From the NCBI GenBank assembly GCA_963677745.1, contig OY782391.1:1248001-1312000 (forward strand): DNA of 64,000 bases, written 5' to 3'. Below are positions 1 to 64,000 of the stretch, one piece after another. The translations under genes were made by a program, and so were the position numbers. Origin of the DNA: Candidatus Altimarinota bacterium. GTDB taxonomy: Bacteria; Patescibacteriota; Gracilibacteria; UBA1369. Positions within the stretch are counted from its first letter, which is position 1. Each line of letters begins with the position of its first letter. Below the pieces are notes generated by a model. The model was not told the origin of the DNA. It did not search any database and saw only the letters and a list, made by a program, of their open reading frames with translations.

Positions 1-948
1 ATGTCCCAATCAAAACCAGCCATAGATTTTGCCGTCGGCGGTCAGGCCCTGATGGAGGGGGTAATGATGCGTTCACCCAGCCACAATGTCATTTGCGTGC
101 GCACCCCGGAAGGCAAAATCATTCACCAGGTCGAGTACTATCAAAATCTTATTAAAAGAATAAAAATTTTGAACATCCCTTTGGTCAGGGGAGTGATCAA
201 CATGTTTGAAATGCTCCTCATCGGTACCAAAGCCCTCAATTTTTCCTCTCAGGTTGCTCTGGGGGAGGATCCGTTGGTAAAAGACAAAAAAGAAGGGAAA
301 TGGACTCAGATTACCGTGATTTTTTCGATTATTTTCGGACTGGCTTTGGCGATTCTGCTGTTCAAATTTATCCCGCTGCTTCTCGCAACCTTTATCAGCA
401 GCTTTATCCCGGCTCTCAACGATAATTATCTGCTTTTCAATCTGGTTGATGCAGTCCTGAAAACCGCTATTTTTGTCGGATATATTGCCCTGATGTCGCT
501 GGTCCCGGATTTGAAAAGGGTCTTTCGCTATCACGGCGCCGAGCATAAATCCATTATGACCTACGAACACGGCAAGGAATTGACCGTCGATAATGCCCGT
601 AGCCAGACCCGCTTTCATCCCCGCTGCGGTACCAGTTTTATTTTGCTGGTTTTTCTGATCAGTATTGCGATTTTCACCTTATTGCCCCGGCAGACCGACT
701 TACTGACCAATTTTTCCCTGAGATTTCTGGCGCTGCCCCTGATCGCCGGCCTTTCTTACGAAATCCTCAAGCTTTCCGCTAAAAAGTCCGGGCACTGGTT
801 TTTCCGCCTGGTGGCAGCGCCGGGCCTGCTGATGCAGCGTCTGACCACCGCCGAACCCGATGACAGTATGCTGGAGGTGGCACTCAAATCATTAAAACTG
901 GCCCTGGAAGCCGAACAAAATTTTCAAAATAACAAAAATGTCCCTTAA
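1..948 (+). CDS. DUF1385 (YqhQ-like) membrane protein, putative metalloprotease
   Basis: GGQALMEGVMMR N-terminus, YHGAEHK, HPRCGTSF and LQ/MQRLTTxEP motifs typical of DUF1385; several TM segments. Confidence 0.9.
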   Translation: MSQSKPAIDFAVGGQALMEGVMMRSPSHNVICVRTPEGKIIHQVEYYQNLIKRIKILNIPLVRGVINMFEMLLIGTKALNFSSQVALGEDPLVKDKKEGKWTQITVIFSIIFGLALAILLFKFIPLLLATFISSFIPALNDNYLLFNLVDAVLKTAIFVGYIALMSLVPDLKRVFRYHGAEHKSIMTYEHGKELTVDNARSQTRFHPRCGTSFILLVFLISIAIFTLLPRQTDLLTNFSLRFLALPLIAGLSYEILKLSAKKSGHWFFRLVAAPGLLMQRLTTAEPDDSMLEVALKSLKLALEAEQNFQNNKNVP

Positions 949-1231
949 ATTACCCAAAATAACCCGTCAAAGGTTGATCATCCTGATTGCCGCCCTCGCC
1001 GGTCTGCTGGTAGTCGGTTACTATATCTGGTCCGGTCAGGCCGGTCTGCAGAAAAGCAGCCGGGACCTGCAGAACTCGGATAAAAATATTGAACAGATCA
1101 CTGTGAAAGAACAGCAGGAAGGCCAAAAAGATGTTGAGGTAAAATGCAAGGACGGCAGCAGCTACGACATCTATTATCCGCCCGGCGAAACCAATTACGA
1201 CTCGCTGGCCGCCGGCAAATGTCAGGAATAA
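938..1231 (+). CDS. small membrane-anchored hypothetical protein
   Basis: 97 aa; basic N-terminus, one TM, two Cys; start overlaps the upstream stop (translational coupling). Confidence 0.65.
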   Translation: MSLKLPKITRQRLIILIAALAGLLVVGYYIWSGQAGLQKSSRDLQNSDKNIEQITVKEQQEGQKDVEVKCKDGSSYDIYYPPGETNYDSLAAGKCQE

Positions 1232-1323
1232 CAGACCTTTGCGGAACAATGTCTGAGCATAGGAAAAATAATAACAATATGTTATAATCACCAGATTGTG
1301 TTATTATTTTTACTATATAAAAC

Positions 1324-4300
1324 GTGAGAAAAAAAACTGATAGAATATTGTCGCGCTATATTAACCGCAGACACGGCCCCAAATTTATACTGGTAGCCAT
1401 GTGTCTTCTTGTTACAGTTTTCTTCCAGATGAGCCAGATAGCTCTGGCCTCTGGAGTAAACAAATGGGCCAGCCTTTTGCAGGTCAGCAACTCCTACTCA
1501 TCCCACAATAATGTCATAGTTCCCACTTCCGACGGCAAATACATTATCGTCTGGGCTCAGGAAGTTAGCTGGGATGATGATCTGTATGCCATGAAAATCG
1601 AAAACCTGGGATCATCCGGACAAAACGTCTGGGGAGCACCTGTACAGCTTACCAACCTCTCCGGCAGTGAACCGGATCAGGAGGGGGGCCTCTCTGTGGT
1701 AGCGGATGGCAGTGGTGGGGCGTATATCGCTTACCGCCGCAACGGACCAGATGTTTATGTCCAGCACATCGACAGCAGTGGAGCGATCTGGCAAATGAAC
1801 GGAGAAAAAATGTATTACGATTCCACGGTGGAAAACTGGGAGACCCAGCCCAGTTTATTGTATGACTCTACATCGGGCGGCGTCTACGTAGCCTGGCATG
1901 ATGCTCAGTCCTTCGGCAGTTTCAATAATTATGTTTACCTGAGCCGACTTGGCAGTAGCGGCAGCGTTCATGCCAACTGGAATACCGGAGACGGCGACCC
2001 CAATCACACCTATCGTCCCGTCAGAGTAGGGACTTCGGATAACGCTGAACGTCCATTTCTGATCGATAATGCCGCTGACCTGCCTTTAGTCACTACCATG
2101 AATCTCGATGCCACCAGGTCTGTCACGGCATTCAGGTATAGCGCGACCGGAGCCCCGAGCTGGGGGCCTACCACCATCACGGATGCCAATAATATGTATA
2201 ACAATTCCGACACTTACATTGCTGTTCCCGACGACAATGATGGTATCTATCTGGCTTACGAATCTTTGACCGACGAGGTTCACGCTGTCCAAATCAGCAA
2301 TTCCGGAGCTGTCGGCTGGAATTCCACGGTGTTTACGCCGGGAGCGGAGGAACAGCTGGATTCAGCTTCTTACATTCATGGTATCAATGATGGCGACGGG
2401 AACTTCATGGTAGTTTGGGGAGTACAATCCACTTCAGATTTTTCCTACGACCTCTTTACCCAAAAAGTGAATTCCAGCGGTTCGGCTTTGTGGAATGAAG
2501 GCACTCCCTACCAGGTCTTCGACGACCCTTCAAAAGGCAATAGAATGCTAAAAGATAACAACTATTCGATTGTGAGTGACGGTCAGCAGGGACTGATCGT
2601 TGCTGCCTACAAGTTTTCACAGAACAAAGTCAATCTTCAACATCTACTCAGTGACAGCACCAGGGATTATGGGGACTGGAATTATGTAATGCCCTATTCG
2701 AGTTACTATCACTCTATTGCTCCGGATGGGCAGGGGGGCGCAATCATTTCCTACAATATCAGCAGAATATATGCGCAGCGTTATAATAATCCCGCGCCCG
2801 CCGCACCTTTCAGTCTTACCGCCGATTATCAGGCGGGAGGCGGAGTTCATCTGGAATGGGCAGGTTCCTATAGCCCTCCAGCCACCTTCAGAATTTATCG
2901 TTCAACCAGCCAGGGAGGCCCCTATGCATTCCTGGACGACAGCGCAACAGACACCTATGACGACCTCACTGCGGAAGGCGGCATTCCCTATTATTATGTG
3001 GTCAGGGCTTACAGAGGAGGGGAAGAAAGCACCAATTCCAACGAAGCATCAATTATTCTGACGGCTCCCGCATCTCCGCAGAATGTTGGAGGTGAGTCGG
3101 GCAATCAGACCACTCATATCTATTGGGACGCCTCAACCGGTGCGGACAACTATGACGTCTATCGTTGTGAGACGGCAGTATGTGACTATCCCCTGGATCT
3201 CGTGAGGATTGCTGAGGGGGTGGCTGATTTATTCTATAACGATTCTGCACTATCCAACGGGACTGAATATACTTACTCGGTCAAGGCAGCCAATTTGTAC
3301 GGGGATAGTGAATATAGTGCATCGGTTGATCTGATGCCTACTGCAGGAGGGCCCTCTCCATCAATTTCTTATACAATTGAGAACTTCACCTGGATTGGTG
3401 CCACCAATGTAAATATCGAAATATTTGGGCAGAATCTTGATAATGCAATCAGCGTTAATGTCGGAGGTGAAAATTGTAGTATTTCTGTAAACCAGACAGA
3501 TTATATCACCTGCCAGTTAGCCAATGTCCCTGCAATAGCCGGAAACAGCAGTCTCAACCTTTTTACACCCAATGGCCCGGTATCTGTATCATTTTATATC
3601 TACGGCCCTCCCAGCGTTTCAGACATGACTCCGGTTTCAGGTTTCTCTACCGGCGGAACTCCGGTAACAATTTATGGAAGTGGTTTTGGCTGGAACACAG
3701 TGGTGGAATTTAATGGTAATCCTGCCAATGTCGTGGATATATTTACCGATGCCATCGAAGTAGAAACACCGGCAGGCACAGCCGGTCAGACAGTTCCGGT
3801 GATTGTAACCAACCCAGGAAATCAGACCGCCTCTGCAGGTAATTTTACCTATGTTGCTGCTCCGGTTCCACCGGGAGAATGGTGGAAGCACGGAATAACA
3901 GGAGACGGATTGATTATCTCGGATTATCCGGACGGAGACGTTCCCTATCAGTTCGACCCGCAGGCAATCAGGACCTCGGACGGTCATTATCTGTCGGTCT
4001 GGGTAGATGATCGGGAAGATTCAACCAGTCATTTGTATGCCAAAAAGATCAATGAGACCGATGGAAGTTCCTTTGCGGGATGGCCGGACAACGGCCTGGC
4101 TGTAACCAGCTTTAATCTGCCGGTGCCCAGCGAAAATACCGAAAACTTCAGCCTGTATTCAGACAATGCCGGAGGCGCCTATGTAATTTTTGACTATGTG
4201 GACGGCAGCGGACAAGAACTGGTCTATGCTCAAAGATTGTCTTCGGCAGGAAGCCGTTTATGGACCGACACAGGTGTGGCAATCGAAACCCCTCTATCAG

Positions 4301-5889
4301 GTCACGACCGGAGTATTTATGGAGCAGCCGGCAGCAACGCTGCCGACGGTCTATATGTCAGCTGGAGCAGACTGGACAGCGGTTTTAACTTTGAAGATTT
4401 TTACCTGACCAGACTCAATGCCAACGATGGTTCTACAGCTTTCTCTCCGCTGATTATAGACAGCGGCAATACTACGGATGAGGGCAATACGCAGCTCGGT
4501 GTCGACAGCAACAACAACGCCATGTTCTTGTATACCAAGACCGGCAATCTTGCTCTTGCCAGTTCAAGAATTTCACCATCCGGAACAGTCACACCAGGTC
4601 CTGTCATTCAATCCGGCCAGGAAGATTATGATTTTACGGCATATTTCTATGCGATAATGGCCAGTGATGGGCAGGATGGCTACTTTATCACATATTTGGG
4701 CATCAACAGCTCGGATGAAACTGAACTGAGGGCCAGAAGAATTTTGTCCGGTCTCACCCTGGACAGCAATTGGCAAGTCAATAACGCAGGTGATTTAACC
4801 GGTATTCAACTGGCCAATAATATACAGGGAATTGAGAATATGAATATAGTCGGGGACGGAAGCCAGGGTGCTTACTTCGTCTGGGATCAGTTTGTTGGGG
4901 CGGGTAAGGAAGGTGCTTATGATATATATGGCCAATATGTTGGATCCGATGGACAAAAGAACTGGGGTGGTGGTGACGGAGTAGGTCTTAGTGATACTGG
5001 AGATGATGTCGATCAGTTTTTGACTTACGAGGGAAATGTAGCCATATCTGATAATAACGGAGGATTTATTTACACCTACTTCGACGAAAACTGGGAATCA
5101 CAAATCGGGCCAAGTGTTTTTGCACAAAGGGTTGCCAATGATATTGACAACTATGAAAACCTATGGCCGATCGCCTCACCTGATACTGTCGGCTATGATC
5201 TCGGCGGCCTCACTTCTGGACGGGATCGGAAACCGGTGCTGGTCAGTGACGGAGCGGTTGGCGCAGCTGTTTTCTGGATTGGATATGATGAAAACACCGA
5301 ATACTACGATCTCTATGGTCAATACCTGACAGGCCAGGAGGAAGCCGGTGGCGGAGGAGAGTGTCTCGCCGGGCCCGGACAAACCTGCGGAGAGATTACT
5401 ATCGGATGTAACCTCGGTGGAACAATTTCCATCAGCAATATTACGCCGGAGGCCACTTTTGAACCCCGCTCTACCAACTTTTATCAGGATCCCACCAACG
5501 CACCCCTGGATAGTAACATCCAGGTGGACATAACTGACACACGCGGTTATGGAAGTTGTGGCGATGCTTCAACATTATCAATACAGAGCACAGGCTTGGT
5601 CCTGGGATCCTCAACACTGGGACTGAGTCTTGGAACTGCTTTGACGCAGGGAAACATCACTTGTCCTGGCGACAATTGTGTACCAGATTCCGCCCATCTT
5701 TCAGATGTAGCTACAACCCCCGGAACAACCGGCAGCATCGCCACTGGTGCTGACGTGTTAAACCTTTCAGAGGGCTTTGACGGTACAATCAGACTGCAAT
5801 TCAGCAGCAACAACCTGGAAGTGGTAAAGCCATCCAGCCCGATCAGCAAAGGTGATTATGTCGGAGATATAATCTTTACATTGATCTAA
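1324..5889 (+). CDS. large secreted surface protein 1 (propeller-like DGxGG repeats, 2x FN3, IPT/TIG, C-terminal WxL-like cassette)
   Basis: 1521 aa; signal peptide ending ALA; repeated SDGxGGAxxxW...YAQR units; FN3 motifs (YRIYRS-like, YYYVVRAY); IPT motifs (PVSGFSTGGTPVTIYGSGF). Confidence 0.85.
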   Translation: MRKKTDRILSRYINRRHGPKFILVAMCLLVTVFFQMSQIALASGVNKWASLLQVSNSYSSHNNVIVPTSDGKYIIVWAQEVSWDDDLYAMKIENLGSSGQNVWGAPVQLTNLSGSEPDQEGGLSVVADGSGGAYIAYRRNGPDVYVQHIDSSGAIWQMNGEKMYYDSTVENWETQPSLLYDSTSGGVYVAWHDAQSFGSFNNYVYLSRLGSSGSVHANWNTGDGDPNHTYRPVRVGTSDNAERPFLIDNAADLPLVTTMNLDATRSVTAFRYSATGAPSWGPTTITDANNMYNNSDTYIAVPDDNDGIYLAYESLTDEVHAVQISNSGAVGWNSTVFTPGAEEQLDSASYIHGINDGDGNFMVVWGVQSTSDFSYDLFTQKVNSSGSALWNEGTPYQVFDDPSKGNRMLKDNNYSIVSDGQQGLIVAAYKFSQNKVNLQHLLSDSTRDYGDWNYVMPYSSYYHSIAPDGQGGAIISYNISRIYAQRYNNPAPAAPFSLTADYQAGGGVHLEWAGSYSPPATFRIYRSTSQGGPYAFLDDSATDTYDDLTAEGGIPYYYVVRAYRGGEESTNSNEASIILTAPASPQNVGGESGNQTTHIYWDASTGADNYDVYRCETAVCDYPLDLVRIAEGVADLFYNDSALSNGTEYTYSVKAANLYGDSEYSASVDLMPTAGGPSPSISYTIENFTWIGATNVNIEIFGQNLDNAISVNVGGENCSISVNQTDYITCQLANVPAIAGNSSLNLFTPNGPVSVSFYIYGPPSVSDMTPVSGFSTGGTPVTIYGSGFGWNTVVEFNGNPANVVDIFTDAIEVETPAGTAGQTVPVIVTNPGNQTASAGNFTYVAAPVPPGEWWKHGITGDGLIISDYPDGDVPYQFDPQAIRTSDGHYLSVWVDDREDSTSHLYAKKINETDGSSFAGWPDNGLAVTSFNLPVPSENTENFSLYSDNAGGAYVIFDYVDGSGQELVYAQRLSSAGSRLWTDTGVAIETPLSGHDRSIYGAAGSNAADGLYVSWSRLDSGFNFEDFYLTRLNANDGSTAFSPLIIDSGNTTDEGNTQLGVDSNNNAMFLYTKTGNLALASSRISPSGTVTPGPVIQSGQEDYDFTAYFYAIMASDGQDGYFITYLGINSSDETELRARRILSGLTLDSNWQVNNAGDLTGIQLANNIQGIENMNIVGDGSQGAYFVWDQFVGAGKEGAYDIYGQYVGSDGQKNWGGGDGVGLSDTGDDVDQFLTYEGNVAISDNNGGFIYTYFDENWESQIGPSVFAQRVANDIDNYENLWPIASPDTVGYDLGGLTSGRDRKPVLVSDGAVGAAVFWIGYDENTEYYDLYGQYLTGQEEAGGGGECLAGPGQTCGEITIGCNLGGTISISNITPEATFEPRSTNFYQDPTNAPLDSNIQVDITDTRGYGSCGDASTLSIQSTGLVLGSSTLGLSLGTALTQGNITCPGDNCVPDSAHLSDVATTPGTTGSIATGADVLNLSEGFDGTIRLQFSSNNLEVVKPSSPISKGDYVGDIIFTLI
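5362..5889 (+). repeat. 528-bp constant C-terminal cassette, copy 1 of 4
   Basis: Near-identical DNA and protein at 12337-12864, 19173-19700 and 21402-21929; same length from first Cys to stop. Confidence 0.95.
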
Positions 5890-5902
5890 GTAATAAACAA
5901 TC

Positions 5903-5940
5903 AAAAAATACCGACGGAATTTCCGTCGGTATTTTTTTTT
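5903..5940. terminator. bidirectional intrinsic terminator between surface protein 1 and rplA
   Basis: AAAAAATACCGACGGAA-T-TTCCGTCGGTATTTTTT perfect inverted repeat with A/T tails between convergent genes. Confidence 0.9.
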
Positions 5941-5959
5941 CCTATCTAAAACGATAAGT

Positions 5960-6661
5960 CTATAACTCGCTCAAAGCAGCTTGAGTATCGAGCTTAATGC
6001 CCGGTCCCATGGTGGTTGCCACGGACAGACTCTGAATATAAGTTCCTTTAGCCGTTGCGGGCTTAGTATCTACAATGGCCTTGATCAGTTTTTTCAGATT
6101 GTCTTTCAGATCGGCCTCCGAAAAGGAAACCTTCCCGAAGATATTGTGCATCTGACCCTGTTTATCTGTTCTGAATTCAACTCTTCCCAATTTCAGTTCT
6201 TTGATAGTCTTTCCAATATCCGGGGTTACGGTTCCGGCCTTGGGATTTGGCATCAAACCTTTGGTACCCAAAGTCTTGGCGATTTTACCAAGATTTTTCA
6301 TAACTTCCGGACTGGCTACCGCGACATCAAAATCCAGCCATCCTTTGACAATTTCCTCAATCAGTTCATCCAGACCGGCTTTGATGGCACCTGCTTCTTT
6401 GGCCTCCTTGACCTGTCCTTCACCGACAAACGCAATCACTCTCACATCTTTACCTGTACCGTGTGGTAATGACACTGTCGATCTGACCAGCTGGTCAGCC
6501 TGGCTCACATCCACTCCCAGTTTCACGTGCAGCTCGCAGCTGGAATCAAACTTGGTGGTGGAGGTCTTTTTCAGAAGCTCGCAGGCTTCGTCCAAACTAT
6601 AAACTTTGTTGCGGTCAATGTTTTCCACAACTTTGCGATAATTTTTCCCTTTCTTTGCCAT
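5960..6661 (-). CDS. rplA: 50S ribosomal protein L1
   Basis: MAKKGKNY, LPHGTGK, GLMPNPKAGTVT, TTMGPG. Confidence 0.99.
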   Translation of the reverse strand: MAKKGKNYRKVVENIDRNKVYSLDEACELLKKTSTTKFDSSCELHVKLGVDVSQADQLVRSTVSLPHGTGKDVRVIAFVGEGQVKEAKEAGAIKAGLDELIEEIVKGWLDFDVAVASPEVMKNLGKIAKTLGTKGLMPNPKAGTVTPDIGKTIKELKLGRVEFRTDKQGQMHNIFGKVSFSEADLKDNLKKLIKAIVDTKPATAKGTYIQSLSVATTMGPGIKLDTQAALSEL

Positions 6662-6676
6662 AAATGTATATCTTGC

Positions 6677-6711
6677 GTGGTTTTAACGCCGGACCGACAT
6701 CCGGCTCCCAC
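6677..6711 (-). promoter_or_regulatory. L1-binding autoregulatory RNA leader upstream of rplA
   Basis: Minus strand reads GTGG-GAG-CCGGA-TGTCGG-TCCGG-CGTTAAAA-CCAC, matching the known L1 operator (GGGAG...AAAAC internal loop between two helices), 15 nt before the rplA ATG. Confidence 0.75.
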
Positions 6712-6727
6712 AAAAATAAATAATAAA

Positions 6728-7150
6728 CTAACTCTTTGCTCTGGATTTTTTCCAGTCCAGTTGAATCAGCCAGAAATGCAGCAGCCAGACCGGAAAACCA
6801 ACCAGGGTCAGCGCTACGGATTCCGAAATCTGTCTGTTAAATTCGTTCTGTTGTTGAATTTCCTGTTGTTTCACCATGGCCAGTTCGCACTTTTGAGCTT
6901 CCTCGGTTGATACCATGATTTGCTGCTTGCCGTCGGGAGACCATCTGTATTCACAGTTGGATTTCTCGTAAGGCATGGTGTAGCTGAAATAATTGTTTAC
7001 CGGAAACCAAACATTCAGCACCAGTTTAACAGCTCCCGAAGCTCCCATGATAAAGCAGATCAAACCGATAATGGCGGCCAGACTTAGATAAATAGTCCTT
7101 ATATACTGGAGTGCAGTTGGCTTGTTGTGCGGACCGATAGTTTTTTCCAT
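6728..7150 (-). CDS. DUF5671-like two-TM membrane protein inserted between rplK and rplA
   Basis: IRTIYLSLAAIIGL...VALTLVGFPVWLLHFW pattern, common in CPR; Cys pair in the loop. Confidence 0.65.
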   Translation of the reverse strand: MEKTIGPHNKPTALQYIRTIYLSLAAIIGLICFIMGASGAVKLVLNVWFPVNNYFSYTMPYEKSNCEYRWSPDGKQQIMVSTEEAQKCELAMVKQQEIQQQNEFNRQISESVALTLVGFPVWLLHFWLIQLDWKKSRAKS

Positions 7151-7161
7151 TGTTTTGATGA

Positions 7162-7590
7162 TTATTTTTCAACAACATCTACTCCCATGCTGCGGGCGGT
7201 GCCGGCAATAATTTTCATGGCGGCCTCCACGTCATTGGCGTTGAGGTCGGGCATCTTTTTCTCGGCAATTTCGCGCAGTTGAGCATTGGTGATTACTCCC
7301 ACCTTGTCTTTGTTGGGAACACCTGAACCTTTGGGGATTTTAATTGCTTTCATGATCAGAACGGCGGCCGGAGGAGTTTTCAGGATAAAAGTAAAAGACT
7401 TGTCTTCGTAAACCGTGATTTCCACAGGGATGATCGTGTCTCCCATTGGGGCGGTGGCCGCGTTAAACTGGCTGCAGAAACCTGGAATATTCACACCGTG
7501 CTGGCCGAGTGCCGGACCGATCGGAGGTGCTGGATTGGCCTTGCCGGCCGGTATCTGTAATTTGATTACAGTATGTATCTTTTTTGCCAT
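7162..7590 (-). CDS. rplK: 50S ribosomal protein L11
   Basis: MAKKI start at 7590 (not 7638); [24 protein letters not shown]; IAGTARSMG. Confidence 0.99.
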
Positions 7591-7648
7591 AGTAAATTGA
7601 TTGATTGTAAACGACTGACACGAGTGTAGAAGCGGCACCCGCCAAGTC

Positions 7649-8413
7649 TTAGATTAATTCCGAAAGCAGTTTGGAGGTCAGTTCAAAATAAGTCAGGTCT
7701 CCATCTTTAGCCTTCGGGTAGCTCAGAGCATACACGTTGGTTCTGGTTTTGACAACTAAAAATGCCTGGTCTTTGGGCACCTGGAAATTTATATAAAAAG
7801 AGCTCAAACCAAACTGATTTGTTTCATTGATGGTAACCCCCAGTTCATCCTTGATTTTTGCCCTCAGAAAATCATAAATCTCCTGAGTACTGGCATCGTC
7901 GGTAAAATTGAATTCATAAACTCTCAACACTGGCACCTCATTACCGTCAATTATCCGGGTAATTTTTTTATCCACAATGTCCAGATAACTGAGCATATTC
8001 AGATCAAAAAGCCCAAACAACTGTCCGTCAAAAGGGCGGGGCTTGACGATAAAATCCCGGTAACCTGCCTTGTCCAGAAGCTCATTGCTGATATTTCTGG
8101 TCAGAAGTTCGGTCTCGGCCGGATCGGTTTCGTCAGTTGTCGGATCCGGAATATTGTCTGACACCAGATTATTCACCAAATCTGTAAGTTTGTTTTCCTG
8201 CTTGGATTCCGCCGTAACAATCTCAACACTGGTATCCTGGTCAAACGCCCCCACAGTTTCAACCGGCTCCTGTTCTTCCGTTTCATCCGCACCCGCGCTG
8301 GGAAAAGGCTTTCTGACAGGGGAATCCTCCACATTGCTCAGTGCGATAAACAACACTATCAGAATGGACAGGATGGAGATTAAAGCCAGTGCTGTGGAAG
8401 ATTTGCTATGCAT
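7649..8413 (-). CDS. membrane-anchored acidic hypothetical protein
   Basis: N-terminal TM, acidic linker, globular C-terminus; ATG at 8413 preferred. Confidence 0.7.
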
Positions 8414-8510
8414 ACAGCAATAATAAACCACCGGCTAGGCAAAAAGTAAAGAAACGAAATTCAGTAACATTTAAGAAAAAGTCTACCAAGGTAATTGTTA
8501 GAACTTAGCA

Positions 8511-8544
8511 AATATGTTAAAATAACAAGATATTTTTTAAATTA
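8511..8544 (+). promoter_or_regulatory. conserved extended -10 promoter element of the surface-protein family
   Basis: AATATGTTAAAATA..AGATATT..TAAATT; recurs at 13043 and 19871. Confidence 0.7.
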
Positions 8545-8559
8545 TGTAAAAACAAATCA

Positions 8560-11500
8560 ATGAAAACAAAAAAAATATTCTCTAAACGATTTCTGCATAA
8601 ATATTTTGACCATATCAGGAAAATGGAGATGCGGGATCTACTTATTGCCTTGGCGGTGACGGTAATGTTGGTATCTATATCGCTGGCGGCGGGTCAGGGA
8701 CAATGGCCCAACACCAGTTCTCCTTCAGCTGTCCAACTAATGAATGGCGGCTGGGAGTCCCGGGGAGTAAGAACCAGCGATGGGAATTATATAATCGGTA
8801 TGATTGCCAACAATGTTGGTTTACAAAAATTAAATTCAGCAGGCAGCAAACTCTGGAACGGCGGAGACCCGATTGATATACCCGATTCCTACGCTGTAAA
8901 CGAAATTGTCGCAGATTCATCTGGTGGGGCCTTTGTCCTTTATGAGGGCACAAGCATAGGCAGCAGCAATAAATATATTAGGCACGTCGACGGCAGCGGT
9001 AATGAGCTCTGGACTGTCGGTCCGTTTGATTCAACGGAAGATAGCGAAAATAGTCCCAGAATACTTAACGACGGGAATGGCGGTCTGTATCTTGCCTGGT
9101 ATCGGTCTGACATGTCTGGGTACATCACCCATTTAGGCGCAGACGGTGATGTTTGTGATGTGGCCACCTGCGGTTATTCCTGGAATCCGGGAGGACCCGG
9201 CACCTATCGTGAGAAAGCTTTCCCAACTACCGGCAGCGTTAGTCCAGAACCCAAATTAATTCTCTCTGATTCAGGCAGCGTAATAGTTTCTTATATGGTG
9301 GACGCTGGTATCGACGTTACCAAATTTAATGCCGATAGCAGCTTTGCCTGGAGTCTGCCTGCAAGCTACCAGTCAATCATTGATCAGAATTACCTGATGA
9401 TGGCCGAGTCGGATGGTAATAACGGTATAAATATTGCCTATTGGAATAATGAAGGGGAAAATACCAATCTGATGATGTCCAGAGTTCTGTCCACGGGAGC
9501 TTTTTCTTTTGCGCCGAATAGCCTGACCATAAAAACTATCGATAATACAGCCCTGTATACCGGCAGTATGGCCAGTTCATCCGACAGCAGCGGCAATATG
9601 TATCTGGCCTGGCAGCAAGCCGACGTGGCCACGGACGAAACGGATACCTACGTCCAAAAGATAAATGCGTCCGGAGTAGAACAGTGGACCTCGGGTGGAG
9701 TTCTGATGGGTACCCTGGGCGACGGAATAAGCGATTATATCGAAAATTCATATCTTTATAATTTACCCCATACCATTGTTGCCGATGGTACCGGCGGTGC
9801 CATTGTAGCCATGAACCGAAACCAGAATATGGTTGGCGGCATGGTGGTTGGCCAAAGGGTATTAAACAACGGTAATTTGGATTGGGGCATAGGTTATTCA
9901 CTTACCAACAATCCCTTTGTGGACAGTGATGACATGCCGGATATAATCAGTAACGGATCAGGCGGGGCATTGTTCAGCTGGCATCAGTGGACAAACAGTG
10001 GAGAATTTGTGTCAGCTCAATTGGTTCAGTCCGCAGCACTTGGTCTGAATGTAACCGAGGTGCTGGATAGCTCCGTTCCGACACGGGGAGGTCAAATTGT
10101 AAACATCAAAGGCAGTGGTTTTATCAGTGGTGCCACAGTGGACATAGGCGGCTCAGCAGCCACAGATATTATTGTTCTGGCTGACAATGTACTGTTGGCC
10201 ACCGTGCCGGGCCATGCCATGGGGTTGGCTGATGTTTCTGTAACCATTCCCGGTCCGTCATCGTACATCCTAAACAATGGCGTGAACTATATTAATCCAA
10301 CGCCCGCGCTTAATTATTGCAGCGGTGGTTTCAGTAAAATCGATTATGACAGCGGACATGGCATAGCTTTGGCCATGGACGGCAGCGTCTGGACCTGGGG
10401 CAGTAATATTAATGGGCAGCTCGGTGACGGTACAACGACCGACCGCCAGGCTCCTGTAAAGATCAGCGGTCTGACCGATGTGATTGATGTTAAAGTAAAT
10501 TATAACACTTCGTATGTACTCAAAAGCGACGGAACCGTCTGGGCCTGGGGAAAGAACACCAGCGGCGAAATCGGCGACGGTACCTACACTGACAGGCATG
10601 CACCGGTACAGATCACTTCCCTGAGCAATATGACGCAGATTGAACCGATAGGGAATTGGGTTGTCGCCTTGAAAGGGGACGGCACGGTCTGGAGCTGGGG
10701 TTATAACGGATACGGGCAACTTGGTAACGATTCGATGGCCGAAAACAGCAATGTTCCAGTTCAGGCCACAGGATTGACAGGAGTACAAAAAGTTTTCGGA
10801 GAATTTGAAACCGCCTACGCCATCAAAACAAACGGAACAGTCTGGGGTTGGGGCTACAACTACTATGGACAGGTAGGTAATGGAACCACTGGCTTTTACC
10901 AGAGAACCCCGGTACAGGCAACTGGTATAACCACCGCGACAGATTTACATGCCGGCTTATATCACGTAGTGGTAAAACTAAGTGATAACACACTAATGGC
11001 CTGGGGAAAAAATGATGAGGGAGCGGTGGGTGACGGTACAACTACCAACCGTACAACCCCGGTACCGGTTAATGGGCTGACCGATATAGTCAAAGTAGAG
11101 GCGGCAACCAGTTCTCACAACCTGGCCCTGAAAAGTGACGGAACAATCTGGGCTTGGGGTCGCAATGAGGCCGGCACTATCGGTGACGGTACAAATATAC
11201 AGCGTAATTCACCCGTGCAGATAACCACTCTTACCAACGTATCTGATATTTTTTCTTACGAGCACACTGCCTTTGCCATCAAGAATGATGGAACTGCCTG
11301 GGGTTGGGGCTCGAACGGTACTGCCATGCTGGGTGACGGAACATATACGGACAGTAACGTTCCGATACAAATCCATAATCTGAGTAACGTAACTTATCTG
11401 CACGGCGATTTCTATAATATGGTGGCTCTTGAGGAGGATAACAGTGCCTATGGCTGGGGAGATACTTTCGATCCTTGGCTCGGCGCCGGAAACAACTATG

Positions 11501-12864
11501 GCTTCAATAGTTATGAGCCCGCCAGAATTTCGGGTACCGCCTGCAGTACGGTAATCGACCCGGTTCAGGGGTCAATTGGAGGTGGCACAGCAGTAACCAT
11601 AACCGGTGATAACTTCTACGATGGGGCTTCGGTAACATTTGACGGTCTTCCTGCTACTGATGTCACAGTCGTGGACATGGGAACAATTACGGCCACGTCT
11701 CCTGCGCATGCTGCCGGGGTGGTCAGCTTTTCGGTCACCAATCTGGACGGTCAGTCGGAAACATATGCCAACGGCTTCGAGTACAGCGGCGTGACGCCCA
11801 CGGTGACTGATGTATCACCGGCAAGTGGGCCGGCCTCCGGAGGAACAATGGTTTTAATTACAGGAACTGGATTTACAGGGGCCACTAGTGCATCGTTCGG
11901 AGGCTCGACTTGCAATGCGTTTAGTGTAATGGATGATACCTCAATTGAATGCGAAACTTCCGCTCATCATCCAGGTGCTATCATAGTCTCTGTAACAGGT
12001 CCTAATGGTACCGGAATGGGGCCGGGGCTATTTACTTACAATGCGGGAGGTCCCGCGCCGACTGGTGTGACTGCGACCCCCGGCAATGAACAGATTACTT
12101 TGAACTGGGATAACATGCCTGATGCCACGGGGTATAACATCTATAGGGTTATGGGCGGGGAACTGCCTTTATTTGTTCTCGAAGATACAGGAGGACCAAT
12201 TGTTATCAACAGCTATACTGTCACCGATCTGCCTAACAACATGGAAAGAAGATATGTGGTTACAGCGATTTATGCAGGAGGTGAAAGCGACTACAGCGAT
12301 CCGCCGGTTAGGGCAACGCCCACTGCCGGAGGAGGTTGTGTGGCCGGCCTCGGAGAGACCTGCGGAGAGATCACCATCGGATGTAATCTCGGCGGGACAA
12401 TCTCCATCAGCAATATTACGCCGGAGGCCACTTTTGAACCCCGCTCTACCAACTTCTATCAGGATCCCACTAACGCCCCCCTGGAGAGTGTTATCCAGGT
12501 GGACATAACTGATACACGCGGTTATGGAAGTTGTGGCGATGCCTCAACATTATCAATACAGAGCAGCGGCTTGGCTCTGGGAGCTTCCACACTGGGACTC
12601 AACCTTGGTACTGCTTTGACGCAGGGAAGTATCACCTGTCCGGACGACAATTGTGTACCTGATTCAGCCCATCTGTCAGATGTAGCCACAACTCCTGGAG
12701 CAACCGGCAGCATCGCCACCGGTGCTGACGTATTAAACCTTTCAGAGGGCTTTGACGGTACAATCAGACTGCAAATCAGCGGTGATAACCTGGAAGTGGT
12801 AAAACCGCTGGAGCCGATCAGCAAAGGTGATTATGTCGGAGATATCACTTTCACGCTAATCTAA
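8560..12864 (+). CDS. large secreted surface protein 2 (propeller-like repeats, RCC1/BLIP-II repeats, IPT/TIG, FN3, WxL-like cassette)
   Basis: 1434 aa; about 7 RCC1 repeats (ALKSDGTVWAWGxNxxGQLGDGT); IPT and FN3 motifs; signal peptide ending SLA. Confidence 0.9.
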   Translation: MKTKKIFSKRFLHKYFDHIRKMEMRDLLIALAVTVMLVSISLAAGQGQWPNTSSPSAVQLMNGGWESRGVRTSDGNYIIGMIANNVGLQKLNSAGSKLWNGGDPIDIPDSYAVNEIVADSSGGAFVLYEGTSIGSSNKYIRHVDGSGNELWTVGPFDSTEDSENSPRILNDGNGGLYLAWYRSDMSGYITHLGADGDVCDVATCGYSWNPGGPGTYREKAFPTTGSVSPEPKLILSDSGSVIVSYMVDAGIDVTKFNADSSFAWSLPASYQSIIDQNYLMMAESDGNNGINIAYWNNEGENTNLMMSRVLSTGAFSFAPNSLTIKTIDNTALYTGSMASSSDSSGNMYLAWQQADVATDETDTYVQKINASGVEQWTSGGVLMGTLGDGISDYIENSYLYNLPHTIVADGTGGAIVAMNRNQNMVGGMVVGQRVLNNGNLDWGIGYSLTNNPFVDSDDMPDIISNGSGGALFSWHQWTNSGEFVSAQLVQSAALGLNVTEVLDSSVPTRGGQIVNIKGSGFISGATVDIGGSAATDIIVLADNVLLATVPGHAMGLADVSVTIPGPSSYILNNGVNYINPTPALNYCSGGFSKIDYDSGHGIALAMDGSVWTWGSNINGQLGDGTTTDRQAPVKISGLTDVIDVKVNYNTSYVLKSDGTVWAWGKNTSGEIGDGTYTDRHAPVQITSLSNMTQIEPIGNWVVALKGDGTVWSWGYNGYGQLGNDSMAENSNVPVQATGLTGVQKVFGEFETAYAIKTNGTVWGWGYNYYGQVGNGTTGFYQRTPVQATGITTATDLHAGLYHVVVKLSDNTLMAWGKNDEGAVGDGTTTNRTTPVPVNGLTDIVKVEAATSSHNLALKSDGTIWAWGRNEAGTIGDGTNIQRNSPVQITTLTNVSDIFSYEHTAFAIKNDGTAWGWGSNGTAMLGDGTYTDSNVPIQIHNLSNVTYLHGDFYNMVALEEDNSAYGWGDTFDPWLGAGNNYGFNSYEPARISGTACSTVIDPVQGSIGGGTAVTITGDNFYDGASVTFDGLPATDVTVVDMGTITATSPAHAAGVVSFSVTNLDGQSETYANGFEYSGVTPTVTDVSPASGPASGGTMVLITGTGFTGATSASFGGSTCNAFSVMDDTSIECETSAHHPGAIIVSVTGPNGTGMGPGLFTYNAGGPAPTGVTATPGNEQITLNWDNMPDATGYNIYRVMGGELPLFVLEDTGGPIVINSYTVTDLPNNMERRYVVTAIYAGGESDYSDPPVRATPTAGGGCVAGLGETCGEITIGCNLGGTISISNITPEATFEPRSTNFYQDPTNAPLESVIQVDITDTRGYGSCGDASTLSIQSSGLALGASTLGLNLGTALTQGSITCPDDNCVPDSAHLSDVATTPGATGSIATGADVLNLSEGFDGTIRLQISGDNLEVVKPLEPISKGDYVGDITFTLI
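12337..12864 (+). repeat. 528-bp constant C-terminal cassette, copy 2
   Basis: See copy 1; its 3' UTR and terminator are also shared with copy 4. Confidence 0.95.
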
Positions 12865-12887
12865 TCTGGAAAGTAATTAGAGATATC

Positions 12888-12919
12888 AAAACAGCCCCGC
12901 CGTACGGCGGGGCTGTTTT
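12888..12919 (+). terminator. intrinsic terminator (duplicated at 21953)
   Basis: AAAACAGCCCCGCC-GTAC-GGCGGGGCTGTTTT. Confidence 0.9.
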
Positions 12920-13042
12920 CTAATCTAAAAATTCTATCCGTAATATTCGGCAACCAGACTTGAACCCTTGTCAAATACTCCAACGGTTTCCGTTGTTTTT
13001 TGCTCTTCTGCCGTAAAGTAAACAGTTGGCAGAGGGAGGGGA

Positions 13043-13076
13043 AATATGTTAAAATATAAAGATATTATCTAAAATT
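13043..13076 (+). promoter_or_regulatory. conserved promoter element, copy 2
   Basis: AATATGTTAAAATATAAAGATATTATCTAAAATT. Confidence 0.7.
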
Positions 13077-13094
13077 GATAAATAAAAAAACACA

Positions 13095-16000
13095 ATGCTA
13101 CAGCCAAAAATCATCCACACAGCGAAAAAGCTTCACTGCCATATTAAAACACATGGTTTCAAATACCTGGCCGGTTTGGCTGTTTTTTCTATACTGACCA
13201 CGGCCTTTGTCTATCGTCCATCCCAGACTCCAACTGCCAAAGCCGCGGCCAGCTATCTATGGAATACAATGTTGAATCCCGAAAACGCAACATATGAAGA
13301 TAGTGCAAAAGTGGTTCGAACATCATCTGGAAATTATTTTGTAGCCTGGGAAGAATCAGTGGCCTATGATTCAACAGACGACATAAAAATGGCCAAAATC
13401 GATGTCGATGGCAATCTAATCGGATCAATTATAACCGTAACGAACAGCGCTGCTAATGACGAAAATCGCGTGCAATTGGCTCCCGATAATTCAGATGGTG
13501 TTCAAATAGTGTTTACTACAGAGGCAGATGTTTATGCAGCTCATTACAATTCCAGTGGTAGTCTGACTTGCAGCAATGCAATATACCGGGGAAACGTGAA
13601 TCCTGGCGGTGGTGGAAACAAGGAACAAGTGGCAATGGAGACAATTCCCCAATTGCTGCACGATGGAAATGGTGGAATGTATTTTAGCTGGATTTTATAT
13701 GATGGTAACTGGCGGACCTATGTCACACACCTCGGTTCGGATTGCAATATGGACAGTGCCTGGAATCCCACGGTTACCAACTATGGTCCGTTCAAAGTTA
13801 TTGAAGCGTTAAACGTCGATGGCAGTAGCTTTAAAATGACTAGTGGCGGCAATAATGCCATGATCTGGACCGGTGATGATAGTGCATCAAATTATCTTAT
13901 TACTAACAAAATAGATAATACCGGTGCCTATGTGACCGGCTGGACAGGTACAAAATATGTATATACAGGATCAAGTACTTCTTCCGCTCACACAATTGCG
14001 TCGGATGGCAGTGGGGGATTGGTTGTGGCACACCAGGATTCAGCCGCCCTAATGGTGCATTTAACACACCTTAATTCCGATGGAACGGCAGATACTAATT
14101 GGGGCGGAACAGGAACGATTGACGTCTTAGACACTCCCTCAAATAGTCTGAATTGGGCCAGAGTAATTAACGATGGTACCAACAACTTCATTGTAACCTG
14201 GACTCGTGGGGAGGCGGGGCCTATCTACCACCAGTATATCCAAAAAGTATCCGGTTCTGATGGCCAATTACTTTGGGGAGCAGGCAGTCCGATAGAGGTT
14301 ATTTCGTCTGATACTAACGCACTGGCATCGGGCTCCACGGATAGTATTGTTCCGGACACTCACGGAGGTGCCTACCTGAGTTATACTACTTTTATGTGGG
14401 GATACAGACGCATACAAAACGTTAAATCTGACGGGTCGCTTGATTTTGGCAATATGGGTTATATGGATGGCCGCATATCAAATGGGTGGGAGCCCACCCT
14501 GGTTGTCGATGGGAGCGGAGGAGTGATAGCCGTTAGAACAGAACAATCTGATGCGCCTGATTTTGACTGGGATATTTTTGCGGAACGAATTGAGTCTGTC
14601 CCACAGATCGATTATGTCTCTCCAAACTATTCCTATATTGACGCTAACAATGTTATTATTACAATTTCGGGCAGCAGTCTGGCCGACATGACTACTGCCA
14701 CAGTCGGCGGTGAGCCCTGTACTCTTATTACCAAATCATCTTTTTCGTATGAATGCGAAGTAGCCACTATGTCCCATACGGCAGGATTGGTTGATGTATA
14801 TTTGGAAGGTCCTTCTGGCAACACTGGCTCCTCGGGAAATAATCTTTTTCAAATATATGGCCCACCAACTGTTACGGGTATGTCTCCCAACCATGGCAGT
14901 CCTGTTGGGGGGACCGAAATTACCATCAATGGTGACGGTTTTGGACCCGAGACCACAGTTTCATTCGGCCCAACCCTGGCCAATATTAGTACCTCATCGA
15001 GTGACAGAATTAATTTAACCTCCCCTGAAGGTACCCCAGGAGTTGTTGCAGTAACCTTAACCAATCCTGGAAATCAGACTGTTTCAGCAGGGGACTTTAC
15101 CTACGACGCATATCCCAGAGAAGGAGCATGGTCTGTCAATAATATATTGAAGGATGGTTATCCTGATATAACACAACTGTCCAAACAAAATCCATATATT
15201 ATCAAAGCCTCTGACGGTAATTATATTGCTGCCTGGACGCGTTACGGATCTGATATGGACCAGGACATTATTGTACAAAAGATTGATCAGACGGATGGTC
15301 ATTCCATCTGGCCTGACGATGGCGGGGGGAATGGCGGTATGCAAATAACCGACCTGGATGCCACAACCTACAGCCAGAATATTCAAACATATTCACATCC
15401 CAACCTGATAGCGGATAACAGTGGCGGTGCGTATTTTATCTTCAGGGAAGATCACTCATCTGTCGGCGGCGGACTAGATTTGATGATTCAACATGTCAGG
15501 GCTGACCATTCGTTACAATATGGACCTAATCCGCTTAATCTGACCAACAATTTGTCCGGTGTTGAAAATGACACCTACAATATCATCAGTGATGGCGCAG
15601 GCGGAGTATATGTCGGTGGATCAAACATTGATTGGAATACCGAGGAAAGACACGTTTTTGCCATGCGAGTTGCCTCTGATGAAACAGTCACTCCTATGCA
15701 GCCCAGTGGAGGAAATTTCCCTATTGGATCGCAAAGTCCGGCATTAGCGCTGGATAGTAGCCAGAACCTCTATGTAGTCTATAAAGTAATACAACCAGGC
15801 ACATCCACACACACCATCGAAGCACAAAGGTTTGCTCCCGACGGCACCAAACCGGGCGTCGGGCTGGATTGGCATGACACATTTAACATGCCATTGGTGG
15901 CCGGTGAAGAAATATATTCTCATGAAATAGCGGTTGATAGCAGCAATAATATTATTGTGATTTATAGCTCTTATGTAGATCCGGTTTCCAGGGTTGCGGC

Positions 16001-19000
16001 CCAAAAGATTAGCAGCGATGGCAGTTCCAGCTCCTGGTTTACTCCAGGCGTCGGAGGAACAGCGCTGGTTGCCTCAACAACAAATCCGGGGAGCCTGCAA
16101 ATCGTGCCCGATGGAGCGGATGGTGCCATAGCTGCCTGGAATGAAGGTAATAATGGAATAATCTATGCCCAGAAAATCAACACCGGCGGAGTGACGCAAT
16201 GGGGCGCTGATGCTCTTCAGGTTTCCAGCGGAACAAGGTGGGATTCTTTGTCAATAGTGAATTCAATTACTTCGGATGGAGCTGGAGGAGTTATATTGGC
16301 ATACTCGAGCGACCAGATCACGTTGCAGAAAATAGATAGCTCAGGTGCTCTACAATGGCCCGAAGCTGCGCCAGGTACCAGTGGTTATACAAGTTTCAGT
16401 GAATATACCAATAACATGGATCAGAATCCGGCCCTTGTAGGTGATGATCTCGGGGGGGCGGTAGTAGTCTGGATGGGTAGAACTATGATCGGCTGGGACA
16501 GCTACGACAATGTCTATGCCCAACATTATCAAATAGACAATACTCCGGTGCCGCTCAGCGTAGACCCGGCTTTGGGAAGTCCGGCAGGGGGTACCAATAT
16601 CACCATCAGCGGTATTCATTTTATCGATGGTGGCACTACGGTAACCGTTGGTGGATTAGCCTGCCAAAACATCGTAGTTAATTCCCCGCGTGAATTAACC
16701 TGTGACACCCAGGCACATGAAGCTGGAACTGTTGATGTCTCTGTGACAACCATTAATGGCACATCTACATTGACCGGAGGTTATGAATATGGTGAACCTG
16801 TGATTGTTCCTGAAGGAACGATTGAATTACATATTGCTGACAGCGTCATCGGATCCAATAGTGATACCGGTGCCGGTATTTCCAATGGAGATGACGCAGG
16901 AGGGCTTGCAGATCTTGATTTTACCGGTGCTCCCGCTACCGCTCCAGACACTTTTTCAGGTGCAGAGATATATACATTTAATTCCGGTGTTCCAACCATG
17001 AATCCGACCGCGTTAAATATTGAAAATCTGGACGGATTTGATTTAACTGGAGCTGATAGTATTCACCTTTCCAATGAGGATGACCTGATTAGTACGGTTG
17101 TCCCACTTGGTTTTACAACCAAAATATATGGACGCGATGTTGATTCCGTTGTTGTCGACTCCAACGGTCTTGCCTATCTGAATACCAGTGCCGATATGTC
17201 TGTAAATGATAGCAGTTGTTGCAACGGTTACAGCATGTCAAATTACACCGGAGTCGATTGGCCTGCCTCTGTCGACGGGTCTGCAACAGGAGACATAATG
17301 ATTGCGGCGAAATGGACTGATCTCCTGCCGCAAGCAAATCCAGGATCTGCAATTACCTATTCTACAGACGGAGTGGCACCAAACCGCCGTTTTGTAATTA
17401 CCTTTGCGGATGTTCCGTATCTTGATCCGGACACGACTCAAAATACATTTCAGATAAAAATTCTCGAGTCGGGGCCTGGGAGCGGCGTTACTGTTACCAA
17501 CGTTTTACCTGCCTCCGGCACTGACGCAGGAGGAACCCCCGTTTTGATTACAGGAACAGGTTTCACGGGAGCAACTGCCGTCTACTTTAAAACTGGGGTA
17601 GATCCCGAACCGGGAACGGCCTGTATAAATTTACTTGTTATAAACGACACACAAATCGAATGCGAAACCGGAGCGCATGGAGCTGCTTTGGTCAACGTCA
17701 AAGTCGTCACGCCGGGCGGAGAAGGAATCGGAAACGGCTTATACACATATACTGGAGCGGCCGGTGGCGTCCCTACAGACCTCTGGGGATCAATCAAACA
17801 GGTGGAGGGCAACGGAACCAATCAATATTTTGCTCCATTTATCTCAAAAACTAACGATAATAATTACATTATTGCTTATGCGGATTCTACTCTTGGTACG
17901 GGAAACGGGGAAATAGTTGCCGAAAAAATCAATGCCACCACTGGTGCAGATATGTGGGCCAGTCCGGTACAGGTTTCCACTAATGCCAGTATGGACATGA
18001 GCAAAACCATCCAAATGATTCCCAATGCCAGCGGAGGAGTTTTCATGGCGTGGCAAAATGTCAATGGGGACATATTGTTGCAGAGTATTGATGGCTCCGA
18101 CGGGGCATTATTATGGGATGCTGTAAACATTTCAGAATCTTTTAATGCTGACAGCAAACCGGTGATGGTTTCCGATAATGCCGGAGGAGTCTATCTGGCC
18201 TTTGTAAGACACTTCCCGGAAGGACGCTGGGGAATCGATAAAACAGAAGTCACTCGCGTCAATGCAGAAGGAACCGTCCACTCAGACTGGAATACTGGCG
18301 GCATCGGCAATTACCGTCTCTTTCTGGTTGATCATGGTATTGGTTCTTTGCGAACTATTAAGACTAACTCAGACAATGACCTTTTTGTTCTGACAGCCCA
18401 GGGGTCCATTGCCTACGTTGACAAACTAGTATCCACCGGACAGACAGACCCCGATTTCCCTTCGGTCAGCACTAGCTTAATGGGAGATTCAGATGGCGAA
18501 ATATCAGATATCATTGTAAATACCTCGGGAGGAGTAACCCTCTTTTATGAATCTCAAATGTTTATTGGATGGCCAACCTATCATGTTTCGGCAATCAGCT
18601 ACAATGATACCGGTAACATCAATTGGGCTCATTATTCTGTTACGGCAAACAGTTATGACAATCGGGCGGAAGATGATATTGCAGATCTTCATGTACTGGA
18701 CATGGGAGCACAACAATTGATTGCCTATGAATTCAGTAATGACAATAAAATATATGCCCAGAAAATAGATGCCACCACCGGGGAACCGATTTGGGCTGCT
18801 CCTGTTTCGGTTACCGATTCCACTGATGATTCCAATGCCAGTTTCTATTCTTTATGGGGCAATGTAAAACTGGATGCAATGATCAAGGACACCGGTTCTG
18901 GTGCATTCTTCGTCTATACTTCACAGGGGGCAGACTTCTTCTATCGCGTTCATTTGCAGCATATAGATACTAACGGATTAAAGATATTTGGCTCGAATGG

Positions 19001-19700
19001 CTATGAGTTGGAATCTCTTCCTGGCCATAGCGATGACAATGCCCCTGCCATTGCAGGCAACAGTCTAAACGCGGGCGTCATAGCCTGGATGGGATATGAC
19101 AGTGATCTTAGTAATGCAACCTCAATCTATACCTTTGGTTTTGATTCCACACAAAGTGGAGGCGGCGGAGTATGTGGCGCCGGACCCGGAGAGACCTGTG
19201 GTGAAATCATAATTGGCTGTAACCTGGCAGGAACAATTTCCATCAGCAATATTACGCCGGAGGCCACTTTTGAACCCCGCTATACCAACTTCTATCAGGA
19301 TGCTACCAACGCACCACTGGAAAGTAACATCCAGGTGGATATAACTGACACACGGGGTTATGGAAGCTGTGGCAATCCCTCAACATTATCAATACAAAGC
19401 AGCGGCTTGGCTCTGGGAGCTTCCACACTGGGACTGAGTCTTGGCACTGCCTTGACGCAGGGAAATATCACCTGTCCGGACGACAACTGTGTACCAGATT
19501 CCGCCCATCTATCAGATGTAGCCACAACTCCTGGAGCAACCGGCAGCATCGCCACCGGTGCTGACGTATTAAACCTTTCAGAGGGCTTTGACGGTACAAT
19601 CAGACTGCAAATCAGCGGTGATAACCTGGAGGTGGTAAAACCGCTGGAGCCGATCAGCAAAGGTGATTATGTCGGAGATATCACTTTCACGCTGATTTAA
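13095..19700 (+). CDS. large secreted surface protein 3 (three propeller-like blocks, IPT/TIG domains, nidogen/NIDO-like domain, WxL-like cassette)
   Basis: 2201 aa; signal ending AKA; repeated DGxGG units; IPT motifs; NIDO-like PLGFTTKIYG...VDSNG...IAAKWTDL...PNRRFVITF...NTFQIKI. Confidence 0.85.
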   Translation: MLQPKIIHTAKKLHCHIKTHGFKYLAGLAVFSILTTAFVYRPSQTPTAKAAASYLWNTMLNPENATYEDSAKVVRTSSGNYFVAWEESVAYDSTDDIKMAKIDVDGNLIGSIITVTNSAANDENRVQLAPDNSDGVQIVFTTEADVYAAHYNSSGSLTCSNAIYRGNVNPGGGGNKEQVAMETIPQLLHDGNGGMYFSWILYDGNWRTYVTHLGSDCNMDSAWNPTVTNYGPFKVIEALNVDGSSFKMTSGGNNAMIWTGDDSASNYLITNKIDNTGAYVTGWTGTKYVYTGSSTSSAHTIASDGSGGLVVAHQDSAALMVHLTHLNSDGTADTNWGGTGTIDVLDTPSNSLNWARVINDGTNNFIVTWTRGEAGPIYHQYIQKVSGSDGQLLWGAGSPIEVISSDTNALASGSTDSIVPDTHGGAYLSYTTFMWGYRRIQNVKSDGSLDFGNMGYMDGRISNGWEPTLVVDGSGGVIAVRTEQSDAPDFDWDIFAERIESVPQIDYVSPNYSYIDANNVIITISGSSLADMTTATVGGEPCTLITKSSFSYECEVATMSHTAGLVDVYLEGPSGNTGSSGNNLFQIYGPPTVTGMSPNHGSPVGGTEITINGDGFGPETTVSFGPTLANISTSSSDRINLTSPEGTPGVVAVTLTNPGNQTVSAGDFTYDAYPREGAWSVNNILKDGYPDITQLSKQNPYIIKASDGNYIAAWTRYGSDMDQDIIVQKIDQTDGHSIWPDDGGGNGGMQITDLDATTYSQNIQTYSHPNLIADNSGGAYFIFREDHSSVGGGLDLMIQHVRADHSLQYGPNPLNLTNNLSGVENDTYNIISDGAGGVYVGGSNIDWNTEERHVFAMRVASDETVTPMQPSGGNFPIGSQSPALALDSSQNLYVVYKVIQPGTSTHTIEAQRFAPDGTKPGVGLDWHDTFNMPLVAGEEIYSHEIAVDSSNNIIVIYSSYVDPVSRVAAQKISSDGSSSSWFTPGVGGTALVASTTNPGSLQIVPDGADGAIAAWNEGNNGIIYAQKINTGGVTQWGADALQVSSGTRWDSLSIVNSITSDGAGGVILAYSSDQITLQKIDSSGALQWPEAAPGTSGYTSFSEYTNNMDQNPALVGDDLGGAVVVWMGRTMIGWDSYDNVYAQHYQIDNTPVPLSVDPALGSPAGGTNITISGIHFIDGGTTVTVGGLACQNIVVNSPRELTCDTQAHEAGTVDVSVTTINGTSTLTGGYEYGEPVIVPEGTIELHIADSVIGSNSDTGAGISNGDDAGGLADLDFTGAPATAPDTFSGAEIYTFNSGVPTMNPTALNIENLDGFDLTGADSIHLSNEDDLISTVVPLGFTTKIYGRDVDSVVVDSNGLAYLNTSADMSVNDSSCCNGYSMSNYTGVDWPASVDGSATGDIMIAAKWTDLLPQANPGSAITYSTDGVAPNRRFVITFADVPYLDPDTTQNTFQIKILESGPGSGVTVTNVLPASGTDAGGTPVLITGTGFTGATAVYFKTGVDPEPGTACINLLVINDTQIECETGAHGAALVNVKVVTPGGEGIGNGLYTYTGAAGGVPTDLWGSIKQVEGNGTNQYFAPFISKTNDNNYIIAYADSTLGTGNGEIVAEKINATTGADMWASPVQVSTNASMDMSKTIQMIPNASGGVFMAWQNVNGDILLQSIDGSDGALLWDAVNISESFNADSKPVMVSDNAGGVYLAFVRHFPEGRWGIDKTEVTRVNAEGTVHSDWNTGGIGNYRLFLVDHGIGSLRTIKTNSDNDLFVLTAQGSIAYVDKLVSTGQTDPDFPSVSTSLMGDSDGEISDIIVNTSGGVTLFYESQMFIGWPTYHVSAISYNDTGNINWAHYSVTANSYDNRAEDDIADLHVLDMGAQQLIAYEFSNDNKIYAQKIDATTGEPIWAAPVSVTDSTDDSNASFYSLWGNVKLDAMIKDTGSGAFFVYTSQGADFFYRVHLQHIDTNGLKIFGSNGYELESLPGHSDDNAPAIAGNSLNAGVIAWMGYDSDLSNATSIYTFGFDSTQSGGGGVCGAGPGETCGEIIIGCNLAGTISISNITPEATFEPRYTNFYQDATNAPLESNIQVDITDTRGYGSCGNPSTLSIQSSGLALGASTLGLSLGTALTQGNITCPDDNCVPDSAHLSDVATTPGATGSIATGADVLNLSEGFDGTIRLQISGDNLEVVKPLEPISKGDYVGDITFTLI
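19173..19700 (+). repeat. 528-bp constant C-terminal cassette, copy 3
   Basis: See copy 1. Confidence 0.95.
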
Positions 19701-19870
19701 TAACAATTAAAATATCGCTTGAGATTAAATTTCCGGGTGCAACACCTTGGCATGTAAACTTGTAAACGAAAAGTTGGTCTAACCCACTTCTTTTGAGATA
19801 TTCGGGTGAAAAATTAATCTGCGTAAATAATAGAAGACCAAAGCATTAAGCGGATAGACGGGAGCTTCAA

Positions 19871-19904
19871 AATGTGTTAAAATAAAAAGAATATTATTAA
19901 AATT
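19871..19904 (+). promoter_or_regulatory. conserved promoter element, copy 3
   Basis: AATGTGTTAAAATAAAAAGAATATTATTAAAATT. Confidence 0.7.
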
Positions 19905-19907
19905 CAA

Positions 19908-21929
19908 ATGAAAAAAATTAATAAAATATTCCTTGCTACCTTGCTGTTTGTATTATCAATTTCCATCGCTTTTGCGGACGGTGCCGGTCAGTGGCCAAAT
20001 ACAACTTCACCAGTACCAATGCAACTAATGCAGGAGGCCAATAGTACAGGTACCTACGGAGTCCGCACTTCCGATGGTAACTACATTATTGCCATGCAAA
20101 ACTATACCGGAATCAGTGCGCAGAAAATCGATTCCAGTGGAAATAAACTTTGGGGTGTCGGTGGAGAACCTGTTACTGTCACTGATCCGGCTGGTTGGTT
20201 TACGGAAATAGTTGCAGATAATGATGGGGGCGCTTTCATTACTTATACAAACATCAATACGCAGAATGTAGCAAGAATTGACAGCAGTGGAACGGTGCTC
20301 TGGCGTAGTGGTGATTTTGAACCGGGTAATTCAATAGAAAATTGGGGAAAAATTCTTCACGATGGAAATAATGGTGTTTACGTCTCGTGGCTTGGACACG
20401 ACTCAAACAATGATGTAGTCAGGGAAGTCACGCATTTGGGCCCGGACGGAAATGTGTGTACTATTGCCACTTGCGGTATCGATTGGAACAACGGAGGAAC
20501 TGGCACATTCAAGCCCGTAACTTTGCCAAAACCAGCCGGGGATGGAGTATGGCATTATCAGGCCAGGCTAATTCCTTCGGATTTGGGCAGTTTAATAGTG
20601 GTATACGGTGATTACTCGCCACGAGATAACGTTTATGCGACAAAATTGAATACCAACGGAACCTTCGCCTGGAACGCTCTTGATTATCGAATGATTGATG
20701 ACACCTACAACATTAGCTCTAATTCTTTCGCGGCAGAATCTGATGGAAGTAATGGAGTATATATCGGGTATCGGGTTAGCGACGGTACCAATGATTATTT
20801 AAAACTTGTTAAAATCAACTCGTCCGGAACCTTTACGCTTGGCACTGTTAACGGTGGGTCTGCCGAGGGAGTAGTGGTCAAGACTCTTGACAGAGCAATA
20901 GCATACATAGGTAATGATATGGTTAGTACTTCAGACGGCAATGGAAATTTATATTTGGGATGGAATGAACGGGATGTGGCAAGCGGTGTCTACGACACTT
21001 ATGTCCAAAAATTCAACAGTTCAGGTGTCGAACAATGGACCGCGGGTGGTAAATTATTGGGTACAATTGGTGATGATGTGGAAGACTCTTTCTGGAGCGA
21101 TACGATTAATATTCCTCATTCAATAGTCACAGACGGAAGTGGGGGAGCCATCATTGCCACCTCTAGATACAGTAATACTATTACCGAGGCAGTTGCCATG
21201 CAAAGAGTTTTAAGCAATGGAAGTCTGGACTGGGGAAGCGGATATATTGTTACAGCCGATATTGAAAATCATCAGGATGAATATCCGGATCTTGTTAGTG
21301 ATGGTACCGGAGGAGCTGTAGTTTCTTTCGTGCATATTGATGCTGATTGGAATTATTTTAGTAACGCTCAATATGTTAAAACAGCAGCTGCCGGAGGAGG
21401 TTGTGGGGCGGGTCCCGGTGAGACCTGTGGAGAGATCACCATCGGCTGTAACCTGGCAGGAACAATTTCCATCAGCAATATTACGCCGGAGGCCACTTTT
21501 GAACCCCGCTATACCAACTTCTATCAGGATGCTACCAACGCACCACTGGAAAGTAACATCCAGGTGGACATAACTGATACACGCGGTTATGGAAGTTGTG
21601 GCGATGCCTCAACATTATCAATACAAAGCAGCGGATTGGCTCTGGGAGCTTCCACACTGGAACTGAGTCTTGGCACTGCTTTGACGCAGGGAAACATCAG
21701 CTGTCCGGACGACAACTGTGTACCTGATTCAGCCCATCTTTCAGATGTAGCCACAACCCCCGGAGCAACGGGCAGCATTTCCACCGGTGCAGACGTGTTG
21801 AATCTTTCTGAAGGCTTTGACGGTACAATCAGGCTGCAATTAAGCGGTAATAACCTGGAGGTGGTAAAACCGCTGGAGCCGATCAGCAAAGGTGATTATG
21901 TCGGAGATATCACTTTCACTCTAATCTAA
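19908..21929 (+). CDS. secreted surface protein 4 (one propeller-like block + WxL-like cassette)
   Basis: 673 aa; signal peptide ending AFA; N-terminus GQWPNTTSP is paralogous to protein 2. Confidence 0.85.
   Translation: MKKINKIFLATLLFVLSISIAFADGAGQWPNTTSPVPMQLMQEANSTGTYGVRTSDGNYIIAMQNYTGISAQKIDSSGNKLWGVGGEPVTVTDPAGWFTEIVADNDGGAFITYTNINTQNVARIDSSGTVLWRSGDFEPGNSIENWGKILHDGNNGVYVSWLGHDSNNDVVREVTHLGPDGNVCTIATCGIDWNNGGTGTFKPVTLPKPAGDGVWHYQARLIPSDLGSLIVVYGDYSPRDNVYATKLNTNGTFAWNALDYRMIDDTYNISSNSFAAESDGSNGVYIGYRVSDGTNDYLKLVKINSSGTFTLGTVNGGSAEGVVVKTLDRAIAYIGNDMVSTSDGNGNLYLGWNERDVASGVYDTYVQKFNSSGVEQWTAGGKLLGTIGDDVEDSFWSDTINIPHSIVTDGSGGAIIATSRYSNTITEAVAMQRVLSNGSLDWGSGYIVTADIENHQDEYPDLVSDGTGGAVVSFVHIDADWNYFSNAQYVKTAAAGGGCGAGPGETCGEITIGCNLAGTISISNITPEATFEPRYTNFYQDATNAPLESNIQVDITDTRGYGSCGDASTLSIQSSGLALGASTLELSLGTALTQGNISCPDDNCVPDSAHLSDVATTPGATGSISTGADVLNLSEGFDGTIRLQLSGNNLEVVKPLEPISKGDYVGDITFTLI
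21402..21929 (+). repeat. 528-bp constant C-terminal cassette, copy 4
   Basis: See copy 1. Confidence 0.95.
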
Positions 21930-21952
21930 TCTGGAAAGTAATTACAGATATC

Positions 21953-21983
21953 AAAACAGCCCCGCCGTACGGCGGGGCTGTTT
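21953..21983. terminator. terminator between surface protein 4 and the convergent nusG
   Basis: Same hairpin as 12888-12919. Confidence 0.9.
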
Positions 21984-21996
21984 ATTTTAAATTCTG

Positions 21997-22542
21997 TTAT
22001 TTCTTCCTTACCTGCATGAAATCCAGTTCGATTGGCGTTTCGCGTCCAAAAATCGAGATCAGTACTTTTACCTTTCCTTTTTCTTCATCAACTTTGTTCA
22101 CCAGGCCGTCATAGTTAACAAAAGGGCCGTCCAGAATCATCACATGGTCGCCCACGCTGAAGTCAATCTTGAACTTGGCATCCTGTTCGCCCATCTGCTT
22201 CTTGACTATATTAAACTCATCCGGAGAAACCGGAACAGGCACATTCCCTGCACCCACGAATCCCGTAACATTTGGAGTATTTCTTACCACATACCAGGAT
22301 TCATCGGTAACCGTCATATCCACCAATACATATCCAGGGAAAATGCGCTTCTTTTCCGTGACCGGTTCACCCTTCTTGATCACGATTTGGGTTTCTTTGG
22401 GAACAACCACGTCAAAAATGTAGTCGTGCATGTTCAGTGAGTCAATTCTCTGCTTGAGAGCTTCAGCCACTGCGTCCTCGTATCCGGAGTAGGTATGAAT
22501 CACATACCAGTGTCTTCCTGTGTTTTCCGCTTGTCTGCCCAT
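21997..22542 (-). CDS. nusG: transcription termination/antitermination factor NusG
   Basis: WYVIHTYSGYE, FPGYVLV, VRNTPNVTGFVG, KOW domain GPF...IFGRETP. Confidence 0.99.
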   Translation of the reverse strand: MGRQAENTGRHWYVIHTYSGYEDAVAEALKQRIDSLNMHDYIFDVVVPKETQIVIKKGEPVTEKKRIFPGYVLVDMTVTDESWYVVRNTPNVTGFVGAGNVPVPVSPDEFNIVKKQMGEQDAKFKIDFSVGDHVMILDGPFVNYDGLVNKVDEEKGKVKVLISIFGRETPIELDFMQVRKK

Positions 22543-22559
22543 GTGATTGTTTTATAACT

Positions 22560-22778
22560 TTATAATTTTGTCGTCGCTGCCAAATCCAGAAGCTGATTGT
22601 ATCCGAAATTGAGTCCCCAGTCCAGGAGTCCCACGAATGCCGCAAAAGCCAGACAGAAAGCCAAAACAATCACTGTTAGACGTACCGCCTTTTTGCCGGT
22701 TGGCCAGGTTACGCGCTTCAGCTCCATCACGCTTTCCACTGCATAATTAACGACGGGATTAGGTTTCTTTTCAGTCAT
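22560..22778 (-). CDS. secE: preprotein translocase subunit SecE
   Basis: ELKRVTWPT motif plus one TM; directly upstream of nusG; ATG at 22778. Confidence 0.95.
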   Translation of the reverse strand: MTEKKPNPVVNYAVESVMELKRVTWPTGKKAVRLTVIVLAFCLAFAAFVGLLDWGLNFGYNQLLDLAATTKL

Positions 22779-22897
22779 AATTGAATAAACCAATAAGTAA
22801 AAGCAGCAAAATTTAAACAAAAAAGAGCGGATTAATCAAGAACTTTTGAAAAAAAAGCCAATTTTTGCTAAAATTTATAGATAAACCATGCCTTGAA

Positions 22898-23965
22898 ATG
22901 AATAAAAAAACAAAACTACCGGAAAAATCCGCATCTGTAATGAAAATATTCAGCAATTCTCTTATCTTCATAGGACTGTTGCTTTTTATTTTCCAGGTTG
23001 TCACTGCTCAGAGCCTTCCCGTTCCCGATGTCGGTAACTACGGGGGAATGGTGCAGAATCCCGGCAACGTGACTTTTGATACAGGCTTTGCCACTCTCGT
23101 TGTGGGGCTGGTTATGAATATCCGTTATCTGCTTACGGCCGTAGCCATTGCGCTGATGCTGTTTGCCGGATTCAAGATGGTTACTTCACAGGGCAAGGAG
23201 GAAGCCTGGACTCAGGCCAAGGCCACCATGGTCTGGTCGATCATCGGATTGGCATTGGTTGGACTGTCCGGAGAGATCGTCAGAATCTTTGCGGTTGGGA
23301 AATGCGCCGAACTGGGGATGTTACCTTCGTCCAACAACGTCGGTTGTATAGAAGGAGGCTTTCTGAAAAACCCTCAGTCCATTATTCAGAGAACCACCAT
23401 CTTTAATAAATCGGTTCAGTATATAATCACCTTTTTGAAATATTTAATCGGCTCGGTAACGATCCTGATGCTGGCCAGAAACGCCATTCGTATGGCTTCC
23501 AATACCGGAGGCGACGAACTGGAAAAAGACAAGAAAAACATCGTGGCCAGTTTGCTTGGCCTGATGCTGATAATCATTGCCGACCCCATCATCAACAATG
23601 TCTTTTTCTCCATTGATAAAACCCGTTACCCCAGTGTGGGCGGAGCAGTGGTCAGTGTCAATTATGCCCAGGGAGTCGGGGAAATAATTGGTTTTACCAA
23701 CTTTTTGGTTACCATTATCACCCCTATTGCCATCCTGGTGGTGCTGGCCGGAGGGATCATGTACATGACTTCCGGTGCCAACGCCGAAAACCAGAAGAAA
23801 GCCACTAAAATGATTACACTCGCCTTGATTTCGCTGGTCTTGATTTATGGAGCCTTTGCCATAGTTTCCACAATAATCAGCGGCCAGTTTGACGCTAATG
23901 CGCCGACCACCAACCCCGCTTCCATTGTGGAAGGCCAGGGACAAGTAACACAAACCAATGTCTAA
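22898..23965 (+). CDS. membrane protein with three tandem VirB2/TrbC-like (T4SS pilin) hairpins
   Basis: Three units of hydrophobic helix - G..M.TS.G..E...AK..I..S/AIIGL - hydrophobic helix; ATG 22898 follows a TGCTAAAAT extended -10. Confidence 0.75.
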   Translation: MNKKTKLPEKSASVMKIFSNSLIFIGLLLFIFQVVTAQSLPVPDVGNYGGMVQNPGNVTFDTGFATLVVGLVMNIRYLLTAVAIALMLFAGFKMVTSQGKEEAWTQAKATMVWSIIGLALVGLSGEIVRIFAVGKCAELGMLPSSNNVGCIEGGFLKNPQSIIQRTTIFNKSVQYIITFLKYLIGSVTILMLARNAIRMASNTGGDELEKDKKNIVASLLGLMLIIIADPIINNVFFSIDKTRYPSVGGAVVSVNYAQGVGEIIGFTNFLVTIITPIAILVVLAGGIMYMTSGANAENQKKATKMITLALISLVLIYGAFAIVSTIISGQFDANAPTTNPASIVEGQGQVTQTNV

Positions 23966-25025
23966 AACACCCATACATCCGAGTAAAAAAATTGGTCAGA
24001 CAGTCATGCTGGTCTTAGTGGCGGTCGGACTATTCTGCTCCTCACTGCCTCTGACTCTGGCCGTAGATCCCGCACCCGCTTCCACTGTCACTCCTTCCTC
24101 CAGTCAACCCGCCTCCGGTGCCAATTCCACCACCACGCCCACCGGCGGCATCAGTTCGGTTGTCCGACAGGTCGGGGGGACAACCAGCCTGCCCGACTAT
24201 GGCAGCGGCCATGCCAGCCAGAATTACCGCCCCGGTGCCTCGCAGCTGACCAGTACGGTTTATTATATTCTGGACTTTTTTAAGTACATTTTAGGCGGTA
24301 TCGCCGTCCTGATGATAGTAATTTCGGGCATCAAACTGATTTTGTCTGCCCGCAGCGTCCAGGATGTGATGAGCCGCGAGAAGGAAACTCTCCGTTTTGC
24401 CTTTTCCGGCCTGCTCATAATCTTACTGGCCGATTCCATTATTCGTAATGTCTTTTTCGGAGAAGAAGGCGAAATTTACCGTACGGGCACGGATATGACA
24501 ATGGCCGCCACACAGGGGGAAAAACTGGCCCTGGGCGTGACCGGCATGCTCAGAATATTTATCCCTTCCATCGCTATTCTTTTCTTTGTCATCGCCGCTT
24601 ATCGGTTGATGATTTCGCGTGGAGAGCCGGAAGCCCAGAAAAAAGCCCAGACCCAGATAACCTGGTCTATTATCGGTATAATTCTGGCAGGACTTTCCGA
24701 AATTGTGGTCTTCCAGATTCTTTTTCCCAAGCAGGGTACCACCATTCCCGATGCCCAGGCTTTTGCCCGCCAAATGGTGACCATGACCAACTGGGTGACG
24801 GGCTTCATATCGACCATCGCAGTCACCATGCTGATTTACGCAGGTTATCTCTATGTCACTTCCTTGGGAGGCGAGGGGATCCAGAAGGCCAAAACTGTCA
24901 TGATTGGAGCGATTGTCGGCTTGCTGATATCAATGGCTGCCTTTGGACTGGTTAATACTTTCGTAAAATTGGAACCACTTACCAGTAGCACCACAACCCA
25001 GGAAATACCCGTTCCCACCGGCTAA
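23958..25025 (+). CDS. second protein with three tandem VirB2-like pilin hairpins
   Basis: Signal peptide, S/T/P linker, units such as MLIYAGYLYVTSLGGEGIQKAKTVMIGAIVGLLI. Confidence 0.75.
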   Translation: MSKTPIHPSKKIGQTVMLVLVAVGLFCSSLPLTLAVDPAPASTVTPSSSQPASGANSTTTPTGGISSVVRQVGGTTSLPDYGSGHASQNYRPGASQLTSTVYYILDFFKYILGGIAVLMIVISGIKLILSARSVQDVMSREKETLRFAFSGLLIILLADSIIRNVFFGEEGEIYRTGTDMTMAATQGEKLALGVTGMLRIFIPSIAILFFVIAAYRLMISRGEPEAQKKAQTQITWSIIGIILAGLSEIVVFQILFPKQGTTIPDAQAFARQMVTMTNWVTGFISTIAVTMLIYAGYLYVTSLGGEGIQKAKTVMIGAIVGLLISMAAFGLVNTFVKLEPLTSSTTTQEIPVPTG

Positions 25026-25158
25026 ACGGCTTAAAACAGAATAAAAGTTTGCAGTAGTCAACAGAATTTCCCGCCATCAACTTGGAAACGCCTCTTCCAT
25101 TTTGGTCCTTTTGGCTGAAACATGGTATAATTTAAAGATTCAAATTACACCAAACACT

Positions 25159-28100
25159 ATGTTTGCCAACAAAAACAAAAAACTCGCCGTGGCTCTACTG
25201 GGACTGATCTTCCTGGTGCAGGGAATTACCATGATCTTTCCTTCCACCGCTCGGGCGGACTCCGGCCAGGACTTTCTGCAATTTATGGGCTGTGACGACA
25301 AGAACGGCGACGGCAGTCTGAATTTCTTTGATGACTGTACGTCCGGAGGAAGCACTCCCGGCCAGGTCACCTCTTTCATTACCTTCAAAGGAGATCTTAC
25401 TCCGCCCAACACGGAAGGCTATGCTGCCGGACTGACTCAGGCTACGGACGCCCGTACTTTCATACTGCGTGTGACCAACTTCGCCCTGGGTTTTCTGGGT
25501 CTGATTGCCGTTTTGATTGTAATCTATGGCGGCTTTTTGTCCGTCATATCCGCCGGTGACGCCGAAAAGGCCAAAAAAGGCCGGAGTGCTATTACTTATG
25601 CCGCAATTGGTCTGTTGCTGGTGATGGGATCTTTTGCCTTAGTCAACACGATCCTGCTGGCTCCCGGAGGAAAAGGGGAAACCAGCGGCGCCCAGTCCGC
25701 TCTCAACAACAGTACAATCCGCGGAGTGGCAGGAGCTCAGCGTTTCAATTATCTGGCTTCCCAGATCGAGGACATCATGGTTCAGGTCTACAAAAGTTAT
25801 CAATTCCACCTGTCCGCCAAACAACAGCTCGAAAATGGACAGGCCGCCATCAACTCCTATAACGAATCAAGCTGCGTAGTCCCGATGAGCAGCTGCGTCA
25901 GCGCCTTCAGAACACTTACCACTAGTCAGGTAATAATTCTGCGCAACCTGGTCAATCTGCCCGACGCCAACGTCAAATTCAATACGAACATGACCAAACT
26001 GATCAATGACATCAATACTTTGATCAACAACGGTGGTGACGGAGCCAAAAGTCTCTCGGCCATCGCCGCCTATAGTCTGGCCGAAGGCTGCGATGATTCG
26101 GAAAACACTTTTGCCGATACCAACCCCTGCAAAGACAGCCAGAAACAGAAAATTATTAATGATATAAACGTTTTAAAGGGAGCGATAACCGCAAAAATCG
26201 CCGGAGCAGGTGCCTTCCTTTCCGAAAGTTACAAAATTGACTTGGACTCGGCTGCCCAGAAAACAGCTGCTGTCTATCAGACCGTCAAAGGTCTCGCTAG
26301 TAACATGATAGGTCAAAAATACTTTACGGATCTCATTAAAGTTTTTGTGGGAAATCAAAGTGCGACTGATGTGACGACAGCCTTTGCGGGTAGTGCGTAC
26401 GAGGCGGAATGGAAGTCCATGACTCCTTTTCTTAAGATTGATGGAATTAACAACAGTGCTTCTCTCTCCACTCTCGGACAGGACAACATCAAATTGATTT
26501 TAAAGAGCTTGATGGAAATCAGGTCACTTTTGACCAATCTGCAGTTTGTGAATGCCATCGTCAGCGCGGATGTGGTCCAGGGTAACGCACCATTGATCGT
26601 CAATTTCTCCAGCGTTGGATCCACCGATCCTTCCGGTTTCACTATTACAGATTCACAGATCAAATGGGATTTGAACGGCGACGGAGTATTCTCCGGAGAC
26701 AACGGTGCCTTATCCGCCACTTCCGGCAGCAAAGAGGAAGGGTACATGAACTGTCCTGAAAACCTCAAGGCTACCGCCAGCTGTATCTTCACCAAAGCCG
26801 GTACCTACCGGGTAACTCTCAAGATCAAACCAAAAAGCGATCCCAAGGCTTTGGATCCTGCTACAGGTCTCAGCTGGGAACAGGAGGTTGCTCCTGGAAT
26901 TTCCTATATCGACGTTCTGGTCAATCCTCCCGCCACCAAGATCAACCTGGAGGTTGGTCCCAAGTCCGGTCCGATGCGTACCATCATTAAGTACAGTGAA
27001 ACTACCGGTACTATTCAGGAGGATCATGACAAAATTTATTTTACTCTGGCGGAAGCAAAGGCAGGTTTGAAATTTGATGCCACCAAGTCCACTTTTTCCG
27101 ACGGGTCCACCTCCATTAATGGAGACATAAATACAAAAGTACGTTGGAATTTCGGGGTCCCTTCTCCCAACAACGATATTTATCAGGTGGCTTCCGATGG
27201 GAGTCTGGCACCTTTGGAACAGGCTTATAGCGCCGTGGGCAGTTATCAGGTCAGATTCGAGGTTATGGACAAGAACGGTGTCATTGACCGCAAGATCTTC
27301 ACAGTAGTTATTTCCAACGTGGCTCCGCGTATTACCAATCCGCCGGTCAGCGGGGAAGTAAACAAGGAAATTATTTTTGACGGATCGAATTCCACCAGCA
27401 GCGGCGGACCAATGATTTTCAATTGGAGTATTGAGAAAATCCCCGTCGGACAATTGACGGCCTATATCCGGTCTTCAGACAACTGGGTTGCGCGTAGCGC
27501 TCATGCGGCTTTGGTGGATCCAAACAAAACTCTTAGTGAGGCCGGGGCAGTCAGTGCGGCGGCCAGTCAGGTTTTACCGGTCAAGACGCTGGAACCCAGC
27601 AAACGCTCGGAAAGCAACTCTTATTATGACTGCAGCATGCCCGAAGGGAAAGACGACACACTGAAATGCAACTTTAAAAAAGCAGGAACCTACAAAGTGA
27701 CGCTCTATCTGGATGACGACGGTGAAGCACAGGATGAATCTACCATCATCACGATCAATTCCACTTCTCCAACCGCTTCCTTCCGGGCAACCAGAATAAC
27801 CGATGCTTCCCCGGCACTTTATCGTCTGGATGGAAGTAATTTCAGTTTTGATCCGGATGAGAAAGATAATTCCAATCTGGAGTACAGCTGGGAATTCAAT
27901 CCCAACAATTGCGTATTGGTTGGCTTTGCAGACGAGAATACGGAAGCCGATCTTACCAATGCCTACTCGGCCCAGACCCCCTGTGAAAGCCTAAAACCTT
28001 TCAGTGCTAAGAGTGGACAGCCTGTGGTCAAATTCACGCAGAAAGGGAATTTCACGGTAAGTCTGGTAGTCAGAATGATTGATGAGCCGAATCTGATCTC

Positions 28101-29952
28101 AGAATCATATGAACAAACACTGGTAATTGACAATATTCTGGATGTGACCTGGGGCGAAATGAAACCCAGTAACGTTTTACAGGTGACAGGAGGCGTTGCC
28201 GGTGCGGATCAGTTGCCGTCTGAGGTCAACACTACTCCGGTTGCCCCCATAACTTTCATCTTCAACAGTTCCCAGGCGATCAGTTACGATCTGGACTTCG
28301 GCGACGGAATCAATGAAAGCGGCGAAATGTCTATGGAAATTCCAAAGGAGGTGGTGCATCAGTATACGGCCACAGGTAAATACACCGCCAAACTAAGCGT
28401 CTTTGACGCGGATGATGTAGAAAATTCCATATCCAGAAAAATCTTTATCGGTGACGGAAAATCTCCGGTATCGATAGTAACAACCCTGGTCGACGGTTCG
28501 GAAGTGGAACCGCAGGATCTGGAGATGGAGGACGGTAAAACTCTCGAAAACGTGGTCGTGGTCAACCGTAAAAACAACCTTACTTTTGATGCCGTAAAAT
28601 CTCTGAATACCGACGGCACTTCCCGCCGGCTCAAGTATTCCTGGAATATCAACAACAACGAAAAGCAATCTACCAACAAACAGATTGCCTATAATTTCAG
28701 CCAGATTTCAGAGAACGGCCAACCCTATCCGGTAAAACTGAAAGTAACCAATGAAAAAGATGCCACCCAGGTCAGTGAGGATTCCGTAAACATTCTGGTG
28801 GTAGGGGAGCAGCCGACACTTCGCTCTCTCACAGCTGTACCGGACGGCCTGGAACAAACAACTCCGGTCAATGTTAAATTGACTGCGGTCGGCGCACAGG
28901 ATACCGACGGACAAATTGTTCAATACAAATGGTGGTATTATCCGGCCAACAACCCGCCATCTTCGGACGAGCGGCTCGGCCTGCAAATTACAGCTGTTCC
29001 AACTGCTGTCCTGACTATCGGGACACGTGGAATAGAAGGAGAAAAACCAACCTATAAATTCGGTGTGGAAATGACCGATAACGATAACCTGACGGTTTCC
29101 ACCGACAGCCAGAACGATGACCAGAAATTAAATCTGATCGCACCGCAGGTGCAGGTTACCAATGGCCCAAATAAAGCTCCGGTAGCCAGATTTACTGTAG
29201 ATAGGACCTCAGTACAGGTGGGAGAAATGGTAAATTACGCCTCCTCTTCGTTTGATCCGGATACCGGCGGCGGAATCAAAGAATACAAATGGGATTTCGG
29301 TGACGGCAGCAAAGGTGAAAACAAAGCCAGTGTCAGTCATGCGTATCAGAAAGCCAATGTTGACGGATACAAAGTCAAGCTGACGGTGGTCGACAGTAAC
29401 TCCAGCGAAGCCACCTCTGATCCTGTTAAAATCTATGTCGATGCGCAGGCCGAACCACCCGTGGCCAGTTTCACCTCACAGCAGCAAAGCGGTGCCAAAA
29501 CGGTCAAGTTTACCAACACCTCTACTGCCGATGAAGCGGCCGGAGCAGCCATTAAAAAATACTCCTGGGATTTTGACGTTAGCCTGGACTCCAACGGTGA
29601 CGGCAAAAAAGACAATGATATTGATTCCGGGGAATCCAATCCCACTTACACTTATCCCAATTATGGCATATACAGAGCCAAGCTGACCGTGGAAGACAAC
29701 CAGGGGCAGGTACGTTCCATCACCAATTTCGTAAACGTAAAACCGGCGGTGCCCGCCACTGTCAGCAGCACCGGAGGAGGGGTGAGAATAGCCCAGGGGG
29801 AATTCGATTCGGCCGTCAAATCTGCCGGAGCCAATCTCTTCGAAGCCAGTCACAAAGTTGACACAGGATTACTTGCCGGAAGTGTTGGAGCTTATGCTAT
29901 ACTCTGGTTAATTTCACAAAGAAAACAAAAAGCCACTACCAAAAATAAATAG
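25159..29952 (+). CDS. pilin-domain / multi-PKD surface protein with C-terminal membrane anchor
   Basis: N-terminal pilin unit (IVIYGGFLSVISAGDAEKAKKGRSAITYAAIGL); helical region; many PKD motifs (WDFGDG, GxYxVxL); DxNGDG loops; C-terminal TM + basic tail; ATG 25159 follows TGGTATAAT (25123). Confidence 0.85.
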   Translation: MFANKNKKLAVALLGLIFLVQGITMIFPSTARADSGQDFLQFMGCDDKNGDGSLNFFDDCTSGGSTPGQVTSFITFKGDLTPPNTEGYAAGLTQATDARTFILRVTNFALGFLGLIAVLIVIYGGFLSVISAGDAEKAKKGRSAITYAAIGLLLVMGSFALVNTILLAPGGKGETSGAQSALNNSTIRGVAGAQRFNYLASQIEDIMVQVYKSYQFHLSAKQQLENGQAAINSYNESSCVVPMSSCVSAFRTLTTSQVIILRNLVNLPDANVKFNTNMTKLINDINTLINNGGDGAKSLSAIAAYSLAEGCDDSENTFADTNPCKDSQKQKIINDINVLKGAITAKIAGAGAFLSESYKIDLDSAAQKTAAVYQTVKGLASNMIGQKYFTDLIKVFVGNQSATDVTTAFAGSAYEAEWKSMTPFLKIDGINNSASLSTLGQDNIKLILKSLMEIRSLLTNLQFVNAIVSADVVQGNAPLIVNFSSVGSTDPSGFTITDSQIKWDLNGDGVFSGDNGALSATSGSKEEGYMNCPENLKATASCIFTKAGTYRVTLKIKPKSDPKALDPATGLSWEQEVAPGISYIDVLVNPPATKINLEVGPKSGPMRTIIKYSETTGTIQEDHDKIYFTLAEAKAGLKFDATKSTFSDGSTSINGDINTKVRWNFGVPSPNNDIYQVASDGSLAPLEQAYSAVGSYQVRFEVMDKNGVIDRKIFTVVISNVAPRITNPPVSGEVNKEIIFDGSNSTSSGGPMIFNWSIEKIPVGQLTAYIRSSDNWVARSAHAALVDPNKTLSEAGAVSAAASQVLPVKTLEPSKRSESNSYYDCSMPEGKDDTLKCNFKKAGTYKVTLYLDDDGEAQDESTIITINSTSPTASFRATRITDASPALYRLDGSNFSFDPDEKDNSNLEYSWEFNPNNCVLVGFADENTEADLTNAYSAQTPCESLKPFSAKSGQPVVKFTQKGNFTVSLVVRMIDEPNLISESYEQTLVIDNILDVTWGEMKPSNVLQVTGGVAGADQLPSEVNTTPVAPITFIFNSSQAISYDLDFGDGINESGEMSMEIPKEVVHQYTATGKYTAKLSVFDADDVENSISRKIFIGDGKSPVSIVTTLVDGSEVEPQDLEMEDGKTLENVVVVNRKNNLTFDAVKSLNTDGTSRRLKYSWNINNNEKQSTNKQIAYNFSQISENGQPYPVKLKVTNEKDATQVSEDSVNILVVGEQPTLRSLTAVPDGLEQTTPVNVKLTAVGAQDTDGQIVQYKWWYYPANNPPSSDERLGLQITAVPTAVLTIGTRGIEGEKPTYKFGVEMTDNDNLTVSTDSQNDDQKLNLIAPQVQVTNGPNKAPVARFTVDRTSVQVGEMVNYASSSFDPDTGGGIKEYKWDFGDGSKGENKASVSHAYQKANVDGYKVKLTVVDSNSSEATSDPVKIYVDAQAEPPVASFTSQQQSGAKTVKFTNTSTADEAAGAAIKKYSWDFDVSLDSNGDGKKDNDIDSGESNPTYTYPNYGIYRAKLTVEDNQGQVRSITNFVNVKPAVPATVSSTGGGVRIAQGEFDSAVKSAGANLFEASHKVDTGLLAGSVGAYAILWLISQRKQKATTKNK

Positions 29953-29958
29953 ACCAAT

Positions 29959-32601
29959 ATGGAAAATACCAATCCCAACAACACGGCTGCAACACAGGGT
30001 TCTGCTCCCACTCCCGGACAGGCTATTCCGATGCCGGCTCCCAGCCAGACACCTGCACCCGCCCCAACTCCAGTACCTGCCCCGACTCCTGCTCCTGCTA
30101 CTGCTCCCGCCACTCCGGCCGCCGTACCGGTGGCTCCAGTGGTTCAGCCAGCTCCAGTCGCCCCGGCTGCGCAACCAGCCGCTCCAGCCGCAACTACAAC
30201 TCCAGCTCCCACCACTACTGTATCCCAGCCGGTTCCCGTTGTTCAACCCGCCGCGCCCGTTTCCCAGCCGGTTCAAAACGTCCCGACAGTTGCTCAGCCA
30301 GCCGTACAACCATCCGTACAGCCATCCATACAACAGGTGGCTCCCCAACAGGTCAGGATGCAACAACCCACAGTCATGCCGCAGGGGATTCCTGCCGGCC
30401 AGCCAATGCAAAATCAGCAGTCGTTTTATCAGAACCGTCCGAACCCTCAACAGATGCAACAGATACCTCTGCAGGGACAGCCGCAGCAGCCGGGTCAACC
30501 TGTAGCAGGCCAGCCTGGACAACCGGGTCGTCCCGTGCCCAGACAACTGGCCGGCCAACCCGGCGGACCCAACCCCAAGAAACTTTTGCTGGGATGCCTG
30601 GGATTTGTAGGCTTTTCCATAGTATTATTTATAATCTTTGTAGTCGCTTATGTCAGCCAGACCACGGCTGCCGGTGAAAATGCTTTGGCCTCGTCGCTGG
30701 GCGTAAATCCCGCGGAATTTACCAACACTTTGATTCTGCTGACCAACCTGATTTTCGGAGCGGTAACGATGATTGTCTTCTTTGTGGCGGTATTCGGACT
30801 GTTCAGAGGGGCGATGGCTCCCAAGACCGATAAACCGGCCAGATCCAAAGGATTCAAACAGGCGGGGATTTCCGGTGCGATTTTACTGTTGGTAATTTTT
30901 ATCTGGGTGATAGTTTTCATTTACCTTAACGGCAAAAAGATCGATATCCCTCAAAACCAGCAGCAAACAGTCGGCTTCACCACGGAACCCGAGACCACTA
31001 CCCGTCTGACCGCCCCGATTGATATTAAATTTGATGCTTCCAAACTGGTAGTTCCGAAAACCATTGAGCTGACTTTCTATCAGTGGGATTTCGGTGACGG
31101 GTCGGCTTCGACTGCACCGATTGTGACCCATACTTACCGTGAAGTGGGACAATATCCCGTCAAACTTACGGTCAGCGGCATCAACAAGAATAACAATGAA
31201 ACGGTTACCGAAACTTACGACAAACTGGTTACGGTAATTGATGTAAAAATCAATGCTGATTTTACTTACACGCCGGAAACGGGACCCGCTCCGCTCAAAG
31301 TTTCTTTTGACGCATCCGGATCAAGTTCCCCGGCCGGAGAAATCACCACCTATGCCTGGGATTTCAAAGGACAGAATAACTTCGCTGATGCCGATGGCCA
31401 AACGGCTGAATATACTTTCAATGGATCGGGAGATTATGACGTGAAGTTGAGAGTGACCGACAATACCGGCAAGGACGCCATTGTCACCAAAACAATTACG
31501 GTCGGAGGTCCCGATACTCCGGTTGCTGTTATTGATATTCCCACAACTGACGGAAAATATTATGTCGGTAAACAAATGACTTTTCTCGGTGAAAAATCAA
31601 CCTCTCCAAGTGGAGCAGTCACCAAATATGAATGGGACTTCGGTGATGAAACCCCCAAGGCCAATACCCGCACGGCCACTCATACTTATAAATCCGGCGG
31701 GCTATATGAGGTGACCTTAAAAGTCACCGATGAAGCCGGAAAATCTGGAATCGCCGCACAAAAAATTAACGTTGGCATGGAGGAACAGCCTCCGGTAGCC
31801 GTAATTTCCACCGATCCACCGCTTGGCAAAAACGAGAAATCGCTCAGCGGACAGGCCCCGTTCGAAGTGGCTTTTGATGCCGGACAATCCACGGATCCCA
31901 ATGAAAATCTGGTTGAATTTAAATGGGACTTTGATGGAGACGGCAAGATAGACGCCAATGGCGATGCGGTTTCCTATATTTTCAAAATACCCGGTTCCTA
32001 CAACACCAATCTTACAGCGGTCGATTCGGCCGGACTGGAATCAAGCAGCACACTGGTCATCAAGGTCGCCGCCCAGGATCTGACTGCCCGTCTGACCGCC
32101 GACAAACTGGAAGGTACACAGCCACTGGCCGTAACTTTCGATGCCTCCAGTTCCAGCTATCCTGACGGACAGATTACCAGTTATGAATGGGATTTTGGCG
32201 ACGGTTCACCCAAAATGATCGGTGCCTCCCAGGTCAGCTACAAATATTCGGCGATTGGAACCTTTAATGCCAGCGTAGTGGCCAAGGCTTCCGACGGCAA
32301 GACGGACAAAGCGGAAATTGTCATCAACGTGCGCCCTGTCTCGCTGCAATCCTGTTTCACCCCTTCAGCCGAGGAAGGCCCCGCCCCCTTGACCATTGAA
32401 CTCGATCCGCGCTGCTCACAGGGCGCCGTGGCCAAGTACCTTTGGGATTTTGGTGACGGAGAAACCTCACGCACCAGAAAACCGACTCACACCTTTGCCA
32501 AACCCGGATCGTATCAGGTAAGCTTGGAAGTGACTGATAACCAGAATGTTATCAGCACCTTTTCCAAAAACATCCTGGTTACCGGTGAGGTCCAACCGTA
32601 A
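29959..32601 (+). CDS. membrane protein: P/A/Q-rich N-terminus, 3 TMs, about 6 PKD domains
   Basis: Low-complexity first ~205 aa; three hydrophobic segments; repeated G.APL.V.FDAS.S...Y.WDFGDG. Confidence 0.9.
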   Translation: MENTNPNNTAATQGSAPTPGQAIPMPAPSQTPAPAPTPVPAPTPAPATAPATPAAVPVAPVVQPAPVAPAAQPAAPAATTTPAPTTTVSQPVPVVQPAAPVSQPVQNVPTVAQPAVQPSVQPSIQQVAPQQVRMQQPTVMPQGIPAGQPMQNQQSFYQNRPNPQQMQQIPLQGQPQQPGQPVAGQPGQPGRPVPRQLAGQPGGPNPKKLLLGCLGFVGFSIVLFIIFVVAYVSQTTAAGENALASSLGVNPAEFTNTLILLTNLIFGAVTMIVFFVAVFGLFRGAMAPKTDKPARSKGFKQAGISGAILLLVIFIWVIVFIYLNGKKIDIPQNQQQTVGFTTEPETTTRLTAPIDIKFDASKLVVPKTIELTFYQWDFGDGSASTAPIVTHTYREVGQYPVKLTVSGINKNNNETVTETYDKLVTVIDVKINADFTYTPETGPAPLKVSFDASGSSSPAGEITTYAWDFKGQNNFADADGQTAEYTFNGSGDYDVKLRVTDNTGKDAIVTKTITVGGPDTPVAVIDIPTTDGKYYVGKQMTFLGEKSTSPSGAVTKYEWDFGDETPKANTRTATHTYKSGGLYEVTLKVTDEAGKSGIAAQKINVGMEEQPPVAVISTDPPLGKNEKSLSGQAPFEVAFDAGQSTDPNENLVEFKWDFDGDGKIDANGDAVSYIFKIPGSYNTNLTAVDSAGLESSSTLVIKVAAQDLTARLTADKLEGTQPLAVTFDASSSSYPDGQITSYEWDFGDGSPKMIGASQVSYKYSAIGTFNASVVAKASDGKTDKAEIVINVRPVSLQSCFTPSAEEGPAPLTIELDPRCSQGAVAKYLWDFGDGETSRTRKPTHTFAKPGSYQVSLEVTDNQNVISTFSKNILVTGEVQP

Positions 32602-32634
32602 AACAATCAATATTCCACCTAAAATACCGAATAC

Positions 32635-32736
32635 ATGAAACCAAGAAACAAGAAAAAAATGGCCAAAATATTTGCGGTAGTAGTAATGATATTAATGATC
32701 GGTCAGGTTTTGCTGCCGCTTTTGACCCAGAAATAA
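32635..32736 (+). CDS. 33-aa small membrane protein (DUF4044/Prli42-like), not in the ORF track
   Basis: MKPRNKKKMAKIFAVVVMILMIGQVLLPLLTQK; basic N-terminus + TM; 33 nt after the PKD gene. Confidence 0.6.
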   Translation: MKPRNKKKMAKIFAVVVMILMIGQVLLPLLTQK

Positions 32737-32828
32737 CATAATGCGGAGACAGCCGTACTCCGGCTGATTGACAATCAATTTCTATTTGTTAAATTAGGTG
32801 CGCACTTGAAGTAACTTTCCGATTGCGA

Positions 32829-32903
32829 AGGGGATTCGCCAAGTGGTAAGGCACCGCCCTTTGGAGGCGGCATTCGGGGGTTCGAATCCCTCATCCCCTG
32901 CCA
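32829..32903 (+). tRNA. tRNA-Gln (TTG)
   Basis: Acceptor AGGGGAT/ATCCCCT, anticodon arm CCGCC-CTTTGGA-GGCGG, GTTCGAATCC, encoded CCA; TTGACA promoter near 32769. Confidence 0.97.
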
Positions 32904-32907
32904 GAAT

Positions 32908-33705
32908 TCAATATCTTTCGTCCAACTTAATCCATTTTCTTTCTTTAATCTTTTTCAAGATCTTAGGAACTAGCTTTGGATCATATTTGAACAGGCGTTC
33001 CTGGATATTGTGTTCCCAATCGCTGCCTTCTTTCTTGGCTTCACTGGCGGCATGTTCCGCTGTAATTGCGGCAATTCCATCGGCAGTCCTGTCCATTAAA
33101 GTAGGGAAAGTCCTGTGAAAATTTCTTCTGACACCTTCGGAAGGGACGTCCTTCCAGGAAACGGCCATCGCCATCCAAAAAGCACTTCTGACTTCAGACA
33201 TTTTGCCTTTTATCTCTTTCCAGGTTCTGTGCCTCTCCAGCATATTGGTATATTGCTGAAAACCAGGCCAGTATAACGGTCTGGTTACCATAATGTCAGA
33301 AACCAGCCAGGGATCGTCTATCAGTTCCACATGATTTTGAGAATAATCATACCGGAGTCCATCCAGATAATTCATACAAAGCCGTAAAATCTGGGTTCTT
33401 TCCGGCACTTCAAAATAAGAATAGACATCACCTATTGAACTCAAAATTGGTCCAACCCAATCCTGATTGGGGCCACCGCACATAGCTTCCAGGTGAGGTG
33501 CAGGATTCACATTTCTGGCTTTCTGAATGTATTCTGGAAGTTTTAGAATAGCGGCGAAAGCATCCTTGGCAACTAATTCCCGATATCCCTGTATAACAGC
33601 TCCCGCTTTATCCTCTGTGGCTAACATCTGTCCCATTACTCTTTCCACAGCCTCTGTTCTCTTGGCCTCTTTATGCGCACTTTCAAAATCCAAAATATTT
33701 CCCAT
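32908..33705 (-). CDS. hypothetical alpha-helical protein
   Basis: 265-aa ATG ORF, convergent with the tRNA; no recognised motif. Confidence 0.7.
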   Translation of the reverse strand: MGNILDFESAHKEAKRTEAVERVMGQMLATEDKAGAVIQGYRELVAKDAFAAILKLPEYIQKARNVNPAPHLEAMCGGPNQDWVGPILSSIGDVYSYFEVPERTQILRLCMNYLDGLRYDYSQNHVELIDDPWLVSDIMVTRPLYWPGFQQYTNMLERHRTWKEIKGKMSEVRSAFWMAMAVSWKDVPSEGVRRNFHRTFPTLMDRTADGIAAITAEHAASEAKKEGSDWEHNIQERLFKYDPKLVPKILKKIKERKWIKLDERY

Positions 33706-33798
33706 AGTTGATAATTAAAGGGGGAAACTATAACACAAAGTTTATAAAAGACAAATTAATACACGGACATTTATACCTGCTGCACAAATCAAACTGAA

Positions 33799-33869
33799 TT
33801 GACAGTATAAGGGGAATTCCTATTATATGTCCGGCCTGGTAATTGCCCATTTCTTTTAAACAAAGGAGG
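33799..33869 (+). promoter_or_regulatory. sigma70-type promoter + boxA-like element + SD for the high-GC ORF
   Basis: TTGACA-16-TATTAT, small hairpin, TTCTTTTAAAC, AAAGGAGG. Confidence 0.6.
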
Positions 33870-34831
33870 TGACGCACCAGGCAGAACCTCTATCGCAGAG
33901 CTTCAAGGAGGAGGAGAACTTGACAAGCTGGACAGATGGAAAGATACCCCTTGCCAAAGGTGCAAGGACCAAGCGTCCCAACCCCAACTTCGAACAGAGG
34001 AAAGAACAGGAGGAGCTACGAGAACTGGTACTGCTGCAGGGCGGAAATCCCGGAGCAGTGACCCGTCTGCCTCCTTCCCGTCGAGGTTCCAGGGGAGGCG
34101 GGAGAAGGCTTAGTCGCCAGGAAAGCCTGGCTGCGGAGCACGAGCGCGAGCTCAAGGAATGTCTCCAGAAAGGAGTGGCAGAGGTCTATCACCTCGAGGA
34201 CTACCGGCAGGCAATTCCGGGACAACAGGGCGAACAATCAAAAACCCCAACGGTTGCAGATGTACGGCAGCCGATGGAGAGCCCTGCGGTTTCCGCGGAA
34301 GTGCGCCCCGTCCAGGTGGAAGACCCGGATCCATTCTATTGGAGCAGACCGGAGTCCTACTCACCGGAGGCGATCGAACAGAGAAGAAGGGAAGACGAGG
34401 CCAAAAGGCTGGGTGATGCCGAATGCAGGGCGGCCCGCGCAGAGATGGAAGCTGCCGTAAACCGCGTTTGGCAGAAAACACTCAGTCTCTATCGAAGCGC
34501 CTCAGGGGTCAAACAGCGACAACGCCAGTCGACCGCCGACAACGATCCAACCCAATCCGATGCGGAAGGTACGGATTGCTGTCAGGCTCCCGATTGCGTC
34601 AGTCACCTTCAGCTCAAGCCGGAAGAAACCATGCCGGTAGAGCCGCCCGGACCCCGCATGGCCATCGGCTCAAGTCACAATGTCAGAGCCTCAACGCTCA
34701 AGGCCAGGAAGACCAGGAAAGAAAAGAAAGATGCCGGTAAAGCGGCAGTTCGCCTGGTCAAGGAGGCCAAGCAGCAGCTGAAGGACGCTCGACAGGAACA
34801 GAGGCTCGTCCGGGCCAATCGCCAGAAGTAA
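33869..34831 (+). CDS. high-GC, charged/disordered hypothetical protein (start uncertain; TTG 33920 after GGAGGAGG is possible)
   Basis: 320-aa ORF; two hand-counted 60-nt lines are 60-65% GC; bounded by a promoter and a GC-rich hairpin. Confidence 0.55.
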   Translation: MTHQAEPLSQSFKEEENLTSWTDGKIPLAKGARTKRPNPNFEQRKEQEELRELVLLQGGNPGAVTRLPPSRRGSRGGGRRLSRQESLAAEHERELKECLQKGVAEVYHLEDYRQAIPGQQGEQSKTPTVADVRQPMESPAVSAEVRPVQVEDPDPFYWSRPESYSPEAIEQRRREDEAKRLGDAECRAARAEMEAAVNRVWQKTLSLYRSASGVKQRQRQSTADNDPTQSDAEGTDCCQAPDCVSHLQLKPEETMPVEPPGPRMAIGSSHNVRASTLKARKTRKEKKDAGKAAVRLVKEAKQQLKDARQEQRLVRANRQK

Positions 34832-34853
34832 CCATCTTCCAAAGCTTGTTTAT

Positions 34854-34888
34854 CGGGGCCGCGCGCAACGCGCGGCCCCGAAGCTTTT
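34854..34888 (+). terminator. GC-rich hairpin closing the high-GC unit
   Basis: CGGGGCCGCGC-GCAAC-GCGCGGCCCCG followed by AAGCTTTT. Confidence 0.75.
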
Positions 34889-34939
34889 AAATTGGGTGAA
34901 TTTACTGTATAAAAGTTTTGACATAAATACCAAAATACC

Positions 34940-36469
34940 ATGCCAATTCCCTATGTTTTAATGATTCTGGACGGTTGGGGCTACAGTCCTGAAACCGCCA
35001 ACAACGCCATTGCCCAGGCCAAAACACCAAATATCGACGGGCTGATTGAGAAATATCCCCACGGCCTTTTGAAAGCCAGCGGTTTGGACGTGGGGCTGCC
35101 TGAAGGGCTGATGGGTAATTCCGAAGTCGGGCATACCAATATCGGGGCGGGCCGCATCGTTTATCAGGATCTAACCCGCATCGATCAGTCTATCCAGGAT
35201 GGCTCATTCTTCACTAATCCGGTTTTAGGCAAAGCCTTTGAACTGGCTGCCGAAAAGGGGACCAAGTTGCACCTGATCGGGCTGCTTTCGGACGGAGGCG
35301 TTCATTCTCATATTCGTCACCTGGAAGCTCTTTTGCAGCTGGCCCAAAACAGGCAGTTTAAAAAACTGTTCGTTCACCCCGTTTTTGACGGACGCGATAC
35401 CGCCCCCATGATCGGTGAAACTTTTCTTCAGCAGTTATTGGGATATTTTGAAAAGTACGGAGTGGGCCGGCTGGGCACGCTTTCCGGCCGTTTTTATGCC
35501 ATGGACCGGGATACCCGCTGGGAGAGAATTGAAAAAGCTTATAACGCTCTGGTGTTGGGGCAACCGGCATTGGGCTCCGATCCACTCGATTACCTCAAAC
35601 AGTCCCATCAAAAAGGCATCGGTGACGAATTTATTGAACCCGTTTGTGTCAGCCCCGACTCCACCATCGACGAAGGGGATGTAGTAATTTTCTTTAATTA
35701 TCGCTCAGATCGCGCCAGACAGATGACCAGGGCTTTGACCGAAAAAGAATTTACCGGTTTTACCAGACAAAAATGGCCCCTGCTTTCCCAATATGTCTGT
35801 ATGACTGAATATGATCAAAGTTTTCAGTTGCCGGTGGCTTTTCCCTCGCCTGCACTGGTCAACAACCTCGGCGAAGTTATTTCCAAAAACGGACTGAAAC
35901 AGCTGCGAATAGCCGAAACAGAGAAATACGCTCATGTGACGTTTTTTGTAAACGGCGGCCAGGAAATTAAATTTCCCAATGAGGACCGTATTCTGATTGA
36001 TTCGCCCCGCGATATTGCCACCTACGACCAAAAACCGGAGATGAGCGCGGTTCCGGTCACGGAACGGCTTTTGCAGGAACTGGACCGCGACATCTATGAT
36101 TTCGTGATCATCAATTTTGCCAACTGTGACATGGTTGGGCACACGGGAATGATGGACGCCACCATCAAAGCGGTGGAAGTTGTGGATCAATGTGTGGGAA
36201 AAATCGTGGAAAAAGTCTTACAAAAAAAAGGTCTGGTTTTTCTGACAGCCGACCACGGTAATGCCGAAGTGATGATGGATGCGCAGGGCAGACCCCAGAC
36301 CGCTCATACCTCCAATCCTGTGCGCTACATAATTATCTCGGAGCAATATCCCCTGGGCAGTCTGAAAACGCATGACGGTCGGCTGGCTGATGTCATGCCA
36401 ACGCTGCTCACATTGATGAATCTCCCCATTCCGCCAGAGGTGACCGGTCAGAAATTGCTGGATAATTAA
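34940..36469 (+). CDS. gpmI: 2,3-bisphosphoglycerate-independent phosphoglycerate mutase
   Basis: ILDGWG, MGNSEVGH, DGGVHSH, AETEKYAHVTFF, DMVGHTG, TADHGN. Confidence 0.99.
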   Translation: MPIPYVLMILDGWGYSPETANNAIAQAKTPNIDGLIEKYPHGLLKASGLDVGLPEGLMGNSEVGHTNIGAGRIVYQDLTRIDQSIQDGSFFTNPVLGKAFELAAEKGTKLHLIGLLSDGGVHSHIRHLEALLQLAQNRQFKKLFVHPVFDGRDTAPMIGETFLQQLLGYFEKYGVGRLGTLSGRFYAMDRDTRWERIEKAYNALVLGQPALGSDPLDYLKQSHQKGIGDEFIEPVCVSPDSTIDEGDVVIFFNYRSDRARQMTRALTEKEFTGFTRQKWPLLSQYVCMTEYDQSFQLPVAFPSPALVNNLGEVISKNGLKQLRIAETEKYAHVTFFVNGGQEIKFPNEDRILIDSPRDIATYDQKPEMSAVPVTERLLQELDRDIYDFVIINFANCDMVGHTGMMDATIKAVEVVDQCVGKIVEKVLQKKGLVFLTADHGNAEVMMDAQGRPQTAHTSNPVRYIIISEQYPLGSLKTHDGRLADVMPTLLTLMNLPIPPEVTGQKLLDN

Positions 36470-36493
36470 TTTGTACGGGGTGCCTGTCCTGGT

Positions 36494-37204
36494 CTAATCC
36501 TTGGATAATTCCGGGTGTCGCTTGTTCCAGGGGCAGAACGGCCTGAGCCGGCATTTTTTACAATAGGGACGGGGAGCCTTGCAGACATCTCTTCCCAGCT
36601 CAATCAATAAATGTGAAAATTGTCCCCACTCGTGCCGGGGAAGGATTTTCATCAGGTCTTTTTCCACTATCGCCGGTTTATCGCTGCGGGTCAGCCCCAG
36701 GCGGGCGGAGACTCGTAAAACGTGCGTGTCCACGGTTATTCCTTCATTTTTCCCAAAGGCATTGTACAAAACCACATTGGCGGTTTTTCTGGCGACACCC
36801 GGTAATGTCAGCAGATCATCCATTGTTGAGGGAACCTGTCCTTTGAATTGTGATTCAATCAGCTGGGCCGCTGCCTTAATATTTTTGGCCTTATTCCGGT
36901 AAAATCCGGTAGATTTTATGATTGACATTAATTCCTCCGGATCGGCGTCCGCAAAATCCTCAACGGTTCTATAACGGGAGAACAGTACGGGCGTCACCAA
37001 ATTGACCCTTTTATCCGTACATTGGGCACTCAGAATAGTGGCGAACAGCATCTGTAACGGATTGTTAAAATTAAGAGCACAATGTGCGCCAGGATAAGCC
37101 TTTTTCAGCGCCCCAAGCAAAGACGGTACACGACTAGCGGTCTTCCCGTTTTTCTGGCTGCCCTTTGTTTTTGAAGTCTTGTTTTTTACAGAAATCTTTT
37201 TCAT
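36494..37204 (-). CDS. nth: endonuclease III
   Basis: ILSAQCTD, HhH motif LPGVARKTANVV, VDTHV, C-x6-C-x2-C-x5-C Fe-S motif. Confidence 0.98.
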   Translation of the reverse strand: MKKISVKNKTSKTKGSQKNGKTASRVPSLLGALKKAYPGAHCALNFNNPLQMLFATILSAQCTDKRVNLVTPVLFSRYRTVEDFADADPEELMSIIKSTGFYRNKAKNIKAAAQLIESQFKGQVPSTMDDLLTLPGVARKTANVVLYNAFGKNEGITVDTHVLRVSARLGLTRSDKPAIVEKDLMKILPRHEWGQFSHLLIELGRDVCKAPRPYCKKCRLRPFCPWNKRHPELSKD

Positions 37205-37246
37205 AATGCGCTCGCACCAATTTTCTTTGTCAGCATAACCAACCCT

Positions 37247-37852
37247 ATGTCCAAACGGAAGATCAAATTAATGATCTTGTTGTATGCCGCCTGGAGTATT
37301 CTGGGAGTGTATGCCGATTATGCCTGGCTCACCCAGGTTCCCTGGTATCTGATCCCACTGACCGCGATCTGCTCACTTTATCCGCCGCTTTTGACGGTCT
37401 GGTATCTGTATCAATATTTTGAACGACCTGCACCGGACTGGTTTACTTATTGGATTATTCTGGGTACCTCCAGTTACGGATTGATGGCCCAGTTTTATTT
37501 CCCCTTGCTGATGTCGCTGGTCGGAATCAATTTTCACGATGTCGGTTCGATGTTTTGGGTGGCGGTATACGGCTGCCAGTCGGTCTTCCTTTTGCCATAT
37601 CTAAAAAAACTGCATTTCCGCACCATGCTGCCGGGAACACTCTATATTTTGGCGGCCGATCTGGTTCATTTTTATATTCCGACTTTTGTGGATTTTACCA
37701 TACCGGGATATCCGCTCTGGATGAAATATCTGACCGTAATTGTAGCCGTTACGCTTCAAATATCCTGTTCAATAATTATATTCATCAAAGTCCAAAAAAC
37801 AGCGCCTGTTGCAAATTCAAAGGAGTCTGTGACTTTGGCTGCCCAGATTTAG
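37247..37852 (+). CDS. multi-pass membrane protein (DUF1405-like)
   Basis: About 6 TMs; Y..WL..VPWYL.P pattern. Confidence 0.6.
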   Translation: MSKRKIKLMILLYAAWSILGVYADYAWLTQVPWYLIPLTAICSLYPPLLTVWYLYQYFERPAPDWFTYWIILGTSSYGLMAQFYFPLLMSLVGINFHDVGSMFWVAVYGCQSVFLLPYLKKLHFRTMLPGTLYILAADLVHFYIPTFVDFTIPGYPLWMKYLTVIVAVTLQISCSIIIFIKVQKTAPVANSKESVTLAAQI

Positions 37853-39396
37853 TCTGAAAGCAGACCACCCGTGAGTGGATCGCGCAATGCCAAATCGTTA
37901 TAGGGATTTCTGACTTTCATTTTTACCGGCAGCCGTCGGACTTTGCTGCGGTCGCCCAAGGCCTTGGAGACATATTTATCGGGTAATTCGGCAAAGTTCA
38001 GAACTGCCAGGTTCAGATAATCCAAAGGATCTTCATTGTCGCCGTCCCTGATTATTTCGAAATGAAGATGTGGACCGGTGGTATATACACCCGCACCTCT
38101 GGTTCCCGGTATTCCGCCGCTCAGACCGATGATATCACCCTGATTTATTTCGTCCCCCTCGTTCACCAGTATTTTGGAGATATGACCGTACAGCGTCATA
38201 TAGCCGCCCAGATGGGCCACAATAATATAACTGTAGCCATAACCGTTGTCGGCCGCCCTATAGACAATTCCATCGGCGACGGATTTTACGGGAGTTTCCT
38301 GATTGGCTCTGATGTCGATTGCATCATGTCGCATGCCAAAAAATTTGGCATAAGAGGCTTCATGGAAATAGGCGCTGATTCCACGTGCCGGCGTGACCGG
38401 CCAGATTGGCGAAAACTCGCCCTGTGACAAACCAAAGGTTAGATAGTCCAGTAGTTTTTTATTTGTACCGACATTTAGCAGGGTGGCATAATCGTCCGGA
38501 TTGAAATTGCTGCCCTGTTCTTTGATTCTGTCCTGTACATAAGCCAAATTCTTTCTGAGGGTATCAATCTCCAGCAGCACATTCTCCTGCTGTGCTTTTG
38601 ATCTGGCCAGTAATTGCTGGTAAATGTCTTCTTCGCCTTTAGTCTGGTCCAGCAAATTTTGTTTGGCCTGTTTCATTATTTCCAGGTCGGCTTTTTCTGC
38701 TGATACTTTCTGGTGATAGACAATTAAATCATATTTTTTCACCTCCATAATTTTTTGATCGGCTTCCTGTTCTTCCATCAGTTCCCCCAGTTTTTCAAAA
38801 ATCTGCCGTCCCTGTTCTTCCAGCACTTCCGAATAGCGTATTGAACGCAGCTTTTCACTGGTTGTGTCGTCGCTCAGCAACAGTTTGAGAGTATTAAGAT
38901 AGGCTCCGTCCGAGTCCAGCGTACTGAAATCATGCTGGTCTTTAAAAATGACTTCCAGATAACCGGAAATCAATTGTCTCTGGTAGGAAATTTCAATCTT
39001 TTTCTGTTCGACCTGATACTCCAGTGTTTCTATTTCACTTTCTTTACGGGCAATTTGAGCTTCCACATTATCAATAATGCTCTGTGTGGCCGCTATCTGA
39101 TTGTCCAGGTTGTCCAGTTGGCCTTTGAGAGTCCCAATCTTTTCCAGCGATTCCTGTATTTTCCCCTGAGTCTCCGCAATCTGCCGGTTTACCGAAAATA
39201 AATCTTCCTCGCTTGAACTAATTTCCAGCTTGATCCTGTCCAGAAACTTGTTGGTTTTATACTGTTTGATCAGATCAGCTTCATTGGCAGCCGGATTTTC
39301 CTGTTGTGCCGCAAGAAATCCGTCCTTCACCGGAAGCAGCAGTATCATTACGGCGGTTATCAGGAAAACCAGTTTTTTACTGATAATTGATTTCAA
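37849..39396 (-). CDS. coiled-coil M23 family peptidase (EnvC/NlpD-like murein hydrolase)
   Basis: Signal peptide, long coiled coil, HDAID, TLYGH, TGPHLHFE. Confidence 0.92.
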   Translation of the reverse strand: MKSIISKKLVFLITAVMILLLPVKDGFLAAQQENPAANEADLIKQYKTNKFLDRIKLEISSSEEDLFSVNRQIAETQGKIQESLEKIGTLKGQLDNLDNQIAATQSIIDNVEAQIARKESEIETLEYQVEQKKIEISYQRQLISGYLEVIFKDQHDFSTLDSDGAYLNTLKLLLSDDTTSEKLRSIRYSEVLEEQGRQIFEKLGELMEEQEADQKIMEVKKYDLIVYHQKVSAEKADLEIMKQAKQNLLDQTKGEEDIYQQLLARSKAQQENVLLEIDTLRKNLAYVQDRIKEQGSNFNPDDYATLLNVGTNKKLLDYLTFGLSQGEFSPIWPVTPARGISAYFHEASYAKFFGMRHDAIDIRANQETPVKSVADGIVYRAADNGYGYSYIIVAHLGGYMTLYGHISKILVNEGDEINQGDIIGLSGGIPGTRGAGVYTTGPHLHFEIIRDGDNEDPLDYLNLAVLNFAELPDKYVSKALGDRSKVRRLPVKMKVRNPYNDLALRDPLTGGLLSD

Positions 39397-39592
39397 CTTG
39401 AAATATTAATTAATCTCTACATTTTAACAGAAAACGGCCCTTCAAACAATTGCCAGGAGGCTTGGATCGGGGCAAACAGAAGCTTTTTCCTTGCAAAAAA
39501 CCGGGAAAAATTGTAACTTGCATTCGCGTCGGATCTTCATTAAGATAATCAAGCCATTATTCGGCTTAAATATAACCTAATTCAGCACTACT

Positions 39593-39871
39593 ATGGCTCA
39601 TAAAAAGGCCGCAGGTTCCACAAAAAACGGTCGCGACTCAGTTGCCAAGAGACTCGGCGTAAAGATCTTTGGAGGGCAGCAGGTAAGGGCCGGCAATATT
39701 ATCCTCAGACAGAGGGGGACCCAGTTTTTCCCCGGTGAAAATACCGCTCTCGGCAAAGACCATACCATCTTCGCTCTGATTGACGGAGAAGTGAAATTTT
39801 CCGAAAAACAACTTACCAAGTACAACGGCCAGGTCCACAAGGACAAGTTTGTACATGTTTATAAGGCCTAA
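39593..39871 (+). CDS. rpmA: 50S ribosomal protein L27
   Basis: [29 protein letters not shown]. Confidence 0.99.
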
Positions 39872-39873
39872 TT

Positions 39874-40566
39874 TTGTCTGATTTAGAGTCCTTTTCATTT
39901 GAAGAGTCCAATCAGGGGTCAACCCCCGAAACTTTCAAGCTGTTCCAGGAAAGAATGAAAGCGGCTTCCTCTCAAATCCAGGCTATTCGGGCGGGGGAGC
40001 AGCGGCAGAAAAAAAAGGAAGATGAGCTGGCTAAAATTCTCAGCGAATTTATCAAATCGCTCCAGCATGATTCGGTCTATGCGGAATTTCTTGTCCATGT
40101 CAGTAAACTACTGGGCCTGAACGTTCCCGCAGCGTTTATCCTGGTGCTGATAATCATTAATTTTCCAAAACTACAGCAGCAAACCGGCCTCAAGCTGATT
40201 ACTTTTGAAGAAGCGGCCCGTGCCGGCGCACTGGAAACACAAACCCTGCCGGATCTTTATCTGGCCGAAAATGCGCTTCCGCCTTTCCTGAAAATTGCCA
40301 TCGACGCCTGGATCCAGGAGATTTCGCAGGTCGCCACGGACAATCGTTCCAAATTGCTGCAAAGAGCTCTTACCCTCAGTCAGGAATTTTTTCCGGAAAT
40401 CGACCAGATGATGGCCTACAACCTGACCTTTTATCTGGAGAAAAACGGCTTTCCCATCGCCGAAGAATTTGCCCAGACTTTTTCGCGGTTTTGCCTGAAA
40501 GGAATATTGGATCAAATAAAAAAGCCTTTACAGGAATTGCCAAAACCCGGCGACAAACTGGAATAA
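39874..40566 (+). CDS. hypothetical protein
   Basis: 230 aa; TTG start 2 nt after the rpmA stop; coiled-coil N-terminus. Confidence 0.7.
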   Translation: MSDLESFSFEESNQGSTPETFKLFQERMKAASSQIQAIRAGEQRQKKKEDELAKILSEFIKSLQHDSVYAEFLVHVSKLLGLNVPAAFILVLIIINFPKLQQQTGLKLITFEEAARAGALETQTLPDLYLAENALPPFLKIAIDAWIQEISQVATDNRSKLLQRALTLSQEFFPEIDQMMAYNLTFYLEKNGFPIAEEFAQTFSRFCLKGILDQIKKPLQELPKPGDKLE

Positions 40567-40576
40567 CAAAAACATT

Positions 40577-41035
40577 ATGAAGCTGTATTTACTTCAGCAC
40601 GGTGAATCGAATCCGGAAGACGTTGATCCGTCAAAAAACCTTTCCGAAAAGGGGAAAGCCGATTTGGAAAAGGTCTCTCTGTTTTTGCAAAAGAATTCGG
40701 TAAACATTCCCCAATTCTGGCACAGTGGCAAAGCCCGCGCAGAGCAGTCTGCCCGGATTATTGCCGCCGCCATGCAGCCCGTTCCACAAATTACGGAGCA
40801 GGTGGGTCTGCAACCAAACGATTCTCCACTCAACCTTGTCCCGCTGATTCTGGAGGAAGAAGATGATCTGATGATGGTCGGGCACATGCCAAATCTGAGT
40901 AAACTGGCTTCATTTTTGCTTTCAAACACTGAAGAAGCCGATTTTATCGGTTTTCAACAGGGCGGAGTCCTGTGCCTGGAACAAAGGGATCAGCAATGGC
41001 ATCTGAACTGGATGGTTATCCCTGAAATTATCTAA
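40577..41035 (+). CDS. sixA: phosphohistidine phosphatase SixA
   Basis: LYLLQHGE (RHG variant), HSGKARAEQSA, VGHMPNL. Confidence 0.9.
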   Translation: MKLYLLQHGESNPEDVDPSKNLSEKGKADLEKVSLFLQKNSVNIPQFWHSGKARAEQSARIIAAAMQPVPQITEQVGLQPNDSPLNLVPLILEEEDDLMMVGHMPNLSKLASFLLSNTEEADFIGFQQGGVLCLEQRDQQWHLNWMVIPEII

Positions 41036-41046
41036 AAGGATCTAAA

Positions 41047-41124
41047 TGGGGTGTCCAATGGGTTTCGAACCCACGACCTCCAGAGCCACAATCTGGCGCT
41101 CTAACCAACTGAGCTATGGACACC
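41047..41124 (-). tRNA. tRNA-His (GTG)
   Basis: G-1 GTGTCCA/TGGACAC acceptor, CCAGA-TTGTGGC-TCTGG anticodon arm, TTCGAA T-loop, CCA. Confidence 0.97.
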
Positions 41125-41485
41125 ATAATATCTGCCCGCTGATTTTAACATAGCCGTAATTCAAAGCAACCAAAATAATTTAGGAGACAGTATAAAAATA
41201 CGGCGGAAATATCTTCAATTTATTCAAGGAGTCCAAAAAACTATGACCGAGCAATATATGAATATTGTGAGAGAATAGTTTTTGCAGATGACAAAGAATA
41301 AGTTGAAGAGAATAATCAACAGGCCACTTGAACTTGCAAGTGGCCTTAGTTGATATTTAGGAGTAACAACGCCCTAGAATAGCCTCATTATCCTAAAAAA
41401 AACATCAATTAAACTCGCTTTCCCTTTGCAGTCCACACATTCCTAACAGATTATTTCACGAAAGCAAATGAATTATATCACTTGT

Positions 41486-42355
41486 TCATGAATATGCAAG
41501 AAATTTATTCAGATCAAACCCGAGAACAGTCACATCATAGTTTCTGCTCTCACTGAAAACCAAATTCGGTTGTTGATCGTTACTGTATTCCACACCGGAA
41601 AACACGGAATTTTTCATAAAATTATACTTTTTGGAAAGTGCCGAATTCTGTTCGGCCATCTGTCGGAAACTTTCCCCGTGCAAGAGGTAAAAATTATAGG
41701 TCTCTGCGAAATCTTCAAAAGGATCGGTCATGGCATAGCCTGAAACAAAATCCTGTTCCTTGGCCTGTCTTTTTAAAGTATTCTCATCCAGAAAGCTTAT
41801 TCTGTAAAAATCAAGGCTGAGGTCATTTTGGTAAATATCGGCCTGTCCATCCATAAATTCACTACTTTTTGCCCAAAAGCTTCCTTTAAGTACTCCTGTA
41901 TCCTCAATATGCCCCAGTTCATGAACCAGCACGCTTACCAGCTCCTCATCTGTAACATTCTGACAGCGTAAAATAATGGTTGATCCACCTCCCAGACCAC
42001 GCCTGCCGTTGGAATTGGAATAAAGAGTCAGATTTTTAATCTTCTTTACTGTATCTTGGGGCATCGTGCTGAGTGTCTTATAGACGAGTCCGGCACATTT
42101 TTTAAGAGTTTCCGGATTGTCATTGCTGTCTTTGGCATAATCTTTGCCCGGATGCAGTGTAATACCCAATTTCTTGATTTCCTGAAGATAATCAAGGTTC
42201 TGGTTGGTGGAAACGCTGGTTCTGGAGCTTTCCCTGGCCAGAGCTACCGGACGGCTTTCAAATCCTGTCAGTTGGCCTGTTTGACCTACGGTGAGATTAA
42301 GCCCGACTGCAGCCTGCAACCCTATAATAATGGCAAAAAGATAAGTTTTTAGCAT
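41486..42355 (-). CDS. secreted zincin metallopeptidase
   Basis: Signal-like N-terminus; VHELGH plus SGYAMTDPFEDFAET; TTGACA-16-TATAAT promoter at 42432-42459. Confidence 0.85.
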   Translation of the reverse strand: MLKTYLFAIIIGLQAAVGLNLTVGQTGQLTGFESRPVALARESSRTSVSTNQNLDYLQEIKKLGITLHPGKDYAKDSNDNPETLKKCAGLVYKTLSTMPQDTVKKIKNLTLYSNSNGRRGLGGGSTIILRCQNVTDEELVSVLVHELGHIEDTGVLKGSFWAKSSEFMDGQADIYQNDLSLDFYRISFLDENTLKRQAKEQDFVSGYAMTDPFEDFAETYNFYLLHGESFRQMAEQNSALSKKYNFMKNSVFSGVEYSNDQQPNLVFSESRNYDVTVLGFDLNKFLAYS

Positions 42356-42497
42356 ATTAACGCTGTTAACTGATCGTTTTTGTCTTTGTTTTTAGAAGCT
42401 GCCGGTTTTGGCAGAATTCCGATAAGGGCTAATTATATACTAAAAAGGGCTAGTGTCAAGACACCGCGTTCATTTATCGATCCGGAACTGGCTCAAA

Positions 42498-44084
42498 TTA
42501 GCTGGCTTTGTATCTTACCAGGTATTTCAGTGTAGTTGTATTGGCTACAAAAATCGTCCCGTGCGGCTGGCATTTGCCGGAAACCGTGCTTTTATCTGCT
42601 TTGAATTGTTCCACTAGAAAATTCTCCGCCGTATCGATAGCAGATTGCACAGTCTGATCCAGTACTTTTTCGTCGTTGTTGACATTGTTGAGAGGCTTGT
42701 CGACTATCATATAAACGTATCCGTCAGCCGCACGCCGGTATTTTAAACCGTATTTTGCGTCTACCTTGCCGCTCAGATTGGTATCAGTATAATTCTTGGA
42801 GGCAGTGGGGTCGTTGCGTAGCAACCGGTCTTTAATGACCGTATTAACTTCTTTTTCTTCATTGACAATTTCACCGAATTTCTTGGAAAAGTCCTGCAAT
42901 TCGTCTTTGGTAGGTTCTTTGCCAAACCAGGATTGATACTTTTTGGCCATCCAGACGCCTGCAGCTGAAGAAGCCAGGTAATTGTATCCTCTTTTGAACC
43001 AGTCGCTGACAGTATCGGTGACCCTTGAGGTAAGGCCCTCCTGCATTTTTACTTCCGGATCGTTGGACATTTCTATTATGGCTGCCTGGCTGAAACTGAT
43101 GGGAGGATTGTATTTTGCGTATTTCTCTCTCAAATTCTTGGCACCGTACTTCTTTACAAACAAATCCATAGCTGCATAAGCTTCATTGGGAGGCATTTTG
43201 GTTTCCGTGATAGTGCCTTTGCCGGTTTCATACTGGTCAAGCAGTCCCATGAAAGGCACTTCCCCCAGATGGACCAGAGCTTTACTCATCAGTTCGGCGC
43301 CTTTATCATCGGTTCGGAAAGCCAGTTTCAGAAAATCACCGCTTTTTTTGCCTTTAATTTTGTCGGAAGCATAATCCACAAAGGATTCACCGGAAAACAG
43401 ATACCATACTTTGTTGAACAGCCAGGCCCCGCCGGCAATTTTCAGTCCGGTCATCAGGGTACCGCGTATGCCCTTAATCGTATCGTTTTGTGATTTCATA
43501 AACCAGATGCCGCCCAGAAAGGCCACACCGGCCATTAACATTTTTTGTCCGGACGACAGTTTATCCCAGTTTTCCATGGCCCCGCCCAGTTTTTCCTTAA
43601 TTGTGTCTCCGATGCCCTTGGTTTGTGTTAACAGATCCTTTCTGCCTTCAACTGAAGCTTTCACTACATTTTGCAGTCTGAGGGTATGCTCCTTCACCAG
43701 ATCGTAATAATCCTTGGCTTCCATGATTTTTTTGGCTTCAGCCTGTTTCATGTTTGCGGGCGGAGTCTTCAGATTCTCCAGCTGTGACAGCATCACTTCT
43801 TTCGATTCATCCATAATGCCGATTCTGCCGTAACTGTCCAGAATCTTCTTGGCATCCTTGAACTTGCCGCAGAGCATCGCTTCGGTCTTGGTTTTGCCTT
43901 CTGCTGTTAATTGGATGGCCTGTTCAAAACCAAAAGTGGGAGCGGCTCCCGGTCTTTGCAAAAAATCCAGAATTCGCTTGTCATTCAGGGTTTGTGTCTC
44001 CGGAGTCAGGTTTTTGTCCTTGGCATCCTTGGCGCGCAGGGCGTCGATACTGGTCGGGGATACTTCTGGACCTCCATTAGGCAT
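42498..44084 (-). CDS. Lys-rich hypothetical protein with central TM hairpin
   Basis: 528 aa; two adjacent Gly-rich hydrophobic helices. Confidence 0.75.
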   Translation of the reverse strand: MPNGGPEVSPTSIDALRAKDAKDKNLTPETQTLNDKRILDFLQRPGAAPTFGFEQAIQLTAEGKTKTEAMLCGKFKDAKKILDSYGRIGIMDESKEVMLSQLENLKTPPANMKQAEAKKIMEAKDYYDLVKEHTLRLQNVVKASVEGRKDLLTQTKGIGDTIKEKLGGAMENWDKLSSGQKMLMAGVAFLGGIWFMKSQNDTIKGIRGTLMTGLKIAGGAWLFNKVWYLFSGESFVDYASDKIKGKKSGDFLKLAFRTDDKGAELMSKALVHLGEVPFMGLLDQYETGKGTITETKMPPNEAYAAMDLFVKKYGAKNLREKYAKYNPPISFSQAAIIEMSNDPEVKMQEGLTSRVTDTVSDWFKRGYNYLASSAAGVWMAKKYQSWFGKEPTKDELQDFSKKFGEIVNEEKEVNTVIKDRLLRNDPTASKNYTDTNLSGKVDAKYGLKYRRAADGYVYMIVDKPLNNVNNDEKVLDQTVQSAIDTAENFLVEQFKADKSTVSGKCQPHGTIFVANTTTLKYLVRYKAS

Positions 44085-44168
44085 CGAATTTCGTTAAATA
44101 TATCTTGATATTTTAGCATAAAAAGGCCTAATTCAGCAAGAATGCACAGTTAGACTAGAATACTAAAA

Positions 44169-44201
44169 GTGCGGGCTGGCAAGTTGATTGCCAGCCCGCA
44201 C
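44169..44201. terminator. terminator-like hairpin
   Basis: GTGCGGGCTGGCAA-GTTGA-TTGCCAGCCCGCAC; T-run on the minus strand. Confidence 0.85.
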
Positions 44202-44222
44202 CTGATTCGTTTAAAACCTTTC

Positions 44223-46406
44223 TTAACGCATGGCCACGTAGTTGCTGTTATATTGCAGATTCCAGTTGTAGAATCTTAATGCTGTTACGTAATATTCTGC
44301 ATTGGCCTTATCTGCCCTGGCCTGTTCCAGTGAAACGCTCTGGTGATCGCGGATTCTTGCCTGAATTCCGGCCAGTCTGGATTGTATTTCCGATAAACTG
44401 ACATGATAGGGGACTATTTCGCCGCCCGTTCCAACATGATTGACGGTAAAGTTTGCCTGTGTGGAGCCGGCCAGTTTTTGGGTTGTAGCAAGCAGATCGA
44501 TAGCCTGTCCCAATGGAATAATGGTGATCGCTTCGTTGAGAGTTTTTACTGTAGCCTCATCGGCCGTAATAATCCGGTCTATTTCCGCCAGACTGGCGTT
44601 TACTCTGTTCAGATCGGCGGCCACGTTTAGATTGCCCATCCGTGTTTTAATACTATCTAAAATCTGGGGGACTCTGACATTCTGCATACTGATGGAGTTA
44701 CTGCCATTTGCATATCTGTCTATCAGCAGTTTGTCCCTGTTAATTTCCGTCAGTCTTTTGCTGAATCCATCAATTTTAGCTTTCAGCAGCCGGGCCTCCG
44801 CCAATCTTTCGGCTTCCGTAACCTGTTTCTGTGCAGGGTCGGTACTTTCCGAAGGGATATGGCGCTGTCCATTTTCCAGATTGGGATTTGCCGGTCCGGG
44901 ATTGATATCGGTAGTTCTGGGATAGGACTTTATTCCGGCCAATGAAACGCTTTTGGCATTTCTTTGATGAATACTAATATCCGACTTTGCTACCTGTGTC
45001 TCCTTCTGGAGCTTGGTCGCGTTGCTCTGAACAGCTTGTAATTGTTGTTTTACTGCTTCTTTTCTCACCTGCTGAACCGAGGGAGCTGAATCAGCAGCTG
45101 AAGCAGCCACGGTTTGAATTGCCTGTGTCCGGTCCATTGTTGAATTTTGATGGCTGCCTGCAAACGAGGAAGCGGTAAGTCCTGCCGCCGCCGCCAAGGC
45201 AAATTTCCAGCGGGAAGGTTTCCGAACCGGTGTGGTTGGAGCCTCCTGTGGCTCAATTATAGTATTCTGAACAACCGGTTGATGGTTATCGTTCATCACC
45301 GGAGAGGTAATGACAACAGGCTTGGATTGCAGTTGAGTGACTGCTGAAACGTTTGCAGCCGGTTTTTCTGCTGGATTAAAAAAGCTTTTTACTTTATCAA
45401 GCAGTCTGTATCTCCAGGAAGTTTTCTTTAAATCCGTCTCCATTTGTTCTGCCAACTCCAGGGCACAACGGTCATTTTGAATTGCAGCAACCGCTTTCTC
45501 ATATTGTACTTTGCGTTCTGCCAGTTTTTTCTCAATTTTGGCTTTAACCGCTGGATAGTGCGGAGACTTTTCTTCAAACTTGCATTCCACTACAAAGTTA
45601 TGGACAGCTTTACTGTCATTTGAGTCCAACCGGGAAATGCAATGTGATCCATTCTGATATATATACTCGCCGATAGCGTCATAGCCACTGTTTATTCTCA
45701 GCACATCTTCGTCATAAGCCCTTTTAGCTTGGACAAGCTCTCTGGCTTGTGATTCTTTTTGACCGGCAATCATTTCCATTTTTGGAACAATCTGCATACC
45801 GGTAGGGAGTACCGCGTCAACCAGTTTTGGTATCGCTGTTACTACAGACTTGGCTGCGCCCAATAAGGACTTGCCAATCCTGCTCCATTTGGAACCTCTG
45901 GTCTTGAATTCGGCATAATCAAGTTTTTTTTCAATAAGCCGTTCTTCCTGAAGCGCCAGTTGATTGAGATAATCATGCACTCTCAATCCCTGATCGTTTT
46001 GCAGGGCTTCCTCCGGAGTGGCTGATTTTGACTGGAAGGCAATCCAGTCCGGATCTTCCTCCAGCTGCGGCAGTTGTTCGGAATCATCCACAAAAGCCCT
46101 TCCGCTATTGATTAAGGCTTTGGCCGCCTGCGACAGCATTCTTGCTTCAGCAGAGACCGGTTCGATGTCGTATAATCCATGCTCGTCCGGGATAAACCTG
46201 TTACCCGGTTTTATCCTGTTGACGGACGATGCGTTGTTTGGGGATTGAGCCCCAGACAAAGCTGTTTTTTCAGAAACGTCCTGGGCAGAATCAAAATCCA
46301 CTTTTGAACCTATCCCGACATTGGGAGGAAAAGGTGCGTCAGAGCTGAGAATAGCTCTGTCCGTACCCGGATCTGTCACAACCGCCAGTTTTATTACATT
46401 ATTCAT
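44223..46406 (-). CDS. coiled-coil hypothetical protein with an internal signal-like segment
   Basis: 727 aa; internal RWKFALAAAAGLTASSFA; own TTGACA promoter near 46495-46508. Confidence 0.75.
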   Translation of the reverse strand: MNNVIKLAVVTDPGTDRAILSSDAPFPPNVGIGSKVDFDSAQDVSEKTALSGAQSPNNASSVNRIKPGNRFIPDEHGLYDIEPVSAEARMLSQAAKALINSGRAFVDDSEQLPQLEEDPDWIAFQSKSATPEEALQNDQGLRVHDYLNQLALQEERLIEKKLDYAEFKTRGSKWSRIGKSLLGAAKSVVTAIPKLVDAVLPTGMQIVPKMEMIAGQKESQARELVQAKRAYDEDVLRINSGYDAIGEYIYQNGSHCISRLDSNDSKAVHNFVVECKFEEKSPHYPAVKAKIEKKLAERKVQYEKAVAAIQNDRCALELAEQMETDLKKTSWRYRLLDKVKSFFNPAEKPAANVSAVTQLQSKPVVITSPVMNDNHQPVVQNTIIEPQEAPTTPVRKPSRWKFALAAAAGLTASSFAGSHQNSTMDRTQAIQTVAASAADSAPSVQQVRKEAVKQQLQAVQSNATKLQKETQVAKSDISIHQRNAKSVSLAGIKSYPRTTDINPGPANPNLENGQRHIPSESTDPAQKQVTEAERLAEARLLKAKIDGFSKRLTEINRDKLLIDRYANGSNSISMQNVRVPQILDSIKTRMGNLNVAADLNRVNASLAEIDRIITADEATVKTLNEAITIIPLGQAIDLLATTQKLAGSTQANFTVNHVGTGGEIVPYHVSLSEIQSRLAGIQARIRDHQSVSLEQARADKANAEYYVTALRFYNWNLQYNSNYVAMR

Positions 46407-46530
46407 AATTCTTCAAAAATAATTAGTTTAATTTAACTCTTTTCTTTCTCTCAACCATATATAACCAAGTTGAGGCGCAATTATTACACGCGCTTGTCAA
46501 CTTGTCAAGAGTGAAAAAAGATGTTCTAAT

Positions 46531-49500
46531 CTAATTAGAGTTTTTCAGTTTTGTCTTTATCCAGTTTAAAATAGGGCCTTTAACTTGGCTTATCTCTGCG
46601 ACCAGTTCTTCCATGCCCCGGTTGTTGATAAATTCCTGGATTTCCTGCAGCAGATAGGGATTGTTAAGAATATCCATAAAACCCTGCAGGGCGGCATCCT
46701 CAACCGGTTTGTCAGCTGAGAAATTTAAAATTAAGGCTTTGTGTGACTGTAATTTCTTCTTGAAGTCCTGCCCAAGGTGTTTTTTTGTGAAAAAGAAACC
46801 TAAAACGTCATCATATTGGTTTATCAGGCTGAAATAACCGGTTAGCACAGCTTCTTTGCCGGCAAATCTGGCCTCCAGATAGGCAATCAGAGCATCAGTA
46901 TGACCCTCGCTCAAAGCAAACTTATTCAACATTACGTCACGGGTGGACCTGGTAATTTCTTCCAGGCTCTGTTCCGGTTGTGGCGGTTGTTTGTCTAAAA
47001 CTGGGACATTTCCGGAGATAGCGGCTGAGACCCGGTGTGTAAACAGTTCCCGGTACTCCGATATTTTTTCGGCTTCTTCCTTGCCAAAGTGCAGATTCCG
47101 CTGCGCATCCAGGTAAGCTACCGATCTGACTTCCGGGTCCTTAATATTAGGATGGCCGGCCCCGAAATCAACATTGGCAAAAGTAATTCCCGACGCCGAG
47201 TAAATGCGTTGGGCGGTTTTGTAGGTGTGTCCGTGTACTATCAATGTTATGCCCATGGCATTCAATTCAGCCAATTTTTGACGTATTCTCGGACCATTTT
47301 CGGGATTATTCAGTTTTTGGGCGAAATCTCTGATCAGATCGGGGTTTAAAAACTTTTTACTAAGTTCGGTAAATCTGGGATAGCCGGTTTTCACTTTATC
47401 TTCTAATAATAATTCCTTCAAAGTGCCGGAGAATTCATCATTAATGGTTGCAACGCTGTTAGCAACATTGTCGTCTTTCAATAATTCATCCAGAATTTCC
47501 TCGGTTAATTCGCCATGGAGAACCAGGGTGTTTCCGTCCAGATGCAGCAATTGCATTCTGGAAAATTCTTCAAGGATCCGGAGTCCAACAGGATCGGACT
47601 TCATGTTCGACAGTGCTTCCGGACCTGCTCCGGCAATCTCGTCGATTACGTCAGATGAAAGAGTTCCAAAGGCGATGGCATCCGCCAATAAATCAGCACT
47701 CAAATCTGTCTGTTTGCCAAATTTAGTATATTGTTTGATAAATTCCACCACGCCTCTTCCCTGCTGACCTTTCCATAGGAACATCCAGTTAAAACCTGCG
47801 TTTAGCCTGTCACTGGCGGATCCAAAGGCGGGCCTCTGGGTTAGATAGGACAGAGCGAAGTCTTCATGATTTCCAAAAATTGTAGTTAAACTTCCAAAAC
47901 TTTTTTCAGCCTGTTTTCTCAAATCTGCCAGTCTGGACATGATTTGCAGCCCCTCAGTAACACGGTCTGCCATAATGTCGCCAAGCAATATTAGTTTGCG
48001 GTTCCCGGCAATCCAGGTCCACTGATCATCGGGGCCGATGCTAATAACTTTCAATGACACCAAATTGTTTCTTAAAGCCTCCAGACTGCCGTTTAAATCT
48101 CCAATAAAAAGTATTTCCGGTTCTCCCAGGACTTCTTTGGTCTCTTTTTTTGAAGGGGTGAGCGGCGGGACAGTCGGGGGAGGCGGGGGGGATGCGGGAG
48201 GAGCAGCTGCAATTGCTGTCCGGGGGACTGATTGAAGCTGGGGAGTCGATGTTAATACGGGAGGGGTGGGGGGAGTTGGTGGCGGAGGAGGTGGAGCGCC
48301 GGCAGGTGCAGCAGGAGCTGCTGGAGCCGCTGCTACAGCAGGGGCGGAAGGTGTCGGTCTGACTGCAGGAGCAGCAGGAGGTGGTGGGGGAGTAGGGGAT
48401 CCTGCAGCGGCGGGAGGTGGTGTAAGGGGCGCAGCTGGAGCGGGAGAAACCGTGGCTGCCGGCGCAGGTGCAGACGCAGGAGCAGGTGCTGGTACGGTAA
48501 CGGGACCGGGAGTTTGTAGATTTACCACCAATGGTGGAAGATTCAAACTGGGATTTTCCCAATTGGGAATAAAATGAGTGGGAGCAGCAGCAGGAGCTGG
48601 AGTTGAAGGCGTTAGAGCTGGTGCTACGGGTGCAGGAGCAGGCGAGGGCGTTCCAGCCATAAATGTTCCGAACGGTAACTGGTTTCTAGGAGTGGCCGGT
48701 CGATTGGAGGCTGGGGTTATGGCTGGCTGTGTCACTCCCGTGGGAACATTCTGGGGAGCGGTTGTGCCGGCAGCCGGGGCCGGTGGCTGTCCTTGGTTGG
48801 GACCAACTGCAGGATTCTGAATGGCAGGTGCAGGCGCCGGATGTCTGGAACGGCTCAAAACGGCCATTTCACGCTGAACTGCCGCCAAATTATTGGACGC
48901 CATCTGTAGAGCAGGATCGTTTTCCGGAAGAGTGACCAGTATGCCCAGTTCTCTATCCAGAATCTCCACCAGTCCCCGGATACCGTAATTGGCCTCGAAT
49001 TCGGCAACTCTCCTTTTCAAATCCTGGAATCTTTCATAATCACTGGTGGTTTGTCTGACATAGGCAGCCCTGCTTTCGGCTGCCACCTGAGGCAGATTTA
49101 CCTGCCACTGTCTGATCATCGTTACCTCATCGCCAAATTCGTGCCAGAATAACATTTCCTTTTCTGCGGGCGATCTGCGGGCCAGGTTAGCCTGTCGTTG
49201 ATAAATTTCAGCCATCGCCCGTTCCTGGGCGGCTTTTTGAGCCTGTTGTTGCTGCAACATCTGGTCGAATACAGAGATTTTGCCGGTGGAATGTGCTCCA
49301 TACCTTGCCATCAAATTTTGCAGATAGGCCAGTCGAGAATTTAGTCTGGTGTATCTCTTATATAATTCTGAAAGTTGTATATTGTTTGGATTGAACGCAG
49401 TCTGTGCATTCTGATTGTCTTCGATGGGTTCAATGTTTAAATCTATGCCCAGTACATCAACCTTAATTCTTTTTTCCAGCTCCATAATGTTCTGCTCCAG

Positions 49501-50391
49501 TATTGCCTGTTCCTGATGCAGTGACTGATATATGTTGAAATCGGGAGCCTGATGAATTATCTCTGCGTACAACAAACGGAAATTCCCCCAGAACCGCTGG
49601 CTGAGTGAAGCGTTCTGAAGACTCTGTTCCAAAAGCATGGCCTCATAGGCCTTTGCCATGCGTGTCAGCCAGTTATATTGATTGGCCATTCTGGACACAA
49701 TTTCATTCAGCTTTCCGTTGATTTCCGCTGAAAGATTTTTTTCCGCACCGATGGCCGACAACACCATTTCTATATTCTGCCTGGTCTGTTCCATTTCGGC
49801 TTCCAGTTGCATGCGCCGTGGGACATCGGCCCTGACCGCCGCCATTTCAGAGTTCAATTTCCTGGCCATATCATTACTTAGTCCCGGATTGCCGGTTTCA
49901 GCTTTGGTGGAGACATTATATTGGGAAGGAGATCTGAGATCGATCACGCGTCCTGCTTTATGGCCAAATCCTTGCGCGGCATCTATCACTTGTCCGCTGG
50001 CCAGATCACTGGCAACTGAAGGATTTACAGTTGGTTTTGGAAATCTTCTTCTGACCTGAAAATCTGCCAGATCTTTTCTGTCTTCCGCCAATTTGCCTTC
50101 TCTTTTCAGATCCGAGAAATATTTGATTCTTCTCCAGACCGAGTCGGTTAACGCTTTGAAAGTGGCTTCAGTTATTCCTGGGAAATCAGCGGCAATTTCC
50201 GACTGTAAGTTTTTATGCAACTGTTCATATCCTTCCTTGGTGACTCTTTTATTTTCAATGGCATCAAAAAACATCTCCAATGCTTTGTTGTGCGCATAGT
50301 CCTGCTGGGCTTCGTTCAGATTAAATTTTTCCTCATCCAGCCGGTCCAGACTGTCGTATGATTGCATGCCTGATGTTCCTGATAAAGCCAT
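46531..50391 (-). CDS. coiled-coil + Pro-rich + calcineurin-like (PPP/Shewanella-like) metallophosphoesterase protein
   Basis: 1286 aa; IGDLNG, LLGDIMADR, FGNHE, VLHG and VHGHT motifs; ~230-aa Pro/Ala tract. Confidence 0.85.
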   Translation of the reverse strand: MALSGTSGMQSYDSLDRLDEEKFNLNEAQQDYAHNKALEMFFDAIENKRVTKEGYEQLHKNLQSEIAADFPGITEATFKALTDSVWRRIKYFSDLKREGKLAEDRKDLADFQVRRRFPKPTVNPSVASDLASGQVIDAAQGFGHKAGRVIDLRSPSQYNVSTKAETGNPGLSNDMARKLNSEMAAVRADVPRRMQLEAEMEQTRQNIEMVLSAIGAEKNLSAEINGKLNEIVSRMANQYNWLTRMAKAYEAMLLEQSLQNASLSQRFWGNFRLLYAEIIHQAPDFNIYQSLHQEQAILEQNIMELEKRIKVDVLGIDLNIEPIEDNQNAQTAFNPNNIQLSELYKRYTRLNSRLAYLQNLMARYGAHSTGKISVFDQMLQQQQAQKAAQERAMAEIYQRQANLARRSPAEKEMLFWHEFGDEVTMIRQWQVNLPQVAAESRAAYVRQTTSDYERFQDLKRRVAEFEANYGIRGLVEILDRELGILVTLPENDPALQMASNNLAAVQREMAVLSRSRHPAPAPAIQNPAVGPNQGQPPAPAAGTTAPQNVPTGVTQPAITPASNRPATPRNQLPFGTFMAGTPSPAPAPVAPALTPSTPAPAAAPTHFIPNWENPSLNLPPLVVNLQTPGPVTVPAPAPASAPAPAATVSPAPAAPLTPPPAAAGSPTPPPPPAAPAVRPTPSAPAVAAAPAAPAAPAGAPPPPPPTPPTPPVLTSTPQLQSVPRTAIAAAPPASPPPPPTVPPLTPSKKETKEVLGEPEILFIGDLNGSLEALRNNLVSLKVISIGPDDQWTWIAGNRKLILLGDIMADRVTEGLQIMSRLADLRKQAEKSFGSLTTIFGNHEDFALSYLTQRPAFGSASDRLNAGFNWMFLWKGQQGRGVVEFIKQYTKFGKQTDLSADLLADAIAFGTLSSDVIDEIAGAGPEALSNMKSDPVGLRILEEFSRMQLLHLDGNTLVLHGELTEEILDELLKDDNVANSVATINDEFSGTLKELLLEDKVKTGYPRFTELSKKFLNPDLIRDFAQKLNNPENGPRIRQKLAELNAMGITLIVHGHTYKTAQRIYSASGITFANVDFGAGHPNIKDPEVRSVAYLDAQRNLHFGKEEAEKISEYRELFTHRVSAAISGNVPVLDKQPPQPEQSLEEITRSTRDVMLNKFALSEGHTDALIAYLEARFAGKEAVLTGYFSLINQYDDVLGFFFTKKHLGQDFKKKLQSHKALILNFSADKPVEDAALQGFMDILNNPYLLQEIQEFINNRGMEELVAEISQVKGPILNWIKTKLKNSN

Positions 50392-50407
50392 AGGATAGAT
50401 AAATAGA

Positions 50408-50773
50408 TTATTTCTTTAGTTTCTGGTCCAGAAGCCTCACCGTTTCCACAATTTCATCAAACAGATCGTTTACGGCTTTTAAAATTCTGTCGTCCAAACC
50501 CGGTATATAAGATGTGATTATACTTAAACAGTCAATCTCGTCAAGTTCAGGGTGGTCTTCCAATGTTTTCTGCAAAAGGAAAAGTTCTTTCGGACCCAGT
50601 GAAGAAACAACGACTGCCGTTACCCTGTCGCTGAGGGTCTGGGCTATTTCCAGGCTTAGTTCTTCTTTAATTTCGGGGCTGGCCTGATCCATTTTTACTT
50701 CTTTTAATATCATCGCGATGAAATTCTCGGCGTTGAAGTAAATCCCTTTCTTTTTTGTTTGGTTGTTTTTCAT
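50408..50773 (-). CDS. DUF5663-like protein (CPR-typical)
   Basis: 121-aa acidic helical protein with L.dRV.....L....l......IPglD..I pattern. Confidence 0.7.
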   Translation of the reverse strand: MKNNQTKKKGIYFNAENFIAMILKEVKMDQASPEIKEELSLEIAQTLSDRVTAVVVSSLGPKELFLLQKTLEDHPELDEIDCLSIITSYIPGLDDRILKAVNDLFDEIVETVRLLDQKLKK

Positions 50774-50783
50774 AGTTTAGTTA

Positions 50784-53700
50784 TTAGGCGGCTTTTTTGC
50801 TTACTGGTGCCTCTGCGTTGTCATTGGCAGGCAGCTGGGATGAGACAATGGTTCCAATATCGACTTTGTTTTTGGCAGCCGCAGCGTTATATTCAGCGAC
50901 TTTTTGATTCAGATCCATCTGCTGCTCAATCAGTTTGTTGATCTTTCTGGCCAGTCTCTTCCTATCCCATTTGTAAGGTACGTTCATTTGTTTTCTGCGC
51001 AATTTTCCAATATCCACGCCGATATCGAAAATTTCCTCGTTCAACTCTTCAATGCGGTCACGATAATAGCCGCGTAAAGTGGATTTGCTGAACATTCCAA
51101 CCATTCTCTTGGGCATATGGGTGGACCTTCGAAGTGCCCTGCCCACCAGCCTTACCGGGAAGGTTCCGCCTTTCCAGGCCCAGCCCAGCGGTGCCGTAAC
51201 AGGAGTAGCCAGCAGTCTTCCCACGCTGAATGATTTGCTGGCGGCCGATCTGGCCTTGGCGGCATTGAGAAAGTTCCTTCTGCTCCAGGCCCAGCTTTTC
51301 TTGGTCCCGGACCAGAAAGCCCTGGCTCCTCGTTTTGTGTGACCCCAGCCGTTCTGTAAACGGAAGTTGGTCGACATTTTATCAAATACCTGTGCCAGTC
51401 CTACTGATTGTAAATATTCTTTTTTCTCTTTCCTGCTAAGCTTGTTTTCACGGATGTACTGCCGGGCCTTTTCCACCCGGTCATGGAGATCGGAAGCATC
51501 TCTGATTTGTCTTTCTATAGCCGTGATGTCTGCTCGAAGGTCGGCAATTTGGCTGGCATAGGCTTCCCGTCCCGGATCGTTTGCGGGCAGGGCATTCATA
51601 CTTGCCTCCAAACCGGCTATTTCCTGACGTTTTCTTTCCAGACCGGCCTGTTTAATTTTGTTCATGCCGTCCAGAGCGTCTTTATCCAGAACCCTCTTCA
51701 ATGCTTTTTTGGCAAACTGCACTCTCCAGATGGCATCCTTGTGTTTAACCTGGGCTCTGATTGTGTTATCAAGTTGTTTTTCCTGTCGTCTGCTCTCCCT
51801 GAGCAGTCTGATCAGATTGTGTTCGCGTTCACCGGGACCTCCCGCAGCTTCCACCCTGTCCAGAAATTCTCCCACCCACATTTCGGTTTTAACTTGTTTA
51901 AAGGCTTCAATCAGGTTTTCCAAATCCCAGTCATCCGGATCCAGATCCTTACGCAGTTCGGGGGAAACCTCCTTGAATTGTGAGATTGCCTCCTCCAGTG
52001 TCTGGGCAAATCTTTCCAGAGTTTGCCGGGAAACTGGACGGCCGGCGTTATTCATCATTTGTTTGATGTCGCGCCTGGTGGTGAATTTGTTGATGCCTGT
52101 GAAAGGAGTATATTGGTCATTTGATTTGACCAGTCCCTCCAAAAATTTATCTCCGGTAATTTCCTTGAAATCAATCATTTCCAGACCAATCAGATCCTGT
52201 CCTTTAGCTATCATATACTTAAATTTGTCGTAGCCGCGGGCAATTATTCCGCGATTGGCAATTTCCGCTGCCTGGGCGTTGGCGGTGCGTTTTCTGTTTC
52301 TGCTTTCTACATCTTCCACTCTTAAGACAGTTTTGATCAAAGCATAACGGTCTGCTTCCTCATTAAACTGATTGACCGGTATATGCCTTTCACGCATGTG
52401 GTCACGTCTGAGCAGTCTTTTCAGCAGCTCAAAAGGAGTAAGACGGGCCCGGGGAATAGGTATAAGATCATTTCCTCTTTGTTGAACCTGGTTTTCCAGA
52501 TTACTGAAATTTTGATTTAATTGTGTGAGAAAATTTGCCGCAGCAGCAATAGCGGCAGTGTAATCTGCTGTATTTCTGGCAATAGTAATTGGATCCAGGT
52601 TGGGGGGAAATCCAAAAGTTGCTGCAATATCATTGATGCCGTTGGCAGTCATCAGATTGGCCAGATCTGAAGCATTGGTACGGATTACGTTTTCAGCGTC
52701 AGAGATCTTTGTGATTAATGCGTTCAAAGCGGTCTGTTTGCTGTCCTGTACTGTGCGCAGCTGTGCAATCTGATTGGGGTTTGGAATAGGACCGCCCACC
52801 CCGTTAATGGTGTTTTCAATGTTATTAATCTGCGCTTGCAAAGTCAGTTGTTGCATACGCCCATTCTGAGATATGGAGATATTCTGTCGTATGCCGTTGA
52901 CTAGTCTTCTGGTTTCTGTCTGCAGATTCCTGACGGCATCAAGCTGTTCCTGTGTTCTTTGAGTGGGAGGCGTTTCGGCAGCCATAATCTGTTGCACTTC
53001 ATTCCAGACATCCTGATAGACTTGTGGAGGTATTGCGCCCGCAGCCAGATTGGTCATGGCGGCGCGGTTGGCCAGTCTGTTTCTCAGTTCTGCCAGTAAA
53101 GCCACTCCTTCGGGATTGTTCTCCTCCAATGGAAAAAGGCTGTGCGGTTCCAGCACTTCCACCAGCAAATTGGTAAAAGGTTGAGGTGCGCCTCCTCCCG
53201 GCGGTATAACCATTGTATTGGCCAGAGTTGGTGCTCCGGGTACATCAGTATCCCAAAACTGGCGAAGCCGGTCTGTATCATAAATCATATCCGCACCGAA
53301 CTTGGAACTCTCTTTTTGCTCGACGTAAATCAGCAGCCGCAAGTCACGGAAAGCTTGTGCGTTGACCAGATTGGGTAGTCCGTTGGCCACACACCATTGC
53401 TCCAGTCGTCTCAAAGTCAAAAAGCTAAAGGTAGCCAGAGTATTGGCAATCACCGGTGGAGGTGCGTTTAGGGCCAGCGCTGTGCCCAAATTACCATTCA
53501 TAAACGCCACCATGTTTTGCAACAAGACCGGAGCTCCGGTAAAAATCATGTTCAGTTGTACCTGCAGCCTGTTGGTCACAAACTGTCTCCTTGCCAGGAG
53601 ATTTCTGTCTGCACCAAAACGCCTGTCAACAGCTGCCTCAACATAGGTATTGGCCCCTACCATTGAACCGACTCCCCGCATAACTTTCACAAAATTGCGG

Positions 53701-54077
53701 CCTGACCTTACCGGCAGATTCTGGTTCAAATGTTCAACTGTCAGAGAATCCTGATAATTCCTGATGTCTGGGCCGTCATTTTCTGGAATTTCATTTCCAT
53801 ATACCTCCCGATAAAGATGCATCTGCACTTTTTCCTCGATAGTGCGCTGTCTGAGATCGGCCATCCCTCCCGGCTGATTGAGGGTAAGCTGGTGGGCAAC
53901 TTTTTCATTTACCCCGGTCCGTAAAAAAGTGACGTCATTGGCGATTCTGTTGGCCTCTTCATAGAAGGCGGCATTTTCCTGCTGCGCCTGTTCCATCATC
54001 CGTTCTCTTCGCTCTTTTTCGGAGGAGAGAATGGGATGTTTTCTGTGTGACTCCGGAAATCTGATTACTTTGCCCAT
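50784..54077 (-). CDS. large coiled-coil hypothetical protein with basic C-terminus
   Basis: 1097 aa; N/Q/A-rich coiled coils, R/K/W-rich amphipathic C-terminus; TGGTATAAT extended -10 near 54102-54110. Confidence 0.8.
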   Translation of the reverse strand: MGKVIRFPESHRKHPILSSEKERRERMMEQAQQENAAFYEEANRIANDVTFLRTGVNEKVAHQLTLNQPGGMADLRQRTIEEKVQMHLYREVYGNEIPENDGPDIRNYQDSLTVEHLNQNLPVRSGRNFVKVMRGVGSMVGANTYVEAAVDRRFGADRNLLARRQFVTNRLQVQLNMIFTGAPVLLQNMVAFMNGNLGTALALNAPPPVIANTLATFSFLTLRRLEQWCVANGLPNLVNAQAFRDLRLLIYVEQKESSKFGADMIYDTDRLRQFWDTDVPGAPTLANTMVIPPGGGAPQPFTNLLVEVLEPHSLFPLEENNPEGVALLAELRNRLANRAAMTNLAAGAIPPQVYQDVWNEVQQIMAAETPPTQRTQEQLDAVRNLQTETRRLVNGIRQNISISQNGRMQQLTLQAQINNIENTINGVGGPIPNPNQIAQLRTVQDSKQTALNALITKISDAENVIRTNASDLANLMTANGINDIAATFGFPPNLDPITIARNTADYTAAIAAAANFLTQLNQNFSNLENQVQQRGNDLIPIPRARLTPFELLKRLLRRDHMRERHIPVNQFNEEADRYALIKTVLRVEDVESRNRKRTANAQAAEIANRGIIARGYDKFKYMIAKGQDLIGLEMIDFKEITGDKFLEGLVKSNDQYTPFTGINKFTTRRDIKQMMNNAGRPVSRQTLERFAQTLEEAISQFKEVSPELRKDLDPDDWDLENLIEAFKQVKTEMWVGEFLDRVEAAGGPGEREHNLIRLLRESRRQEKQLDNTIRAQVKHKDAIWRVQFAKKALKRVLDKDALDGMNKIKQAGLERKRQEIAGLEASMNALPANDPGREAYASQIADLRADITAIERQIRDASDLHDRVEKARQYIRENKLSRKEKKEYLQSVGLAQVFDKMSTNFRLQNGWGHTKRGARAFWSGTKKSWAWSRRNFLNAAKARSAASKSFSVGRLLATPVTAPLGWAWKGGTFPVRLVGRALRRSTHMPKRMVGMFSKSTLRGYYRDRIEELNEEIFDIGVDIGKLRRKQMNVPYKWDRKRLARKINKLIEQQMDLNQKVAEYNAAAAKNKVDIGTIVSSQLPANDNAEAPVSKKAA

Positions 54078-54198
54078 CTGGACTTATATTAAATCTTTTG
54101 ATTATACCATTTTTCACTGTTGAAATAAAGACTTTCCTACGCTAAGATGGGCACGACTTCCGCCGATCGCGAATTTTATAATTAAATCCAAAAGTGGC

Positions 54199-55464
54199 AT
54201 GAAAATTACAGCAGACAAGAGCTCCCCGTCAGAAATCAAACTGACCGTGGAATTATCCGAACTGGAATTGCAGAATTACTATCAAAAGGCTTTGGAAAAG
54301 CTGTCCCAGCAGATCAACGTTAAGGGCTTCCGTCCAGGCAAAGTGCCCCAGGAGGTGGCGGAACAACAGCTGGACAAAGGCTTCGTGATGGCCCATGCCA
54401 TCGATCTGGCTATCGCCCCCACTTATGTGGAGGCCATTAAACAGGAAAAAATCGAACCGATTGCCAGACCCAAGATCAATATTCTCAGTGATTCCCCTTT
54501 GAAATATGAAGCCGTCATAGCTGTTTACCCCGACGTCAAAGTAAAAAACTATCAGAAATTCAATCTGGCCTCGAAAAAAATTGAAGTCAGCGATCAGCAG
54601 GTAGAGGAGGAAGTACAGCATTTCCGCACCTACCATGCCACTTACAGCGACATTACCCGCGCCGCCCAGATGGGCGACCGTGTGGAAATCGATTTTAGCG
54701 GCAGCGATGAGACCGGAGTCCCTTTGGACGGAACAACCAGCAAAAACCATCCGATGGTGCTGGGAGACAAAACTTTCGTTCCCGGTTTTGAAGAGGAGCT
54801 GGTGGGGATGAAAATCGGGGATGAAAAGGAATTTACGGTTACTTTTCCCAAGGATTATTTCCACAAGCCTTTCCAAAACAAACCGGTTAAATTCAAGGTG
54901 AAATTAAACCGCCTGGAGGAAAGACATTTGCCTGAACTGGATGCGGAATTTATCAAAAAAGTATCCGGGAAAGACCTGACCGAAGCCGAATTTAAGGCGG
55001 AAGTAAAAGTCAATCTGCTGAAAAATCTGGAACAGGACGAGAAAAACCGTCTGGAAAACGAATTGCTGGAAAAAATCCGCGACAATACCGAAGTTAAATT
55101 GCCGGAAAGCCTGGTTGACGAAGAAGTTCATTTTATTATTGATGAAATCCGTGACAATGCGGTCAGACGGGGGATCAAGTGGGAAGAGTATCTGAAAGCC
55201 ACCGGCAAGACCGAAGAAGATCTGCACAAAGAGAAACATCAGGATGCCGAGAACCGCCTGAAACTGCGTTTCGGTGTGCAGGAGCTTTTTAAACTGGAAA
55301 AAATCGAGGTGGGGGACGAAGAACTGGAGAAAGCTTACCAGGATGAAATGAAAATACTTGCTTCCATGAATTATGAGCCTAAAATGGAAGAGCAGGAAAT
55401 GCTGAAGTTAAAATTGAAAAACAAACTCAAACTGGAAAAACTCATTGCGGTTTTCCTCAAATAA
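54199..55464 (+). CDS. tig: trigger factor
   Basis: GFRPGKVP, GDRVEIDFSG, FVPGFEE, VTFPKDY. Confidence 0.98.
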   Translation: MKITADKSSPSEIKLTVELSELELQNYYQKALEKLSQQINVKGFRPGKVPQEVAEQQLDKGFVMAHAIDLAIAPTYVEAIKQEKIEPIARPKINILSDSPLKYEAVIAVYPDVKVKNYQKFNLASKKIEVSDQQVEEEVQHFRTYHATYSDITRAAQMGDRVEIDFSGSDETGVPLDGTTSKNHPMVLGDKTFVPGFEEELVGMKIGDEKEFTVTFPKDYFHKPFQNKPVKFKVKLNRLEERHLPELDAEFIKKVSGKDLTEAEFKAEVKVNLLKNLEQDEKNRLENELLEKIRDNTEVKLPESLVDEEVHFIIDEIRDNAVRRGIKWEEYLKATGKTEEDLHKEKHQDAENRLKLRFGVQELFKLEKIEVGDEELEKAYQDEMKILASMNYEPKMEEQEMLKLKLKNKLKLEKLIAVFLK

Positions 55465-55478
55465 TAAAGCCAACAACT

Positions 55479-55733
55479 ATGAGAACATTTCTACTTAGCG
55501 GGACTATTCTGATCTTTGTCATAATTCTGATTGTCTTTTTTCAGAATCTTGCCAATACCATCACCGGCCTCTGGATCTTGTTTTATCAGTTTGACCAGAC
55601 GACCAGCGCCTCCTTGGGAGTGTTTATACTGACCGGATTGGGCTTTATTTGCGGCGCCATCACCACCATGCTGATTACCACTCTCATTACCGCCGGCAAG
55701 GATGAGGAGGCCCCCGGCGGATCCAATTGGTAG
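55479..55733 (+). CDS. small two-TM protein (LapA-like)
   Basis: IIVFFQN...G...G pattern. Confidence 0.6.
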   Translation: MRTFLLSGTILIFVIILIVFFQNLANTITGLWILFYQFDQTTSASLGVFILTGLGFICGAITTMLITTLITAGKDEEAPGGSNW

Positions 55734-55827
55734 TCCGGAGCCAATACTTTTCATAATAGGCTTGCTCTTCGTCCTAAAAAATTATACATTGCAGCCAGTT
55801 GTATAAAAGTTGTGAACAACCCTGGCA

Positions 55828-56385
55828 ATGCTTAAACGTCTGTTTACTTCAACAACCAGAGTTAAACTGCTAACAATTTTTCTGCTCAACCCCGATCAGG
55901 AATTTTTTATTCGTGAATTGACCAGAGAGCTTAATGAACAGATTAATTCGATTCGACGTGAGCTGGACAATCTTAAGAAAATCGGTTTGCTGCGTACCAA
56001 GGAAAAGAACCGTAAAAAGTACTACACGGTGAATAAAAATTTTCTTCTGCTCAATGAATTAAAGTCCATTATAGTCAAGGGAATTAGTAACAAGGATGAG
56101 ATCACCAGAAGGGTGGCCAGTTTCGGGGAAGTGGACGTACTGGTATTTTCCGGAATTTTTGTAAATAAGGAGTCACTGATTGATCTGTTGATAGTAGGCA
56201 ATATCGATAAAGAAAAATTGGAGGAATATTTGAATAACGAGCTGGATACCTCACGCCCCATCAGATTCAGCGTTATGACCCGCGAAGATTTTCTCTACCG
56301 CCGCAAATGCTATGACAAGTTTCTGTCGGAATTGATGGACAGCCCCGATAACCTGGTTACCATCAATAATCTGGATGAGAAATAA
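55828..56385 (+). CDS. winged-HTH + nucleotidyltransferase-like domain protein
   Basis: LFTSTTRVKLL, IRELTR, NSIRRELDNL, FSGIF...IDLLIVG. Confidence 0.85.
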   Translation: MLKRLFTSTTRVKLLTIFLLNPDQEFFIRELTRELNEQINSIRRELDNLKKIGLLRTKEKNRKKYYTVNKNFLLLNELKSIIVKGISNKDEITRRVASFGEVDVLVFSGIFVNKESLIDLLIVGNIDKEKLEEYLNNELDTSRPIRFSVMTREDFLYRRKCYDKFLSELMDSPDNLVTINNLDEK

Positions 56386-56480
56386 GACGGAAATTTAAAC
56401 ATTCTAAAATTACTTGCAATTTAGTTGGCCATTACCTAATATAACACGGCAAAACTACTCTTTATTACTGGAATTTCCCT

Positions 56481-56963
56481 ATGTCCAATCTACTAATTCA
56501 GAAAATAGAAAAGAAACAGATTAAACCTGATCTGCCGGTCATAAAAGCCGGTTACACCGTCCGCGTACATCAGAAAATCAAGGAAGGTGAAAAGGAAAGA
56601 ATCCAGATATATGAAGGTTTGGTGATTGCCCTGAATCACGGACACGGTCCCAGCAAAACCATGACTGTCAGAAAAGTGGTTGAGGGAATCGGAGTGGAAA
56701 AAATATTTCCGTTGAATTCACCGGCCGTAGCCAAGATTGAAGTTGTCAGAATCGGCAAGGTTCGCCGTGCCAAACTGTACTATATGCGCGACATCAGCGG
56801 TAAAGCCGCCAGATTGAAGGAAATGCTGGTGGGAAAAGGTGCTGAAGTGCTTGCGGATAAGGAACTGGAAGCGGAAAAAGTTGCCGGGGTGAAAAAAGTA
56901 GCGGAAGTTGAAGCGACTCCGGTTGAAGACACTACTGAAAAATCCGAGCAAGCAGAGCAATAA
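56481..56963 (+). CDS. rplS: 50S ribosomal protein L19 (acidic C-terminal extension)
   Basis: [37 protein letters not shown]. Confidence 0.99.
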
Positions 56964-56971
56964 CCCTCTGA

Positions 56972-57604
56972 ATGAGCCCTAGAATAGCCAAGAATCAGAC
57001 ACCAGTACCTTCAGACAAAGTAATAATTGCCGGATTGGATGAAGCGGGACGCGGCCCATGGGCCGGCCCGATTGTTGCCTGTGCTTATATAGAAACCAGG
57101 CCGGTCACAGGAGTCAAAATAACCGATTCCAAAAAACTCAATGAAGCGCAGCGTCAGGAAGCCTATGCGGAGCTGATCACCCATGGTCATTATGGAGTGG
57201 GGTTTGCCGAAGTGTCTGAGATAGACAAACTTGGTTTGGCCAAAGCCAATCGGCTGGCCTTTCGAAGAGCTCTGGAAGGTCTGAAAATCAAACCTGATCT
57301 GATCCTGATTGATGGGCGGGACAAAATTGACCGCAGAACGACCTTGGGAATACCGTTCAAAACGATAATACGGGGCGACTTGGCTATCAGATCGATTTCC
57401 TGTGCTTCGATCATAGCCAAAGTGACGCGTGATCAATTGATGGATAAACTGGCCAAAAAATATCCCAAATACCGATTTGAAGAGCATAAAGGGTATGGTA
57501 CGGCCCTTCACCGGAAACTTCTCAAACAATTTGGCGCCAGTGAAATTCACCGTCAGAGTTTTAAACCGGTCAATCATTTGCGCCAGACCGCAATTTTTGA
57601 GTAA
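56972..57604 (+). CDS. rnhB: ribonuclease HII
   Basis: GLDEAGRGPWAGP, DSKKL, ASIIAKVTRD, HKGYGT, HRQSF. Confidence 0.98.
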   Translation: MSPRIAKNQTPVPSDKVIIAGLDEAGRGPWAGPIVACAYIETRPVTGVKITDSKKLNEAQRQEAYAELITHGHYGVGFAEVSEIDKLGLAKANRLAFRRALEGLKIKPDLILIDGRDKIDRRTTLGIPFKTIIRGDLAIRSISCASIIAKVTRDQLMDKLAKKYPKYRFEEHKGYGTALHRKLLKQFGASEIHRQSFKPVNHLRQTAIFE

Positions 57605-57632
57605 TAATCAGGAATGCCCGGTCAAATTTCTG

Positions 57633-58751
57633 TCAAAGCAGCTCTTTCAGCAGTTTTTCGTGTTCAAAAAAGTTGTAAGTGCTTCGTAGTTTTTGGCTTT
57701 CCAGCTGGTTCCGTAGCGAAACATAATTAGTCTGGGTCTTTAAAAAAGACTTTTCCAGGGCAGTCAGATTGAAACTTTCATAATCCAGACAATATTCGCC
57801 CAAATTAATTGTCTGCAAAAAGGATTTGACCTTCTGGCTGTAGGAAAGTGCTATAAATGGAGTCACTGCAAGAATCGAAAAAATAATCGAATGAAGTCGC
57901 ATTCCAATCACCAATTCACTTCTGGAAATAATTTCCAAAACCTGTGAAAAATCCTGAACAGTTTTTAAGGTCATAGCTTCGGGGTTTACCAGTCTGTCGG
58001 CAACTTCGCGGTAACTGACCCGGTCATCGTCCAGGTCGGTTTGAAAAGGGATAAAAACTGTTTTCAAACGGTGTTTTTCCCATAAATAATCAATCATTCC
58101 GGCTACCTGTCCAGAAATTTCTTTTGAATTGCCGTTGATCCAGGGGCGCAAACTCAAAACAACCTGTTTTTGACGGGTGATGGATTTCTCCTGGTCATAA
58201 CCTATGCCGAAGGCGGGATCTGCCATTAGATGGATATTCTTTACACCCAGTGATTTTAGTAACAGCTCTGATTGTGAATCCCTGACCGTTACAAGCAAAG
58301 CCCGCTTAAACACAGCTGCGGTTAGTCTTCTGGCCAATTTGCTTTTAAGAGGACCGACGCTTTGGCTGATGCAAATCAATTTTTTATTGAAAATTCTGAA
58401 CCATATATATTGAACAAACCAGATCCAGACTGCACGGGGTTTTTCGTCAGTAAAAAGACCCCCGCCGCCCAATAAAACGATATCTGCCGCCGCCATCCGG
58501 GCGATGGTTTTCCATCCGGAGGTAGTAAACCAGAAACGAAAAAATGATCTGACGCCGGCCGGGAAATGAAGAACTGCCTGAACTCGAAAATCTGCGGCTG
58601 TCTGAGCCGGCTTGGCAGACATCACTGTAATATCTGAATGTGGCCAGGTTGATTTGATCAGATGTATCAGACCTCCCAAAATCGCATCGTCTCCCAGATT
58701 GGATGCTCCATAGTTACCGCAAACCACTATTTGTTTTTTGTCTGCCGCCAT
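57633..58751 (-). CDS. csaB: polysaccharide pyruvyl transferase CsaB family
   Basis: GNYGASNLGDDAIL, GGGGLF, VRD..S, ADPAF, GMRLHS, YSQKV. Confidence 0.88.
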   Translation of the reverse strand: MAADKKQIVVCGNYGASNLGDDAILGGLIHLIKSTWPHSDITVMSAKPAQTAADFRVQAVLHFPAGVRSFFRFWFTTSGWKTIARMAAADIVLLGGGGLFTDEKPRAVWIWFVQYIWFRIFNKKLICISQSVGPLKSKLARRLTAAVFKRALLVTVRDSQSELLLKSLGVKNIHLMADPAFGIGYDQEKSITRQKQVVLSLRPWINGNSKEISGQVAGMIDYLWEKHRLKTVFIPFQTDLDDDRVSYREVADRLVNPEAMTLKTVQDFSQVLEIISRSELVIGMRLHSIIFSILAVTPFIALSYSQKVKSFLQTINLGEYCLDYESFNLTALEKSFLKTQTNYVSLRNQLESQKLRSTYNFFEHEKLLKELL

Positions 58752-58823
58752 TGTCGGTGAAATTTGTAATGACTCAACTTTATCTGAATTTAACGAGATG
58801 ATTAAGCTATATTATAAAAAACA

Positions 58824-58914
58824 TTGACAAAAGAGTAAAAAAATAGTTTAATTCAATCTTGCTTAAAATTTCCGGAACGGTTGCGGCAAGATTTTGCTCC
58901 TTGAAATAAAGGCA
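58824..58914 (+). promoter_or_regulatory. promoter + 5' hairpin + boxA-like element of high-GC unit 1
   Basis: TTGACA-17-TTTAAT; AATCTTGC/GCAAGATT stem; TGCTCCTTGAAA; ATAAAGGCA. Confidence 0.7.
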
Positions 58915-58920
58915 CAAAGT

Positions 58921-59225
58921 CCGTACAGCACCTAAAAAGAGGCTAATTGCTCGACCAATGCTGTCTCTGCTTTTTAATCTGTCCCAAGTGGTCAGGGAAA
59001 AAGAGAGGGGTAACCTGGGAAAGCTGTAGCTTCCTTTAGGTGCTGTACGGCAATGGAAACAAAAGTCTGATCCCGACACATCGGTCGGGCAGACTGGCGG
59101 ATCTGGCGCTATTTCCAACCTTTCAAGAAGAAGGCAGCGCAGGTCCGCGTAAGGATTCTGACCGGCTCCGCATGCTGCGGGGCCAGTCTCACTGGTTACG
59201 CCGACCCAATGTGGGCGGCGCATGC
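58921..59225 (+). ncRNA. candidate highly structured 5' leader RNA
   Basis: Perfect 16-bp stem 58921-58936/59035-59050 enclosing several small hairpins, then four consecutive hairpins up to the SD. Confidence 0.55.
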
Positions 59226-59239
59226 GAGGAGAAAACGAC

Positions 59240-60490
59240 ATGAAGCAGAGCATTCTAACCAACCTCGCGGTCCTCGTGTGTACTGCCGTCCTGGTAGCGC
59301 TCACGGGGTCTGCGGCTGCTCAGGAGGGGCTCACGCCCGCCTGGCGGTACCACGCATCAACCGATCTCGGCCTGAGCCACTGCGAGTCCGCCTTCTTCGG
59401 AGACGGCAAGGCAATGGTCAACACCGCTCAGATCGCGAAGTCGACCAACGGGGTAACGATCTCTGGTGAAACGGGTAAGACCGTTCGCATCAGGTTCGTC
59501 TGTGAGCGCGCCCAGGAAAAGGGCGCTCGCAGCGAGCTCTTGAGGATCGGCCCCGAAGGTACGTACAACGCGAACCCCGGCGGCGCCGGTATGTCGGTCG
59601 GCTTCGACAAACCCACTGATGATCCCAACAAGACAGCCCTCCACAAGGCGCTGGCGAAGGGACGGGAGTGGGTGTTCACGGTCGGCGCACAGCCCCAGAC
59701 CATCGTGCTGACCTGGAGTGGTGAGTTGGGGAGCGACAAGTTGAGCGTAACTGTTCAACCGTTCGCACCTCCTCCCACCGTTCCCCAGGTGCAGGAAATG
59801 ATCGCTCCGGTCGAGCAGAAGGCGGATGAAGCGCAGACGACTGCCAACGACGCCTACAGCCGGGCAGCCCACGACAATCTCGAGAAGTACCGCTTCATCG
59901 CCGTCACGCTCGGCTACCAGCTGGGATTGAACACGCTCGCTCGAGACGGCGGCAACGCGGACATGGGGGCAAATCTGAACATCGACTACAGCTTCGGACC
60001 GGCAGGCGCCTTCAAGGGGCTCACCGGAATGGTAGCGATGCTCAACTTCGTCCAGAAGCCGGTCATGGAGGCTCCCAATGCGACCGGCTACAACAACTGG
60101 ATCGACTCGCAGACGCTCTACGTCGGCCCGAAGATCGGGTTCGACTACATGCCGGCCAAGTGGTTCGATCTCAGGGTGTTTGCTTCGCTGGGCGCGTTCA
60201 TCAGCTTCGACGGGTCGGTGCCGCTGACCCAGCTTCCCGACGGGAGACTCTTCACGTCGGAGGCACAAACGAACACGGCGCTCGGCTGGATGCTCATGGC
60301 ACAGCCGGGCTTCGTGATCGGCAACTTCCTCATTCAGCCCCAGATCGGCATCGGTGGCACGATGACCAAGGTGCAGACCGAACTGGGCCCGGACTTCGTC
60401 TGCTCGGCGCACGAACCCAACTGCGCCGAGCGCAGAGACGGGTTCGTGTTCAGGGTGCATGGCGGCCTGAACGCGGGAGTGATCTTCTAG
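59240..60490 (+). CDS. high-GC secreted protein with a C-terminal outer-membrane beta-barrel-like domain
   Basis: SD GAGGAG; signal peptide ending AAA/Q; alternating beta-strand pattern; ends GGLNAGVIF (terminal Phe). Confidence 0.75.
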   Translation: MKQSILTNLAVLVCTAVLVALTGSAAAQEGLTPAWRYHASTDLGLSHCESAFFGDGKAMVNTAQIAKSTNGVTISGETGKTVRIRFVCERAQEKGARSELLRIGPEGTYNANPGGAGMSVGFDKPTDDPNKTALHKALAKGREWVFTVGAQPQTIVLTWSGELGSDKLSVTVQPFAPPPTVPQVQEMIAPVEQKADEAQTTANDAYSRAAHDNLEKYRFIAVTLGYQLGLNTLARDGGNADMGANLNIDYSFGPAGAFKGLTGMVAMLNFVQKPVMEAPNATGYNNWIDSQTLYVGPKIGFDYMPAKWFDLRVFASLGAFISFDGSVPLTQLPDGRLFTSEAQTNTALGWMLMAQPGFVIGNFLIQPQIGIGGTMTKVQTELGPDFVCSAHEPNCAERRDGFVFRVHGGLNAGVIF

Positions 60491-60497
60491 GCCAGTA

Positions 60498-60650
60498 CCG
60501 GAGGCCGGCAGCGAAAGTAGCAGCGTCAACACGCTCGCACTTCCGCTTCCGCACGGCCGAACGCAGCTTATTAGTAGCTGCCGGCCTCCGGGAATAACAA
60601 GTGATTCGGCCCGCTCGTAGTAGGGCCAACGAAAGCCCCTACGGGCACTC
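60498..60650 (+). other. structured intergenic RNA element
   Basis: Perfect 15-bp stem 60498-60512/60577-60591 plus a further hairpin before the SD. Confidence 0.55.
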
Positions 60651-60661
60651 ATGGAGGAAAC

Positions 60662-62221
60662 ATGCTTCGAAGAAAAGGCGGGCCGGCCTTGTGGCTGGCC
60701 CAGGTAGTGACGAACCTGAGACGACCGCTGACAACGCCTCTGGGCCTCAGCATCTCTCTCACCATCGCAGCGCCGGCCGCCCTCGCGGGCTTGACCGGCT
60801 GCGAAAACAATCCGAGTCCGGCCGCGTGCTTGAACAGCGGCGACCCGTTCTGCGACCAAGAGCTGGACAACAACGGCAACGGCGGAACGGGCAACTCGGG
60901 GGCCGGCGGCAACACCAACGTGGCCTGTGCCGACAACCCCAACTACGGGAAGGACTGCCAACTCCCCGGGGGCGGCGTTGGCCACTGGGTCTGCGCCGGC
61001 AACGGCATCGACCTCGTCTGCGCCGGAAGCGGCACAGGCGGCAGCGGTGGTGGCGCAGGCGGCAACACGGCCGGCAACGGCGGGTCTGGTGGTGGCGAGT
61101 ATAACTGCGCCACGGACCCGAACAACGGCGATCCGTGCATCGCGGCTGATGGCACCAACGGCCACTGGGGTTGCAACGGGACGGGCTCTGCCCTGTTCTG
61201 TTACTCAGATGGCGGTGCCGGAGGCTCTGGCGGGACGGGCGGAGGCGGGCAGTACAACTGCGCCGACGACCCGCAGCTTGGCACCCCCTGTACGACCAGC
61301 GATGGGCATCAGGGCGCCAAGGTCTGCAACGTCTCCGGCACGGGGCTGGTCTGCCAGTGCACGGTCAACTGCAACGGAACGGGCGGCTCGGGCGGCGGCG
61401 GAACGGGCGGTAGCGGCGGTGGGGAGACCTACAACTGCTTGACCGATCCCGATCTCGGCGACATCTGCGTGATGGGCGTCGGGATCTGCAGCCGCACGGG
61501 CATGTATGTCTGCAACGCGGCCGGCGATGGCCTGCGCTGCAGCACCAATGCGGGTTCGCCCAACCCGGTCGGAGAGGTCTGCGCCAACGGCCTCGACGAT
61601 AACTGTGATGGAGCCAAGGACGAACAGCCCTGCGTCAACGGTGGCGGGGGCGGCTCCGGCGGCACGGGCGGCGGTGGTGGATCGGGAGGCAGCGGAGGAG
61701 CACTCAGCTGCACGGACGCCAGCTCGATGCAGGTGATGGCGGTGGGCGCAAGTTCGCTGCACATCCTGCTGATGGGCCAGGCAGTCTCCAATTCCAATCC
61801 GTGGATCAAGACGCTGACCAACAACCAGCTCTTCACCGCGTCTTCGGAAGGCGGGCTGTCTCTCTCCACCACGGCTGGCTCCTTCAACTACTTCGAGCCC
61901 AACGTCGGGGGCGGAGGTGATCCAATGCCGATGGTAGACACGCTCTACTGCCGGCAGATCGGCATCGATCCTCCCGTCCCGGCGAGTTGCAATGCGACGG
62001 TGATCGGCGATCGGCACAGCACGGAGTACATGGCGTCGCTGCGCATCGCCTGGCAGTGCTGGGACGACACCAGCACCTGTCCGATCGAGCTGATCGGACA
62101 TGTCCCGGGCGATCTGTTCGCTCTGCGTGGCAAGCCTGCCCCCGGCACTCCCCTGAGCCTCCCCGACTACGGCTACGAGGAGTTCGGCCTCGGTCAGGTC
62201 CCCCCGCTCTGCGCGCCGTAG
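60662..62221 (+). CDS. high-GC Cys/Gly-rich lipoprotein with a MopE-like putative metal-binding motif (myxobacterial type)
   Basis: SD GGAGG; lipobox LTGC; four Cys-rich repeats separated by GGSGG linkers; EVCANGLDDNCDG. Confidence 0.8.
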   Translation: MLRRKGGPALWLAQVVTNLRRPLTTPLGLSISLTIAAPAALAGLTGCENNPSPAACLNSGDPFCDQELDNNGNGGTGNSGAGGNTNVACADNPNYGKDCQLPGGGVGHWVCAGNGIDLVCAGSGTGGSGGGAGGNTAGNGGSGGGEYNCATDPNNGDPCIAADGTNGHWGCNGTGSALFCYSDGGAGGSGGTGGGGQYNCADDPQLGTPCTTSDGHQGAKVCNVSGTGLVCQCTVNCNGTGGSGGGGTGGSGGGETYNCLTDPDLGDICVMGVGICSRTGMYVCNAAGDGLRCSTNAGSPNPVGEVCANGLDDNCDGAKDEQPCVNGGGGGSGGTGGGGGSGGSGGALSCTDASSMQVMAVGASSLHILLMGQAVSNSNPWIKTLTNNQLFTASSEGGLSLSTTAGSFNYFEPNVGGGGDPMPMVDTLYCRQIGIDPPVPASCNATVIGDRHSTEYMASLRIAWQCWDDTSTCPIELIGHVPGDLFALRGKPAPGTPLSLPDYGYEEFGLGQVPPLCAP

Positions 62222-62390
62222 CAGAGCACAATCGGAGCTTGAGCCCATCGCCGGGTTCGCTCCTACTTCACTTCCTAAACGTGGTGCACGCGGCCGCGAC
62301 CTGCAAAGGTTCGCGGCCAAGCACTTTCGCCTCGACTGGTAGTCTGGGTCTTCCCTCATGGAGGACGCCGGAACTCGTCGTGGCTTAACC

Positions 62391-62432
62391 AAAGGCCCCG
62401 CCCATTGCGAAAGCGATGTGGCGGGGCCTTTT
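62391..62432 (+). terminator. intrinsic terminator of high-GC unit 1
   Basis: AAAGGCCCCGCC CATTGC-GAAA-GCGATG T GGCGGGGCCTTTT; GC content falls abruptly afterwards. Confidence 0.9.
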
Positions 62433-62464
62433 CAAATCTATTTAAAAAATCTCTCACAAAAGAC

Positions 62465-62562
62465 TTTACAAAACAATTATAATATGTTAAAACATGATCT
62501 TGCTTTGAATCTAATAAATTAGGTTCCTGGCAGAATCTTTGAAAACTCATTGGATAAAGGCA
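62465..62562 (+). promoter_or_regulatory. promoter + 5' hairpin + boxA-like element of high-GC unit 2
   Basis: TTTACA-17-(TG)TAAAAC; ATCTTGCT hairpin; TCTTTGAAAACT; ATAAAGGCA. Confidence 0.7.
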
Positions 62563-62770
62563 TCGGGATAACCGAATTGTTTCTAACAGAAAACAGGAGC
62601 TACGCATCTAGAAAATCAGCAACGACCTGCGCTTAGAAACAGCCCGGTTATCCCGATCATATCGGAAAAATCTTACCGGCGTCGCATCAGATGCCGGCGT
62701 CAGTGTCAGTAATAGTAGTCAACGTCCGTCTCAAATTTGGTCGCGCCTGAAAGCCGCGACTCACCAGTTA
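62562..62770 (+). ncRNA. candidate structured 5' leader RNA, unit 2
   Basis: 13-bp stem 62562-62574/62645-62657 plus 9-bp stem 62578-62586/62633-62641; further hairpins before SD AGGAGG. Confidence 0.55.
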
Positions 62771-62786
62771 CCAGGAGGAAACAGTC

Positions 62787-63527
62787 ATGAAGAAGAATAC
62801 ATGGATGGTGGTTGCGATTCTCGCCATGGCCGCTCTCACTTTCGCGAGTGGATGCGGCGACGGGGATTCGGCAACGTTCCCCAACCCCGACTACTGCCCG
62901 CCCGGCGAAACCTGCGAAGATGCAGGCGGCGGTGGCAGCGCGGGCGGCAACGTCCTCAACCCCGGCAGCGGTGGCAACGATCAGTCTCCGGGCACCTGCG
63001 AGAGCGTACCCGACACCGCCGACTTCCGCAGCTTCAAAGGCTGCATGACGGGCGTGGATCTGTCGGTGACCTGGCGGACGGGCGACCACAAGGAATTCCA
63101 CCTTGCTGGCAAGCGGTACCCGGAAACCGGCGTGGAGCAGGGTGAGATCGTCTACTTGAAGAGCACCCCCGACGATTGCGGCCCCGTGACATTCGTTGCT
63201 GTCAGCAGCAGCGGGTCGGTCGAGTTCGCCTTCCCTGAGACGGTGGACTGGTTCGTGGTTGACACGAGCATGGCCAGCATCATCTGGATGAAGTTGCACA
63301 ACGGTGCAGCTCCCAGTGACGCAGACATGCAGTCAGCCGAGTTCGGCAGCCTGGCGATCGACATCTTCGAGTGTGTGGAGTTGAACTCCAACTGCTCCCT
63401 GAAGTCGACCCTGCCGGGCGGCTGGCCGACCAGCGACGGCGACGAGATCGTGTTCGAAGAGGGCGCCGGTCTCAACGTCGAGGGCAGTGAGTGCGGCAAT
63501 CTGATTGTCGTCGCCCGAACCCGCTAA
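62787..63527 (+). CDS. high-GC lipoprotein (myxobacterial style)
   Basis: SD AGGAGG; lipobox FASGC; Gly-rich linker; Cys-containing acidic domain. Confidence 0.8.
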   Translation: MKKNTWMVVAILAMAALTFASGCGDGDSATFPNPDYCPPGETCEDAGGGGSAGGNVLNPGSGGNDQSPGTCESVPDTADFRSFKGCMTGVDLSVTWRTGDHKEFHLAGKRYPETGVEQGEIVYLKSTPDDCGPVTFVAVSSSGSVEFAFPETVDWFVVDTSMASIIWMKLHNGAAPSDADMQSAEFGSLAIDIFECVELNSNCSLKSTLPGGWPTSDGDEIVFEEGAGLNVEGSECGNLIVVARTR

Positions 63528-63590
63528 GCCTTACAGGCGAAGCGGGGACGGGTCCTGTCCTCCTCCGCAGAGCGCGCCCCCGCTCAGCCG

Positions 63591-63655
63591 CCGCACACCC
63601 CTCCACTCAGGCAACTGAAAAGGCCTGGGTGGAGGGGGAATGCGGATTTTCCTTT
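63591..63655. terminator. terminator of high-GC unit 2
   Basis: CCCCTCCACTCAGGC...GCCTGGGTGGAGGGG stem extended by CCGCA/TGCGG, then a T-rich tail. Confidence 0.8.
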
Positions 63656-63709
63656 CATCCTTTATCCAATGAGTTTCTCCTTCCAAATTTAAATCCCAAT
63701 CAACCTCTT

Positions 63710-64000
63710 TCAGGTTTCTTCCCGTTGAGTCAGCTTGAGATTGTAAATTTCTTCATCAGTATATTCACCTTTTTCAGGCTGTCTCGTATTCTGGCTATTG
63801 TTAATATTTGTCACAATAAGCGGCTTCTGACGCTCGGAAAGTAGTGAACTTAAAATTTGTTCGCGCTTTAGCAGGTTCAACAGATAGCCCCCGTATCCGC
63901 TTTTCAATGTTCTTTCCGCCAGCAGCCGTAACTGATTGGCATCAATATATTCCATTTTATAGGCCACCTCCTCAATACAGCCGATTTTAATATCCTGTCT
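63710..64000 (-). CDS. rfbA: glucose-1-phosphate thymidylyltransferase, C-terminal part (runs off the window)
   Basis: RQDIKIGCIEEVAYKMEYIDANQL...KSGYGGYLL matches the RmlA/RfbA C-terminus. Confidence 0.88.
   Translation of the reverse strand, partial: RQDIKIGCIEEVAYKMEYIDANQLRLLAERTLKSGYGGYLLNLLKREQILSSLLSERQKPLIVTNINNSQNTRQPEKGEYTDEEIYNLKLTQREET

Follow-up and report, generated by a model that had tools for sequence, protein, structure and literature searches.

Four genes on the plus strand of the window, the whole 64,000-nt stretch of DNA that was analysed, encode large proteins that join varying N-terminal parts to one constant C-terminal cassette. By analogy with described pili, we lean towards reading this cassette as a Trp-less WxL variant that would dock interchangeable adhesins in a probable Patescibacteria genome. 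The best explanation of the sequence comparisons appears to be that it belongs to the WxL domain superfamily as a very divergent member that lacks Trp and bears Cys. The source genome, a single contig of 1.34 Mb, probably belongs with Patescibacteria/CPR, a group represented in culture by organisms that live on other microbes. The features concerned are these:

1324..5889, plus strand: adhesin-like gene 1 (P0001), open ORF of 1521 aa; an N-terminal hydrophobic segment, two propeller-like modules of ~480 aa, IPT/TIG, a weak FN3 and the C-terminal cassette
5359..5886, plus strand: cassette copy 1, 528 nt (176 codons), the most divergent, with 35 private sites
5903..5937, plus strand: terminator-like hairpin 3' of gene 1, a 16-pair stem followed by a T run
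8560..12864, plus strand: adhesin-like gene 2 (P0002), open ORF of 1434 aa; a propeller-like module, an RCC1 propeller (246.5 bits), three IPT/TIG, a weak FN3 and the cassette
12334..12861, plus strand: cassette copy 2, 528 nt
12865..12920, plus strand: 3' flank of gene 2, ~55 nt in common with gene 4, with a G+C-rich hairpin and T run
13095..19700, plus strand: adhesin-like gene 3 (P0003), open ORF of 2201 aa; three to four propeller-like modules, four IPT/TIG stretches and the cassette
19170..19697, plus strand: cassette copy 3, a mosaic whose 5' ~307 nt are copy 4-like and whose 3' ~230 nt are copy 2-like
19908..21929, plus strand: adhesin-like gene 4 (P0004), open ORF of 673 aa; one propeller-like module (42% amino-acid identity to that of P0002) and the cassette, with no Pfam family matched
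21399..21926, plus strand: cassette copy 4, 528 nt, the copy used for the AF2 model
21930..21985, plus strand: 3' flank of gene 4, in common with gene 2, including the hairpin, which was taken from the flank sequence and lies beyond the range of the terminator scan

All four open reading frames stand as the sequence-only reading had given them, and since genes 2 and 4 have a common 3' flank, the duplicated unit extended beyond the stop codon. Of the domain mix that had been proposed, part survived. IPT/TIG exceeds the Pfam cut-off in three of the four proteins and RCC1 does so in P0002, but FN3 stays under it (17.5 and 18.3 against 25 bits), NIDO had no match in any of the four in the Pfam domain scan, and the label "propeller-like" stands for weak DUF5122 and delta-60 hints only. 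The mixes do vary between proteins, as claimed, but a homologous N-terminal module of ~480 aa, present in one to several copies at 24–42% amino-acid identity, is common to all four, and the cargo is thus less different than had been stated. Each protein begins with a hydrophobic segment; three pass a Kyte-Doolittle threshold of 1.6, that of P0003 being weaker, and the signal peptides are by-eye calls from the sequence. Directly downstream on the same strand lie T4SS_pilin proteins, within a T4SS-pilin/PKD gene set at 22865-32601.

The last 528 nt of the four genes align without gaps at 86–92% nucleotide identity in all six pairs, whereas identity falls to 24–30% in the 300 nt upstream and to 21–46% in the 200 nt downstream. 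Every copy is joined through a GGG or GGGG linker, and the final 181 aa of each protein contain six Cys but lack Trp, which bears out the single indel-free module of the earlier description; its two motifs, QVDITDTRG...TLS and GDY.GDI.FTLI, occur in the form given there, and both WxL Trp residues are absent. At the protein level the cassettes are 88–94% identical, against 24–42% for the common N-terminal modules. Pairs among the four copies give dS of 0.31–0.54 and dN/dS of 0.08–0.14; the copies are under purifying selection, and copy 3 is a gene-conversion mosaic. An assembly artefact, or a very recent duplication devoid of functional meaning, would fit with the breaks that short-read contigs show within every cassette, as is usual for them at repeats. 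Yet the copies differ at 8–14% of bases, with the dS and dN/dS values just given, and the source genome is one contig. Contigs from four runs in two studies, one of which may be the source of the assembly, pass with 0 differences from each unique N-terminal part to 75–100 nt into the cassette attached to it; inner pieces specific to single copies were likewise recovered with 0 differences, as was the unique-to-cassette junction of each of the four genes. The copies are real, and we regard the artefact explanation as negligible.

Matches to the cassette in Pfam or NCBIfam (E <= 10) numbered zero, and no PDB sequence matched. A profile search among 1.84 billion representatives nevertheless delivered the family that the sequence-only reading had proposed to look for, and showed it to be rare: 40 proteins at E <= 1e-3, with both long C-terminal and standalone forms. 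One match, P0039, was rejected as a repeat-driven false match. Seventeen of the remaining proteins are long (560–2550 aa), with the domain at the extreme C-terminus in 17/17 and payloads that include TIG, fn3, Kelch, EPTP, DUF7948+SBBP, DUF285, RCC1 and Invasin_D3. The other 22 are listed as short (171–275 aa); most are standalone with a conserved signal peptide, and one, P0011 (275 aa), resembles a fragment of a long form. In an alignment of 30 family sequences D65, R67 and G68 are invariant. In the segment G-E-I-T-I-G-C that follows the Gly linker, C22 never varies in the same alignment, and G16 and I20 hardly do; in short forms G-[ST]-Q-x-I-G-C stands directly after the signal peptide. The window cassettes share 33% identity with the small paralog of their own genome and 45–51% with short forms of other organisms. 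A pattern of small-WxL and large-WxL proteins is described in the accessible part of PMC10599100, and the long and short forms of the cassette family match it as set out there.

The WxL likeness suggested earlier gained support from profile-profile comparison. Aligned with hhalign to 20 PF13731-matching proteins of the same phylum, of which only ~6 reach the Pfam cut-off, the 30-sequence cassette profile scored 94.4% (E 8.8e-8), the alignment covering 145 columns at low mact; with the profile reversed as a control the score was 1.3%, and ten column shuffles reached <= 0.3%. At the aligned W-x-L positions the cassette has S-T-L and F-T-L, so that both Leu are kept and both Trp absent. The D-x-R-G upstream of the first motif is also kept, and corresponds to the Asp(W1-8)/Arg(W1-6) pair that the accessible text of PMC9772566 describes for WxL; its spacing to the motif is longer because of an insertion with a conserved Cys-Gly. 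The same-phylum WxL set scored 87.8% against an annotated Paenibacillus WxL protein and 79.4% against the C-terminus of its RCC1 neighbour. P0025, one of 28 family members scanned, has a colinear sub-threshold PF13731 match (E 0.0095, 16.4 bits), and in the ESM Atlas 8 of 30 feature matches fall in a cluster set in which 20% of members carry PF13731. Direct tests were negative. The cassette does not attain the PF13731 gathering score (25 bits), with 0 matches at E <= 10 in a six-frame search of the genome. The family HMM with default filters did not match the phylum's WxL proteins, which with filters off reached only E 0.002–0.4 among 194 ORFs. Two single Bacillota WxL sequences scored 0.5% and 2.8% against the family profile, and the link between the cassette and canonical WxL is therefore transitive. 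PF13731 itself is over the cut-off in 10 of 401 sampled genomes of the phylum; 12 of the 30 WxL loci fetched there have a PF06030 neighbour (E <= 1e-3) within ~1.5 kb, nine of them over the cut-off.

WxL is an incomplete Ig-like, pilin-type beta-sandwich. According to the accessible part of a 2026 preprint, 10.64898/2026.10.17.759780, WxL domains serve as pilins and adhesin-attachment modules by donor-strand exchange, with DUF916 proteins as their chaperones, and are reported there from Bacillota only; for canonical WxL domains the preprint gives experiments on a docking or polymerising adaptor role for interchangeable adhesins. A well-described sorting domain would have undone the original proposal, and this holds in part: the cassette belongs, distantly, to the now-described WxL. 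That membership lowers the newness of the finding.

Partners of the DUF916/WxLIP type, for which the sequence-only reading had advised a search, are encoded in a 12-gene locus of the same genome (C1:663154-692140), 560 kb from the window genes. The genome's fifth and only other copy of the module is H_212, a standalone protein of 212 aa, and its gene lies directly between those of two DUF916 + TM + LysM proteins, G_400 and I_391. All five DUF916 matches of the genome fall in this locus. For PF06030 (cut-off 27.3 bits) A_384, I_391 and K_230 scored 39.4, 38.8 and 39.4 bits, with G_400 (25.6) and C_202 below; a C-proximal TM segment is over threshold in four of the five, that of C_202 being weaker. 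Several further locus proteins end in G.Y....TFT(L/I), and against the WxL profile E_767 scored 88.5% and B_1118 59%. Eleven of the 12 genes are collinear in a genome of another genus, G725, with the same H_212-type gene order; G725 has no cassette-bearing large protein. In the accessible text of 10.64898/2026.10.17.759780 such systems are recognised by a chaperone of 150–800 aa in which PF06030 and PF11797 both score above threshold, with a TM helix at its C-terminus and its gene no more than 10 kb from that of the pilin, an LPxTG subunit being optional. PF11797 (DUF3324), the second chaperone domain, had 0 matches at E <= 1 in the whole genome, and by eye none of the 12 locus and four window proteins has an LPxTG-type ending; one sortase gene (C1:1137100) is outside the locus. 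Provided that H_212 counts as WxL-type, chaperone and pilin genes are <=10 kb apart at the locus.

The distance between the window genes and any chaperone gene also fits an autonomous anchor, in which the cassette would bind peptidoglycan or another wall polymer directly and non-covalently and would do no more than keep the four adhesins at the cell surface, with neither fibre nor strand exchange. Pfam titles PF13731 "surface cell wall-binding" and PF06030 "peptidoglycan binding domain", the accessible parts of PMC10599100 and PMC9772566 describe WxL as binding peptidoglycan through a two-motif hydrophobic platform, and the DUF916 proteins here also carry LysM. Against this, the proposed platform residues, the two Trp, are missing from the cassette; the one C-proximal TM segment and a run of basic residues precede the LysM domains, which are therefore predicted to be cytoplasmic; and WxL has been reinterpreted as a pilin fold by cryo-EM and pull-down, as far as the accessible text of 10.64898/2026.10.17.759780 goes. 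We consider direct wall binding unlikely; the wall-anchor and pilin readings are not mutually exclusive.

An AF2 model of cassette copy 4 (pLDDT 91.6, pTM 0.82) is consistent with the claimed pilin likeness, in a weak form. The best Foldseek E was 3.4e-3, with TM 0.32–0.37 among the top matches. The best VIA match was the Csu pilin 7zl4 (Z 7.2, rmsd 3.2, 116 residues aligned), other Csu, PapA, FimG and CfaE entries reaching Z 6.0–6.6, and chaperone-usher pilus subunits account for 31 of the top 50 matches taken from the best 1000 Foldseek chains (Z 5.8–7.2). We call the likeness weak because Z is only 5.8–7.2 and the tool calls values under 8 common. TTHA1873 of Thermus, which we take to be SCPU-like, is also a structural neighbour (Z 6.8–7.0); the Pfam match to spore coat protein U (SCPU) that might have been expected was not found, nor was one to any other family at E <= 10. 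Fold matches also take in cohesin, integrin calf domains and CBM, and these generic Ig-like hits at Z < 8, the failed direct Pfam tests and the T4SS_pilin proteins downstream on the same strand would suit a domain whose role, in ligand binding or sorting, has nothing to do with that of WxL, for example a lectin-like domain or a tag recognised by a different export route, such as the adjacent T4SS-pilin/PKD gene set. Such a domain would leave unexplained the standalone secreted forms of ~200 aa, the DUF916 adjacency in two genera and the 94% profile match with its clean controls, and we judge it very improbable.

Based on the analogy with the Elr pilus, the preferred WxL-variant reading would work as follows. 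The window proteins would be exported by Sec and act as adhesins whose N-terminal payload varies (propeller-like, RCC1, IPT/TIG). Membrane-anchored DUF916 (WxLIP-type) chaperones would hold the constant C-terminal module by donor-strand complementation, and donor-strand exchange would subsequently attach the cassette to a fibre made of small WxL-like subunits, chaperones and subunits both being supplied from the locus 560 kb away. The cassette would thus bind chaperones or subunits, the fibre would assemble, and attachment to a host cell would be served. Against the WxL-variant reading stand the loss of both name-giving Trp, the failed direct family tests and fold Z < 8; the 560 kb between the four genes and the chaperones and the mere 33% identity to the genome's own small paralog; and the lack of PF11797 in the genome, of an LPxTG seen by eye and of a large cassette protein in G725. 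An invariant Cys also lies directly after the putative donor strand, and a cis disulfide there might hinder strand exchange.

The cassette could alternatively form a polyadhesive fibre by itself: with a groove and its own donor-like strand, it would let large proteins chain to one another or insert at several points of a fibre instead of serving as its cap alone. Family members conserve the G-E-I-T-I-G-C segment that follows the flexible Gly linker, hhalign pairs it, at low column confidence, with the N-terminal strand T-N-L-T-F-N-V of the phylum's WxL proteins, and an E. faecium adhesin is predicted to donate and to accept a strand (10.64898/2026.10.17.759780, accessible part). However, residues 1–27 are coil in the AF2 monomer, the first 20 at pLDDT 51–71, and the donor-like segment is internal rather than a free N-terminus; we think self-polymerisation quite unlikely. 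More tentatively, as a conjunction that we would not expect to hold in full, the WxL-variant reading may extend to donor-strand-exchange pili beyond Bacillota, in ultrasmall, probably episymbiotic Patescibacteria: a Trp-less, disulfide-bearing WxL-like fibre with membrane-tethered DUF916-LysM chaperones and no sortase anchor, into which giant adhesins from genes at other places in the genome plug via a gene-converted cassette with its own donor-like strand. Because the cassette keeps that strand, adhesins could on these terms be built in repeatedly. If this were true, it would be a polyadhesive host-attachment organelle, and chaperone-guided donor-strand-exchange pili would not be confined to Bacillota.

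The closest described system is the Elr pilus of Enterococcus faecalis, with ElrA as tip adhesin, ElrD and ElrC as WxL pilins and ElrE as DUF916/DUF3324 chaperone (accessible text of 10.64898/2026.10.17.759780). As far as that account goes, both have large secreted proteins in which the N-terminal payload varies while the C-terminal WxL-type module stays constant, a small standalone form with a signal peptide, an adjoining DUF916 protein with a C-proximal TM helix, and room for many adhesins in one genome. Unlike Elr, the cassette lacks Trp and PF13731 and has extra conserved Cys, the genome lacks a PF11797 match, the chaperone-like proteins end in LysM with no LPxTG terminator seen by eye, and the adhesin genes lie 560 kb from the chaperone locus in a 1.34-Mb genome outside Bacillota. 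The Csc/WxL gene clusters of Lactobacillales (PMC1534035, PMC9772566, PMC10599100) show the same arrangement of small, large and DUF916 proteins. With PF13731, by way of the profile-profile comparison through same-phylum WxL proteins, the cassette has in common the colinear motifs F...V.D.RG, then [W/x]xL, then G.Y....[W/F]TL at the C-terminus, Asp and Arg being invariant; it differs in that the first WxL is STL after the Cys-Gly insertion, the second is FTL, and scores are sub-gathering. The Gram-negative chaperone-usher subunits FimH, CfaE, PapA and CsuA/B are its nearest structural neighbours (Z 5.8–7.2, 105–133 residues aligned), and their two-domain tip adhesins likewise join a variable binding part to a constant pilin domain, but there is no sequence relationship and Z is too low to prove a common fold. 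On the Paenibacillus urinalis plasmid NZ_CP118110.1 one locus encodes a DUF916 protein, a WxL protein (189 aa) and an RCC1 protein (1048 aa). In contrast to the cassette, the first Trp is kept there (RGNAKGWQY), the genes are adjacent and profile scores to the family are 0.5–2.8%; as in our genome, an RCC1 payload is followed by a C-terminal WxL domain, ending in FTFTL, and DUF916 and small WxL genes adjoin. This RCC1 protein is a Bacillota counterpart of P0002.

All six pairs of cassette copies align gap-free at 86–92% nucleotide identity, with a linker of GGG or GGGG, which bears out the claim of the sequence-only reading that the adhesin-like proteins P0001 to P0004 end, after GGG, in one indel-free 528-bp module. 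Six Cys and no Trp were found in 4/4 copies, as had been claimed, and the motifs quoted for the module are present. In the flanks, the 300 nt immediately 5′ of the cassette are 24–30% identical between genes and the 200 nt 3′ are 21–46% identical; genes 2 and 4 have ~55 nt of 3′ flank in common, including a hairpin.

Features of the adhesin-like gene region, in window coordinates
1324–5889, + strand, ORF, gene 1 (P0001, 1521 aa)
5960–6661, − strand, rplA
6728–7150, DUF5671 protein, beside rplK
7162–7638, − strand, rplK
7649–8431, unassigned 260-aa ORF, beside rplK
8560–12864, + strand, ORF, gene 2 (P0002, 1434 aa)
13095–19700, + strand, ORF, gene 3 (P0003, 2201 aa)
19908–21929, + strand, ORF, gene 4 (P0004, 673 aa)
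21997–22542, − strand, nusG

The possibility that the copies are assembly artefacts is contradicted both by their divergence (pairwise dS 0.31–0.54) and by the junctions between unique regions and cassettes. In contigs from four of five sequencing runs, each unique region continues 75–100 nt into its own cassette with 0 differences, and copy-specific inner cassette pieces are present in contigs of the same four runs, again with 0 differences. Sampled words of the sequence were 91–97% present in the five runs, which belong to two studies, one of which may be the source of the assembly; none of the runs listed as holding the sequence is an RNA run. The copies are genuine, and pairwise dN/dS of 0.08–0.14 shows that selection acts on them. 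Copy 3 is a mosaic: its 5′ ~307 nt share 27 informative sites with copy 4 versus 5 with copy 2, while its 3′ ~230 nt share 17 with copy 2 versus 2 with copy 4. Gene conversion has therefore acted on top of purifying selection in the cassette.

A hydrophobic segment at the start of each of the four window proteins was read by eye as a probable signal peptide. Among the domains claimed for the remainder, Pfam recovered IPT/TIG in three of the four proteins and RCC1 in P0002; FN3 stayed below cut-off and NIDO was not found. The domain sets do vary between proteins, as claimed, but a ~480-aa N-terminal module is common to 4/4 at 24–42% amino acid identity and occurs repeatedly in P0001 and P0003. 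Of the propeller-like domains, just weak propeller-type hints for this module were left.

The adhesin genes break up a normally compact cluster, such that nusG, rplK and rplA, all on the − strand, are separated by ~14 kb of opposite-strand adhesin genes. Directly downstream, at 22865–32601, lie four + strand genes, three of which encode T4SS_pilin (PF18895) proteins of 366, 355 and 1616 aa; PKD arrays occur in the 1616-aa protein and in the 880-aa protein that follows it. At 59200–63500, GC is 0.56–0.66 versus ~0.46 elsewhere and both strands hold long overlapping ORFs; no Pfam match, no Rfam match at E <= 0.01 and no tandem repeat were found there. Both DUF5671 and T4SS_pilin families are present in the window. 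Ribosomal protein L30, whose loss is a mark of CPR, was not found in the genome and was present in 14/14 control genomes. The 1.34-Mb genome size, the 0.5–2.0 Mb of the genomes listed in the phylum sample, the DUF5671 and T4SS_pilin families and the absence of L30 are in line with Patescibacteria/CPR.

No Pfam or NCBIfam model matched the cassette, even at E <= 10, and the family profile had no match among PDB chain sequences (best E = 0.1). The family is rare: among 1.84 billion cluster representatives, a profile made from the five copies of this genome picked up 40 proteins at E <= 1e-3, from which P0039 was dropped as a repeat-driven false match. Long forms (17; 560–2550 aa) carry the cassette at the extreme C-terminus, with TIG, fn3, Kelch, EPTP, DUF7948+SBBP, DUF285, RCC1 and Invasin_D3 as payloads. 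Most of the 22 listed short forms (171–275 aa) stand alone and have a signal peptide that is strikingly conserved; one, P0011, resembles a fragment of a long form. Occurrence in reference genomes is sporadic, at 1/401 in a phylum-wide sample (the window's own genome) and 4/401 in a class-wide sample, where a single strong match and two weak ones join that genome. The family would merit a profile model of its own.

The WxL likeness noted earlier gained support from profile comparisons. One family member gave a colinear, sub-threshold match to PF13731, the Pfam WxL model, and 8/30 ESM Atlas feature matches fell in a set in which 20% of members carry WxL. PF13731 matched nothing in the whole of the window's own genome; across a 401-genome sample of the phylum it gave 30 matches at E <= 0.01, of which 10 passed the cut-off. 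When a 30-sequence family alignment (signal peptide removed) was compared by hhalign with 20 of these 30 matches, the probability was 94.4% (E 8.8e-8, 145 columns, low mact), with the D-x-R-G block, the next strand and the terminal G.Y....TFTL strand in register. Controls were clean, at 1.3% for the reversed profile and <= 0.3% for ten column shuffles. The family HMM gave no match to the phylum's WxL loci with default filters. The phylum's WxL profile scored 87.8% against an annotated Paenibacillus WxL protein and 79.4% against the C-terminus of the adjoining Paenibacillus RCC1 protein, which ends in FTFTL. The link from cassette to canonical WxL is transitive, because the cassette profile scored just 0.5% and 2.8% against those two single sequences. 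On the Paenibacillus urinalis plasmid NZ_CP118110.1 (5809–10741 of fetched locus L053) the gene order is DUF916, WxL, RCC1-WxL protein. With the phylum's DUF916 protein as query, the nearest plasmid-borne relatives among the matches listed (H1–H15) are mostly Actinomycetota (Streptomyces, Clavibacter, Arthrobacter), together with Paenibacillus.

An AF2 model of the cassette from a 30-row alignment (pLDDT 91.6, pTM 0.82) predicts an all-beta domain at residues ~24–181, the first ~20 residues being of low confidence. Foldseek had no match at E <= 1e-3; chaperone-usher subunits, at TM 0.32–0.37, head its rows. VIA-align gave Z 7.2 to both the CLIPPER stalk domain and the Csu pilin, and Z 6–7 to TTHA1873, FimG and CfaE; in a second look, at the best 1000 chains from Foldseek, chaperone-usher subunits made up 31 of the top 50 rows (Z 5.8–7.2). 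The suggested pilin likeness is weakly favoured, chaperone-usher subunits prevailing among the best rows and every match lying below Z 8, the tool's caution line. The predicted structure fits, short of proof, an Ig-like, pilin-type sandwich. CLIPPER (9ifr), the top VIA row, is an Ig-like stalk domain that an isopeptide-bond survey names; we took it as a generic fold match rather than a specific relative.

Candidate DUF916/WxLIP (PF06030) partners, which the sequence-only reading had suggested looking for, are encoded elsewhere in the genome, a single contig (C1) of 1,335,835 bases that is 97.9% complete. All five PF06030 matches (5/5) lie at 663–691 kb, within a 12-gene locus far from the window genes. 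This locus also holds a fifth, divergent cassette copy, the 212-aa standalone secreted protein H_212, 34% identical to the cassette in the genome search and 33% in the alignment. The immediate neighbours of H_212 on either side are proteins that combine DUF916 with one C-proximal TM segment and end in LysM.

The DUF916 locus, 12 genes from A_384 to L_469, C1:663154–692140
C1:663154–664308, A_384, DUF916 + TM + LysM
Second gene, B_1118
Third gene, C_202, weak DUF916
Fourth gene, D_341
Fifth gene, C1:669303–671606 (L041:9303–11606), E_767
C1:672312–686093 (L041:12312 to L042:8093), F_giant, 4593 aa, 13 IPT/TIG stretches, GEVED domains
C1:686106–687308, G_400, DUF916
C1:687372–688010, H_212, small paralog
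C1:688127–689302, I_391, DUF916
Tenth gene, J_241
Eleventh gene, K_230, DUF916 + TM
C1:690731–692140 (L042:12731–14140), L_469, Wzy_C-type (O-antigen-ligase-type) membrane protein

Several non-DUF916 proteins of the locus end in G.Y....TFT(L/I), and hhalign against the phylum's WxL profile gave 88.5% for E_767 and 59% for B_1118. In E_767 a signal segment and an fn3_5 domain resembling DUF916 are combined with two hydrophobic segments (267–315) and ~450 aa with a WxL-like C-terminus, a make-up that may represent a chaperone-like/pilin-like fusion. For J_241, D_341 and F_giant we claim no WxL likeness past the C-terminal motif; hhalign of the family profile scored 0.6–2.0% against J_241, D_341 and the C-termini of F_giant and E_767. 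F_giant ends in ...GTYITTLVFDF, and its WxL likeness is unsupported. In the DUF916 proteins at C1:663154–664308, 686106–687308 and 688127–689302, LysM comes after both the only C-proximal TM segment and a basic stretch. This order predicts a cytoplasmic LysM, an odd location for a module that binds peptidoglycan; a DUF916-TM-LysM protein is also encoded in a further genome of the phylum (L040:2069–3136).

In G725, a genome of another genus, 11/12 locus genes are collinear at 30–55% identity, with neither a counterpart of F_giant nor any cassette-bearing large protein. No related loci were found in genome contigs (query alignment A1) or in metagenome contigs (queries A1 and the protein P0044), so the family's context in other organisms comes from G725 alone. 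In 12 of the 30 WxL loci fetched from the phylum, the ~1.5-kb flank contains a PF06030 gene, and in 9 of these its score passes the cut-off. Eight others adjoin PMT_2 glycosyltransferases. A Wzy_C protein ends the DUF916 locus both here and in G725 (L051:18043–19431), and in a third genome one lies beside a WxL gene (L015:3–1262). The Wzy_C and PMT_2 neighbours hint at subunit glycosylation.

A preprint on Elr, the WxL pilus of Enterococcus faecalis (10.64898/2026.10.17.759780), reports that ElrD, a small WxL protein, forms polymers through donor-strand exchange, chaperoned by ElrE, a membrane protein with DUF916 and DUF3324. By analogy with this mechanism, the four window proteins may be read as adhesins whose Trp-less WxL variant would dock them onto an assembly chaperoned by DUF916 proteins. 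Four points may weigh against docking: a long distance separates the adhesin genes from the chaperone locus; identity of the cassette is higher to short forms of other organisms (45–51%) than to H_212 of its own genome (33%); no LPxTG anchor was seen by eye in the locus and window proteins; and an invariant Cys directly follows the donor-like strand. The observation of a shared cassette is confirmed, and computation, as far as it goes, supports its interpretation as a docking adaptor; docking itself we infer from the Elr analogy.

The same preprint (October 2026) reports the WxL/DUF916 system as restricted to Bacillota. Its screen, over RefSeq reference proteomes, called for PF13731, PF06030 and PF11797 (DUF3324), each at its gathering threshold (section 53). 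Such a screen would miss the cassette system, since neither PF13731 nor PF11797 has a match in the window's own genome; canonical PF13731 + PF06030 gene pairs do exist in the same phylum. The main text of the preprint makes no mention of Patescibacteria, CPR or metagenomes; matches outside Bacillota may be listed in its supplements. In the literature searched, no paper was found joining WxL with Patescibacteria, and DUF916 combined with candidate phyla radiation returned one unrelated review alone. Within a domain whose role is newly described, the cassette forms a new variant that lacks a profile model, and it comes from a phylum in which the WxL/DUF916 system is unreported. If the docking reading is true, the range of the WxL/DUF916 assembly pathway extends beyond Bacillota. 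Host attachment by ultrasmall CPR/Patescibacteria cells is poorly understood, type IV pili being the system named in the literature abstracts listed; if adhesins do dock in this way, these bacteria would have another fibre system besides, one that works by a different mechanism and displays giant adhesins that can be swapped.

Follow-up and report, generated by a model that had tools for sequence, protein, structure and literature searches.

Why GC-rich genes led by strong Shine-Dalgarno (SD) sequences should stand behind AT-rich promoters is the question raised by the csaB-rfbA interval. Positions refer to the window, the whole stretch of 64,000 nucleotides that was analysed. By sequence reading, the interval holds two transcription units, each with a predicted AT-rich promoter and a structured leader. 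The order in each leader is ATCTTGCT 3 nt after the -10, a 5' hairpin, CYTTGAAA (boxA-like) and a long hairpin, and downstream of both leaders lie SD-led ORFs of 62-67% GC. All elements listed in the initial annotation of this DNA were found at the positions that it gave (Table 1), and its names for the flanks, csaB and rfbA, agreed with matches to PF04230 and PF00483. csaB has native composition and is 38-57% identical and syntenic in four relatives; the rfbA-like flank is syntenic in the same number.

Table 1. Features of the csaB-rfbA interval (window positions)
Feature	Position	Strand	Basis
csaB-like polysaccharide pyruvyl transferase, left flank	57633..58751	-	PS_pyruv_trans PF04230, E 3.7e-45
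Divergent promoter-like site by csaB, TTTACT-17-TATAAT	58839->58811	-	promoter scan
Unit 1 predicted promoter, TTGACA (58824-58829), 17-nt spacer, TTTAAT (58847-58852)	58824..58852	+	sequence
Unit 1 5'-proximal hairpin, ATCTTGCT at 58856 pairs with GCAAGAT (58886-58892)	58856..58892	+	
Unit 1 CCTTGAAATAAAGGCA, conserved CYTTGAAATAAAGGCA element (boxA-like)	58899..58914	+	alignment
Unit 1 long leader hairpin, about 130 nt; arms 58921-58936 and 59035-59050	58921..59050	+	perfect 16-nt arms, covariation
W1, predicted secreted protein, AGGAG SD, GC3 0.82	59240..60490	+	AF2 model, Foldseek
W2, lipoprotein (LTGC), GGAGG SD, GC3 0.82	60662..62221	+	sequence, weak PF11617 match
Unit 1 terminator-like GC hairpin, GGCCCCGCC...GGCGGGGCC, then TTTT	62394..62433	+	sequence
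Unit 2 predicted promoter, TTTACA (62465-62470), 17-nt spacer, TG-extended TAAAAC (62488-62493)	62465..62493	+	sequence
Unit 2 5' hairpin, ATCTTGCT at 62497, then boxA-like TCTTTGAAAAC at 62536	62497..62546	+	
Unit 2 5' arm of long-range complement, 18 nt	62543..62560	+	100% complementary to 63659-63676
Unit 2 ATAAAGGCA	62554	+	sequence
Unit 2 long leader hairpin, 62562-62586 with 62633-62657	62562..62657	+	stem, covariation
W3, lipoprotein (ASGC), AGGAGG SD, GC3 0.82	62787..63527	+	orthologs, AF2 model
Unit 2 3' GC-rich hairpin	63598..63637	+	counterparts in relatives
Unit 2 3' arm of long-range complement, then T-rich tail	63659..63676	+	complementarity
rfbA-like nucleotidyl transferase, right flank, runs off window	63710..64000	-	NTP_transferase PF00483, E 5e-69

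The unit 1 promoter was kept in seven genomes and that of unit 2 in six. Neither was listed by a strict consensus scan, because its rule accepts a -10 only if the second base is A and the sixth is T; both calls are our own reading combined with conservation across genomes. RNAalifold paired columns 9-17 of the unit 1 5' hairpin with columns 43-51, double changes included, and the CYTTGAAATAAAGGCA element, common to unit 2, was near-invariant across five genomes. Double changes were seen in 29 of 63 predicted pairs of the unit 1 leader and in 13 of 38 pairs of the unit 2 leader (five genomes each). Counterparts of the terminator-like hairpin of unit 1 were present in relatives; the hairpin itself was absent from the scan list because its loop exceeds the scan's rule. 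We infer the transcript starts, ends, processing and stability of both units.

GC content in 200-nt windows was 0.59-0.73 in the ORFs, 0.38-0.50 in csaB and 0.335-0.35 at both promoters. UTRs within the units are also GC-rich, and in all genomes the AT-rich promoter/leader segment of about 200 nt between the GC-rich blocks has 34-35% GC. W-gene GC3 (0.58-0.87) was raised in every relative examined; the csaB values from three relatives were 0.16, 0.37 and 0.45, and the present genome has a median of 0.53. The W genes were GC-elevated whatever the background, from about 27% to about 52% GC. In dinucleotide shuffles the mean folding z was -1.50 for 204 windows of high-GC units versus -0.24 for 215 control windows (Mann-Whitney p 3e-18). 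Synonymous-codon shuffles gave z of -1.8 to -6.1 in 8/8 high-GC ORFs, a range that complementarity of Gly (GGC) and Ala (GCC) codons in low-complexity stretches could inflate; native control genes too showed a mild excess (mean z -1.20, n=24, five below -2). The same shuffles in relatives gave -3.4 to -7.2 for W genes and -0.16, -1.98 and +0.28 for csaB, and the excess was larger in G003, which has lower GC3 (-5.6 to -7.2). Across genomes, the native folding energy of these GC-rich ORFs held near -52 to -65 kcal/mol for each 150 nt, at GC3 0.58 or 0.85 alike. Because this energy is steady and exceeds that of synonymous shuffles, the data point to selection for stable RNA, rather than recently borrowed DNA, behind the GC-rich folded messages. 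Such transcripts, GC-rich and highly structured by prediction, form a small genome-wide class of seven units with eight genes.

A 5-mer SD core was found at 8 of 848 native ATG ORFs, versus 22 in control windows. No SD precedes tig, rplS, rnhB or csaB, and AGGAG or GGAGG is present before W1, W2, W3 and A (another high-GC unit).

Besides a signal peptide, W1 is predicted to have a beta-sandwich, a helix and, at the C terminus, an outer-membrane-type beta-barrel of 8 strands (AF2, pLDDT 71.7). It models as an OmpX/Ail-like barrel (Foldseek against Ail/OmpX/OmpA, E 2.6e-5 to 1e-3, TMt 0.55-0.64); no Pfam or NCBIfam family was assigned to it. BamA/Omp85 was not found in a search of this organism. 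W2 combines Gly/Cys-rich repeats with a conserved C-terminal domain. W3 carries conserved Cys residues, and its AF2 model (pLDDT 68.5) had no PDB match at E<=0.001. Protein B, of another high-GC unit, holds 25 PF11617 repeats. Several claims of the initial annotation were supported: native-style conserved promoters and structured leaders by conservation and compensatory changes in relatives, unusually structured mRNAs by predicted folding against shuffles, strong SDs by their contrast with an almost SD-less genome, and a barrel signal in W1 by the model and its Foldseek matches.

Its proposal of a genome-wide leader signature fared worse. The composite ATCTTGCT..ATAAAGG has two copies in the 1,335,835-bp genome, both at this locus (ATCTTGCT alone has 28 copies and ATAAAGGCA 18). 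Model R1, of the unit 1 leader, found one copy per genome in 7/36 family genomes. In the three genomes searched, model R2 had no match but units 1 and 2 at E<=0.022, and it missed the 16S leader even at E<=1. Units A, B, C, D1 and D2, which are also high in GC, have different leaders and carry analogous but non-homologous features. Thus no enrichment of the leader motif was found before other high-GC genes, which in strict form speaks against the signature; since the shared leader is limited to two units and leaders differ elsewhere, 'one system' is looser than had been claimed. As to boxA, the CYTTGAAA element is present as described. The 16S leader of this genome shows ATCTTGC, a hairpin and CTTTTTGAAC, a likeness judged by eye only, and R2 misses it. 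The link of CYTTGAAA to rRNA boxA is a resemblance and is unproven. NusB and RNase III are encoded by adjacent genes. Rho, classically the target of boxA complexes, was not found in the genome. Terminator-like sites inside the units were not enriched (four found, 5.0 expected) and so give no clear sign that antitermination is needed.

The gene order RNase HII, csaB, W1, W2, W3, rfbA was preserved in four relatives, with identities of 35-45% for W1 and 30-46% for W3; W2 orthologs sit upstream of W3. Orthologs of W3 were found in 8/36 family genomes. W1 was present in 9/22 sampled family genomes, versus 0/128 genomes drawn from 18 further families within the order. When 1.84 billion representative proteins were searched with a W1 profile, only 20 matched, and searches of a 5.8-billion protein database gave only two and five (the five for W2). 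The W1-W2-W3 triad is not recent HGT. Synteny and orthology therefore uphold the initial view that this is no plain recently transferred block, and leave the foreign origin and Myxococcota tuning proposed with it unsupported.

Taken together, the best explanation is a vertically inherited three-gene surface-protein locus in two transcription units, with selection on the RNA maintaining the high GC and the structure of its transcripts; we put the probability of this reading at about 0.5. The locus would belong to one family of Peregrinibacteria/Peribacteria (CPR) and encode a barrel (W1), a Cys/Gly-rich lipoprotein (W2) and a lipoprotein (W3), and the GC-rich transcript class would not be leftovers of gene transfer. 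Each unit would start at its own AT-rich promoter, with a leader laid out as a 5'-proximal hairpin, a single-stranded conserved CYTTGAAA and a long hairpin. The 5' hairpin and overall folding may shield the mRNA from decay, and CYTTGAAA may recruit a factor that binds RNA; NusB/S10, as at rRNA leaders, is a possible candidate. The message of unit 2, and of several other units, would be closed by pairing between its 5' and 3' ends, in the manner of an rRNA leader-trailer helix. Strong SDs would be required because messages so folded would be barred from the SD-independent AU-rich initiation proposed for all other genes.

It is unlikely that the locus was acquired horizontally, anciently or repeatedly, from a high-GC diderm (such as Myxococcota or a host) and that its foreign traits were retained or refreshed by replacement. 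Such a history would account for GC3 of about 0.8 and strong SDs in an SD-poor genome, for a modelled W1 barrel where no Omp85/BamA was found, and for the PF11617 repeats of protein B and, weakly, W2. Look-alikes of W1 in a protein atlas were commonest in Myxococcota and Acidobacteriota, a lead with a score of only 0.91, and Cys-rich proteins of Ca. Peribacter riflensis are weakly similar to Myxococcus repeat proteins (PMC4736985, in part). However, the triad is syntenic and orthologous across relatives so deeply diverged (csaB, above) that synonymous sites should have reached equilibrium long ago, and no homologue was found outside the family in the searches above. Elevation of GC over such different backgrounds, folding energy that stays constant while GC3 varies, and a locus at which no mobility genes or flanking direct repeats were seen also argue against it.

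Another reading is GC-biased gene conversion at a recombination hot spot, by which strain-exchanged surface loci drift GC-high and the RNA has no function. High GC does reach into the UTRs, and the conserved flanks and leaders could anchor recombination. In run X5, unit 2 was split into short contigs (depth about 9-15 versus 24) accompanied by a divergent contig, which hints at possible strain variants at W3. Conversion is nevertheless improbable: the promoter/leader segment between the GC-rich blocks stays AT-rich in all genomes, and an excess of folding over synonymous shuffles, larger at lower GC3 (G003), is not predicted by it.

The ends of some units are complementary. Between 330 nt upstream and 330 nt downstream, the longest perfect complement was 18 nt for unit 2, 14 for D2 and 13 for A; in control genes it was 12, and 0/250 reached 13. 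Units 1, B and D1 had no significant end pairing (8, 10 and 8 nt), and in unit C the SD region pairs with the 3' UTR in three genomes. The unit 2 arms are 15-19 nt long, perfect in 6/6 genomes and covarying; their 11 core pairs were 98.5% paired (six genomes), three of them altered on both sides, and the covariation score was reached by 0/500 shuffles. All changes were Watson-Crick to Watson-Crick; that no G-U pair occurs in six genomes suits a repeat acting at the DNA level no less than an RNA helix. The inverted repeats of unit 2 (also A and D2) could then act as DNA, in inversion and phase variation, or mark the scars or termini of a mobile cassette. Phase variation is common among surface lipoproteins, and X5 contigs break near the arms. 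We consider this distinctly improbable, because arm sequences differ between units, which makes a single recombinase unlikely, the neighbours are csaB and rfbA with no recombinase, the orientation of W3 relative to its promoter is constant in 6/6 genomes, and contigs of four runs (which drop rare variants) contain no joints.

Export of mRNA or protein into a high-GC diderm host, with tuning to that host, as the initial annotation proposed, is very improbable. A barrel protein without its own BamA could insert only spontaneously or in a partner's outer membrane, and the mRNAs are unusually stable by prediction; but nothing points to RNA export, no host is known, the UTRs have the same composition as the ORFs, and the GC3 spread of the W genes among relatives is unlike matching of one host's codon usage. 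Assembly chimera, suggested by the sharp GC steps, was rejected for practical purposes: contigs from 3/4 sequencing runs (two studies) cover 58000-64000 unbroken, have no joints and show 0-1 differences, single contigs of 68.8, 55.5 and 9.3 kb (three runs, two studies, possibly in part source runs of the assembly) span the GC boundaries, and independent assemblies of at least seven related genomes have identical architecture.

Among known systems, end pairing or a 5'-terminal stem controls decay or translation in B. subtilis hbs and S. aureus icaR (5'/3' UTR pairing) and in ompA (5' stabiliser hairpin); these examples are not known to involve a rise in GC over the whole message. In the rRNA leader-trailer helix, the RNase III processing stalk (PMC10250234, in part), a covarying long-range complement likewise brackets a functional RNA, and RNase III is encoded here beside nusB. 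Unlike that stalk, the complements here bracket mRNA, their arms are short (13-19 nt) and perfect, and cleavage is putative.

The rRNA operon leader (boxB-boxA-boxC) with its Nus complex likewise has a promoter-proximal hairpin and then a short U-rich element, and NusB is encoded here. CYTTGAAA, and GCTCTTTGAAC of unit C, resemble the gamma-proteobacterial boxA consensus GYTCTTTAANA (PMC5725501, in part). Unlike that system, the present leaders head protein-coding genes for surface proteins in a genome where no Rho was found, R2 misses the 16S leader, and factor binding is putative. The same source, in the part available, places boxA within mRNA 5' UTRs of E. coli and Salmonella suhB and others, <=50 nt from the start codon and with translation repressed (PMC5725501); the element here lies about 250-340 nt upstream of the start, at the extreme 5' end.

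The genome-wide lack of SDs and the AU-rich start regions are like the SD-independent translation of Bacteroidetes (PMC3155529, in part). Unlike there, a small gene class in the present genome retains strong SDs. Atypical surface-antigen loci and genomic islands, of which O-antigen loci are an example, likewise join a sharp deviation in composition to surface-structure products. Here, unlike in islands, the deviation is kept in orthologous, syntenic genes across genera of very different background GC and is coupled to excess RNA folding.

The closed genome (1,335,835 bp, 47.4% GC, 97.9% complete) carries two transcription units between a csaB-like and an rfbA-like gene. Unit 1 contains W1, coding for an OmpX/Ail-like barrel protein, and W2, coding for a predicted lipoprotein; unit 2 contains W3, for a second predicted lipoprotein. 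At roughly even odds (probability about 0.5), their transcripts may belong to a family-specific class of selection-maintained, hyper-structured, Shine-Dalgarno (SD)-dependent mRNAs for envelope or host-interface proteins, as read from sequence. In that reading the locus of units 1 and 2 adds a private boxA-like structured leader and, on unit 2, an rRNA-like end helix. The promoters, hairpins, boxA-like elements, 9-mer, stems, SDs and high-GC ORFs described in the initial annotation were all recovered (Table). GC content was 0.59-0.73 in the W ORFs, against 0.38-0.50 in csaB and 0.474 in the genome. The two promoters were assigned by eye and by conservation, and are putative; a strict consensus scan reported neither. 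At the gathering score, Rfam returned no family in the window except two tRNAs, and matches within 58700-63800 were at chance level (E 0.76-4.8). A divergent promoter-like site for csaB (58811-58839, minus strand, TTTACT-17-TATAAT, 10/12) overlaps the promoter region of unit 1. Three more 1-kb bins at 0.57-0.58 GC (30001-31000, 34001-35000 and 48001-49000 of the window) lie inside large ORFs.

Table. Features of the csaB-rfbA interval, in window positions.
Feature	Position	Strand	Detail
csaB-like pyruvyl transferase gene	57633-58751	minus	PF04230
Promoters of units 1 and 2			spacer 17 nt in both; sequence reading and conservation
ATCTTGCT	58856 and 62497		start of hairpin, 3 nt past each -10
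boxA-like element, unit 1	58899-58914		CCTTGAAATAAAGGCA
boxA-like element, unit 2	62536		TCTTTGAAAAC
ATAAAGGCA	58906 and 62554
Long leader stem, unit 1	58921-59050
Long leader stem, unit 2	62562-62657
SDs of W1, W2, W3			AGGAG, GGAGG, AGGAGG; all strong
W1 ORF	59240-60490
W2 ORF	60662-62221
W3 ORF	62787-63527
rfbA-like nucleotidyl transferase gene	from 63710	minus	PF00483

Both leaders follow one plan, a 5' hairpin, then a CYTTGAAA element, then a long hairpin, and both covary, with double changes in 29/63 pairs (unit 1) and 13/38 pairs (unit 2). A covariance-type model of the unit 1 leader (R1) gave one copy per genome in 7/36 family genomes and no other loci. A model of the module common to both leaders (R2), searched in three genomes, matched at units 1 and 2 only. 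The initial annotation called for a genome-wide scan for the leader motif and for a covariance model of the leader; in the whole genome the composite motif was found at two places, which are these units, and neither R1 nor R2 reached any locus beyond them. A leader family repeated across the genome was thus dropped. Run as a gapped pattern, the exact motif of the initial annotation matched at unit 2 only, because TTGAAA overlaps ATAAAGGCA at unit 1. Just past the W2 stop (62222-62290), a covarying hairpin (GGAGCTTGAGCC...GGGTTCGCTCC) was seen by eye, with equivalents in four relatives.

Atypical GC is usually taken for horizontal transfer; here the same syntenic orthologs were GC-rich against very different backgrounds. 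W1-W3 were GC-elevated relative to their flanks in every relative examined (genes 54-70% GC, backgrounds ~27% to ~52%). W-gene GC3 was 0.82 in the source genome, whose ORF map has a median of 0.53, and, among relatives, 0.83-0.85 in G002 and G001, 0.83-0.87 in G014, 0.79 in G017, 0.76 in G015, 0.59-0.74 in G024 and 0.58-0.69 in G003. GC3 of csaB was 0.45 in G002, 0.37 in G024 and 0.16 in G003. The order RNase HII, csaB, W1, W2, W3, rfbA was common to four related genomes, at identities of 38-57% (csaB), 35-45% (W1) and 30-46% (W3). Since flank proteins share just 38-57% identity, saturation of synonymous sites must be assumed, so the GC offset would need a gene-specific force rather than slow amelioration. 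W3 was found in 7/41 genomes of the relatives search (6/24 in the family, 0/16 in other families) and by profile in 8/36 family genomes; W1 was found in 9/22 sampled family genomes and in 0/128 genomes from 18 other families of the order. Either gene was present in 8-11 family genomes. The W1 profile had 20 matches in 1.84 billion representative proteins, all W1-like in length, and among 5.8 billion proteins W1 had two matches and the C-terminal part of W2 five, the query counted in each. The W proteins appear to be near-orphans beyond the family genomes, with no donor lineage visible. Ancient or repeated horizontal transfer, to which the composition would point, is unlikely. The proposal that the genes are foreign and matched to a myxobacterial host found no support, given the synteny in relatives and the lack of a visible donor. 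Composition-based binning and callers of horizontal transfer will wrongly flag such loci.

RNA folding was compared with shuffled sequences. With dinucleotide shuffles the mean z was -1.50 in the high-GC units (204 windows) versus -0.24 in native genes (215 windows; p 3e-18). Synonymous-codon shuffles, in which protein and codon usage were held fixed, left 8/8 high-GC ORFs more stable than shuffled (z -1.8 to -6.1), a signal that complementary Gly/Ala codons in low-complexity stretches may inflate. The same shuffles gave a mean z of -1.20 in 24 native genes (5/24 below -2) and, in relatives, z of -3.4 to -7.2 for W genes and -0.16, -1.98 and +0.28 for csaB. Per 150 nt, predicted native folding energy was -52 to -65 kcal/mol throughout, at GC3 0.58 as at 0.85, and the excess over shuffles was greatest in the AT-richest genome. 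Constant energy with the largest excess at low GC is what would be predicted if selection held RNA stability at a set level. Biased gene conversion as the source of the shared GC elevation is improbable. If selection on stability is the cause, the W genes would be a clear natural case in which selection on the whole message shapes base composition.

The pattern described for units 1 and 2 extends to other high-GC units of the genome. Four further high-GC islands hold five genes (A, B, C, D1 and D2), all of which look secreted, and C orthologs are likewise GC-elevated in relatives. Protein B consists almost entirely of Cys motifs of the MopE type (PF11617), in 25 stretches (E 1e-141). It is 1,303-1,337 aa long and looks secreted, from a gene of 64% GC (C1:511747-515760, C1 denoting genome coordinates). 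At its C-terminal end, protein C (C1:850296-852698) has a motif with Cys, then a hydrophobic helix, then RRRRQ. This tail is reminiscent of MYXO-CTERM-type sorting tails, but no NCBIfam model matched, and that identity was rejected. C orthologs in G003 lie at the ends of four contigs. D1 and D2, a tandem pair of lipoprotein paralogs with 36% identity (C1:913600-915900), have separate TTGACA promoters; their 3' UTR modules are near-identical, and their 5'/3' complements are unlike each other. TTGACA-17-TATAAT at C1:276777-277100 precedes TTCTTTGA and then a region lacking any long ORF, in which CCTTGAAAAC also occurs; this may be a non-coding RNA gene. Cys-rich secreted proteins were already noted in this group in passages of the Ca. 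P. riflensis paper (PMC4736985), and the passages searched make no mention of GC islands. No paper in the literature searched dealt with barrels or SD use in this group, or with classes of GC-rich genes there.

Translation start signals set the high-GC genes apart. A 5-mer SD core preceded 8/848 native ATG ORFs, below the 22 in control windows, and the starts of tig, rplS, rnhB and csaB were AU-rich and without SD. Strong SDs were found at W1, W2, W3, A and B (in B at a GTG start), and the 16S 3' end is still CCTCCT despite the near SD-less genome. According to one part of PMC3155529, an SD permits initiation in structured 5' UTRs. SD dependence would fit the structural reading, since a folded GC-rich message offers no open AU-rich start region.

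Unit 2 is flanked by a perfect 18-nt complement (62543-62560 with 63659-63676), whose arms are perfect across 15-19 nt in 6/6 genomes and covary (11 core pairs, 98.5% paired, three double-change pairs; score reached by 0/500 shuffles). End complements were seen in 3/7 units (unit 2, 18 nt; D2, 14 nt; A, 13 nt), while the longest among 250 ordinary control genes was 12 nt (0/250 at 13 nt). Units 1, B and D1 had no end pairing beyond chance. In unit C the SD region is predicted to pair with its own 3' UTR in three genomes. RNase III is encoded (PF14622, 140.9 bits); nusB lies immediately upstream of its gene on the same strand, with ~140 nt between (C1:1178033-1178930). The inverted repeats of unit 2 could instead act at the DNA level, for instance around an invertible segment, which is quite improbable: the neighbouring genes are not recombinases, a single orientation was found in 6/6 genomes, and contigs of four runs held no joints, though contigs hide rare variants. 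In one run unit 2 was in short contigs (62422-63640, depth ~9-15 against ~24 in the flanks), one of which diverges after 35 nt, a hint of strain-level W3 variants in that sample.

The W1 model comprises, at moderate confidence (pLDDT 71.7, 8-sequence alignment), a signal peptide and a beta-sandwich, followed by a helix and an 8-strand barrel. Foldseek matched its C-terminal half to Ail, OmpX, OmpA-TM and NspA (E 2.6e-5 to 1e-3, TMt 0.55-0.64). The C-terminal residue was F or L in all orthologs, and no Pfam or NCBIfam family matched W1. Look-alikes from the protein atlas are leads only. W2 and W3 are candidate lipoproteins with lipobox-like Cys residues located by eye (LTGC and ASGC, respectively), that of W3 being invariant in 7 orthologs. 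The modelled fold of W3 had no PDB match at E<=0.001 and no usable match in the protein atlas. Omp85/BamA (PF01103) had 0 matches in this closed, 97.9% complete genome; the control search was positive in 7 control genomes. Tentatively, an outer-membrane-type barrel from a BamA-less cell could enter the outer membrane of a partner. Export of the messages or proteins into the host is very improbable.

An assembly chimera at the GC boundaries is scarcely credible, as 58000-64000 was unbroken in contigs of 3/4 runs from two studies, with 0-1 differences and no joints, although these three runs may include the assembly's own source. Conservation in relatives is more telling than contig continuity against an artefact or a recent import.

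The boxA consensus of gamma-proteobacteria is given as GYTCTTTAANA in part of PMC5725501. TCTTTGAAAAC, CCTTGAAAT and the unit C element GCTCTTTGAAC were set against this gamma-proteobacterial form, which may differ from that of this phylum and to which GCTCTTTGAAC has 2/11 mismatches. GCTCTTTGAAC lies near the predicted 5' end of unit C and is slightly altered in two relatives (GCTCTTTGAGT and GTTCTTTGACA). The CYTTGAAA element resembles boxA, for which the Firmicute form is a further comparison. By eye, the genome's own 16S leader holds ATCTTGC, a hairpin and CTTTTTGAAC, and in the source genome and two relatives a hairpin is followed by CTTTTTGAAC or CTTTGAAAT. NusB is encoded (PF01029, 110 bits, C1:1178033-1178404). 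Three results count against a boxA: R2 had no match at E<=1 at the 16S leader in three genomes, terminator-like sites were not enriched within the units in a scan, and Rho (TIGR00767) had only sub-threshold matches in the genome (cut-off 509.45 bits, matches at 45.7 and 18.7), presumably ATPase subunits. A Rho_N-like match was found in a 127-aa frame, and the 23S leader has no hairpin-boxA-like module. Recruitment of Nus factors by the CYTTGAAA element is possible but doubtful. The rRNA genes for 16S and 23S are not linked (C1:136623-146100). Two tRNAs and a terminator-like hairpin come after 16S, 23S-5S is served by a separate TTGACT/TATAAT promoter ~4.7 kb away, and each rRNA has a leader-trailer complement of its own.

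Taken further, and only tentatively, a few genes for the envelope or host interface in one CPR family may follow a separate expression regime, their messages selected to be rRNA-like, with a stable fold, a boxA-like leader, paired ends and SD-dependent initiation. Folding stability would stay level as genomic GC moves between ~27% and ~52%. All mechanistic steps are proposals. Long-lived, nuclease-resistant mRNAs, if this is true, would suit tiny, ribosome-poor episymbionts. For host-interface expression in ultra-small CPR cells, a testable handle is offered by structured leaders and paired ends, by the SD-dependent class amid an SD-less genome, and by an OmpX-like barrel in a cell lacking BamA.

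Among known systems, the locus shares atypical composition with genomic islands; it is kept in order in four relatives and sits between csaB and rfbA, with neither donor homologues, mobility genes nor flanking direct repeats. The predicted W1 barrel, with its eight strands, resembles Ail, OmpX and OmpA-TM. The long-range complement of unit 2 covaries as in a leader-trailer helix, and would form an rRNA-like bracket around an mRNA.

Follow-up and report, generated by a model that had tools for sequence, protein, structure and literature searches.

Nus/boxA complexes and leader-trailer helices are seen as devices of rRNA transcription, shared with a few boxA-regulated genes, and boxA-dependent Nus control also acts on CRISPR arrays. 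In phage lambda, the leader of the N gene carries nutL (boxA and boxB), with the N gene itself lying past a large RNase III stem; this leader is not known to have a helix that joins the 5' and 3' sides of the gene. In the rRNA operons of E. coli, the order of elements just past the promoter is boxB, boxA and boxC, where boxC is described as overlapping an RNase III site and as the central, almost unchanging part of the leader strand in a leader-trailer helix that covaries (PMC10250234). The same source suggests that boxA-bound NusB keeps boxC at the polymerase until the trailer emerges. The assembled antitermination complex is reported to speed up transcription and to raise co-transcriptional RNase III processing, bridging the 5' and 3' ends (bioRxiv 10.64898/2026.03.17.712431). 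The rrn operons of B. subtilis are described as having a small 5' hairpin that is followed at once by a NusB-binding boxA-like stretch, its consensus being AUGAUCUUUGAAA, and the E. coli boxA consensus is given there as UGCUCUUUAACA (PMC13753749). BoxA sites are also known before suhB and other non-rRNA genes, and many more have been predicted in diverse species (Baniulyte et al. 2017, PMC5725501).

The locus described here lies in a window of 64,000 nucleotides, which is the whole stretch of DNA that was analyzed and corresponds to positions 1248001-1312000 (+ strand) of a single-contig genome of 1.336 Mb with 47% GC and a completeness, based on marker genes, of 97.9%. Genomes of the host's family and order are about 0.8-1.9 Mb in size. 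Unless indicated otherwise, coordinates refer to the window. Two convergent polysaccharide genes flank the locus, namely a pyruvyl transferase gene (57633-58751, - strand) and rmlA (- strand), which starts past the window end and has its stop at 63710. Between them, the + strand carries two GC-rich islands: island E (genes 59240-60490 and 60662-62221) and island F, formed by gene F (62787-63527), which encodes a lipoprotein-like protein of 246 aa, has a GC3 of 0.81 and gave no match to a Pfam family. The GC3 of both islands is 0.81-0.82, versus 0.44-0.55 in neighbouring genes. An AT-rich promoter and a long leader stand before each island, the leaders being named here leader 1 (58856-59239, before island E) and leader 2 (62497-62786, before gene F). 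From our analyses, we conclude that leader 2 is the structured 5' leader of gene F, a real, conserved and cis-acting element that very probably acts at the RNA level. Based on its layout and a short motif, the best supported mechanism resembles that of rRNA operons: leader 2 would be of the Nus/boxA type, its mRNA would be enclosed by a leader-trailer helix, and the arrangement would be linked to genes for secreted proteins that are unusually rich in GC. We assign this reading a probability of roughly 45%.

Gene F has a narrow distribution. In a protein search of 205 genomes from the order, six (counting the own genome) had the gene, and these belong to one family. Only three protein clusters matched out of 5.8 billion, and a protein atlas gave no usable match for F and only weak leads for the first gene of island E; a metagenome scan with this latter gene yielded two loci. 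Searching 41 genomes with the DNA of leader 2 gave matches at E <= 0.01 in ten of them. Real homologues, besides that of the own genome, were those in G002 (86% identity over 215 nt), G001 (73%) and G024 (78% over 97 nt), and the remaining matches were short and promoter-like. With G003 and G014, which were added by the protein search, the comparison set comprises six genomes from four genera. The DNA search with leader 1 behaved similarly, and in each genome a distance of 3.4-3.6 kb separates the two leaders.

All six genomes share the same layout of leader 2, consisting of promoter, hairpin, box, 5' box (the leader strand of a long-range helix), long hairpin and ribosome-binding site. The predicted promoter (62465-62493, + strand) comprises a -35 element TTTACA (62465-62470), a 17-nt spacer, a TG dinucleotide (62485-62486) and a -10 element TAAAAC (62488-62493); the -35, TGn and -10 elements are kept in all six genomes. 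From these elements we infer a transcription start at about 62497. The fold of the whole leader (294 nt) had a z-score of -2.72, with one of 200 shuffled sequences equally stable, and the 120 nt with the long stem reached -5.35 (none of 200).

In the minimum-energy fold, the 5' end of the predicted transcript forms a two-tier hairpin, P1 (62500-62533, + strand), at the position that boxB has in rRNA operons. Over the six genomes, 98.3% of the cells of the P1 alignment were paired and six of the ten pairs had changes on both sides, which none of 500 shuffles matched; when the pairing was slid as a control, it dropped to 35-63%. In each of the six genomes P1 is more stable on the + strand than on the - strand. 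This difference is due to G.U pairs and points to RNA as the level of action, and it is because of these strand-specific pairs that leader 2 very probably acts as RNA.

The long interrupted hairpin P2 (62562-62657, + strand) was found by an inverted-repeat search and by folding. Its arms (62562-62586 and 62633-62657) are 25 nt each, 88% complementary and 46 nt apart. The original prediction, made from the DNA letters of the window, had described an interrupted stem closing a domain of about 46 nt, and this stem indeed folds, as 13 + 10 bp. The other elements that it had named are likewise present, i.e. ATAAAGGC at 62554-62561 with the stem directly after it, both small hairpins downstream and AGGAGG. 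At the position of P2, all six genomes hold a hairpin of 21-27 bp, located 0-7 nt past the 5' box, with z-scores of -4.9 to -8.6 and none of 200 shuffles equally stable in any of the six. Its sequence is kept within a genus and unrelated between genera; within a genus, we observed a change from an A-U to a G-C pair via an A.C intermediate. The recurrence of a long stem at the same place with unrelated intergenus sequences, combined with the covariation of P1, supports the proposed selection on structure. The long stem had also been likened to the processing stalk of an rrn leader, for which our results offer no support, as P2 is a local hairpin. Hairpins of this length are of the size that RNase III cleaves. 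P2 was also compared with integron attC sites, which are imperfect palindromes, one per cassette, with conserved R''...AAC and GTT...R' ends. It was rejected as such by reading of the sequences, which do not keep these ends and have AAC/GTT in the window, AAC/GTC and GAC/GTC in G002 and G001, and unrelated stems elsewhere.

Downstream of P2 follows a variable part (62676-62761, + strand) with two small hairpins, at 62676-62697 (pairing CCGGCGTC with GATGCCGG, 62676-62683 with 62690-62697) and 62739-62761 (GGTCGCG with CGCGACT, 62739-62745 with 62755-62761). Neither shows sequence conservation, and relatives carry other small hairpins there. The ribosome-binding site AGGAGG (62773-62778, + strand) is located 8 nt ahead of the ATG at 62787. 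A long, conserved and folded leader that ends at a strong ribosome-binding site could be a ligand- or protein-sensing device (riboswitch, attenuator or thermometer, for instance) by which translation of the lipoprotein is controlled. We consider this highly improbable. Searches of both leaders against Rfam gave nothing at the gathering score and nothing at E <= 5, and neither the inner part of P2 nor the stretch ahead of the ribosome-binding site shows conservation from one genus to another, which leaves no conserved pocket. Furthermore, nothing conserved pairs with the ribosome-binding site and no leader peptide was seen.

Directly 3' of P1 lies a boxA-like box, AUCUUUGAAAAC (62535-62546, + strand). 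It ends in ten letters that are the same as AUCUUUGAAA, which forms the core of the boxA-like consensus published for B. subtilis rrn operons. Compared over its full length, the leader 2 box AGAAUCUUUGAAA has two mismatches in 13 to AUGAUCUUUGAAA, with the last ten letters identical; this is a match of sequence only. All six genomes have the box at this position, G014 in a deviant form. In each of them it stands just after the promoter and the small hairpin and ahead of the leader strand, relative to the predicted start site. Similar boxes are found in the own genome at 98734 and 852835 (genome coordinates), in the leaders of two other GC-rich islands.

Scanning 596 upstream regions with AUGAUCUUUGAAA gave eight matches with at most two mismatches, leader 2 among them, and two of these eight (leader 2 and island C) belong to the nine upstream regions of genes with GC3 >= 0.75. 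The resulting enrichment before GC-rich genes is modest (2/9 vs 8/596; p ~0.006 by hand estimate). Leader 1 matches the same consensus at three mismatches. An 11-mer consensus of the lineage had 49 matches in the genome, six of them intergenic and three of those six before genes with GC3 >= 0.77; this count was discarded because it is circular, the consensus having been derived from those same leaders. The loose pattern TCTTRY..YCYTTGAAA gave 108 matches in 36 genomes of the family versus 117 for the reversed control, and was therefore not enriched. The words that leaders 1 and 2 share are at chance frequency when taken singly, as is the loose pattern: ATAAAGGC occurs four times in the window (2.38 expected) and ATCTTGCTT twice (0.79 expected), neither of which is significant alone. 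As an ordered and spaced pair, however, ATAAAGGC and ATCTTGCTT occur only at leaders 1 and 2 in the 1.34-Mb genome, with no occurrence of the reversed control. Relatives do not share the ATAAAGGC of leader 2.

The end of the boxA-like box overlaps with the 5' box (62543-62560, + strand), which has the core AUUGGA and the position of boxC in rRNA operons. Its partner is the 3' box (63659-63676, + strand), which follows the stop of the convergent rmlA gene at a distance of 34 nt. The two boxes form an 18-nt perfect inverted repeat, about 1.1 kb apart across gene F, and this 18-mer occurs only at those two places in the window. In the six genomes the predicted long-range helix is perfect over 18, 16, 18, 15, 19 and 16 bp, with arms 939-1145 nt apart, and at least six columns have changed on both arms round the constant core AUUGGA (counted by hand). 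The whole helix is present in the minimum-energy fold of the full-length transcript in all six genomes, where it could stack on P2, located 0-7 nt away. At 15-19 bp, it is shorter than typical RNase III stalks, which counts against the rRNA operon-like reading; an RNase III processing site would call for double-stranded RNA of about two helical turns, formed by the flanking sequences. Past gene F, the order of elements is the same in all six genomes, namely a GC-rich hairpin, the 3' box and a pyrimidine- or U-rich tract. In the window the hairpin is found in the 3' untranslated region (63598-63637, + strand) without a U-tract after it on the + strand, and a CCCACC...GGTGGG hairpin is present at this place in each of the six genomes. 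The pyrimidine-rich tract (63677-63690) follows directly past the 3' box.

The inverted repeat formed by the 5' and 3' boxes could instead act on DNA, as the paired sites of a site-specific recombinase that flips the 1.1-kb gene segment as an on/off switch, or as the ends of an exchangeable cassette, in which case the RNA folds would be secondary. All 102 of the 102 pairs in the six genomes are Watson-Crick, with no G.U pair and no mismatch, unlike P1 and P2, which do have G.U pairs, and complementarity ends sharply in each genome; these properties fit DNA at least as well as RNA. Moreover, the repeat coincides with a jump in GC content, combines a constant core with co-varying flanks, and, as inferred from the map, an inverted gene F would lie in sense behind the rmlA operon. 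We nevertheless regard action on DNA as unlikely. No recombinase family was found among the eight genes scanned upstream (~12 kb) or the ten scanned downstream (~14 kb), and all six genomes have the segment in one orientation. The contigs of four sequencing runs contain no strand-changing joint, although contigs can miss minor forms; three of the four runs span the stretch unchanged, and the fourth is fragmented and has no cover at 62500-62638. Within the genus, P2 has an identity of 73-86% although it lies between the repeat arms, and the sequence outside is similarly conserved, which means that the segment was not swapped as a unit. Finally, the repeat is one of 90 long-range inverted repeats of >= 14 nt in the genome and has no family of such sites. 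A transposon or other repeat family, for which the same 90 repeats were inspected, was rejected.

The original prediction had assigned leader 2 the same architecture as leader 1, with a different sequence. Leader 1 (58824-59239 with its promoter, + strand) has a promoter (58824-58852), a 5' hairpin (58856-58892), a box GCUCCUUGAAA (58896-58906) and a rod domain. The rod, of about 130 nt, is closed by 58921-58936 and 59035-59050, is conserved in sequence and differs from the interior of leader 2; in six sequences, both sides had changed in 25 of the 59 predicted pairs. No trailer partner of leader 1 was found, with z-scores of -1.18 to +1.45 in the five genomes examined (5/5). The common architecture thus holds only as promoter, 5' hairpin, box and then a long stem, and does not extend to the rod or to a trailer. 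The structural alignment that had been proposed, in which leader 2 was to be compared to leader 1 and the 16S leader, failed with covariance models and nhmmer in all directions. A covariance model of leader 2 recovered leader 2 from each of the six genomes (E 3e-14 to 3e-9) and neither leader 1 nor the 16S leader at E <= 10. Profiles of leader 1, of leader 2 and of both combined found only themselves in the genome with nhmmer and missed the 16S leader, and a covariance model of the hairpin and box of the 16S leader found neither leader 1 nor leader 2. Aligned with MAFFT, leaders 1 and 2 matched poorly except for short words. The failed model and profile searches and the missing trailer partner of leader 1 go against the rRNA operon-like reading.

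The 16S leader of the host itself has a leader-trailer helix of about 27 bp (z-score -4.15) and a hairpin and U-rich box with covariation in six of nine pairs. Its leader strand is located upstream of the hairpin and the box, which is an order unlike that of leader 2, and its box ACUUUUUGAAC is itself a poor match to the published boxA. The likeness to an rrn leader gains support from the boxA-like box and the leader-trailer pairing of 62543-62560 with 63659-63676, neither of which the original prediction had noted, and does not include homology to the 16S leader of the host.

The leader type coincides with GC-rich cargo genes. In all six genomes, the GC3 of the island genes is well above that of their neighbours, e.g. 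0.83-0.87 vs 0.31 in G014, 0.59-0.68 vs 0.12-0.19 in G003 and 0.59-0.74 vs 0.37-0.39 in G024. Two further genera have a promoter, a hairpin, UCCUUGAAAAC or ACUUUGACAA and a long stem, followed by a GC-rich gene with a signal peptide. Leader 1 is retained on the metagenome contig L025, where the E genes are GC-rich (GC3 0.82 and 0.77). The homologue of F on this contig has a host-like GC3 of 0.56, a plain short leader and an ordinary terminator, and is without the long hairpin and the box pair.

The genome encodes several of the factors on which an rRNA operon-like mechanism would draw. The nusB gene (1178033-1178404, genome coordinates) adjoins rnc, encoding RNase III (1178541-1178930), and nusG is present in one copy, which rules out a specialised NusG paralogue of the LoaP/UpxY type. 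Rho and SuhB were not found in this genome, which excludes the canonical E. coli complex and an anti-Rho role. In the mechanism that we propose, transcription would start at about 62497 and the first 37 nt would fold into a terminal hairpin. The box AUCUUUGAAAAC would then bind NusB/S10, which would modify RNA polymerase through NusG, and the 5' box (18 nt) would stay tethered near the polymerase. On emerging about 1.1 kb later, the 3' box would pair with the 5' box and enclose the coding region in a leader-trailer helix. RNase III may cut this helix, the adjacent 23-bp hairpin, or both, so that the 5' end with its Nus factors would be released and the remaining mRNA would have ends protected by pairing. 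As Rho was not found, the purpose could be fast, pause-resistant transcription together with correct long-range folding of GC-rich messages that are prone to form structures.

These structures would also fit a structured 5' leader that works without Nus factors and acts only on the stability or translation of the mRNA. In such a leader the 5' hairpin would block decay that depends on the 5' end, the long hairpin and the pairing of the 5' and 3' sides would be RNase III or protective elements, and the boxA-like letters would be kept for other reasons, for instance because they belong to the helix and its flank. In its favour, it shares structures and conservation with the rRNA operon-like reading, RNase III is encoded, the tests for similarity to the rrn leader fail, SuhB and Rho were not found, and the end of the box (GAAAAC) is already within the long-range helix in two to three genomes. 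What speaks against it is the box. In five of the six genomes it is conserved outside any helix, as UCUUUG or UCCUUG between P1 and the 5' box, and like boxes without use in a helix recur in leader 1, the leaders of island A and island C, and the two further genera. The box also matches the published NusB-binding consensus at the position described for it (PMC13753749). We consider a Nus-free leader less probable than the rRNA operon-like reading.

The rRNA operon-like reading can be extended to the family as a whole. A family of bacteria with small genomes, in which Rho may be missing, might handle a set of GC-rich mRNAs for secreted proteins in the way that rRNA is handled, with a boxA tether, a trailer about 1 kb away and excision by RNase III; the U-rich tract past the trailer strand may then end transcription. 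We consider this extension less likely than not; the negative result for Rho on which it builds refers to the genome described here.

The finding that one natural mRNA carries a hairpin, a boxA-like box, a leader strand and a trailer strand together suggests that a bacterium with a small genome treats some of its mRNAs as rRNA is treated. If true, this would be the first boxA leader-trailer helix around a protein-coding gene. Its confirmation would provide a direct test of whether boxA tethering serves long-range RNA folding in general, and could reveal a role of NusB in a genome in which searches found neither Rho nor SuhB. The leader type is now also tied to an unexplained pattern, namely islands of secreted-protein genes with a codon GC far above that of their hosts in several genera. 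Handling of these messages in the manner of rRNA would amount to a dedicated expression route for genes with a codon GC 0.2-0.5 above that of the host across genera. Should the repeat act on DNA, the locus would be a whole-gene inversion switch without a nearby recombinase, which is likewise unusual.

Of the known systems to which this locus can be compared, invertons, in which a recombinase flips gene or promoter segments between inverted repeats, are similar in that here a perfect inverted repeat of 15-19 bp flanks a 1.1-kb segment downstream of a fixed promoter. The locus differs from them in that there is no nearby recombinase, only one orientation was observed and the genome has a single such repeat. 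The lambda N leader resembles leader 2 in having a Nus site and a long hairpin of the RNase III type before the ribosome-binding site of the gene. It has the nut order, whereas hairpin and box of leader 2 are in the rrn order, and no N-like protein is known here. The boxA-regulated non-rRNA genes likewise have a boxA-like box in the leader of a transcript other than rRNA, but the box is described as lying near the ribosome-binding site, with translation being repressed and Rho finishing the process (PMC5725501). In leader 2, about 240 nt separate the box from the ribosome-binding site downstream, a trailer partner is present, and Rho was not found. The leader of an rRNA operon differs in its cargo, which is rRNA instead of a gene for a protein of 246 aa, and in the length of its helix (25-40 bp versus 15-19 bp here), and that of the host's own 16S rRNA has another order of elements and no detectable homology to leader 2 in sequence or structure. 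With rRNA operon leaders, leader 2 shares the promoter, the hairpin, the U-rich box, the leader strand and a partner beyond the cargo, as well as a constant core within a covarying helix, in a host that encodes NusB, NusG and RNase III.

The structured leader of the lipoprotein-like gene F (62787-63527, + strand) is predicted to pair with a strand beyond the gene (62543-62560 with 63659-63676), and a second pair of this leader-trailer kind may exist elsewhere in the genome. Around the gene of island A, another GC-rich gene island, lies a 13-nt perfect inverted repeat (genome 98871-98883 / 100245-100257, outside the window), for which we estimated by hand a chance expectation of approximately 0.02. 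The island A leader also carries the boxA-like sequence GCUCAUUGAAA at genome position 98734. Within the 3' untranslated region of gene F, window positions 63554-63575 contain CUGUCCUCCUCCGCAG, which is common to the three genomes of the genus. CUGUCCUCCUCCGCAG, the complement of a ribosome-binding site, could pair with the AGGAGG at 62773-62778. The contigs of sequencing run X5 are broken at window positions 62500-62638 and 63607-63636, with loose ends that have no match here; the leader may be different in another strain.

The GC-rich islands, at window positions 59240-62221 and 62787-63527 and genome positions 98801-100400, 511601-516200, 849901-852800 and 913601-915900, have a GC content of 62-69%, compared with a genome average of 47%, and their products are signal-peptide or Cys/Gly-rich proteins. 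In six genomes, the GC content at the third codon position of homologous island genes is about 0.2-0.5 above that of their neighbours, independent of host GC content. The product of the first island E gene (59240-60490) has an end resembling an outer-membrane beta-barrel; its weak protein-atlas neighbours, from Myxococcota and Acidobacteriota together with one DUF2715 cluster, are to be taken as leads only (score 0.90-0.91).

Upstream of island E, leader 1 contains a rod-like domain of approximately 130 nt (58921-59050). In six sequences, blocks of this domain and its apical CAAGU loop are conserved. The domain, a candidate new RNA motif, had no match in Rfam. On the metagenome contig L025, which carries a homologous locus, the F homologue (within 9050-10110) resembles its host in composition, its promoter is plain and its terminator ordinary; leader 1 is kept there by the GC-rich neighbours of this homologue.

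Outside the window, nusB adjoins rnc, encoding RNase III (genome 1178033-1178930), and no member of the Rho or SuhB family was detected in the genome, which is 97.9% complete. The 16S and 23S rRNA genes are unlinked (genome 136623-146060, likewise outside the window), each with its own predicted promoter, and a separate terminator is predicted after the 16S gene. The 16S gene is itself predicted to be enclosed by a leader-trailer helix, of approximately 27 bp.
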